A model generated the notes under the pieces. That model had not been told where the DNA came from. It saw nothing but the letters and a program-made list of their open reading frames with translations, and made no database searches. Below, piece after piece: positions 1-64,000 of a stretch of 64,000 nt of DNA (its first letter is position 1; each line of letters starts with the position of its first letter). Source of the stretch: Geosiphon pyriformis uo1 (Eukaryota > Fungi > Glomeromycota); assembly GCA_016748015.1 (NCBI GenBank), contig JAAOMT010000047.1:64977-128976 (forward strand), written 5' to 3'. A program made the position numbers and the translations under genes.

Positions 1-11160: not shown

Positions 11161-14100
11161 CACTTTACAAAAACTAATAATTATACAAATATAAGAAAAA
11201 AATAAAATAAAAAGTTGAAATTATTATATTGATCTTTGTTTTAAGTAATTTTTATTTATTTGAGAGATATTTTTTTAAAGTTTTGAAGAGTTTTGTTTAT
11301 ATACTATTAAAAAAGATCAATAATCAAATTAGAAATTACATTTATAATTTAATTAATAATCAAATTAATGATCAAGTCAATAATCAAATCAATAATTAAT
11401 TCTAAAAAATGATGACTAATAATTAAAATTCATGAAGCATTAAAACATATAATATTGAAGTTGTTTTTAAAAGCTTTAATCTTCTATAATTTACTAAATT
11501 TTTTAAATGTTTGAATTGTATTTTATATAACAAGTTTTGTTTATAAACAAAATATTTTTTATCATTATTTTATATTAGAAAAAAGAAATATTTTAGCAGT
11601 TATGTATTTATAATTGTTTTAATGCTTTACTAATTAATATTATAAATATTACAATAACTAGTAACTAATCAAGTTTTTTATAATACTTTATATTAATTTT
11701 GCAAGATAAAAAATTTATTATTTAGTATTTTGTTGATTATAAATAGTCTTTTTTAATAACTTAAAAGTTTATTACTAAAACTATTGTCTTAATCTGATTG
11801 ATATTCAAAAACGAAGTTATTAATACTTTAAAAAAGTGGTTTATTTTTTTATAAGCAATTATTTATGCTCCTACTAGAAAGTTTAGAATTGTTTTAAGTT
11901 TTATTGTAAAATTTTTTTGTAGTTAAGTTTTATTAATTTTTTAAATAATAATAAAAAAAAGAAAATTTCTAATATACTCTAAGTTTTTTTAAGAGTTTTT
12001 CTATTAATAAGTTAAAAAAAGCTCTTTGTTTTATTTAAAAGTAATTCTTAAAAATATTTATGTCAATATATATAATTTGTGTATATAAAATCGGCAATTA
12101 AAATTGTTGTTTATTTTAATATTGTTCTGGTTTTTACTTATTTTATTAAGTAATCTATTGTTATTATTATGTATTAATTTTTATTTTTATCAAAAAGTTA
12201 ATTAACAGAAATCAAATAAATATTTTCTTTTTAATTGGATTTTTTTTGCTAACAAATATGACAAATTTTCATGCATTTATTATGGATTTTTTAAGATTAG
12301 TTAATAATATTTTGTTAATATCTTCTAAAATGTTCTGCTAAAAAATTAATATATATATTAATATTATAATTTCTTTTTCTTTAATTAAAAAGCTCTTTAG
12401 AATTGGTTAAGATTTTTTTGGTTTTTTTAATATAATTGGTTTTAACAAATCAAATAAAAATTTGATTGTTTTTAAAAATATTCTCTTTATTATTGATTAT
12501 ATTTTAATAAATATTGTTTCTTATCCAAAATTTTTGCTAAGTGCTAAATAGTTTTTTAAGTTGATTGTTATGTTTAATTTTATAAATATTTAATTTGATT
12601 AGTTGATGTTAATATGTTTTTTTTATTAAATAATCTATTAGAATAAAGTATTTGTATTTTGATTGCTTATATTTTTATAATATTTGATTTTATAATTATA
12701 TTTATTTAAATATATAATTTAGTAGAAAATGTTTTTGTAGTCCAGTCTTTTTTTGTTTTTTAATAAAACAAAAGTTTAATAATTAATGTAAATAATAAAT
12801 TTGTTTTAAAAGAGATATTTATATTAGTAAACAGTAAACTATACTATGATTAAGCAATTTTTTTCGATAATAATGTAGTTTTTTTAGCTTGCTATTATAT
12901 ACTATATTATGGTTTTTTTCATTTTTTTGTAACAAAAAAGACATTAAAAATATCAGTGTAAAGAATTGTTTTAATATTAATTTAGAAATAAGTTTTTCGA
13001 ACATTCTGCCTGGTTTTACTATAGTCTTACTGCTCTTTGTTTTATTGGTAAGTGGCTAAATAAACATAAATTTTTATATTCAAATACTATTTTCATTTTC
13101 GCGACATTGATTTTTTTTACTGCCTTTGTTCCGGATAATAGAGATCACAATTCGAAACAGAATAATAGCAATACGAATATTATTATAATTAAAGCTCAAA
13201 AATACACACAAACAGCTATAATAAATATTTAAAATTGATGAATTTATTGAAGTTTAAACACAATTACACAATTTATTAAAAGAAAAATTAAAATGAAAAT
13301 AGAAAATTACAAAGTAAAAAAGAAAAAGTAAACTAAATTCTAAAGAGCTGCTTTTTTGTAATGCTGGTTTTTTTCAAGCTACAAATCAATTTGTTTTTCT
13401 ATTTAAATATTAAAATTGGGATTGCAATTTTTGTTTACTAATAAATTAATTTTCATAGTTTTACTGGAAAATTCATATAGCTATAAAGTTTTAAAGATAT
13501 TCTTTAATAATTTAAAACTTGTCATTGTTATTTCATTGGCTTTTTAAAATTTTTAACTATTTAACAAGATTTTAACTAAATAGTAAAAGCAGCTTAAATT
13601 TTGGAGAACTAAGCATATGTTGTTATTAAGAGCAATTATAAATCTGTGTACAATAATTTTTAAGAAGTAGTATTTAATTAAAAAAAAAAGATATAGAATT
13701 GACTTTAGTTTGATAATACTAGAATATTAAGAATATAATTGGAATTCTATGACTAGATAATTCTTTTATTACTAGATATTTTTATAGATCTCACTTATAT
13801 AGCTAACATAATTAAATTTATTTATTATAATAGATTGATAAGATATAAGCATGCTTTACATGAAAAATAATTTATTCAAATTAAAGGAAATAATAAAAAT
13901 CTTTAATTTGTAAATAATAATTTGATCACAAAAAAATTACTACTATTACAAGATTTTTTAACCTGGCGGTTCCAAGTTTTAATGTAATAAAAAATTATTT
14001 AAATTTCTTCTGTAAATAGATAAGAGCTTGATAAATCATTGTTGTAATTGAACTTCCTGAATAGAAAAGCTCAAATTGAAAAAATTTGATTAGACAACCC

Positions 14101-15239
14101 AAATTTTTATTTATAAAAAACTTTCAAAAAGAAACCAAGAAACAGTCGAGATAAAAATATAAAATTCAGAAAGTATAATTAGCTACTATTAATGTATGAT
14201 GGAATAAGTAAAAATGGAAACCCTTCCAATGCAAATAGATTGGAGATAGATTCTAATACGCTGCCCGAATATGGAGATTGTTTTTACATTTTCCAACACT
14301 TAGATCCAAAAAAATTTAAATTTTAACGATTTTCAAATTCTGAAGTAAATTAGGTGGGAAATTTTTAATATGATACTCATTAAAAATTTGAGCAATAAAT
14401 ATCAACTAGTTAAGATTAAATTTCTAAAGTATTTGATTCAATTTTAAAATTTTCAATACTAAGTATACTTTTAAACAGCTATTTATTTTTTTGAAAAGAA
14501 TATCTTAAAGCTAAAAACAATTATTGAAACATATATAAGTCTTGTTATAATTGACAAAAATTTTGATTTTAATATACTATAAAAGTTTTTATTTTCAAAT
14601 CGAACTTTCATGTTGCAATTAATTAAATTCGCAAAAAAATAATAATAAATAAATTTTTAATGATATAAATTAAGATATCACTTTAATTAGTTTGATTGAA
14701 ATTGATTACTTTTCAATTTTATTTAGAATTTGTCGGTGAATAAAATAGATAAACTTAAATTATGTAATCTCAAAAACTAATTTTGGTGAAATACAACTAA
14801 TAAAAGTTGTATTTTTATAACTGTTTATCAGAGTTCAAAATTATCTTTTTATTTTAAAAAATTGCCATAATCTTTAATAGGGTTTAAAAGTTTTCTTAAA
14901 ATATTTAGAAAGATGATTTCATCGTTCGATTTTTCAACTCTTAAGCCATGCGCTCATTCATATCACTTAACCTTGCTCAGCAGGGTCAGGTAAAACTTCA
15001 CAGCTTCTTTTATTTGATTGCTTAACTTCTTGGCCACATTAAATTTCACCTCTTTTAATACGTTGAAGTTATCATTTTTTGTATTATCTATCACTTCTTA
15101 CTTGCTAATTATTTTACCTCAACGATTAATTAAAAAAAAAGAGAATATATGCTGTCTACTTTTTAAAGTATTCAGATTTAAGCAACGAATATTTTGTTTG
15201 CTGATTTACCTTATAATTTTTGGTATTGAATACAAAATC

Positions 15240-15660
15240 CCAATAGTCCTTTTAATCGCGTAAAACACCCCAAACTATAATGGATTTTGGTCCACTCCTG
15301 AAAGTAGGCACTAAGAAATTAGTATCAAATTTTCTTCAAACTTCAATTAATTGTGATTGCTTCCCAATTTCTATACTCTTCTCATCGAAGATCAGTCTTA
15401 TTTTTATTTTCCTTGTATCATTTAAGCATATATTTCTGAGATAAGATTTTTTGCTGTGATACGTGAATGAAGTCTAAAGTTGTACACTACATTTGCTGCA
15501 GTTCACAGGAGTCGTTTTTCATTGGCTTTCCATACTAATAATTTTTTTTTCGTGGTTGATAGTATTCTAGAACGTGGCGAGTTTTCAATTTTTCATGTTC
15601 TTTTGTCATATCTAAGCATTTTACGATTTTGGCGACTCTTATGATTTCAATAAAGAGCTG
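15240..15660 (-). mobile_element. Tc1-like DDE transposase remnant
   Basis: The minus strand gives ENSPRSRILS..., IFDEKSIEIGKQSQLIEV*RK and FLVPTFRSGPKSIIVWG/CF across frameshifts, resembling the Tc1 'SDE...PTFKSG..SVMVWGCF' block. Confidence 0.7.
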
Positions 15661-15829
15661 TTTTATTACAAATATTATTTAAATTTCAATTTGATAAAAT
15701 TTTTGAAGTTGGTGAAACCATGGTAATTATTTAAAGAGCACTGTTTGCTTAATCACAATTTTTGAACTTAGATAAAAATCTTTGGGTTCCTTGAAAATTA
15801 TGAGCTGAGCAAAATTGTAGCAAGAAATC

Positions 15830-16160
15830 TCCAGAAAAATTGACAAATTTGCATTATTTATTTGGCCAACCCATAATACTAACGATTGTTCAATGTGCAA
15901 AAATTTAGATATTTTTTCTCTTTTAAGATTAAAAGCATGTGAATTTAAATTTTTGTTAATTTTTTTTTCCAAAATATTATTTGCTGCTGATTCTCTTATC
16001 CCAAACTGATTTGCTAAGATGCTTTTTAAAAATAAGAAGTTGAGTTCTTTAAGTTGAGAAAGTTTGATTTTTTAAGCAATAGTGCATTGAACTTTCTTTT
16101 TTGAGTCTGAGAGGAATTTATAATGTGTTCAATAGGTAAACCTTTTTTGTTCTGTCATGT
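15830..16160 (-). mobile_element. pogo/Tigger CENP-B-type HTH remnant
   Basis: Reads LANQFGIRESAANNILEKK...KREKISKFLHIEQSLVLWVGQINNANLSI, with nucleotide similarity to 20250-20400. Confidence 0.6.
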
Positions 16161-16329
16161 TGTTATAATTATTAGAATAAAATTTTTAAATTAATAAGTG
16201 GTTTGTTCGAATAAATAATTTTTCAGGATATTAATTCAAAAATTGATAAAGTAAATTATGATAACAAATAAAATCTTTGTTCAAAGATCTTTATTTGTAC
16301 ATTATATTATTCCAAAAGTGTTGAATTTT

Positions 16330-16780
16330 TTCCTGAAAGTCTTTCTCATCCCAAAAATGTTCAATGGAATTTAGATTTGGAACCAATCAAGAACCTCAAT
16401 ATTATTGTCCCACACCACTTTGGGATATGTTACGAGTCATTATCCTGATGTCTTGTGTATACAAATCAAATCAGTTCAAGGTTCCAATAAAAAGCATCTA
16501 TGAGTATCATTCACCAACCAATATAACTGAGATTTCCAATGCCGTGAATTGTAAAACAACCCACACCATAATACCACCACCACCACCACCAAATTTACTT
16601 TTTTCACACTAACATTAATGATGGATTTTAATTTTCACTGCTGTAAACATTCTTGAGTAGAAATAAGATGAATTTTTCATTCATTAAAATTTACTTAAAA
16701 GTCGTGGGCGTTCAGAACTGTGTTCATCTTTGAAACCACCAGTTTCATTTTTTAATTTTTTTATGTGTATTACTGTAGCA
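16330..16780 (-). mobile_element. Internally deleted Tc1-like transposase remnant
   Basis: The minus strand gives ETGGFKDEHSSERPRLLS, KFGGGGGIMVW/CFTIHGIGNL, HQDNDS*H, WDNNIEVLDW and PNLNSIEHFWDE, the hallmark Tc1 DDE blocks. Confidence 0.8.
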
Positions 16781-17188
16781 AGTTTTCGAATAAATTATTC
16801 TTATGCGTTTCTCTATAGAAATACTGGTCATAATAATTTTTTTTATTGCTGAGGACTATCTTCCAGGTCCAGTATATATTATTAAAGAAAAAATTCTTTT
16901 CATGAATCATTTCTATTAAGACAATCTGAAACGTGCAATAAAATTTAATGATTGTACTGAGAAGAGAATTTAAATTTAAATGAATATCCCTCTTACAGTA
17001 TTTATATTACTGGTATTAATAAACAGTCTAATAAAATTTCCTTGGCTGTTGCTTGCATAAAATTTATCTTGGATTTTTAGCGAGTGTATAATTTAGAACC
17101 CCCACAAAAGTCATCGTATCACCTGAGGACAATCACAATAACGATAACACATTTCATAATTAACTATTGTAAGACAATAATTTGTTAT

Positions 17189-17761
17189 ATGGAAAAGAAA
17201 ACCAATTGTCAATCAAGCTTTCATTCATCCGGACGGAAATTTACCTATCGACTGGCTTGAAGAAGTATTCATAGTGATCAATGAAAGTTGTCTAAACAAT
17301 CCTTTTCCAAAAGTTGCTGAATTGGTGAAAAATTATCTTGAGCACAATCAGAAAACATCTGAAAGTTTATTCAATTGCTTAAAGAATAAAATCTCAAAGC
17401 GTTCGTTAGACTATGTTCTGCTTGGCTTTTATTTAGAACATGGGATTGGAACTATTCGAAATTTAACAAAAAAATTTCTAGAATTTCAGAAAGCAGCAAA
17501 TGCAAAAGATTTTTCTGGACAATTCTTCTTAGAAAGTTGTTATGATAATGAATTTTGATACTTTACAAGATCAAGGAATAGCATTTGGACTCTATTTAAA
17601 AGCAGCAGAGGCGGGATATACAATTGCACAAAACAGTCTTGCACCTTGTTATCGAAATGACAAAATATGACGAAAAAGCATTTGAACTCTATTCAAAATC
17701 AGTAGAGGCAAATAATGCACGTGCATAATATAATCTTGGGAACTGTTATCAAAAATGGTAA
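17189..17761 (+). pseudogene. Sel1-repeat protein pseudogene
   Basis: LLGFYLEHGIGTIRN..FLEFQKAAN, AFGLYLKAAEAGYTIAQNSLAPCYRN and AFELYSKSVEANNARAYNNLGNCYQ lie in shifting frames with stops. Confidence 0.85.
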
Positions 17762-17897
17762 ATTTTTCCTCTGTAAAAATTCATAATATCCAAAAGATTT
17801 TCGTGTGCAAATATTAAAAAATAAAATTTATTTTAGTCTAAGCAAAAGTTACTTAAAATAAAAATAATATTTGAAAGTTAAACAGATATAATGTCAT

Positions 17898-19271
17898 CTA
17901 TTTCTTCCATGGTTGTTTAGCAGGTGAGACACCCATGGTTATACCAAAGTATGGTCCATTATTAAGCAAAAATTGGAATGGTTTTTTTGCATGAGCACAT
18001 TCCTATCAGAGAAAGTTCAAATTAATTTTTATGATGAAAAAAATGATATTTAAGCAATTTTACAAGCACAAACCTCGCTTTCATCTAGAAAATAGCCATC
18101 TGGATAATACTTTTCTCCTCCGTGACACTGATAAACGATTGTATTCTCAAGGAACTGATCATTGTTATTACAGTCACAATTATCCAATTCAATCCAATAT
18201 TCCATAATGGAGTGAAAATAATCCTCATTTTGTGATGTAGAACCATCATGCGGAAGATTCACCACAATATCATTTTTGTAGTTAACTCGAGCTTTTGCAA
18301 AAACGGCTTCATTCAGAGCTCGAGCAAATTGTAAATTGCCTATTCTTGGTTGACCATAAGTAAATAAACGTATTGGAATATGGGATGTCTTTGTAGATTG
18401 ATAAAACTCATAAGCAGCAAATGTTGCATAGACTACAAGATTTAAAAAAAGTTATTTTGAGGTTTGAAAAGAATATTTAGAAATCAGGAAAATAATAACT
18501 CACCAGCACCCATGCCATGTCCCACAAAAGTTAACCTGTAAATAGTATCGAGTCCTTTTATTTCTTCTATTAATTTCATTTCTTCAAAGATGCTTGAAAT
18601 ATCAAAATTAACACGCCGGAATTGATCCCAAAAATATTTGTTCACTTTTGCTTTCGCATATAATGGGTATTCGACCATTTTTCCATGGAACGCAGATATC
18701 CATTCGGATGGTAATAAGAGATTGCCACGGAAGTAGATAATTAGTTCATCAGGATCCCCAATAACACTCGAAACTAAATAAGTGAATATAATTTAGAATA
18801 TTGTCTATAGAAACAACTTGAAACTGCATTCTTTGATTGAATCAAAAACAAAATGATAATTAACAGTGAAAAAAATCTTTGTGATTGATGATATTTAGTA
18901 TTTAGCATACCATATAATGAATCTTTTAAAGAATAGGCTAAGTTGGCATACCAGGCATATTTTTGAAGAAGTCGTTTAGTGTCAGGCATTACATAATTCT
19001 TCGTAGGGCTCAACTGACTTCTTTTCACACCACCATTTGGAAAAGTTCTCTTGACAAATAGGTATGGAAAAATTGAGCTGCTGTTCTTCTTTTCAAAAAA
19101 TTGCCCTTCTTTTATGATTGTCGAGCTTGAATTTTGTTGATCTGTATTTTTTTGAACGATATTATCAAAAGTCTTTTGTTTTGAAAAAATGTACAGAAGA
19201 AAATAGAAAATTGTGATTAAAAAAAATAGTGTCCAATTTAAATATTTTATTGGATTGCTCAATTTTATCAT
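17898..19271 (-). CDS. Class-3 lipase-like protein, nucleophile Ser->Gly (paralog L1, ~364 aa)
   Basis: Exons 19271-18911, 18773-18504, 18432-18074 and 18002-17898 have GT..AG introns and an open frame. Features: N-terminal hydrophobic segment, IIYFRGN, FVGHGMGA, TYGQPRIGN, KNDIV, EYWI, NNGPYFG. Confidence 0.88.
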
Positions 19272-19396
19272 TGTAACGCTGAAGCTCTGTTTTTCAAGAC
19301 TATTGAAAAAATTTAATTATTTATACAACTTAGCGCGACACAAATCATACTCTTTTAAGGCACATTGATAATCTTTATTCCGTTATCACTTTCCCG

Positions 19397-19427
19397 TTAA
19401 TCCGAAGTTGATTCTACTTCGGATTAA
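19397..19427. promoter_or_regulatory. Perfect 12-bp inverted repeat upstream of L1, candidate dimeric TF site
   Basis: ttaatccgaagt-N7-acttcggattaa lies 126-156 bp upstream of the L1 ATG. The repeat is certain; its function is inferred. Confidence 0.4.
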
Positions 19428-19639
19428 GTGTGTCTTGGGTTTGTGACAAAAATTGTTTAATGATTGCCATTTTAAGTTATATTTACAAATTTAACTTGAC
19501 AAAATACAAAATATAAAAATCATTAAATTAAGAAATTGATTCATAAATCTCTTTTCAATTTATTTATTTTGAAACTAGAAATTGGTTTACTGTATCATCA
19601 CAATTTTCTTATTCAATATATATAAGTACAAGATCTGAA

Positions 19640-20400
19640 CCAATAATTTCACTGATTCTGTTCATCTTTTATATTGGAATTTTAAAACAGTATTTCTTCA
19701 AGAGTATGAGATGTAACATTATTTAAAAGTAAAAAAATATTTTTGTTGGAATTTTGTGTTGGAATATTAAGTTTTTGTAACCAATTAAAAAAGTGTTTAA
19801 TTGGATTCATGCACTACTTTTTGCATAATAATTTACAGATCAAGTATTTTTATCAACTTTTCTCATACATCTTGGAGCTTTGTATTTGTGGATACAAAGT
19901 AAAGTAATTTTTGAAGTTTTTGTAGTATTGCAACACAAAAATTTGTACCTCTGTCGTTGATTTTCTTGTTCCAGCAATAAAGTATTTTGAAAATGCTCTA
20001 ATTTATAATAAAAATGTTTTATCACAATTATAGACATTATCTAAATTCTATTTGATAAGAGTTCTTGAAATTCTTTGCAAAATTGTGGTAAATTATTTAA
20101 GATCTACCATTTGCTTCTTCACATTTTTTGATTTCTCTGATACCTTAGCACTTTTTGAAGTGAGTTAACTATTCTTGAATTTTTGAAATCAGTAATTTTT
20201 ATTAGTTCAACAAAATTGCTAGCTTTTTGAAGTTAAATATCTTTAAAATTTTAAAGATTTACATTTTTACTTTGGTTAAGCTATAATGCGAAAGATTGTT
20301 TACTGTGAAAATTTTTCGGTGTTCTTTCTCTTTTAAGTTTAAGATAGTGAGAGCTTTAATTTTCGCTAAAATTCCACTTTTTTTTCAAAATGCTATAATA
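19640..20400 (-). mobile_element. pogo/Tigger-like transposase remnant
   Basis: The minus strand gives HTH-like LKRERTPK..QSFAL*LNQ, then DNVYNCDET, FLCCNTTKTSKITLLCIHKYKAPRCMRKVDKNT, VNYYAK and FFNWLQKL, with many stops. Confidence 0.8.
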
Positions 20401-20899
20401 AAGAAAAATTTTAAAGTTCAATATTTTGAATAGAAAAGAAATCACTTTTTGTTAATCATTCACTAAAAAGCTACATCTTAATAAAAAACAGATATAACTT
20501 AATAAAAATTCACTCACTATATGTAAAGACCTTGATACTTTAAAACATTCAACAGCTGAGATTTTAAAATTTATTCTCTGTCAGGAATCTTTCGAAAGCT
20601 CATTGAAAGATTTTGATTCAAAAGAACATCTTAAACCATTAATAATCAATCTATACATGATTTTCCTTCTATATCAGTAGATTTATCCCCCATTTGAGTC
20701 AAGCTGGTAAAATAATTTTTTCTTTTGATATTCTGAATTAAATTAATATTTGAAAAGGTATTAATTACTTTAGAAAATTTTACAGATCTGAATTCTAGCA
20801 TAAGATAAAGTTTGAAAAAGGAAATCTTCAGCTTGCTTGTGTTATATATACATAAAATTTCTACTCTTTTGAGTATTGAAATCCAAATATAAGGCTTAC

Positions 20900-23800
20900 A
20901 ATTTTGATCAAAAAGGGTTATGTTAATTTCAAATTCAAGTATTCTATTTTTTTAGAATAATTGAGCCTTTTGTTCATAAAAAATAATACAGATATTTACT
21001 TAATTTGTATTTAATCAACTTATAAATGATAGTTTTATCTACAACTAGTAAAATAATATAATCTTGGATCTTCAATTGTGTATTCGATTAATTATATTGT
21101 AAAATGTTAATTATGATAAATCATAACAGAATGAATTTTTTTATATTTATAAGCTATAGTTTGTAAAATTCTTAATTTATTATTCCAATAAGTAGAGTAA
21201 AATTTTGCTAAAACAGTTAACTTTTTTTATACTGAATCTGAATACACTTAACTTGGTTCTAAAAAATCAAATAGAAATTTAATTATTTATACAAATATTT
21301 TCTTTGCTGTTAATTATACTTTGATAAGTATTGTTTTTTACTCAAAAATTCAATAAATACTGAATAGTTTTCCAAGTTCATTCTTGTGTTTAATTTGATA
21401 GGTGTTTTTGCTAATCTGTTCATTTTACTGAATAACTAATCAGAATAGAGCATCTGTATTTTAATTGCTTGTTTTTTTGTAATACTTAATATTGTATTTG
21501 TATTTGTTTAGATGTATTATTTAGCAGAAAATTTTTTTGTAATCCTGTTTTTTTTTGTTTTTTAATAAAACTAAAGCTTGATAATTAACATATATATCGA
21601 ATTGTTTTTTAAGAAAATATTTATTATAGTAAGCAGTAGATTATATCACTATTAAGTATTTTTTTAATAACTGTATAATTTTTTTCAGCTTGTTGAAAAG
21701 TTTTATTACTATAAGCTATAACATGTTCTTTTTTTTGAGACAAGATAGCATTAAAAAAAACATTAGAGGCATTAATATAAAAAATAAAAAACTTGTTAAA
21801 GTTGGGTTGTTTAAAAAAAGCTTGATAGTCAATTTTTCTTGAAATTTTTAAATGTTTTTTGCTAAGAAATACTCTAATAATAATTAGTATTTTTTGTAAA
21901 AGCTAATTGAGTAGATATGTAATTTTGAAAAATCTTTTAATAAACTTTTAGTAATAGAAAACTAGTCCAAAGAAAAATTATAATTTAAGAATATTTATTG
22001 ATTGTTTATGTTTGTTTACTTTTATTATTTTAGTTGAGTCTTGAAAGATTCCATTTTTCCTTAAAAAATATCTAAAAACTGAGTAGATTGTTGTCTAAAA
22101 AATAATTTGATTGGATTGATTTTGAGCTCAGTATTCTTAAAGAAATCAAAAACTTTTTGAAAATAATTTAAATTTGTTCCAAGTTTTTGAATACACAATA
22201 ATATTATTAAGATATACAGAAACAAACTTTTAATGCTCTAATTTAAACACTTTATCTATTAATCTTTAAAAAATAAATGAAATATTTGTTTATTTAAAAA
22301 GCATTATAGTAAACTTATAAGTTTTATACTTTGTAATAAAAACTGTTTTTTCTTTGCTAACAAAATTTATTTTTACTTGTCAGAATTTAACAGTTAAATT
22401 AATTGTTATAAAATAGGCTAAGTCTTTAAATAAAATTAAAAATATTGTCAACTTTTAAAAATAAATACATATTTGTTTAGTAATTCTATTTAATTAACAA
22501 TAATTAATACAGAATTATAAAGTTTCTTTTTTTTAGATATTATTATAACAGAAAATACTTATTTACTCTTGGTTTTTTTTATAAATTCAAGCTTTTTATC
22601 TGATTTATTTTATTTGATAAACTTGTTATTTTAACAATTTGATTAATAAAGCTTTAAATAAATAGGATAAATATTCTTAGTTTTAATTAAATATTAAATA
22701 AACAGAATGTTTTTTTGATATTACTAACTTATTTTGGATTAATAAATTTTTGATATTAATTTTTTGTCTTCTTTAATGAGTTTTTTTTGATAATTAAATT
22801 TTAGGTACTTTTTTTCAAATATCTTTTGTACAGCTTTAATTTTTATTAAAAATTAAACTAATTAGTTCTTAATCTCTGAAAAAGATTAAATAAGATTTAC
22901 ATTTATTATTTGAAGAATAAAAAAAATAATTGTACCAATATTAAACACAAAAATTATGTTATTAATAATATTATTTTGCTTTTTTTTTGGTTGTTGTCTA
23001 AATATTTTTTTATTACTGTTAAAAATAATAAAAACTAATTTAAACAAAATTCAAGCAAAATTTGGAGTTTTTTTTGAGAAAAAAGGAATTTATATTAAAA
23101 AATAAATTTAGCTTTTTTTCGTTTTTTTTTTTCAAAGTTTTTTAAAATTATTAAAATATTATTATTGTTGCTTTGTTGTTGTTGTTATTAAACTATTTTT
23201 GGAAGTATTTTTTAAAGTTAACACTAGATTACAATGAATTTGGCTTTATTACAAATTGTGAGTTTATAAAACTTGTAATTAAGAAGAATTTTGGTTTTTT
23301 TTAATTATTTTTTTCTAATAATATAATTTTTAGTTTTTAATATTTCTATATTAGTTTTGATATACACATTATTAATTCGAATAAGAATAGCTTTAACAAT
23401 TTCTAAACTTTTTTTTTGTATTTATAAACATTAGTTATAAATTTAGTTAATAGTTTATTAGTTTTTTTTTAATTATATCTAAAAATACTGGGTTATAATA
23501 CTAATTAAAAAATTATTATCTAATATTAAATATATAAAACATCCAATTATCAGTGCTTTATAAATAAATAAAGTAATATTAAGATATTTTTATCTAATTT
23601 TTAAACAATTTTTAGTGTTTTAACTTTGACAAATTTTAAATAATTTTAACTTTAAAATTTTATCTTGGTTATTAGATATTAAAATAATTGTATTAAAGTC
23701 TAAATCAAAATCTATTTTTTATTTTTAGATCTGATATAGCTTGATGATTTGCTAATATTTTTTTGTGCTATGTAATTAGTATTTTTATATTAATAACAGA

Positions 23801-24900
23801 CTAGAAAACTATAGATTTTAAGTTTTAAATTATATTAAATTGTTAAAACTGATTATAATAAGACTAATATTAAAGTCTTAGAGGTTTTTGATTTTTTTAT
23901 GATGTTTAAATTAATAATTCCAAAAGTTTTGTAAGATTTACTGTTAATTTATTAATTAATTAATTATTAAGATCTTAAATATAAGTAGTAAATAATATAA
24001 TACCCCTTTAAGAAACAGAAATAAAAACTGAAACAGTTATTAAAGATAAAAAACCATTTTTTAAGTGTATTTTTTAATTGTTTTCTATTTACTAAGTTAT
24101 CTTTCTGTAATATTTAATGTTAAATTATTTTGATAACAAAAAAAGACCAAAAAGCATAGAATAAATCTGTTTTTAAACTTTTGATAAAAGAGTGGATTTT
24201 TTGTTTTTTTATTTTTCTTAAATTTACTTGTTTTATTAACTTTTAAATTGTCTTAACATATTCAATAATCATTTTTTCTGGGCTTTGTACTTTTTTTATA
24301 ATTTTATCTTTTATTTAGATATTAATACTGCTATTTTAAATTATTTTTAGATCTAATAATAAAAAAGTTCTATTTTGACCAGCATTTTCAAAAGACTTGT
24401 TTTGCAGTTCTATTAGTAGTATTTTTTGAAATAACCTATACAGCAAAAAATTCTTAAAAATATCTTTCAACTGTTTAAAACTTGTAATCATTGTTATATT
24501 GGTTTGCTGTGGCAACTTTTTCCAAATTTTTAAGCTATTTATAAGATCTTAAAAGTTTTCTCTAAACAAAGATAAAAAACTTATGTTTCGACAATTTAAG
24601 ACAGTCTGGATGTTTTAAAAGACTAGTAAAATATTTATTCTATCTTAAAATATAATAAAAGTAGATGTTTGAAAAAAAAGTCTGAATTGCTTGATAAAAG
24701 ATCAAAAATAAAAGCTGTTTGATAGCTTTTTTTGTTTTCGGTTTCTGTAAAAGTTTTGATTTGTTAATCTGCAGTTATTTATTTGTATATTTGTTGATTT
24801 AAGATTTCAAACTCAAAAAAAAGTTGATTAAAGGTAATTAAACATATTAATTGATTGATATAATTATTTCTGGCCTCAATTTTTTTTCAAAATATGCTTG
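20900..24900 (-). mobile_element. Heavily mutated Ty3/Gypsy LTR retrotransposon; RT-RNase H recognisable at ~21440-22400, outer limits approximate
   Basis: EKTVFITKYKTYKFTIMLFK*TN corresponds to EKTAFITKYGTYEF.VMPFGLTN. FVSVYLNNIIVYSKTW carries YxDD as YLNN at 22214-22203. Also FFFGLVFYY*KFIKRFFKI and NTDALF* (consensus NADALSR). Confidence 0.85.
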
Positions 24901-24973
24901 ATCAAAGAAATAAACAGTATATGCTGAATAAGTTTTGGCTAAATACTTAATTAAAAACCAATTACGAAAATAG

Positions 24974-25095
24974 AAAAATAGTTTATACTATTAACAAAAA
25001 ATAACAAGCTAATATAATTTTATGCTTTATATTAGTGTTTATTAAGATTTAATACCAGATATCAGTTGTATTTTTTAATAAATATTTATTAAATA
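24974..25095. repeat. Dispersed repeat copy B, on the 5' side of the Gypsy relic
   Basis: Aligns with 11041-11160. Confidence 0.85.
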
Positions 25096-26369
25096 TCAAG
25101 AAAAAATAATAAAAAAATAATAAAAAAATAAATAACTAATTATATGTCAAATTTTTACTATTTATCTTGATTAAGTTCTTAGACTGTTAATTTTTATTAG
25201 AAACTGACAATATAAATATGTTTTAATATAATTTTCTTTTATGTTTTACTCTTTTTAACAAAATAATGTAAAATAGAAATAAAAAATTCATTGACAAGAT
25301 TTAAACTGATTAATTATAATTAGTTTTGTTGCAATTGTTTTTGAAGAACTTATTATATAATTTTTATTTAATAATTTAAATTTTATTATTAGACATAGAT
25401 GTTTTTAATATTATTTAGCAAAATAATTTTAATTTAAAAATAAATTAAAAATTTACTTGCTATTTTTTATAAATTTGATTATGCACAAGTTTTTTCTAAT
25501 ATATATTATTAAAATCTTTAAAAATGCTTTATTTAAGTAAATTATGATATTTAAGCAAAGACAAAAAATTGTGGTTCAAATACAATAATACAAAAATATA
25601 AAACTTTTAAAGTTTTAAAAAAACATAAACTGATATATATTCAGTTATTAAATTTTCAGAAGTTTTAATGTTACAATTATAAAAATTTTGTTTTGGAATT
25701 TCGTCTATTGATTGACCTGTTTTACATTTTTAAAATAGTTGGCATAATTTTTCGAGTTTTCAGGGTAAAATATTATAACTGAACAATTGTGTACTAATCT
25801 CAATCTCAATAGAATATTTTCCAGTAATCCAGTCTTGTCTTGTTCTTCCTTTTGTAAGTTCAGAATTATTATAATCCCAATAAATTTTTTTAATTATTAG
25901 AACAATCTCATATTTAAACATGGTATTAAATATCCAGGAGACAGGAAAAATAAAATGATCAGAGTATGATAATTATACCGTTTAAACACATTTTTGTTTA
26001 CATCGAAAGCTAGTCACAAGAAGGTTGCTAAATCAAAAATTTTTGCCGACATTTAATTAAGAAATGGTTGCAATAATTTTAATATAGTATTGGTGTCAAG
26101 ATCTTTTAAAATAGATCAATGCATAGGTAAATTCTTACAGAAAATTTATTGATTTTTTGAGTATCTAGTTTTTATTTGCTAATTTAATAAAAGAAGTATA
26201 AACTAGTTATCCACAAGGGACATTAATTTTAATAATTTATATCCGGTTGCTTGACTAAAAGTTTTTCATATATTTCTCTATTAAACATTGATAATCAGTT
26301 CTGAAATTGAAAAAATTCATACTCTTATTCCAAATATTCTAGTTATCCCATTAATTCTATCAACTTTTT

Positions 26370-27742
26370 TTACAAACACTTTTTGAATATAGTTCCAAAA
26401 TATGGCCCTAAATGAGGATCAGGGTACCCTGCTGATGAGTAACCTTTAGTACCAAGGTTACATTGCTAAAATAAAGTTTATTAATATTTAATATTATTCT
26501 GAACTAAATCTTAATTATAGAAATTAATTTTTCGTACCGCATTTTCATCACCATCTTTCATATTGTAACATTGATAAGGCACCAAAACTTTTCCCATCTC
26601 ATCTTGTTCCGTTGTTTGCATACAATCACAGTCGTTCTCTGGGTGTGATAACCATATTTCCATTTCAGTATGCACAAAACTTGGTCTTTGCATAAATTCG
26701 CGGGGCACCCAATCATTTGTATGAGTCACTCTCCAAACCCCACTTCGCCTGATTTGGAGAGACATTTTAGCATAATTGGCAAATGAGGGTGCCGCGAAAC
26801 GTGGTGCGCCAAATGTGATAACATTAATTTTATAGCGAAATCTAGGGTATTCGACTAACAAGTCACTTTTTTGAAAGTATGCTGCTGCTATTGTTGCGTA
26901 TACTATAAATAAAAAAAGTTAGAAAATTTGAATTCTTTAAACATTTAAATGCAAATTAAAACTCTAAAAATAAAGAATTTGAATTGAATTGAATTGAATT
27001 GAATTGAATTGAATTTTTTACACACACACCACCCCCTATTCCATGTCCAGTAAACCAAATATTCGTGAAATCAAAGCGATCAAAAAAAGTTTTGAGCTTT
27101 TTATACAAATAAGGTAACATCTTTTTTACATGTCCGTTCCATTCAAGGTCAACAAATGAACTGTGTAATTCAGTTTTTTCGAATTTTATTTGACGCTCAT
27201 TCCACTTTGATTTATCAAATGTATTGCCTTTGAAATAAGCAATCAGAATTTCCTGTCCATTTGGTTGAATTATGTCAGCTTTTAAAAAAAAAATTTAGGT
27301 CGAATTAAAAATTTTGAATTTTCAAATCAATAATTTTCCCAAACTTTGATTCATTTTAAGAACTTTGCTTACCAACAATACCGTATCTTGCAACCACACC
27401 TCCCACATCATTTTTAGACAAATCGCAGTATCCAAGGTTTGAATAATGTGCTAAAAGTTGAAAAAGTTTTAATAAAGATTTATTTCTTACAAAAGGTTGT
27501 TTGACTCCATAATAATTTCCACCGGCTCGTTTTGTAAAAAGAATTTTCGGCCTCTTTATAATATTGAAATTTTGACTTTGATTTGAATAAAGGATATTTA
27601 AAGAAGTTATTCGATCGGATTTTAATATCAAAGGATTGATTGAAAAGGTCGAAACAATAATCTCTTTTAAGGAGGTGAGAAGAATTGAAGTTTTAAAAAT
27701 AATGAAAGTAAAAACAAGAGCTGCTTTGTTGATTTTCATCAT
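26370..27742 (-). CDS. Class-3 lipase-like protein, nucleophile Ser->Gly (paralog L2, ~359 aa)
   Basis: Exons 27742-27373, 27278-27030, 26902-26538 and 26465-26370. Motifs: YSNLGYC, AYFKGN, WFTGHGIGG, TFGAPRFA, TNDWVP, EIWL, DCDC, HLGPYFGTIFKKCL*. Confidence 0.88.
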
Positions 27743-30700
27743 GTTAAGGAGATTCTAAAAAAAAATTCGATCAAATCTTTAATACGCTTCTTGTTAATTT
27801 TAAGTTTCTGATTTCTTTTTCACAGTAAACCATCTTTTTTAATATTCGCTAAAACTTTTATTTTTAACAAGAAACGTAAAATCAAAGATAGGAAATAATT
27901 GATTTCAACAAGACGCTATCAAGGTTTTCAAATTAATCCGAAAAACTAGATATGTCATTAATGGATAAACTATTGATGCAGAAAAAAATTTAATGTATGT
28001 ATGAAGATCCCCAATTGTTTTTAGCCTGAAAAGTTTTACATCTTTCCCTTTTTGCAGGTTAATAATATTTTTATTTTTTGCTTCTTTGAAGTCATTTTTT
28101 TTTTTTTCATTTAAAATTTATCACTATTTTCAAGGATTAAGTTTTGAATGGTCGAATGATAATTTTTTATTTTGAATAATTTTTTAATCTAGAGAAAAAA
28201 GAAAAAGTTCAAGGTATCAGTAAATCAAAATTGGGGATCAAAGTAATAAATCAGTAAAATAAATAAACCTTTTTGATTTTTCGATCAAATTCCACTGCTT
28301 TTTTGATGTACCCTTCATACTCTACACTCTCTTGTCTACTTTTTTTAGCTTTTCCTTTTTTTATAAATTATATGAAGTCGTTTCATATTTTTCATTTTCC
28401 AGTGTTGGCAAGTTGACATAATCAAAGATAGACAATTATTAAAAACTTTGCGTATAGATGAATTCAAAGGAAATATTTGATCCTATTAGTGAAAAAAGTT
28501 TTTCTATACATCATTTGGAATTCAATATTTAGCTCTTTCAAATACTAATCTATTAATAACACAAAATAAGCAATGAAAAATGTATATAAATATTGGAAAC
28601 TGGAAAATTTCAAGGTTAACCCCCTAAAATATTTCATGTGAACAAATAATAAATTTTTTCATTGCAGCAGCATCCATCAATTTTTATTTATTTATTTATT
28701 TATTGAAACTCACTTGACTATAATTGTTTACAAATAGTCCCCGTTTCCCATACTTGAACAATGATCGTTAAAAACGCTGCGATTGGATCAATTGATAAAT
28801 ATTTAAAAAAAATCATATGACATGTGTTTGGGTAATATAATTTTTTGTCTAAAAGTTCTTCATATGAATCCAGCAATCAAGAAAATTCTTTTAATTTTAT
28901 TTAATTTTTTTTTCAAAGAAATAAATATCTAACGTTGATAATACAATTGAGATTAATTTGCTTAAATTAAAATTTCTATTCATAGCTTAGGAGGGGGGTA
29001 GAGATAACTAATTTTGGTATAGAATATTAAAGTTTTGGTTTCATGGTATGCAGTTATTATAATATTGAAAAGACATTTTTCTTTGCAATTCAACAAAACT
29101 ATAGAAATTGCAAAAAATGGAATGAAACTTTTTAGATATTATTATAAAATTATATTAGCAAAAATTGAACATGATTTTTTAAAATTTTTAATTTACTCCT
29201 TGAGGATATTATTTGAGAAAAAGAATTTTTTAACATTTTTTTTTTATAAAAATTAAACATGATCAAATAATTTTTTTCAGAATATAAAGTTTCAAAATTT
29301 TGTTTGATATATAACTTTTTTAAATTTTAATAAAAGGAACTTGGTCTAGTAAAGCCAAAACTATTACATAAGAAATTAATTTTAAAAACATTTCTTTTAT
29401 ACATAAATACAAATTAAAAATGATGTAAAGAATTTTGTAAAAATAAAAAATAAATTTATTTGAAAACATTTTCAAAAATAATAATATAATAATAATAATA
29501 ATAATAATAAGGTTAAAAATAAATGACGAAATTTAGAAAAATTATTATTATTCTAATATACACCTTGGGATAAAAAATGGAAATTAATATTTTCATTCAA
29601 TAAATAAGAAATTTTTGATCATCAAAAAATAATAAATTTAGAGCTTTTCCAGATTCAATGTAAAAGAAAAATTTTTTTTTTTTTGCTAATCTTACTTTAT
29701 CCACTTGAATTATTTCTCAATCAAAAATTTGGCTTGGTGTGTTTAAAAAAAGCCAAAGTTCTGGCTGCCTTTGATAAAAAAAATTTTCTATCACAAACTT
29801 TTCTCATTAGTTCAATGAAAATTAAAATATAAAAAAACAAAATTAATAATTTTGAATTAAAAAATAATCATATATAAAATGGAAACTCTTCTATTCAAAA
29901 TCTGAAAGGAATACAGCAGCTTTCGGAAACGTCAAATTAATTTCGGTTTGATTGATGTCACAATATGACACTTAATTTAGAATTCAGTTAACAGAGTTTT
30001 AATCTTTATTTGAAAATATTACAATCTTCTTATTTAAATTGAGAAAATTTTCTGTTTTTATTATGATTTTATTCACATCCAATCGTACAAGATTAAACTT
30101 TTTTGGTGTTTTTTTAACACGAATCTTACCAAATATTCATCATCTCTTTTTCAAAGTAAGTAATATCTAATACACTTTAAGCAAACTTTTGAATGATAAT
30201 CAAAATAAAACAAAAATTATTACACTCTTTATTTTTAAGCGGAATAATGATCAGCCTATTAAACAAAACTTTTTTTTTCCTTTCAACTAATCCCGTAATT
30301 CTAATGTCATTAACAAAAAACAAATAGTAATAGAGTCAAAAACTTTTGTCTTTAGAAATTTGTAACTTTTAATGATATATATTGAATAGAGATGACAAAC
30401 AACAATTCCTTGTGATTAAGGGACTTTTGTTTTGCTGACAAATAACGATAAAATTTTTTCCAAAGAATCTGCCATGTGAAACTTAAGGTATAATAATTAT
30501 TAGGAAAACTTTTTCAGTTTCATAGCAATCTTTAAATAATTAGGGAAGCAATAAAAAAAAATTAAAGACTTTTGTTAATAAACAAATTAGAAAAATATTA
30601 TTATTTTCGTTTTTATTGGTTATTTATTATATGCATCAAGTTTTTTAATCTTTAAAATGATGATTAAAATCAATTTTAAATCAATTTCAAATCAAATCAA

Positions 30701-31526
30701 ATCAAATCAAATCAAATCAATTATAATTTATACCTGAAAAAATTTCAGCATGTGGTTTATTTTAATAAATAATGATGAAATATAAAACCAAATTGGTAAA
30801 CATATCAAATTTGCATATATTATTTTAAAAAAAGGTTAGTAAAAAGTGATTTTAAAAATGTCTCGGCTATTTAAGTGTGTATTGTCATGGTTTTCAATTA
30901 TTTTTGAAACAAGATGATCTTTGTCAAAAGAAACCTGCTGTTTGAAAATCTTCAATGTATAACAAAAAAAAGCATTCATGCAAGATATTTTTAAGTTCGT
31001 TCATAGTAAACAAATTAGCTAGGTCTCGTGCATTCATTGTTCTCAAAAGTAATTCCTATAATAATTTCATTTTTTTTTGTTGTTGTTAATTGGATTCTAA
31101 CTTGATGGTAATATATAAAATAAATAATACTTAACAATCAAAGTCAAAACAATATCAATGACAAAATGGAAACAAAAAAAAAATTAAATATATATTATTA
31201 CCTAAAAAACACCAGTGGTCCATATTTGGAATTAAAAATTAATATTGAAAATTTTTTCTTGCATGTAATTTTTTTGATTGTTATCAAGAGAATCAAAGAT
31301 TTTTGTTTTTCGAGGTTGATGTTAGATATCAAAGAAAAAATGGCATCCAATTTTGTCGAACTAACCCACAATAATTTTCCCGCTTTGTATTAATTTTATT
31401 TTTGTGATCAAGACTTTGGTTACATAATTCTTTTTATAATAGCTGATAAAAAACCGAATGCCTTGTGAGAATGATCTTCAAGGTAAAAAAAAAATCACTA
31501 TAATTTTACAAAGAATTGGGATGATG

Positions 31527-31528
<2 letters not shown>

Positions 31529-31600
<72 letters not shown>

Positions 31601-31605
31601 TTGTG
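31529..31605. repeat. (GT)n microsatellite
   Basis: Visible GT run with a few interruptions. Confidence 0.95.
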
Positions 31606-33036
31606 TTAAAAAAAGTGCATGTGATTTTTACTAAAGTTACATGTATTCGATTGGTGAAACAAGAGTCACTTTGAAATTATCCACTTTTCTCCTAATTTAA
31701 GTAAAAGTGCTTAATGCATCATTGACCAAGCATAAGGCAGGTTTTTTTTTTTTCAAATGTTTCAAGAAATTCTATACTTTATACTTCACAGACAAAAGAA
31801 CTTTAGTAAAAGGAATTTTAAAACAAGAAACTCAAAAAACTTGTGTGCTCTTACACTGTTTTAGAAATGAGACTTTATTATTCATCCGATTTAAACCATG
31901 AATACAATAAGTTACATAATGGAAAACTCATTATCAGGATTTGTATATGAATCTAGATCTTTTTTCGTGCTGGTGATGGTGGTGGTGGTGGTGGTGGTGG
32001 TGGTTTTAAGAGAAAATATATTGGAAAATTCATTAAATTTAATTTCTAAAAAAGATTCCCAATAGAATAATATATACTGTTCTCTCTTAAAATTCAAGTT
32101 AGAATTCTGAAAAAAAAAATTTTTTTAGATATTTAGAAAACTCATCCTTTAAATTATTCCCATTTCCAAATTTAGAGTTTTACAATTTGTCCTTTTTTAT
32201 TTCTCAATAATATTTTTATATTAAAAAAGTCCAGTAATCATTTATTTTTAGAGATTAAAACTACAGATTGTATTACATGCTGCATTCCTTTATAAGAAAA
32301 AAAAATGTTTCATTTGTCTTCTCTTCGATTCTTCTAAATTCTATTTGGTGGTGGTGGTGGTGGTGATGAATTCTTAATGAGCTACCATGTTTAAGTATAA
32401 ATTTTTTTAGAATATATATCTCGAATGCTACTTAAGTTGAAAATTTAAACTCATATCTATCTATCTATCTATCTATATATCTATCCATTTATCTATCTAA
32501 TAATAATTGTTCAAAAATTTTTAACTTTTTAACTAGATACTTGATTTAAACTTGCTTAAATACGTGGTGCATTTCTTTTATTCTAAATCAGGGAAAAATG
32601 AAAAATCAACCGTTTAAAATGGTAAAAGAAAAACTAAAACGTAATATTTCATCATGGCCAAAATAAAAGAGAATTGATCTACGTTTACTTAATATGAGAA
32701 GGGATAGCACACCAAATCCGCTTTTGAAACGTTGTGATACCTATAATTGGGTTAAAATATTCTTATCCAAGTTCAACACTGGCTGTCGTGATATGAATAA
32801 AGATTTCACAAAAAAAGTAAAGAACAATGAATTATTGACTGAGAGAATACTTGTATAAACAAAACCGATTTTAGATGATATGCAAAGTGCTCATTGAATA
32901 AATATTTCATGACATTTTGTACTAGTTTTTCTATGGAATTGCGCCACCTTGTGATTCATTATTTGAGCAACAAAGTTACAACGATTTGTTTGCCAAAGAA
33001 TTTTACCTGAGATTCAGACACAAGATCATCATTATC

Positions 33037-33037
<1 letters not shown>

Positions 33038-33078
<41 letters not shown>

Positions 33079-33090
33079 ATGATGATGATG
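33038..33090. repeat. (GAT)n microsatellite
   Basis: Visible run; a (CAG)n run follows at 33175-33200. Confidence 0.95.
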
Positions 33091-33688
33091 GGGAAAAAAG
33101 TTTTACCAAAAAAAGTTGAGTCAATGGCTAGAACAATAACAATGGTCAAAAAAAGTTAACATAATGAATTCTTTCAGCAGCAGCAGCAGCAGCAGCAGCA
33201 ACGTAAGACACCAATGAACTTATTGTTGCATTAGAACTTGATCTTTTTTACTGAAAAGTTGTTAAGTGATTAATTTATTGTTCTACCAATTCTGCAAAAT
33301 TTTCTTCTTCCCCAAAGTATGAATGCATGTATACATTTCCCGACATAAAATGTCAAATATATTCACGCTTTTAATTTACACGATTTAAAAGACGAAAGCT
33401 GTTTGATACTTTTGGAATGGTATCATAATTAGTAGATAAGAGAGATTTTCATTTATTGGGAAATTTCTTTAACGATTTTCATGAAATTTTACCTTTGAAT
33501 TTTAATACGGTGTTGTGTGTGTATGTGTGTATGTGTGTGTACGAGGTGTAGATTTAATATTGAGATGCTTTAATTCGTCGATCATATTGGGATTCTGAAA
33601 GGTTGTCGTGGATATTCTTTTGGAAATATATAAATCAATATCATCATGTTGGGGATTTCTGTAAAGTTTTTCGGACATTCTTTTGGGA

Positions 33689-33727
<39 letters not shown>

Positions 33728-34326
33728 TGGCTAAGAAAGGAAAACAAAGTACGGCGACTGTGTAACAAAACAAAAAAATGCTTATCTCATGAATAAAACT
33801 TAAAATAATTAATATTGTTAAAATTTTTTCAAAGTTATCTTGATTTTAACTTGTTTTTTTTTTTCTAGAGAAACAAGAATTATGAATTATAAAGTTTTTA
33901 TGTTTTAGAATAATGTTTTTGTTGCTGCTGCTGCTGCTACTGCTACTGCTGCTTTCAAAGAAATATTTTCATTCATAAAAAAATGAGTGAATCACAAAAC
34001 AGGTTTATAAAATAATTTATTTTGTCTCTTTTAAATTCCGATTATAAAATTTATTTATTATTCATTTTATTCGACAGAATTTTTTTTGTCATTAATAAAA
34101 TAAATTGTTTCAAGAAATTTCTCAAGAAAATTTGAAAAATCATTTCTAATCAAATCAAATCAAATCAAAATGAAATTTAATTAATTATTACCTTTAAAAT
34201 ACACAAGAAACTATTAATAAACAAGTTGCATATTACAAAAAATAAAGTCACGTTAATATTTAAAATAATAATTAAATATATTATCATTAATTATTAAAAA
34301 AATTGAAAATGGAAATCATTTTCATT

Positions 34327-34400
<74 letters not shown>

Positions 34401-34466
34401 TTATTATTACTACTACTACTACTATTATTATTACTACTACTACTACTACTATTACTACTACTACTA
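34327..34466. repeat. (TAC/TAT)n microsatellite
   Basis: Visible run; it produces the spurious poly-V ORF on the minus strand. Confidence 0.95.
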
Positions 34467-34919
34467 AATTTCTAAAATTTGTGACCAATCTTTTTAATAA
34501 TAGTACAGAAAAAAGCATGGTACGAAAATTTAATATAAATTATAATTTTATTCAAAATTAAGATTACTTTACAGTAATTTTTTAATTAGATGCATGATGC
34601 ACAATTAGTATATATTTACTTAAAAATTCATCATAGTTTGAATACAAAAAAATTTGAAAAATTTTTCAAAGATTGAAAAATCTTAAAAAAGAAATTCCTT
34701 AATTGGTAATAATTTTAAAGAGAAATTTTGTTTTAGATTCTGGTGATCAATTCAGTTTAATTGAATAAATTCTTTATTAATAAAAAAAAAACATTTAATT
34801 TTTCGTATTTTTGGATATTCATTCTTGAAAAATTCCATTGTGAGTATTAAATTGATCACAAATTTGAATCCCAGGAACAAACATTCTTTGTGAAAATTTT
34901 ATTGTTTGAATATATTCAT

Positions 34920-34983
34920 ATACTACTACTACTACAAATACTACTACTACTACTACTACTACAAATACTACAAATACTACAAA

Positions 34984-35016
<33 letters not shown>

Positions 35017-35049
35017 AAATACTACTAATACTACCACTAATACTACTAC
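34920..35049. repeat. Compound (TAC)n / TACTACAAA microsatellite
   Basis: Visible run with 9-bp higher-order units. Confidence 0.95.
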
Positions 35050-36694
35050 CCTCCACGCTTTTATAAATTTTTAAATTTAATTTCCGAAAAACGGTAATTC
35101 AATGAAGGAATAAATGAATCAATCAATCAATCAATCAATCAATTAAATATTAAAACTTTTTTCCCCAAATACCTTTCTAATTCAGTTTCCCGGAAAAAAG
35201 AAATTTTATGAAATTCAATACCAGAATAAAGAATTAAGAATAAAGAATATATGTATTAGATAACAAATAAATAAAAATATTTTATTTCAAATTACACTTG
35301 ATAAAAATCAAAAGTAAAACGTGATCAAAAACTTATCTTTTTTGAAAAATGTGATCAATATTTCAAGTGTGGCACAGGCGATCGGATTAACTTCTAAAAC
35401 GGGTATTACGATTTCGATGCTTGTGATCATTTTTAATATCTAGTAATTAATATCTAGCAATTAAATATCTAGCAAGTAATTTTTGAAACTTCACATCATG
35501 GTAGGGGCTGAGTAACCGCGATCTTTTAACAATAGAAATGCTGACAGTAACCAGCCCGACAACCTTTGAATCCAGACGGATTTCGGCTTAACGCGGAACT
35601 GTTGTCGCTTTTTGATATTACTTTGTAAAATTTTGATTATAGTGCGCTTTTCGGAATTCTGAAATTCCCCTGGATAAAATCTAGAATCATGACTATCGTG
35701 ATGGCTCATGGCGGATCGAATGATTCTGAAACAACAATCTGTTAAAAACTCTTTGGAGATATTTGTCATGATTCCGTGAAATATGTGCGGAAAAAATTTA
35801 TCCTCTCATCAATATAGGTTTGTTAAATATTTGAAATGCATTAATTTTTATGTTTCAGCAGTTTTAAAATATTGCATTCGGATGGATAATTTAATAATCG
35901 TAATGTAAGAATAAAAATTAATTCATCATGCCTTGGCATAGAACCAATAATCCTCAGAGCTGGTTGGTTGGTTGATTGGTTGGTTGCTAAAAAAGTTGAC
36001 CGCTAAAAAAGTTGACCACCAAAAAAGCTTTGTTTAATATTAGTAAATCTATGGACTATTTATTTTGGAAATCAAATGTATAAATCACATGATAATACTT
36101 TTCATAGTTTCGATTACTATTATAAAAATATCATTATTATTATTATTATTATTATTAGCATCATTGATTTCTAGTAATCTCATGAATCATGACTTTAAAT
36201 TTTTAAAGTTCAATTTCTTTGATATTATACAGTTTCAACTTCATATGGATATCATGCTATCCGAAACATAAAATTTTATTATAATAATTAATTTGAGAAT
36301 CCCATATATCGTCAAAATAAAACTAGAATTTCAACTATCTAGATGCCTATTACAGAAACAACAAATAAATAAGATGCTAAACATGTTTGGCAAAGATTAC
36401 TCGAAACTCCTAGGTTAGGCGCGGGAATTTCTCATCTATCTTGATCAAAAAAAAAGTTTTTTTGAATTTTTATTATTAGGTTCCTTATCAAATTTTTTAT
36501 GAATGAATATTCTCCTAATGATCTTTAATTGTCATATCAGCAGCCTAAACATTCAAATATCCAATCTACTTTTTAGCTTACCGTTTAGGATGAAGAGGAG
36601 TAAACAAATCTTTTTGGTAAAATATTTATTACCTTTTTTTATACAAGGTTTAGCATTTACTATATTTGGAAATGAGAAATGAATCTGTTATCAT

Positions 36695-36699
36695 ATTAC

Positions 36700-36760
<61 letters not shown>
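36695..36760. repeat. (TTA)n microsatellite
   Basis: Visible run; it produces the spurious poly-L ORF. Confidence 0.95.
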
Positions 36761-36763
<3 letters not shown>

Positions 36764-37026
36764 CAATACCTCGAAACTCCATTTATATCAAAAATTAAAC
36801 GAAAGAAATAGTAGAAATTCATTTGGCATATTAATTCGTACAATGGAAACACCAAAGTTTAGCTCAAAGCTCAATGAAAGTTGAATTAATTCTGTTAAGA
36901 AAATACGGTTTTCTTTTATTCATTTAAAAAGCCCAAAACATATTCTCAATGTAAAATATATCATCATATATATGCATTATTGTGAAGTAATAAACTAATT
37001 GGAAAATAATAAACTAAAAAAAAAAC

Positions 37027-37027
37027 C

Positions 37028-37079
<52 letters not shown>

Positions 37080-37088
37080 GCAACAACA
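37027..37088. repeat. (CAA)n microsatellite
   Basis: Visible run; it produces the spurious poly-T ORF. Confidence 0.95.
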
Positions 37089-38283
37089 CTTTCATATTCA
37101 ATTTTAGTGGTTCTAACTATGAATTTATTAGTGACTTCATTTGTGCATCAAAAAAAAAATTCGTATTTCCAAAAAAATCAAGTCGATATATGTAATGCAG
37201 AAAACTTGTAAACTTGTGCTTTTTCTCATTGGCTTATGCTGAATCGTTCCATTTTTCTATTTGAAACTTGAAATTTAAGAATCAGCCTTTAAATTCGGTT
37301 TCTTGTCAATGATGATATCAATTTTTATCATTTCAAGAATATTTTCGGACCAGTTGATAAGGGCTGAAACCTTTTTTTTTTTTTTCTTTTTTTTTCAGAT
37401 CTTTCCCAAAATTATTCCACCCACCTTAACTATACGTCAGATCTTCCATTAAACTAAATTAAAATTTTATCTGTCCAGACCATTATGTGTCCATCTTACA
37501 AAAATCATTGGCAGCACCCTTGTACATCATCGGTAGATTTAAAACTAGCCGAAATTAGATAGAATCTCAAGATGCATTTTAATGAGAAAATCCTTCTTTT
37601 CGGAGTAATCTGCTACCTTTCATTCAACGTAATAATAATAATAATAATAATAATAATTTTTTTTTTTGTGTGGTTTCATCTTTATTTCTAAATCAATCGT
37701 GTGATCTGATTCCCATAGATTAGTATTAAAACTAATCAAATCCGATTCTATCGCGTGTACGGAAAAGCTTTGAAGTAGATTGAATGCAAGCATGTATTAA
37801 ATTAGGGTTTGACCAAGAACACAACCACCATCACCCCAACCACCACCACTCACTCACTCACTCACTCACTCACTAATTTACAACTACATTAAAATGTATG
37901 ATATGATACCCAATAATTTTTATTAAACACAACCTTAATAAAAAGACTAATAGTTAACAGGAGATTTTTTTTATTCAAATAAATCATCCATATCTATTTA
38001 ATCGTCATTTTTAAAGTACACACACTAAAAAAGAAAAGAGTCCCACTGTTTTCTCTGTGCTACCAAGCAAAAAGAGAAGGATATTTAAATCCAGCTTTTT
38101 TTGGGAGCAATTTTTTGCTTTGAATTTTTTCACCATCTTTTCGTACAGCTTTGAAGATAAACAGTTATAATCTGTTCTTCTACTCCAATTTTTTTTGACA
38201 TATATATAATCATTTTGTCTCTTTTACAATACTACCCATCCATCAATAATTTACTACCAGCATTACATTTATCTTTTTATTAT

Positions 38284-38323
38284 CACCACCACCACCACCA
38301 CCACCACCACCACCACTACCACC
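38284..38323. repeat. (CAC)n microsatellite abutting the RhoGEF start codon
   Basis: caccac...cactaccacc lies immediately before the ATG at 38324. Confidence 0.95.
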
Positions 38324-40331
38324 ATGTCTTTACTACAAAAGCTAAAGAGCACGAGGCGAAGTTCAAGTATACATCGTTCTCAATCCATATCATCACCATT
38401 ATCATCACCACCAGTCGTAAAAGTTTCTACAACAGAACCTCACCAAATCTCCTCACAACCTTCAACTTTACCAAAAATGTCTGCTTTCAAAAAACTTCAT
38501 ATTCCCTTCTGGCATAACAACGCAAAAACTGCTCCCGTAAAAGACCAAGCACTAGTCGCTGCTGAAGAAGAATTGAAAGCTGCCTCTACTATTTCACCTT
38601 CATTACCGTCGATAAAGAGAAATCAAAAAACTTTGAGCATTCTTCGTACAGACGTTGGAAGGCGTACAAATACTATTTGGTCTGAAACTGTTGACGAAGA
38701 TTTAATACAACATTTATCTTCGATGGAGCAGAATCGTCAGGAGGTACTTTTTGAAATTATCCAAACTGAGTCCGAGTGAGTATTTTTGAATTTTTATTTA
38801 TGTGATCTTTGAATTTCGTTTGCTTCTATTTCTGGTTTTTCTCCCAATTCTTTCCCCAAAATTTTTCCTCCATTCTCAACTATTTTCCCTCGAAAAATTT
38901 CCTTTTCGACACTTTTCATTTCTGCGTTACTCTATCATCGCACAGCCCTTGTAACCCTTGTGACTTTTTAGTGTTCAAAAAGTTTTTAAATGTAACACCA
39001 AGCATTCATTTTCACCCCCCCCTGCATATAAAATTATCTACCCGTGTATTCACCACCACCACCACCACCACCAACAACAACTATGTACTCGATATTTTTT
39101 CCTTGTGTGCAATTTTTAATTCTAGATGCCTTTTTAATAGAACTTTTGATTGGTTTTTTTTTTCATTTCCCCCTTCTTCATAACGAAATTAAAAGGCAAC
39201 CAACCAACCAACAATACATATACATACATAGATACATACATACATATATATATGCGTACACATTACCTTTCATTTCATCCACTAATCACCTGATAATTTT
39301 CTTCTAATTCATAGATACGTTCGTGACCTTAAATTAATTGAGCAAGTTTTCATTCGACCAATTAAAGCTGCCGAGGCTAAATATCCACACAAAAATATCA
39401 TACCACCAAATCTTAACAAAGTTTTCAATTCTATCTCTTACTTTTTATTCATTCATGAGGTGATCAGTAACGTAAGTGATGAAGAATTTTACAATCATTC
39501 AAAACCATATTTTTAGACTTTTTTTAATTCAAAATCTATCCATCTTTTTTCAATACTATCTAGTGCTTAAATGAACGTCAAGAACATCAATCACCACTAG
39601 TAAGAAGCATTTCTGATATTCTTTTGGCTTATGTATGGATCTTTCGTGCCTATGCTCCATACCTCATTCACTACGAAGAAGCATTGAGTGAACTTAATGA
39701 TTGTTTACGTCACAAGACAACTCTCGGAAAAATTGTAAAGAAACAACAAAAGGTTGCTTCATGCCGAAACATGCCATTGACTACCTATTTGTTAAAGCCG
39801 TTCCAACGTCTCCTACAATATCCACTTTTGGTCCGAAATTTACTCAAGTACACTATACGGGAAGTTGGATCAGATTACGAGAACCTTATCACCTTACGAA
39901 CAAAACTCGAAACAGTGCTTCGAGATATTGAAGAACAAAAACGTGCACATGAAAATAAAGAACGGCTTCGAGCTCTTGAAGCTAGAATACAAGGCCTTTC
40001 AGGTTTTCGTTTGGCCGTTGATAATCGACTTTTGATTCGAGAAGAACCTGCTTGTCAAAATTCAGTTTCCCTGGAAAAACAACCATCATTACGAAGATCA
40101 TTGACGGTAACATCATCACCATCAACAAATTTAAAACGGCACTCTGTTCGAAATCTTTATACGCTCGAGTGCAATGATATCGTTCTTTTGGTTGAAAAAA
40201 CTGGTGAAACGCGAGATGGTGAAGCCATATATCGACTTCTATCTCGACCACCAACAACACCTTTAGACGAAGAGCCAGTGATCATTCATAAACCACAAGA
40301 TTCTGGAATTTTTTATGATGATGATGAATGA
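38324..40331 (+). CDS. Dbl-homology (DH) RhoGEF with partial PH domain (~458 aa)
   Basis: Exons 38324-38775, 39315-39471 and 39564-40331. DH motifs: RQEVLFEIIQTESEYVRDLKLIEQVFIRP, AYAPYLIHYEEAL, LTTYLLKPFQRLLQYPLLVRNLLKYT. PH-like RLLIREE...YTLECNDIVLL follows. Confidence 0.92.
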
Positions 40332-43300
40332 GAAAGAGAGGACATTGCGAAGGTCGTCTGTGCCTAAAATTCTAGAAATTTTTGTTGGAAATTTTCGGAA
40401 AAAAACTTTTCATTCATAATCAAATCTATTTGGCAAGACGATCGTATTAATGGACCCTATATAATATCGCTCTCAATTCCCATATATATATATATATATA
40501 TATAATAATCTTTGTATTCTTATATACATAATATCCCGCAGGCGGGTCTATTACTTAAATACCCGTCTGAACTTGTAAATTTTTAATAATCCCTTGCAAA
40601 TTTCACAAATTATAGTCCATTTTCATCTCAATCGTCTCTTTCCCGACAAAGTTCGTCTCTTTCAATCGAAATTTAAATTCCAATCTTCTCCCATTGGCCA
40701 TTGGCGTTGATATCGATATTCCGTCGATTTCTTAACGTTGAATCGGCTTTTGGTTTCCGAACATGTGTTAAATACCTCGGTCAGGATATTTCACATTAAC
40801 CCCTGACTTCCACGATTCCCGAATGATTGATGGCTCGATTGTTGTCGTGATATTGCTAAGAAGATCAGTGGTGTGGTGTTGATTTCAGATTTTATTTTCT
40901 TAATAGAGTTGTGAATATAGATTCTCTCTTCTATCACCTTAGTTTTTTTACCATCACCATCTTTACCTTTACCTTTTTCTCTCTTTAGACCAAAAAATTA
41001 TCCAATAGATTTCCAAAAAATAGACTTTTCATCCCCCCCCCCCCCACACTATCTCACCCCCATCTTTTTAATAATCTACCTTATTATTAACGCCCCTTTT
41101 TTCCAATCAACACCATATCATTGTGATTTGCCGCTATGCCGTGATTTCAACCGTTGCTCTTGACGAACCTGAGATAGCGTTTTTCCCGCTTGCGAATAAT
41201 TCTACTGGTTCTTGCTCTGATGTATATATCGAGATCTTTGACTATCATAGGATTTTGGAACACGACTCATCCTAGCATTCCTTATGCGTTGATGCTCAAT
41301 TCAAGCTCCGAATAATATGATTTGAATCCTTTCAACAATAGCCTTACATTCGTCCTTCACCATCGAGATTCCATTCACATCCACTATTTTAATGAATTGT
41401 GTGCCGATCGTTAAAGACAATGAACTTTTCCCTCGACCAACCACAGCCACCCAAGATTAGTCAAATTCGCAATTCTTTTTTTAAAATTCCCTTGCTCCTT
41501 ATCTCGTTTTGATTTTTTCTCTCCTTGCGTTATTCTATGCCATTCGCATTCCTTTTCGTTTATTAATTAGTCTTTTTTTTTTCCCACCTCTTTAATTCCC
41601 TTTGTGGCAAATAAGTTTTTTTCCGTTTTCTAAATTCAATTCAAAATTCCTTTTTCATATGATTTCCCGTTTTATGTATTTTTTTACCCAGAAATTTTAT
41701 CATCTTTTCACTAACCTTTCTTTCTTTCTTTCTTCTTCATTGGATTGAAGAATACGTACTCGATAGTTTGCTTTTTTCTTGATATAACGCATTTCTTTTC
41801 ATTCCATTTTACCATATCAAGCTATCGTTTTATTACGCATTCAATTTTACACTTTCTTTTATCCCGTCTTAAATATCTTTTCTTCGATATCAAAACGAGA
41901 CCTGATCTAAAATCACCCTTTTTTCAAAGATTTACCATTTAAAACAATTATAGTATCTTCCCTAAAATCCGTCCCGCTTTCTTATTTGATCTTTTCATGG
42001 TTTGGCTATTATCTTTGGTTGGTCCGTTAGTTCCAGTCTTGGCTCGAAACGTGTTACACGATCCTTTTTATTCACCACACAATTCAAGAAAACACAGGAC
42101 ACGCTCAAAATGGGTCCAGAAGCAATCAGTGATGAAATCTTCTTTTTGATGAGGATTCTAATCGTGGACTTTTTAGTCAAAGCTTTTTTTATGCATCCTT
42201 GTCGTATTTAGCTAAAAGGTTCCCCAATTTAGGAACACAGTGTTAATCGGGGGATAATTAGTAATAGCTGACATAGTGTAATTAAAAAGTGATCATAGTA
42301 GCGGAAAGAAAATCAAAAAGAAAAAAGTATTTATTGTTTACCCATTGTTTCCCATCAAAAAATTCGACTTTTCCAATTCATCTTGATTTATAGAAAGCCT
42401 TTTTGTTCCCTTTGTTTGGTTTGGTTTGGTTTGGTTTGATTTGATTTGATTTGGTTTGTTCTTGGCTCATAAATCAAGTAGTTTATTGAAAGTCGATTTA
42501 GCAAGTAAAACAGAAATTGAAAAATAAAATATTCTGAAAACAAGCAGCGATACTACCCGATACTATCCGATATAAAATTGAGAATGAAAAATTTGATGCT
42601 GAATTACGTTACTAACAATTGAGCGATCATATATATATATATATATATACATGATAAAATGACAATAATGCTTGTACAAACATAAGTGTACTTATCTATT
42701 AAAGATGATAAAAAAAATGATATTACAATAACTTGCAATATTAAGGTTATATTCTCATAAGGATATTTAATCTTACAATTGTGAAGAGTGTGATTATTTT
42801 TCCAAGATTTAAAAAAATATTTGTTTTAAGAATAATAATTTTTTATTCAGGTATTTTGAATATTATAAAAATTTTTAATATATTAAATATAAAATTGGTA
42901 AAAAAGTATAAATTAAACCATTTTTTTTCTTTTCTTGTTTTGGTATACAAATGCTAAATCTTAATGCTTTTTAGTGAAAAAGATTTGATCTTTTTTAACC
43001 TAACTGGGATCTTTTGTAAAGCAAAATCCTCAAAGCTCGAGGCGAAATAACGTCAATGTAAACAGATGGGTGAAATATTTTCACTCCGAGATTTACAGCC
43101 AAGCATTACCTGATTAAGATATTCAACGGAGCGTTGAAATCTTTGATCGCCCTTAATTGTATTCGATTCGCTATTTAGTATGTATCTATTTATACCTTCA
43201 TTGTTTCCTGTTTGTCAGATAAAATATATTCCATCCTTGACGGATGTTTCTTTTTCCCTGAGACAAACAAATTTTAAGGTTACGATCAATTACATTACTA

Positions 43301-46300
43301 ACTTCATTATTTGAAAGTTCAATCCAAAAACCGCTATCAAAGAGAAGGAGTGGCGTTCTTTATTTATTTATTTCACAAGCCATTTTAGCTTGCATGCATC
43401 ACATTACATCGCGTACATCTAAGAAGCAATAATACTATTATCAGGAATAACAGTTTATCAATTGTTGCCCGAACCTACAACGAATTGTGAAAACTTCGGG
43501 ATTTTGCGTATACAAAATACCATTTTAGTTGACAAGAGTAAAAGACTTTTTTTTTTCTTTTTTTTTTTTTTTTTTTTTTTGTAAAAAAATTCTCTCGATG
43601 ACGATTATTAGAAAGGGGATTTTCTTTGGCGCGCATATGATTTTGAAGAAAATTCCACCGAGGTTTAAACTCTCAAATTCATGCCCAGTTTCTAGCAAAG
43701 TAGTGACGATCTGGGCTTTACACCAAACCAAAAGATATGATTCAACATATATGGCGGAAAAAGAAATTCCTTTTTTGGGTAGAAATAATACTGAAGAAAT
43801 GGTAACAATTATCATTTCATCGGTATCATTGATGGAACTTTAAAAACCAGTATATCGATAAATAATTAACTAAAAGGAATAAATGTTTAATCCAAAAATA
43901 TTGTTCATTAAAAGAATCTTTAATTATAAAAAATTATCCTAAGAAACGATAAACAATTGCTAGTCTTTGAAATTATTCAATATCTGCAATTTAATAATAA
44001 CTATTTAAAACTTAATAAGGGTACATCGAAATCCAGCTAAAAAGCTTTATGGGCAACATATGGTAATTGAACACGAGTCGTTGCTAACGTATAACCAAAT
44101 TTGAAATAATCATTCAGTCCAATGATTATAGCCTGAATTGGATATCAAAAAGCCATAATCCCAAAATTTTCGAATATTGATTAGAATTATGTGCTGTGTG
44201 GCATGAATTTTCAAGTGAAAATAAGATGATACCGCGTCGGAAAAATCGATAGAAACAAGTATTTCGAAAAAGAAATAAATTATAACAGGATTGAGAAAGA
44301 GATAGATTATAGAGTTATCGTTTTGCGACAGTTTTTATTTATATGAAAATAAAACAAAAGCACAAATAATTGAGATGAACTTTATTCGTAAGATTTCATT
44401 ATAAAACTTTTTTAGAATCAAGAGATAGAAAGTTCATATACGAATTCGAGGAAGAGATGGAAAAAATCTTGGACGAACAGTCTCCTTTTTAATTTGAACT
44501 CAGTAATGATATCTAATGTCACACACTCAGCAATTTTGATTTTTCTCGAAACGATTAAACGTCTAAAAAGAGGAATATGATCTTTAATTGAACCATACAA
44601 AGTAATAATATCTGATAAGAGTGAGCAACAAAACATTGCATAGATCATTGATTAATCCGGATTGAATTCGAAAGACCTTTTTGAATATTTCGATCGTGAT
44701 AAATATTTGTATATTAATAAACTAGTTTATCTTAAATTCTTTAGTTTTAAAAGTTCATATAAAGTATGATAGGATCATTCAATATTCCTTTGAGAGGAAA
44801 AATGATAAGAATGATGAAAAATTTTCAAAGGAATTATGAAATATACAAAATTTTATTACTATTAATTGGGTTAAATCTATTTGATAAATTGAAATAATAA
44901 TAGGTTATATGTTTTACTTAATAGTTGTATTAGACTTTTAAATAAATATTTGAATAAATTACGAAACTAATATCAAATTATTTTGTATTGAAAGTTTGAA
45001 ATATACAAAAAATAAAATTTTATTATAAAAAATTATTTAAATTTAAATTTAAATTTAAAAATTATGTTCAGTTTACAGTAAATTTTATTTGATATATATA
45101 AAATCAAAAAAAAAACATTCTTATAAAAAATAAAACCATAACAAGAATTAAATATGAATTTTGAAAAAATAAAAATATAATTAAAAAGATTTAGTTAAAA
45201 AAATCAAATTTTTTTATAATGTCAAACACATTTATTTATTACAAGACAATATCAAAAAATACATAATAATAAAATCTAATTAAATATTTTAACAGATCAA
45301 AATTATCAATTTAAAAAAATCAAGAATGAAATTAAAATAATATTTATCAGATTTTGAAACAAAATAATAGCTATTAATTATTAAAATTTTTAGTATATTC
45401 ATCTTTTGGAAATTTTCTAATATAACTTAATATATAAAAAAATATAAGCTTTATTTTATTGTCAATGAATTTAAATGAAAATAAATATAACTAATTTTTA
45501 TATATTTATACAAAACAAAATTTATAATGGAATTTTAATAAAAAAATATTTATGTATAATAAATAAAAAAAATATATTTTTATTCAATTTTTTTGGCAAA
45601 TTATTGAATATATAATTGCTAGCTACTTTATCAAGATGAAGTCAAATTACATAAATTCTATTAGGTCTAATATTTGAAGATATTTCGAATCTCAAATTTT
45701 AACCGTTTAAAATATTCTAAAGATTGGGTTAACAATTAATCATGCCATCGCTATTCTAAAGTTGTAAACGTTTCCAATTCTCCGAATTTTTGATTCATTG
45801 GGAAAAACAGCTGGGAAAACATTTTACGAATAAATATATTGTTTTTCACTCTTATTTTGAAATAAAAAGAAGGAAAAGCCGAATTAATTAACTATGGCAT
45901 AGAAAGAATTCTGCTCAAAAATATTAAACCATATCGATGAGAATAATGACATGTTTTCACAAAAATAATATTGATTTCATATAACTAGTCATCTCTCATT
46001 TTTAGATTTTAATTCCTTTTAGAATAGACCTGACTTATTGTAAATCAACTTAATTCAGTACGTTACCCCATTATTTTTTTGCCTATTTTCTTACTGCTGT
46101 ATCAAATTTGTGATCTATATTTTCTTTATAAAATGGACAAACTAATTTTTCATAGCCTAATTGAATATACCTTGAACAGATATATTAAATAAATTAAAGA
46201 GCAGAAAATTTTCAGGAAACCTTACATTTGGTAATTTTGATTCATTCGCAGATCGCCTGCGAATGAACATTAATAATGGTAAAGGCTAAGTCCCATGATA

Positions 46301-47161
46301 GGCTGCAATCGCCATTTTAGAGTTACAAGTATTAAAAACTCTTCAATGTTTTACAAAACCTAAAAATTAAGGGTTAATTTTTGCTTTCTGAATAATAAGC
46401 TTTTAATGTTTAAGAGAAATTAAATGATAAACTTAAAAAAGAAGAGGTTAGCATAGAAAAGGGAGTTCTAGGAGAATTTTCGTTGGAAATTGAAAAAAAG
46501 AATTAAACAAATCGATTTTTACCACGGTTGGAATTATTTTTATATAAAGATAAGGAGAATTAATTAATGAAGGAATAGAAATGTAAAGCCTTAGGAAAAA
46601 TTTATTTTTAAATTTCCCAGTCTTCATAATCTCTTTATTATTATTATTATTATTAATGAGGTGACACTAGAAAAATGAATATAATGTTCAAATTATGCTC
46701 TTAAACTAAATGATTACATAAGATATCTCTTTAGAAATTGCCTGAAATCGTATCTCTCCACATTCAGCTTTTTAAATGAACTAAATGATTCTGCCCACTC
46801 TCAATTTAATTAGTGGCCATGATCAAATATTTCATACAGGTCATCAGGCTTTAGTTTTAAGTAAATGATCAACCTCAATATGTCAAAATAGGTAGCTGGA
46901 TTAGGTACAGCCTTACCTCATTTCTACTATGAGAGTTGAAACTCATTGTGAAATAAATTCTTCCTTATCAGCTCAATCGTTCCTTTTAACAATGTATGCG
47001 TAATTAAAAATTGAATCAAGATTCTCAAAGTCACATTACACAAGTTTAAAACAGAAAGATTAAGTATACAGAAAATTCCAATGTCTATGCTTAATACGTC
47101 TCGACATTATATCCAAGTATGGTTCGATACAAAAAGTTTGATGCATTAAAATAATTTTTCA

Positions 47162-47209
<48 letters not shown>

Positions 47210-48390
47210 CATTATAAAAAAAATTATGTACGTTATTACTTTTTTTAGATTTTAAAAGTTCAATAAACCATATTTTTTTTATGTTACTATGCAAGGAAAT
47301 TGAACCAGTTACTAAAAATAAACCTGAAAATTTTAAAGTATAATAATTATGTATAAAATCATTTCAAATAAATTTACTATATAAAATTAGTCATAATTTT
47401 TGATAAAAAATAAATTTTTTATATAAATGTCAATAATATAAATATAAATATTAATGAAAAATATGTTAATTAATTTTAAAATAAAAAATTAAAATAAAAT
47501 ATTGAACATTAATATTTATTTTTCCAAAAAAAGAATTTGAACCAGATTATATAAGATTTAATTTTTTAATAATCACAAAACCACAGCGTTTTTTTTTGAA
47601 TAAAAAATATCTTTAACTTATAAACTCAAATAATTATTCTGAAATATAGCATAAACAAATAAATTTAAATATTTCAAGAATTTGAACCCATTTACACTTG
47701 TATCTTTAAAATACTTAAATTTGATTTCGATAATTTCAAAATTTAATGCTAAATTAAATTATTTCTTATAATTTTTTCTATTTAATTTCAAAAATTATAT
47801 TAATGTATGCAAAAATTTATTTTAGTCAAAATTATCATTTTAAATTAACCTGATATTATTTTTTTGTGATTATTTACTGTTTAAAATCTTGATGTGCAAA
47901 AATATTTGGCAATACTAAAATTTTTAGTTGGAATAAGAAACTCTTGAAACTGAATTATCTTGATCAACAAAAAATTATTTTTATATAGTAAACTTATTTT
48001 ATTTAACAATAGCTTGTTAAAATGAGATATCTTAAATTCATGCTAATTCTTTCATTAAATACAATTAAGTTTACTACTGACTATTATAAATTATATATTA
48101 CTAAATACAATTTAATCGCTACTCGCTTTAAGGGCACATTTTTCTTGCACACTTACCAATCATAATCAAAATTCTTTTGGAAAATTTCCACTTTTATCTC
48201 TTTCCTTTAAAAGGCTTTTAAAAGCCAATACAATTCAGAGTTTCTGACTACAAAGAATAGAATTAAAATTATTAATTAAAATAATTAAAAATGAGCTCAC
48301 AGTTTTCTCTCTCTCCGATTTATATCTCTCGCGTATATAGATCTTAAATTGTAAGGTTCAATTCCTTTGGTCGAGGATTTTTCTAAAATA

Positions 48391-49945
48391 TTAAGGTTGA
48401 AAAGGTCGATCTGAGGGGCATAACCCCATTAAAAATCCAAAATAGGGTCCATTGTGTGAAGATGATTCTGGAACAAGGAAAGGACTTGCTTGTTCTCCCA
48501 CATTACATCTCTGGAAAAAAAGTGAAAAAAGTATTTAACGATAAATTTTGATTGGATATTTGAACAGATTAAATTCAATCAATCTTGAAAAAATTATTAC
48601 CGGATTTTCTTCGATATATCCTCGATCTCGTATCAGTTGACCAATACACTCATATACCCAATTTAATCCACACGAGCAGGACGGTTGGATCCAATACTCT
48701 GTTTGATGGTGAACATAAAAGTCACTGCGTGTATTATATTTCGGTGGCTGTTTTGGGACATAGTCATCTGTATGCGTGACGCGAAATATTTCAGCGCCAA
48801 GAATATTCTGAACATAATTAGCGAATCCGGCATTACCAATGCGTGGCTGACCAAATGTATAAACTGAGATCGCGTATCTTGGCTTATATTTTTTAAAGTA
48901 AAGCCCTGCAAACACGGCATAAACTATAAGTTGAGAAAATAATATTTCAAAATTTTTAAAATAAAAACTTTCTCGTTAGCAATCGTAAACAATTTGAAAA
49001 GACCTCACACAATATTTTTGATTTTAATATATAACATACCACCATTAATACCATGTCCGACAAACTGAATAGGATATGGATGTGTTTCATTTTGCATCAC
49101 TCGAATCTTTTCACGTAATGGCAAAATCATTCTTTGGAAATTTCTTGACCACTTTTTATCCACTAATGTCCCAGGTATTACAATAATCTCCCCAAGCTCA
49201 TTATTAGCATAAGGAATCCAAGAGGCAAGTGGTGAAGTATCCAAGCGAGCTGCCCGATTTTGCCATTCTTCTCTACTGAGATCTGGCACCTTGAAAACTA
49301 CAAATAATTTTCTTGGTACAAAGCTTTGATAAACCTTTGCTTTTTGGATAAAAATATAAAAAAATGAGGCTTTAAAACCTCAATTGAATTTTAAATTTAT
49401 AGAAGAAATAGAATTTCATTACCAAAAAATCCATTAATCAATTGATCTTGCGGAGTTTCATTTTTATTCAAACAATAAGATAGTTGTGCATATTTTGCGG
49501 ATAGGGCCAAAGTTTCCCAAATTTTACTTTCAAATACTATCGGTCTAAAATAGGGATCTGAGACAAATCTATTTACATTGAGGTTTTTTCCAAAGTCTAG
49601 TCGATGTTGAATCTGAAATTTTTTATCTGGAGAAATAATTTGGTCTTTTAGTTGAATAAAATCGAAATTGAGATTTGATGATCGTTTAACTTGATTTGAC
49701 GAAAACTCAAAACTCTGCTTTTGAGAGCTTATTGTTTTATTAAATCCAACATATCCTTGAATAAACTGTCCATTTGGTAGTTTGCTTTTAAGGAATTTTT
49801 CGAAAAATGTTCTTTCCAGAAATAAGGTTGAAAGGACTATAATCCAAATGATGAAAACTTCACCCAAAATAAATAATATGTATTTTTTATATCCAAATTC
49901 ATACCCGTGAAATTTCTTTACTCGTGAATGGTTCCATAAGTTCAT
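48391..49945 (-). CDS. Class-3 lipase-like protein, nucleophile Ser->Gly (paralog L3, ~421 aa)
   Basis: Exons 49945-49423, 49339-49040, 48923-48601 and 48510-48391. TM segment YILFILGEVFIIWIIVLSTLFL. Motifs: YAQLSYC, FVGHGING, TFGQPRIGN, TDDYVP, EYWI, SCSC, HNGPYFGFLMGLC. Confidence 0.9.
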
Positions 49946-50442
49946 TGTATTCTTTCTTTGATCATCAATATTATCTTGCTTTAATTTTTCAAAGAAAATA
50001 ATTTGATATAAACTTCAAAATATATATATTGTGTTTCTAAAAAGGAAAATTTTAAAGATATCGACGATTAGACTTTGGTCAGAAAATCTGTAAAGTTCAC
50101 AATAAACAAAATATAATAGATTATCCTTTTTAAACATTTAAAAAGAAAATTTACGGTGCTAGATTTATCCGATGGAGAAAATTAGTCTTTCAAACTCCAA
50201 AATTTTGAACATCATATATTTTAAGGGGCAACAAATTTGATTTATCTGACTATTTGAAAAATTTTAATAGGAATTCATGATAATTTGTACTAAAAGTATC
50301 TAAATAATTAATTGCATATTGTTAGCGTGGAGCCTTTTCTTTTTGCCCTACCAATAAAACTTCTCAACAAATGGGCATAATAAGTGAGATCATAACAAAA
50401 AGGCTTTAAAATTTATTAGCTACAAATCATAAACGAAATCTA

Positions 50443-51809
50443 ATGATGAGCATTTTAAAGAAAATAAATTCCTGGAATCAGTGGCTTTTTTTTGCTTTTT
50501 TATTCTTTTGCTCATATTCTCTTATCAGAAAGACAAATGAAAGGCAGAGACTTTTCTTTATGGAAACTCAATCCAATACTTCCCTTAGCTTAATTAAAAG
50601 CGCAGAATTTTTTTTGAAAAAACCTTCAATAAAAAGTTCAGACTTCCAAGTGTCAGTTAATGAAAATATTCGTTTATTAAAAGGATTCCCGAGATGGAGT
50701 CAAAAGCAAAATTTGAGACAAAATATTTTTCAAAGATCCGATTCTCCTGGGTTTGATAGGCGAACAAATGTAACTGACCAAGAACTTTTGGATCAGTTTG
50801 AAAAAATGGCGAGATATGCACAACAAAGTTACTGTCTTTTTGAAGAGAAGGATCATTTGGAAGCAAATATTTATGGTAAAATTCAATTTTTAATAAAACA
50901 GACTTTCTTGGTCTCTTATTAAAAATTTACCTTAAATCTTGGTAACTCATTTAAACAGCAACTGTTAAAGTAGATTTTATGACTATGGAATTTATTGTTG
51001 TCATTCGAGGGGTAGAATTAAGTCGCGCCAACTGGTTTATACGACCAAACTTTTTAGTACCATATGCAGTCGATAAAATATGGAGTTGGATTCCAAAAGT
51101 TGATAATCTTTTTTACACCCATTTTACCAAAATTCAAAAAAAACTATTCGATAGAATTGAAGCCTTCCGAATTTCAAAAATCGATTGGCCAATTAAATTT
51201 GTAGGACATGGAATTGGTGGCGGTAATTATTGACTCATTTCCTTTAATTTTACTTCTGCTCAAAAAGTCATTTAAATTCTTATTATTTCAAGTATATGCC
51301 GTTTTCGCCGGTCTGAATTATCGAACCCGACTTCCTCAACTGGAGATATTTGTTTACACATTTGGTCAACCACGAATAGGGGACAAATATTTTGCACTTT
51401 ATACAAATTTTAAGCTTTCCAAGCGAGTTTTTCGGATCACATATACAGACGATTATGTACCAAAGCTCCCATTCAAAATTTTTCCACAAAGTTTTGACGA
51501 TGAGTTTTATGTTCATCATGAGACAGAATACTGGATAGCTTCAGATTGTGATTGCTACAATTCTGTGTACAAATGTGAAGGAGAATTTATTCCTGAGCTT
51601 GGGTTTTTGGATGAGTGTGGTGTGAGTATAAAAATTCAAAATTTTAAATTTCAATAATTTGTGAAACATTTTATTTGAATGGAAATTTTATTTTTCTTTT
51701 ATAGTTGTGCAATAATAGTGCTTATGAACCGAACTCAATCATCAGGGGGATTTCATCACATAATGGTCCTTATTTTGGACATTTGATGGGGTTCTGTCCT
51801 TCAGTATAG
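50443..51809 (+). CDS. Class-3 lipase-like protein, nucleophile Ser->Gly (paralog L4, ~376 aa)
   Basis: Exons 50443-50875, 50959-51222, 51293-51621 and 51705-51809. Motifs: YAQQSYC, VVIRGV, FVGHGIGG, TFGQPRIGD, TDDYVP, EYWI, DCDC, HNGPYFGHLMGFC. Confidence 0.9.
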
Positions 51810-52514
51810 AATGGTTATTTGTAAAAGTTTACATAAAATGAAAATTCTATTTTTTAAAATTTCAACATTAGATCGACAAAAGATAGCTGGAAGGAAGAAA
51901 TTCAATAAATTTCCTTATCATGCTCATAATGCATTTTACCCATCTATATCGAATAAATATCCTTTAACTCTCTATGCATAGTCGAATTTACTCTAGCCAA
52001 CTGACGCCAATTTTTAAAAAAAAATTTTTTTTTGCAACTTCCTTTAAACATTTCAGAGATTAGTTAATTTCTAAAAGAGAGAGACCACGATGAGAGAATA
52101 TTAACGTTATAACATATTTGTTATTATAGATGTAATACTTTTTCGTAGATACGTATAATTTCGGACTGAAACCACTCACAATGTCATCGCATCGCATTAA
52201 CAATAAAGTATGCGTTGATAAATATGAGTTGAATTTAATGTGCAATATGTTACAAATGTAAACTATTTTGTGAATATTAATATTAAAAGATGAATGATAA
52301 CATACAACTCGTAAGCTTTTTTTACTTTTTCAAAATTATTTTTTAAACACCGAGCAACTTAACTCATACTTTCAAAAATTGTAAAGGTTCCCAATAAATT
52401 TTAAATAATTGGAAATTATTACGCTTTCAAATAAAAAAATTTGAGAATTCATCTTTTATTTCCAACATTAGTATATCACATGCTTTTTTATCTATCGCTA
52501 TTTTCTATAATTAT

Positions 52515-54005
52515 TTACTCCAAGTTTTTATCAAATCTACCTTCTTTAACAGTTTCTAGTTCTGACAACCAAGGAGGCTCCTGAGTTGGACAAATCCCCA
52601 TCACTGACTCAAAATATGGGCCTTTATGTGAAAAGTCTACGATCTCATTATATTGTGCATTGCACCACTGTTTTTTAACGAAAAGAAAAACTTTAATTCC
52701 TTTATTAAATTTTGCGTGAGAAACCAAACATAGAAACCTCTAAAATCTCACCTGATTTTCCTCAAAAAAACCATCATCAACAGTATTTCCAAAACATTTA
52801 TATACAACGGGGTTTTCACAAGGACAAGCAAGAGCAATCCAATATTCCATATTATGATGTAGAAAACCTTTAAATTTTATCAGAGGCATTTGTGTTATGT
52901 AATCGTTTGAATGTGTGACACGATAAACGTAAATTTTATCATTTGATTCGACAAATCTTGCAAAAAATTTGTTGCCAATACGTGGTTGACCGTAAGTGTA
53001 TACGTCAATGTTTAAATGAGGCCATCTTCTGTTTAAATCCAAGGCGGCAAATATCGCATATACTCAGAAAAAAAAAATTTTATTGGAGAATCAAAGATTT
53101 AAGAAAGACAAAGTAACACGCGAAAAGCTAATCGAAAAAAACTTACCACCACCCACACCATGCGCCACTATATTTATATTTTGTACCTCGGTAATACCTG
53201 CTTTGCTGACAAGATTTCTAATGAGATTAGCACCTGATAAAGATCCTGGTTGATGTTCTTGGTGAAATTGATTGTAAAATTCTGAATCTACTCGTGAGTT
53301 TTCGTCGCTTAGATAATAGACAAATGAGGTACGTCTTTCTTGCCACTCTCTTACAGATAACTCAATTCCCCTTATGTATAAAATTATTTCTTCTTTTTTG
53401 AGGATTGTTTTTGCTGGGTATGTCGAAAAAAATTATGCTCGTATGAAAATTAATTGTCAAAAATATTTGCCAAAAAAAAACAACATACCGTAAATACCGG
53501 GTGCAATTTTACCATTTTTTTCATTCAGACAATACGCCAAACTAGCGTAATAGGCAAAATATTTCAATTGATTTAAAATTTCAATATTTTCCAGACGTAT
53601 TTTTCTACCTTCCAAAATATTTCTTTTTTGGGGTTTGCCAAAATTTCCTACCAACTTTCCATGATAAGTAGAATTCTTTGAAAAATTAAGAAGTCTTTGT
53701 TTTCGAAATTTGTGTGGTTGAATTGTTTTAGTATTGTTTTGATGAATCTGAACGGTTTTTTGGTTGCTTACAAATCCTGAGAAACCATCTGCTTTGTTTG
53801 AGTTTTTTTTCTTATCAAGGTTTGTATCGGGATGCGAGATAAAACTTTTATTGTTCAATTGAAATGTATAATCCTCTTTTCGACAATTTTTTTCGTGACT
53901 TAATGGCTCCTTATTCAATTTTAAATAAAAGATTGAACAAATTACCATTGCTAAAATTGAAAGAAAAATCTTCCAAAGTATGAAAAAAGTTTTATCTTTT
54001 ATCAT
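52515..54005 (-). CDS. Class-3 lipase-like protein, nucleophile Ser->Gly (paralog L5, ~415 aa; alternative upstream ATG at 54101)
   Basis: Exons 54005-53489, 53413-53147, 53062-52752 and 52667-52515. Motifs: YASLAYC, LYIRGI, IVAHGVGG, TYGQPRIGN, SNDYIT, EYWI, ACPC, HKGPYFESVMGIC. Confidence 0.87.
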
Positions 54006-56109
54006 TAAAGTGTATCGAGTAAAATCGAGATTGAAAGAAGTTTTGCTTCGATTGCAATGATTCAATATATAAAATTTTCTATAAAAAGATATTTCTTGCA
54101 TCCTTTATATCGTTTTTATATACGAGATTTTTGGTTTTACTTTTAACATAAATCCAGACAATTTTACCGATATTTTCGGCACAAAATTTACCGGATATGT
54201 TGCTATATGAATGAAAAGTGTGAGAAAACTTTTACCGATGCCGGAGGATCTAGATCAGGTTTTAGAAAATTGTTATAAATTTGTTATTGGGCCGGGTCCT
54301 TCATAAGATGTCGGTTTTTTTTTTTGCGCTTAAAATTCCGGTATCCCCGGATGGTTATATAACCAAGAAATTCATATTCCGACTTTTAAATTTGATAGAA
54401 AGAGTTTGCACAATAACTCTGTCTCACAATTTTACCTAGCATATCAATGATTTATTTGTTCATTAAACCGGAAAACAAAAAAAGAAAATTTATTAAATCA
54501 AAAGGTAATTATTTGTTTCAAACCTTAGGCAAATGAAATTACAATTATCCGAAACTAGGAAATTTCCTTGAATTTTAACTTCCCTTTACTATGATAATCA
54601 TTTGTCATCCTAATAATGATATCATTATTACTAATATTCAAACTAGCTTGGGATTTTTTTCATATTTTTAAAAATAAATGATAAAAAAATCTAGGATCTG
54701 TATTTTTTACATTCAATTTAAACTCTATTCTATCAAATAAAAGTAGTAAAATTTAACCAAACCAAATCTAAATTTATGAAATAAAGACCAGAAATTTAAT
54801 CTATATGCACCTTTGTATTTTTGAGGTTATCTTTTATAATGATAAAGACTTTTCAAAATTAAATTTGAGATAAAAGCGAATCGAAATATAGAGTCTTGGC
54901 TATGTTATTTCAGCAAAAAAATTATATAAGATGTCAAATATTAGAATAATACTTTAACATCACTTACAAAGTATTTTAATTACTTTGAGAAATCCTGTTA
55001 ATTTTTCCGTTCAAAAGTCAAATAAATAAAGTGTTAATATATCTCCAATATGTAAAAAAATTTTCAATATTTCTATTATCTCATTATTTTTTTGTGTTTG
55101 TTTAAACAATATTGACTAAAATGACTTGCCTCTTAATTTTGGAAATACCTTTTCTTTTTTTTTACTTAATTCTACCATATGTTGTGTAAATAATTAAATT
55201 GAGATTATATTTAGATATATAAGCAACTGATAAAAATATAAACAATGTATAAAGTTTTTATAAATACAAGTGACTTCTTAAAAGCTAAATGACTAAAATC
55301 TATTTTCATGTTTTTTTTTTATTTTGCTTTTTTTTGATATTCCAATTTGGTGATTTCCCATTTTCTCATGGTTATATTTGTTTCAAATTTACTTTATAAA
55401 TATTTAATTAACATAGGATAAATGATCTCCTTCATTGCAATTTTTGACAGAATAATTTTTTGGTAACATTGCTTCAGTAAATACCGAAAATTCGATCATG
55501 TTCTAACTTTTGGTATACTTTCAAAATCAACAAACTTACAAAAGTTTATTTTGGAAATAAGGAAAGATCGGAGTGTTGTAAAACCATGAATATACTCTTC
55601 AGATTTATGTGTATCCTGAATATCAAAGTTTTTTTCTACCTTTTAAATTGATACCGTTTCCACTTTTAATTTCTATGAATTCATTCGAATCAGAATTTCA
55701 AAGGAAAACATTATTAAAATTCTACCAGGCTAGATAAAATGTCGGTGTTTTAACGATCGTGGTAATATTGAACGAAAATCACATTAATCATTCTTCCGCA
55801 TCACTCTGAAAAAAAAAAAAGAAGCTTATTGAATTTTGCTTGTGACCCCTCTTAACATGAATGATGCACTTGAGTTCCGTACTCTTCATCTTGTAATCAA
55901 TTTAAACAAGTCAAATATTTATGTTGTATTTTGATAAGATCAGTTATTTTCCCGATCGCCCGGAATTTCTTTACTTCCAGAGTTTTCATCACGAATATTT
56001 AATACGACATCAGAATGTAATCTGTTTAGCATGGACACAATAGAAATTTTGATTTTGGAAAAGTCCATTAAAAATGAAATTTTAAACAAGTGATAACGAA
56101 AGCAGGCAC

Positions 56110-57502
56110 ATGTGGCCCTTCTTACGCATTTCTTCTGTGGGTGTTGAATCTTGGCGTAAAAATAAATTTCTAGAGAAAATAAACTGCATGATTTTAGCTG
56201 GCACAATATTGGGCTTTTATTTCCTCACGACGAAAGGCAGTGAGAAATGGAATAACATAGAACTAGCAATGAGTGACATAAATGAGACCATTTTAATAAA
56301 GGAGAATATATTCCAAAAAAGTGTATCAAAATATCCTCACAATATCAATAATTTTTCAATTCCCCTAAACCCAAAATTTCCTCAACTAAAAGTAAAAAAA
56401 TCATTAAAAGAGAAACCTAATTTATTTATCAGCACGATTGATCGTGATAGAGATCATTACGATGAACTAGGTGATAGAAAAGGTGGAAAAATATTAGTTA
56501 ATGATCAAGAACTATTGGAAAGACTTCGAAAGTTTGCTTTTTTTGCGAGTTTAGCGTATTGTTTAGATGACCAAAGAGGAAAAGTGATTCCAGGAATTTA
56601 TGGTACTTGTTTTTTCGACTGATTTCATTGCAGCTTTTAATATCTTTACTAATTATTTTTCCATCCAGCCGAATCTATTGTAGTAAAATCAAGTGAAAAT
56701 TCACAAAAAGAACTTATAATTTACATTCGTGGCTCAGCAAGCATCCAAACATGGTTTAAAAGGAAATTTAATTTGGAACCGTATCCAAATATTCCGAAAG
56801 CAAGGGTTGATAAATCATTTGCCAACCAATTTTATAAGCTGTCTCTAAAAGTAAAAGCAATGATACCTGAGGTAGCTTTAAAAAGGCTTAATTTTGTTGG
56901 ACATGGATTAGGCGGAGGTATGACCTTTTTATTGAAGCTTTGAAAGATTCTCTTGCTCTCTTAAACGTTTGAATTAATTTCACCTGAATATTTTTCATAG
57001 TGTTTGCAGTATTATTAGCTCAAGATCTAAGTGAAACATGGGATTACGTCGAGATGGCAGTATATACATTCGGTCAACCGAGAATTGGCGATAAATATTT
57101 CGCGTTGGAGATCAATAATTGGATAGCCGTTCATCGAGTTACTTTTTATGATGATATCGTGACTCGATTGCCACTTGATAATGAAAGAAACGGATTTATG
57201 CATCATGGGACTGAATTTTGGATTTCACCTTATTGTGAATGTGGTGATTATAAAGTGTACAAATGTCTAGGAACAAGATCTTTGGATGGGTTTACTGATG
57301 AAAATCCAGTATGTTCAACTTTAAAAGTGAGATGTTGCTGTTAAAAGAAAAGGAAGTACTAAATGAGAATAATTATGATCTTTTGTAGAGTTGTAGTAAC
57401 GCTTTTAAAACTATTAATATCAATTCCCACAACGGTCCTTATTTCGGTCAATATATGGGGATTTGTCCGGAATACACGCCTTCATGGGCATTAGATTTTT
57501 GA
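56110..57502 (+). CDS. Class-3 lipase-like protein, nucleophile Ser->Gly (paralog L6, ~387 aa)
   Basis: Exons 56110-56602, 56669-56917, 57001-57308 and 57389-57502. Motifs: FASLAYC, IYIRGS, FVGHGLGG, TFGQPRIGD, YDDIVT, EFWI, YCEC, HNGPYFGQYMGIC. Confidence 0.9.
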
Positions 57503-57744
57503 AAAAGAATAAATCATTCATTTCATCGTTTAGATTAAAGTGATCATAAAAATTATCAAACTTGTTTTCCGGCCTGATGTTATAATCTCGGTTAGATTGG
57601 TATGTCATATTTTCTCAAGTAGTGCAATATCTTCATCTTCTATTGTCATTCAAAATATAATTGAACAGGCACTTTACATATTTCAAATACCAAATTTCAC
57701 AAAATATTTTGAAAATGATCAAATTTAAGAGTTTTCAAGCCATG

Positions 57745-59739
57745 TTACAATGATAAAAAGAAAGTATTCAAGAGAAAAACTCCAGCCATAAGGATAAATC
57801 GCAATTCAACTTTTGATCCAGGTGAAATCATAAAATCGTTCCTCCGTCCGAAATTAATTTCGACATCACCACGGCGAGACTGTATGTTTAATGTACCTTT
57901 CACAGCAAAATCCTCATTAGTCAAATTTACATATCCGGCCTGGGAATGAGCACCTCCCGAATTTGTAAATTTTTTCGTGGCATCATTAATTGCTATTGAT
58001 CCTTCTATACTGGAAACGTTGTAATCTCCTGAAAATGTGTTATCCTTTATATAGTTGTGATAAAATTTCATGGATTAAACGAATCCTACTACTCTTCCTC
58101 ATAAATTCAGAATGAAGATAAAAAAGAAATACCAGATTAAGGGTTACATTTCCGGTATCTGTATTGATTTCAATTTTTGGTTGCTGTGTTTTCTTGGCCA
58201 CATGTAACTGCAGTTTGACTAAATCTTTATCCGTCTTTACGGATAAGCGTTCTCCTAACGAGTCAACATATCCGAGGACTGAACCTCCGTTTTTTACCAC
58301 AAAACTGGCCGAGTTGGCAGAAAAGCCCTTGTAAAAGGATATATTTTTGAGTGATTCCTCATGATCGAACTCAAAGATAAAGTCAAGAATAGAGACTCAC
58401 TCACCTGAAGTTTAATATAGCCGTCATCCACAAAAATATTTAGCGCTGTAAAGTTGTATGGCTTAACATTTGGCAACAAAGTTACATCAAATGACTGAAA
58501 ATTAAATGTTGTCGTCAAATTGTTGTTCGACTCAAGAGGAGGAAGCTTAATCTCGACACGGGCACGAGCACATTTTGCTCTCCCATAATTAATATTATCC
58601 CAGAATCTCCAATTTAAAGGTTTCTGCGTCTACAAATCCAAATTTAGGAGTTAAGATTTCATTCAAAAAATATATGATTTATACGAATCAAGCCAAAGCT
58701 TTCCTTACCAAATGCAGGATTTTGGTGTCTCCATCCTCTTGTAAGCTTTCATCTCTTGAAGAATCCTCGAGTGAATTGAATCTCACATCCATCTGGATAT
58801 TATTTGTGTTGTTTTCGTTCTGCGATATGTGAACTTCACGTCTCTGGATAATTTAGATCACAATTAAACTTTTTGAAAAATTAAAAGGTGAAATTGATTC
58901 ACCTCAATTTTCTCACTTTTCAAATTATTCATTGACCGCTTACCACAAAATTACCCTTAGTCGAAATGTTCAATTTCGTAAATTGGGCAGGGTCGTATTC
59001 ATAAGTTGTTGGTCTTATTTTATCTATCGAGAGACTTGTACACTTTGAGCTATGGGTCGTTATATGCATTGTCCACTAATGAGGAGAATATGTTATTTAA
59101 AAGAAATGAAAGTAAAAAAAAATTTCAAGATTTAATTTAAAAAATTAGGAAATTACCGCAATCCAAAAGAAGAATAGAATCAGATAAATAATAAAGAAAC
59201 ACAAAAGGCACGAGAAAAAATAAAAACAGCAATTGACTCTTCGATCTTTGAATTCCGGGCCTCTTTTGGCAAAGGACAGCATGTTGATTTTGGAGGCTAT
59301 GGATAGAGTTGAAAGAAACGATGATACTTAGAGAAGCTCTAAAAACGCTCAGAAAAAGAAAAAGTTTTTTGATATATATCCTTTTAAGAGCTCAATTTCC
59401 CTGAAATAATTATTAAGTTTTGACTCACCAGTCGGTTTTTCATCTTCCGTCTCGGGACTTGAGATATTTTTCTGACTAGTCGTTTTATTCATCTCACTAT
59501 TAGCGACTCCTCTTGTTTCATGCGCTTGGTTATAAATTGTTGGTTGAATTTCAACTTCTGCCGTCTTTAAGCAATATTATCAGCTACATTGAAAATTGGC
59601 TGGCCACTGAAATGGTTTGAGAATGCTTGATATTTACCTCAGGATCTTCTTCTGGTGTTGCATTGGGAAAAGGAGCCTCTCCATTCGCGGGTTGAGAGAA
59701 TTTTGGAGATGGAGTAATGGTATTTTTATTTTCTTCCAT
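57745..59739 (-). CDS. Membrane protein with a beta-strand-repeat (DUF4097/adhesin-like) ectodomain and hydrophobic C-terminus (~454 aa)
   Basis: Eight exons give one open frame: 59739-59638, 59564-59429, 59296-59157, 59075-58944, 58843-58709, 58629-58405, 58327-58133, 58044-57745. A polar N-tail precedes the TM CCFYFFSCLLCFFIIYLILFFFWIAW. Then come CARARVEIKLP and repeated beta-turn units (IFVDDGYIKL, VVKNGGSV, INTDTGNVTL, VSSIEGSI, IQSRRGDVEI). The domain name is assigned by eye. Confidence 0.78.
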
Positions 59740-61949
59740 AGCTTCAAAATTATTAAGGAAAAAAGAACAAGTGAAGGGAAAGAGCTTAAGATGATAACAG
59801 TAGAGTGAGTCTGTTATGATTTTCAGAACGATGTGGCTAACCATTTATCGATTCCCATTTTTGAACTGAGGTAAGTTTCTACCGTGACAGCATAGAAACA
59901 AGAACTTAAAATTCGGGAAATGTTTAAGTGTCACATCTATTACTTATATCTTTCAGTGGCTTGTGGAGTTTGTGAAAAGTTGCCACGGTTAATTCACATC
60001 TAAAAACTCGTCTGAAATTGCGGTGTTCGGATACACTGATTACATCCTGCAGGTTATGAAAGTTTAGGGCTGGCTGTTTTATTTTTTTTCATCCCTTTCT
60101 TGAAAATTTTAACTTCAGATAGAGGATTAAATCTAATTGTGTGAGCCTGACTTTAAATTATTTTCCAATCTGCTCTATGAAATCTCGCACTTTTTTTCAT
60201 ATAAAAAAAATCATAAGTTGAGCCCTGAAAATTGGAATACGAATTATTTTTAAAACTGCAATTTGATATTGTATTTATCATATTAAGAGGTGAAATTCAA
60301 TAAAATGGGGATTTAATTAATAAATATTTTTATCCCAAAATTAAGTGAATATAATGAAACCAAAATGTCTCAAAAATATTCTCAAAGATATATTTAATTT
60401 TTGAGGGCTTCCCAAATTAAGTACCATTTTTGCCTCAATGATTTTATCTTATTATGTAAACGTATGACGAACAAGCGTTCGTCATTTCTTATTAGGTATA
60501 TATGATTAATAATGCGATCTAAAACTCCAAATCCTATTAATAGGTTGAAGATGTATATTGCTTTACTTATTCTGGAGATTCGGGTAAAGGAATTTTTGTT
60601 CTAAAAATAGTGATAACCCAGTGTGTCCTTTGACATTTGATTGTTTGAAGTATAGGATATTGTTGCTTTCTAGATCCTGATATTAAATTCTAAGAGTGCT
60701 AATGTAAGACATAAAATTATACCAGTGTGTTATTATTTGTTAACAGTATGAACTATTTTTCTACTTTTAGATTTTCTGGTTATTCTTTGAATCCATACTC
60801 ATTCAATTTGCTTCTTTAAGTTGAATCCTCTTTGATTAATTTCATTATCTTACAATTCTTTTATAAGAAAAAAAATAAAAAAAATAAAAACTTTTTTGAA
60901 ATCAAAATTTTAACTTGTAAGTATTTAAATTCAATAAAAATTATATTTATAATATTTAAAAGTGTCATTAATATATTATTTTTGTTTTCGTTTTTGTCCT
61001 TGGATAAAGAATTTATTCAAGAGAAATAATGGATTAAATTGCTTTAAGAAAATTTTAAATTACATTTTCAACATAATTCCTAAAATTCTTTTGTTCCTAT
61101 TTGCAATTAGTTGTCATTGAATTTTCATTGGTTTAATTTAATTTTGGCCTAAATACTTAAAAAGTTTTAGTTTTAAGTTAATGTAAATATTAAATTTTTT
61201 ATTAAAAAAATACTTAAGTCTTTCCTTAGGCTTTAAATTTTACAAAAAAGTGACTACAGAAGATAAAAAATTTTTTAAGCTTGCCTCATATTAAAAAACA
61301 TAATAAAATTATAATTTTGGTGTTCTTTGATTATGATTTAAAAGAATATTTTGGTTTCTAAAAATCAAATTGTGTCAAAATAATATTTTCTTAATAAGAA
61401 ACTTTGTCAGATAATTTGGAAATTGGCTAAATATTTGATTATGATAACATGTAATTGAACGATAAATATTCCAGGCTTTCAAAACAGAAAGTTGATGCTA
61501 AGAATTTTCAACATTATTTTATTGTTATTAGGAATAAAAACAACTTTCTAATCATTTTTTTCAAGAAAGACCCGTTCAAATTATTATTTCTTTCCTGATA
61601 TTTAAGAACGAAACATAAAAACACCAAACATGATTGTTACAATTTCATGTTCAATAAATTTAATTATATAATAATAGTTGCTTATGCTATAAAATTAATT
61701 AAAATATAATTTTATTTTGAACCTTGAAATCATAAACTATTCAATGAAGTCGGTCCAATAAATGAAATATTTTTAAGAGGGCAAATAAATTTTTAAAAGT
61801 TTTATTTTCGATTTGAAGAAATAACCCCTTGCATACTTTATTAAATGGTTAGATTATAATTCTATAACCATAATGCCAAATATTATTATTCATAGTTTAT
61901 CTATTTAAAGTCTGACAATTAAAATGATATAAAAGCTAGAATTTTATAC

Positions 61950-62700
61950 ATAAGTCATTCTTGGCGATAAATACCCTTAAAGTATTCTGTCATTGAGTTT
62001 ACAAAAACAATTAAAATCTTCTTGAGAATTTTGGTCCACACCTTTATAATAAAACCTTCTAATTCTTTGAGCTTATTGGAATACGATTGAGTTTTAAGTC
62101 AAATGGTCAGTCAATGACTTTAGTAACGTTCTCTCTAAGGAATTTCTTTGCGTTACTACAGGTCATTTTTGAAGGTATTTTTAAAGAGCTTTTACATATC
62201 ATTATCTGTCGAAAACAAAGCAAACATGTTGCTCCTTTTATAGAAAATTAACCCCACATAAAAATCTTTCTCCGATCCTTTGGAATATGATGAACTGGTC
62301 TTTCACCACGATACCCGTGTTTCAAACTATTACGAAACAACCGAAAAGTTGTTTTATCAGTGAATTACGTTTTATTACAATCATAATTTCGATGGTCCTG
62401 ATTAATGTTAATTTTTTTGGCCAATATTTTAAAAATGCTTCGAAATAGTTGAGGGATGTAATATAGTTTTTCCTATTAGCTTTTGAGCAACTTTTTTGAG
62501 TGTATTATCCGATCGTTTTTTTTGGACGACTATTTCCTTTTCTATCTTCTGGATGCAACCTTTACGTGCTTCTTTAGTTTTGAAATAATTTCACACACCA
62601 AATAATTTTATACTCGAAGAATATTAATATTTTAACCCAAAGACCAATTTATTCTCTAAAGCTACCTTTTATTTTAAATTTATGGATATTATAATAGATT
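61950..62700 (-). mobile_element. Tc1/mariner (DDE_3-type) transposase remnant
   Basis: The minus strand gives KGNSRPKK, HRNYDCNKT*FTDKTTFRLFRN...HIPKDRRKIFMWG*FSIKGATCLLCFRQIM and AKKFLRENVTKVID*P, with stops and deletions. Confidence 0.72.
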
Positions 62701-64000
62701 ATTGACATTGGCAACTTGAAATCCAGAGTAGTTTAGATGTTGGAGGGACTCATTCTTCCAATTATGTAATAAAACTAGGCGTTGTGATATTATATTAGAT
62801 ATTTTTGGGTACAATTACGCAAAATAATAAAGAAAGATTATGTCTCAAAACTTGTAGAATGATAGAATCGAGGTCATATTCTATTAGCAAGTTATCGGGG
62901 TTCAAGAATTACACAAGAAAATCTCCAATAATTTTCTCAACCCTGTATTTTTCGAGATTGGTAAAATTTTAAAATGGTTATGAAAAATTTTTGTTATATT
63001 TAAAAGGATCAATTGAGTAAAAAAAATTCAAGAAATTCGATTTGAATACAAAAATGAAAAGATACAATTTTAATTAGAAAAGAGTGTTTTTATACAAATT
63101 ATTGATTTCAAAATTGAAAAAAAAGCCAACACATATTCCAAAAATATTATTTCTAAATTCCCAATTGAAAACGTGCTTTCAAAAAAATATTTTTATTGAA
63201 TAATGAATATATTTATTTTGCACCACACAATATACAAATATATGTCTTATGATAGGCGCAACTCATGCTTTTCTACACGTGATCACGCGAGCCAATTAAG
63301 GCGATCCCAGCCACTCGTTCTCCCGCCCAATTAACGAAGATACATGTGAAACAGTTTAAACATATTACATAGACCAAAAAACTCGGAAGCCTTAAACTAA
63401 ACGCACATTCATTTGACAGAGATGCAGCTCTCAGAACCGTGGCAAGGACACAATCCTCGGGAATCCTCATTCCCTAAATTTATTAGATCATTCTTCTCGT
63501 AATCAACCCTTTATCTGGACTAGGTAGCCAAATCCTTTCCCTGTGAGCTATGAGGATTGCGAATATTTCTGCAAGCTTCAAATTTTTTATTTCAATAAAT
63601 TTTTTCTACTTATTTAATTTTCATTTCACTTTAAAGGCTAATATAAATTTTGGGCTCAAAAAGTTTTCTTAAATTATATTTAAGGAGATTAACGAAATTA
63701 TCATTTGAAAAGGTGACATAGCTTCTTTTGAAAATGTATAGTAAAAAATGGTTAAAATTTAAATATTAGGCATAAATATTTTTAAATAAAATCTTTTCAA
63801 GTAAAATTTGAATCTATCTTTACAACTTTCAATCACTATTTTTGATTAAGCCTTGTTATGAAATAGGTGAATACTTGTTAGCATTCAGCCTTATATTAAA
63901 CTGAATTAAAAAAAGAAAATTTTATTTAAATATATTTTCTCGAAAATATTCATCAAAAACTTGAATAATCATTTCCAAAAGGTTTATATCCATACATTTT

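Follow-up and report, generated by a model that had tools for sequence, protein, structure and literature searches.

A 64,000-nucleotide stretch of the Geosiphon pyriformis genome (hereafter, the window) contains six genes, L1–L6, that encode class-3 lipase-like proteins with Gly in place of the nucleophile Ser. These genes are a sample of about 300 tandem-arrayed genes, a family seen so far only in this species. On balance, we favor the view that its members are fast-diversifying, secreted or membrane-anchored, non-hydrolytic binding proteins with a lipid or other hydrophobic molecule as the putative ligand.

Non-catalytic proteins derived from hydrolases are in themselves known. A lineage-confined family of about 300 nucleophile-less lipase-fold genes appears to be undescribed, and we found no description of such a secreted, one-lineage family in the literature searched. 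Its size, lineage specificity, and odd selection regime make it a concrete candidate, easily testable with recombinant protein, for a part in the interface biology or the lipid economy of Geosiphon. The family further offers a natural experiment on why a lipase Asp–His pair and lid should be kept once the Ser is gone.

Class-3 Lipase Homologues without the Nucleophile Serine

By sequence comparison, L1–L6 are true homologues of the Rhizomucor/Thermomyces-type class-3 lipases, as the original prediction had proposed. We compared the exons of L1–L6 one by one with PF01764 and used public gene models (KAG9306049, KAG9306050, and others) for full-length work. All six exon-3 pieces match profile positions 77–138 with 31–50 bits (cutoff 22; L1, 41 bits). 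Four of the six exon-2 pieces match weakly at positions 2–75/80, and only that of L1, at 25.2 bits, exceeds the 22-bit cutoff. PF01764 is also precomputed on the L5 public model, and the domain in the L5 AlphaFold model has a pLDDT above 90; the nearest structure is Rhizomucor miehei lipase (1tgl/3tgl; Foldseek E 1e-13 to 1e-14, target TM 0.77–0.78). The profile alignment pairs the elbow Gly with Ser146 and the triad Asp with Asp201 of Thermomyces lipase. The HMM alignments stop before the HxGPYF motif, whose His we take to be the catalytic one from the position of the motif and from the Rhizomucor C-terminus.

Six-frame translation and codon read-out recovered all six serine-less elbows and their Gly codons where they had been reported (Table 1). 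Gly replaces the nucleophile Ser of G-H-S-x-G in each gene and is indeed specified by three synonymous codons. Codon read-out likewise reproduced the reported distribution of the other triad residues, with the Asp present in 6/6 genes, within a ..ND/DD.. loop, and the His of HxGPYF in 5/6; L1 carries Asn at this position (codon start 17963). In each gene, three introns with GT..AG ends separate four open exon pieces, and intron positions are homologous across the six; for the junction candidates, the residues flanking the joined exon ends were printed by a script. The proteins end 20–35 residues past the HxGPYF motif, and a hydropathy scan places an N-terminal hydrophobic stretch of approximately 19 residues in all six.

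Table 1. Positions of the six serine-less lipase-like genes and their diagnostic residues within the window
Feature	Span	Strand	Elbow	First five elbow residues	Gly codon	Asp codon, first base	NCBI model or basis
L1	17898..19271	-	GHGMGA	GHGMG, 18522-18508	GGC	18271	translation, codons, Pfam Lipase_3
L1 exons, approximate	19271-18912, 18766-18504, 18432-18074, 18002-17898	-					
L2	26373..27739	-	GHGIGG	GHGIG, 27048-27034	GGA	26714	KAG9306043 (P0037)
L3	48394..49945	-	GHGING	GHGIN, 49058-49044	GGT	48765	KAG9306047 (P0006)
L4	50443..51809	+	GHGIGG	GHGIG, 51204-51218	GGA	51451	KAG9306048 (P0011)
L5	52518..54101	-	AHGVGG	AHGVG, 53165-53151	GGT	52904	KAG9306049 (P0009), 396 aa
L6	56110..57502	+	GHGLGG	GHGLG, 56899-56913	GGA	57153	KAG9306050 (P0013), 361 aa

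The public gene models in this region are labeled "hypothetical protein", and not "lipase", the label that automated annotation had been expected to assign. The L2 model lacks the last exon (26465-26373), and the L3 model is N-terminally short. L1 is without a public gene model; in its product, both Cys of the N-/C-terminal disulfide are replaced by Ser.

Spliced RNA contigs (run X1) exactly skip the L5 introns 53146-53063 and 52751-52668 on the minus strand, with 0 differing letters, and carry the L5 elbow, including the Gly codon, unchanged with respect to the genome. This RNA evidence concerns one of the six genes and comes from one small run, which covers part of 48350-54150, excluding L3 and L4. 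The claim that the frames are intact and splice cleanly is borne out by the open exons, the GT..AG introns, and these two introns in RNA; spliced transcripts, whose absence was to have counted against the original prediction, exist for at least one gene, L5. A lookup of the encoding contig for the L6 model returned no match on record.

A Large Family Seen in One Species

At the DNA level, GHGxGG patterns occur 329 times in the Geosiphon genome versus 30 times in a reversed control, and GHSxGG sites number 63. Of 20 GHG sites sampled from other parts of the genome, 19 fall within intact exon pairs. The original prediction spoke of six paralogs; the genome-wide family comprises about 300 copies. 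Pairwise identity among paralogues is 25–50%, and a word-index homologue search returned 4–7 matches per query, the paralogues being too diverged for it to show the range of the family.

Every non-Ser relative whose source was looked up comes from Geosiphon. A metagenome scan with an exon-3 profile (80 loci) found no relatives outside Geosiphon; Ser occupies the elbow in 71 of these loci, and HxGPYF occurs in 0. One metagenome locus with a GHGLGG elbow (L060) was rejected as a family member, being an unrelated, intron-less homologue. A feature search of the ESM Atlas returned nothing beyond generic Lipase_3 clusters.

Among 96 members, the nucleophile column holds Gly in 73 and Ser in 9, and the 13 others carry Ala, Arg, Asp, Cys, Tyr, or Phe; Asn likewise occurs at this site in the family, and the bulky Arg marks a subclade. 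The oxyanion-hole position, which is the Ser/Thr after R-G of strand 3 in active lipases, is variable (Pro 22, Lys 12, Asn 11, Glu 10, Arg 7, and others). Six Cys are conserved at 91–100%, and the invariant Cys match the disulfide Cys of fungal lipases. The two Cys of one disulfide are lost as a pair, in L1 and in 3/3 family members. The lid Trp is conserved in 71/93 members.

The remainder of the triad bears on whether these proteins are still enzymes, with the His–Asp pair activating water or a substrate group or with another residue acting as the nucleophile. Some alpha/beta-fold enzymes do without a Ser nucleophile, and continued catalysis would fit the retention of Asp (95/96) and His (72/86) over deep divergence despite Ser loss, as well as the near-invariance of the His preceding the nucleophile position and of the G-x-G-G elbow geometry. 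However, no alternative invariant Ser, Thr, or free Cys appears elsewhere in the family alignment, in which the invariant Cys are those of the disulfides. The unconserved oxyanion residue, the tolerance of Gly, Ala, Arg, Asp, Tyr, Phe, and Asn at the nucleophile site, and the absence of the His from L1 and approximately 16% of members also argue against catalysis, which we consider improbable.

Uneven Selection and a Complex History of Serine Loss

We estimated dN/dS on paralogues by Nei–Gojobori and tree-based parsimony counts. The tree-based values for two young tandem arrays are 0.84–0.86, indistinguishable from 1, and pairwise values range from 0.65 to 1.1. Older pairs give approximately 0.4, and core motifs and windows give 0.08–0.2. 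In neutral simulations, 4–6 new stops are expected per copy, and 0 were observed; the probability that all copies of an array would be stop-free is approximately 1e-13 to 1e-15. Selection is uneven, with frames and core being kept and surfaces free to change.

Could the genes instead be remnants of an earlier lipase expansion that drift neutrally toward decay and have so far escaped disruption? The young-array values, which are not significantly below 1, and the state of L1, which is without a public model, the His, and two Cys, are what such decay would produce. Against it stand the open frames in the sampled copies and in 6/6 genes here, the minute neutral probability of stop-free arrays, the low dN/dS of core windows and older pairs, the retained splice sites and intron positions, the retention of Gly through different synonymous codons, and the correctly spliced L5 transcript. 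Neutral decay thus in effect fails the open-frame test, and we regard this explanation as highly improbable. Since the average dN/dS of young copies (~0.85) is indistinguishable from 1, many replacements are nonetheless accepted, and loss of function may be under way in some copies. The original prediction that the genes are maintained by selection therefore holds for the open frames and core motifs, but not for the young-paralogue average; the value near 1 that it had named as contrary evidence is nearly reached, although it had been framed for orthologs and our measurement is on paralogues.

In the helix preceding the elbow strand, a region picked post hoc, dN/dS is 1.4–1.6, compared with 0.73–0.78 in the rest (in one array, Fisher p 0.009). 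We do not claim positive selection here, as sliding-window values of 2.4–4 became 1.4–1.6 in tree-based counts, not significantly different from 1.

A single Ser-to-Gly change before the duplications, as originally proposed, is too simple a history. Members with Ser lie dispersed among the others, further residues occur at the site, and the AU test rejects a single switch from Ser to non-Ser (p 5e-5).

A Putative Non-hydrolytic Binding Function

The family resembles the secreted class-3 lipases known from Ascomycota and Mucoromycota (Rhizomucor miehei, 1tgl/3tgl/4tgl; Rhizopus, 1lgy/6a0w; Thermomyces lanuginosus, 1dt3/1tib; Aspergillus feruloyl esterase A) in PF01764 and in fold (TM up to 0.78). 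Common features include the G-H-x-x-G-G elbow, the Asp loop T-x-x-D-x-V-P, a C-terminal His motif, three disulfides, a lid with Trp, and an N-terminal targeting segment. In contrast to these lipases, the Geosiphon proteins have Gly (or Ala, Arg, Asp, and others) for the nucleophile Ser, an unconserved oxyanion Ser/Thr, and VDxxF in place of VHxGF; the C-x-C and H-x-G-P-Y-F motifs are their own. They are without the approximately 29-residue stretch that follows the AYC motif in Thermomyces lipase, and they add a disordered linker of approximately 100 residues and, in one genome, about 300 copies.

The L1–L6 products would be laid out as an N-terminal hydrophobic segment, this linker, and a disulfide-bonded Rhizomucor-type lipase domain, and are likely secreted or anchored as type-II membrane proteins. 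Because of the predicted N-terminal anchor or signal and the conserved disulfide Cys, we consider a non-hydrolytic role outside the cell the most plausible, in keeping with the original prediction; the lipid ligand that it also named is a guess. With the nucleophile replaced and the oxyanion-hole residue unconserved, ester-hydrolyzing chemistry has presumably been lost, and since the fold, lid Trp, and Asp–His pair are kept, binding is the most likely function, with the ligand held rather than cut. A candidate ligand would probably be a lipid or other hydrophobic molecule at a membrane surface. A precedent for binding is the S146A mutant of Thermomyces lipase (PDB 1gt6), which keeps the fold without Ser and, by its entry title, still holds oleic acid in the pocket; this protein was made from an active enzyme by a single engineered substitution, whereas the Geosiphon family is natural and diversified. 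A purely passive binder leaves the near-complete retention of Asp and His unexplained.

Non-hydrolytic use of a class-3 lipase-like domain is also found in plant EDS1/PAD4/SAG101, which are distant structural matches (7xdd, 9jbn, 4nfu, 8b28). The EDS1/PAD4 match is far weaker than that to fungal lipases (query TM 0.39–0.42) and covers the lipase-like part only. These plant proteins have a C-terminal EP domain that is absent from the Geosiphon proteins, are cytosolic or nuclear, and form few-member families, with the Ser still present in EDS1 and PAD4. The same Ser-to-Gly substitution, with the fold reused for binding or competition, is seen in the neuroligins, which are cholinesterase-like adhesion molecules, and in Vn50; these are animal proteins that differ in fold or family, and their families are small.

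Such pseudoenzymes bring up a lesser possibility, namely that the proteins lack catalysis without the pocket mattering at all. The fold would then provide a variable surface scaffold that recognizes proteins or glycans (for example, of symbiont or non-self) or that serves in adhesion, as a decoy, or as a competitive inhibitor. The huge tandem expansion, the low identity of the paralogues, and the clustering of replacements on surface segments, including the helix before the elbow strand, are consistent with this, as is the Arg-bearing subclade, in which the bulky residue would obstruct a lipase pocket. Vn50, a Ser-to-Gly serine-protease homologue, works by competitive binding according to a review (PMC13301370). 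A pocket-independent scaffold would, however, not need the conserved lid Trp and Asp–His pair, and the helix excess carries the statistical reservations given above.

A more specific reading, which we regard as doubtful, is that the approximately 300 serine-less, fast-diversifying, surface-exposed proteins serve the Geosiphon–Nostoc endosymbiosis as a dedicated system for ligand capture or recognition, for example by binding glycolipids of the cyanobacterium, or fatty acids, at the symbiosome interface. If so, the Asp–His pair would have been retained to handle ligands, not for hydrolysis. No type I fatty-acid synthase domains were found in Geosiphon. To our knowledge, Geosiphon is the only fungus with an intracellular cyanobacterium, and it serves as the sister model for studying how arbuscular mycorrhiza arose. 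The original prediction drew on AM fungi; G. pyriformis houses Nostoc and is not a plant-colonizing AM fungus.

Six Genes in the Window Carry Gly at the Nucleophile Elbow

A six-frame scan of the window bore out the original prediction of six class-3 lipase-like genes with Gly in place of the nucleophile Ser (L1 to L6), each elbow lying on the strand and at the position predicted and each Gly codon reading as expected. The elbow is flanked by four stop-free pieces per gene. Window exons were searched separately, and exon ends were joined by script solely for reading the junction residues. The exon piece whose end is the elbow matches positions 2–75/80 of the Lipase_3 profile PF01764 weakly in four of the six genes, and only that of L1 (25.2 bits) exceeds the curated cut-off (22 bits). 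The piece that follows it matches positions 77–138 and passes the cut-off in all six genes with 31–50 bits.

The clean splicing that had been claimed is seen in all six genes, with GT..AG introns returning the frame at three common positions: after ..(G)IY; in phase 1, immediately 3' of G-H-G-x-G-G; and 5' of a last exon that opens with Cys and contains HxGPYF. The intron just after the elbow is common to the family and the canonical GHSLGG paralogues of Geosiphon. As also predicted, the triad Asp is kept in six of six genes and the His in five.

Lipase-like genes and other features of the window
Feature	Position	Strand	Elbow Gly codon	Remark
L1	17898..19271	-	GGC	triad His replaced by Asn (codon start 17963); no public gene model
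L2	26373..27739	-	GGA	public model (P0037) runs on past exon 3
L2 last exon	26373-26465	-		missed in P0037
L3	48394..49945	-	GGT	public model (P0006) short at N-terminus
L4	50443..51809	+	GGA	public model (P0011) short at N-terminus
L5	52518..54101	-	GGT	
L5 intron 2	53063-53146	-		84 bases, GT..AG
L5 intron 3	52668-52751	-		84 bases, GT..AG
L6	56110..57502	+	GGA	
RhoGEF ORF	39624-40331	+		within 36000-42000; PF00621, E 1.6e-17
ORFs adjoining RhoGEF ORF	38324-39183			no Pfam match
Two short ORFs adjoining L1	17274-17670	+		Sel1-like repeat appearance; no Pfam match at E <= 0.01

Transcript evidence comes from X1, a small public RNA run that covers part of 48350–54150, with contigs on L5 and none on L3 and L4. 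Its contigs match L5 letter for letter, skip exactly predicted introns 2 and 3, and in one case span the AHGVGG codons. These observations show that L5 is transcribed and spliced as modelled, with its Gly codon unedited. The label "lipase" that automated annotation was expected to give did not materialize: five of the window genes are "hypothetical protein" at NCBI under Geosiphon pyriformis (KAG9306043, KAG9306047 to KAG9306050). Elsewhere in the window, the RhoGEF ORF belongs to a region where GC skew is strongly negative (-0.2 to -0.3).

The Predicted Lipase Fold Is Retained without the Nucleophile Ser

We built an AlphaFold model of the L5 protein on an alignment of 96 family members. It contains a confident domain (residues about 115–390, pLDDT above 90), ahead of which lie some 100 residues of low-confidence linker. 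Foldseek places the lipases of Rhizomucor miehei, Rhizopus, and Thermomyces at the top together with feruloyl esterase A, at target TM values reaching 0.78, whereas EDS1/PAD4 rank far lower. The family profile aligns FTGHSLGG of Thermomyces lipase (Ser146) with fvGHgiGG, and Asp201 of that enzyme with the family Asp.

Across the alignment, the nucleophile column holds Gly in 73 members, Ser in 9, and other residues in 13, while Asp is present in 95/96, His in 72/86, the lid Trp in 71/93, and the six Cys in 91–100%. The oxyanion residue following R-G is variable (Pro, Lys, Asn, Glu, Arg), and a search of the 96 members for a replacement nucleophile found no other position with an invariant Ser, Thr, or free Cys. 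In L1, one predicted N-/C-terminal disulfide is missing its two Cys (AYS.. and ..GVSP), and the second Cys is also gone in all three family members without the first; such paired loss is as expected for a folded, disulfide-bonded protein. A hydropathy scan of the first exons located a hydrophobic stretch of ~19 residues near the N-terminus in all six genes, which would fit a signal peptide or a type-II anchor.

Because the nucleophile and the oxyanion residue are both lost, ester hydrolysis by the serine-less family appears very unlikely. Retention of the lid Trp, the Asp-His pair, the disulfides, and the putative N-terminal targeting segment points to a protein that would be extracellular or membrane-bound, with its lipase face still in use. 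That face would most likely bind a hydrophobic ligand, as is feasible given PDB 1gt6, titled as the Thermomyces lipase S146A mutant with oleic acid bound. The lipid-import context originally proposed is only partly apt, as the partner here is Nostoc rather than a plant. Neither PF18325 nor PF17951, domains found specifically in the type I fatty-acid synthase of fungi, had a match in the genome, a weak result without a positive control.

The Family Is Large and Appears Confined to Geosiphon

The six window genes are a small sample of a genome-wide family. Across the 128.3 Mb assembly, PF01764 matched more than 171 exon pieces from 783 first-look candidates. The G-H-G-x-G-G DNA pattern occurs 329 times versus 30 in the reversed control, and G-H-S-x-G-G 22 + 41 times versus 6 + 5 in controls; an intact exon-2/exon-3 pair was present at 19 of 20 GHG sites sampled on other contigs.

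A profile built from the third exons of all six genes returned 4623 matches among 1.84 billion representative proteins. In the best 150 representatives, Gly predominates at the elbow, alongside Ser, Ala, Arg (one clade of seven), Asp, Cys, Tyr, Phe, and Asn. Source look-ups traced 21 of 21 non-Ser representatives to Geosiphon; the nine Ser-bearing look-ups comprise four from Geosiphon and five from others (insect, amoeba, Panaeolus, Massospora, and Paraphysoderma), and one or more GHSLGG elbows occur in every one of these five. A metagenome contig scan yielded 80 relatives, all without HxGPYF, and the elbow was Ser in the 71 that were readable. As far as the searched collections reach, the serine-less family thus appears restricted to Geosiphon, and our literature searches found no account of it.

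The sole GHG match of the metagenome scan was an unrelated, intron-less Lipase_3 homologue (L060:1501-1755, contig Ga0169931_10061764, GC 0.26) whose ITGHGLGGGFAI elbow is uninterrupted and which lacks HxGPYF; we regard it as a Ser>Gly replacement that arose naturally and independently in an AT-rich organism. Separately, the Geosiphon proteins P0019, P0062, P0095, P0121, P0128, and P0149, with GHRLAG/GHRLGG elbows, form a well-supported subclade in which the bulky, charged side chain of Arg occupies the place of Ser.

Selection Has Kept Frames and Core Motifs

Synonymous sites are saturated among L1 to L6. In two young tandem arrays on other Geosiphon contigs, pairwise dN/dS is 0.65–1.1; older pairs go down to about 0.4, and a canonical GHSLGA pair gives 0.09–0.14. 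With parsimony counts on a tree, the arrays as a whole come to 0.86 and 0.84, neither value being significantly lower than 1. The ratio is strongly uneven along the protein, falling to 0.08–0.2 over the GQPRxGN, Asp loop, and E-x-W-I..C-x-C windows and peaking in both arrays at the helix preceding the elbow strand. Tree-based values for this helix are 1.4–1.6 versus 0.73–0.78 in the rest of the protein (Fisher p 0.009 for one array but 0.40 for the second, with the region picked after seeing the data), and we make no claim of positive selection there.

Neutral simulation at the observed synonymous divergence predicts 4–6 new stops per copy. Roughly estimated under a star-tree assumption, the chance of all array copies staying open is ~1e-13 to 1e-15, which rules out neutral decay. 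Together, the open frames and the dN/dS heterogeneity indicate that frames and fold core are kept while surfaces are free to change. Maintenance by selection, as originally proposed, thus holds for the frames and core motifs and does not extend to the overall ratios. Family size, tandem arrangement, and fast divergence would suit a recognition or effector-like role, the main rival to hydrophobic-ligand binding.

The Nucleophile Site Changed Several Times

We masked the nucleophile and built a tree of 145 domain rows (some rows being spurious duplicates from a loose motif rule), in which the Geosiphon family is a single clade relative to the outgroups (SH-aLRT 99). Within this clade, members with Ser are dispersed, contrary to the monophyletic GHG clade originally envisaged. 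An AU test under a quick LG+G4 model, with the Ser group named after seeing the tree, rejected a tree that puts the nine clear Ser members together with the outgroup on the same side of a branch (log-likelihood 238 lower, p 5e-5). This result argues against one Ser-to-Gly change predating the duplications; the site has thus changed several times, through repeated loss or reversion. Ser AGY and Gly GGY are one transition apart, and AGY is the more frequent Ser codon here.
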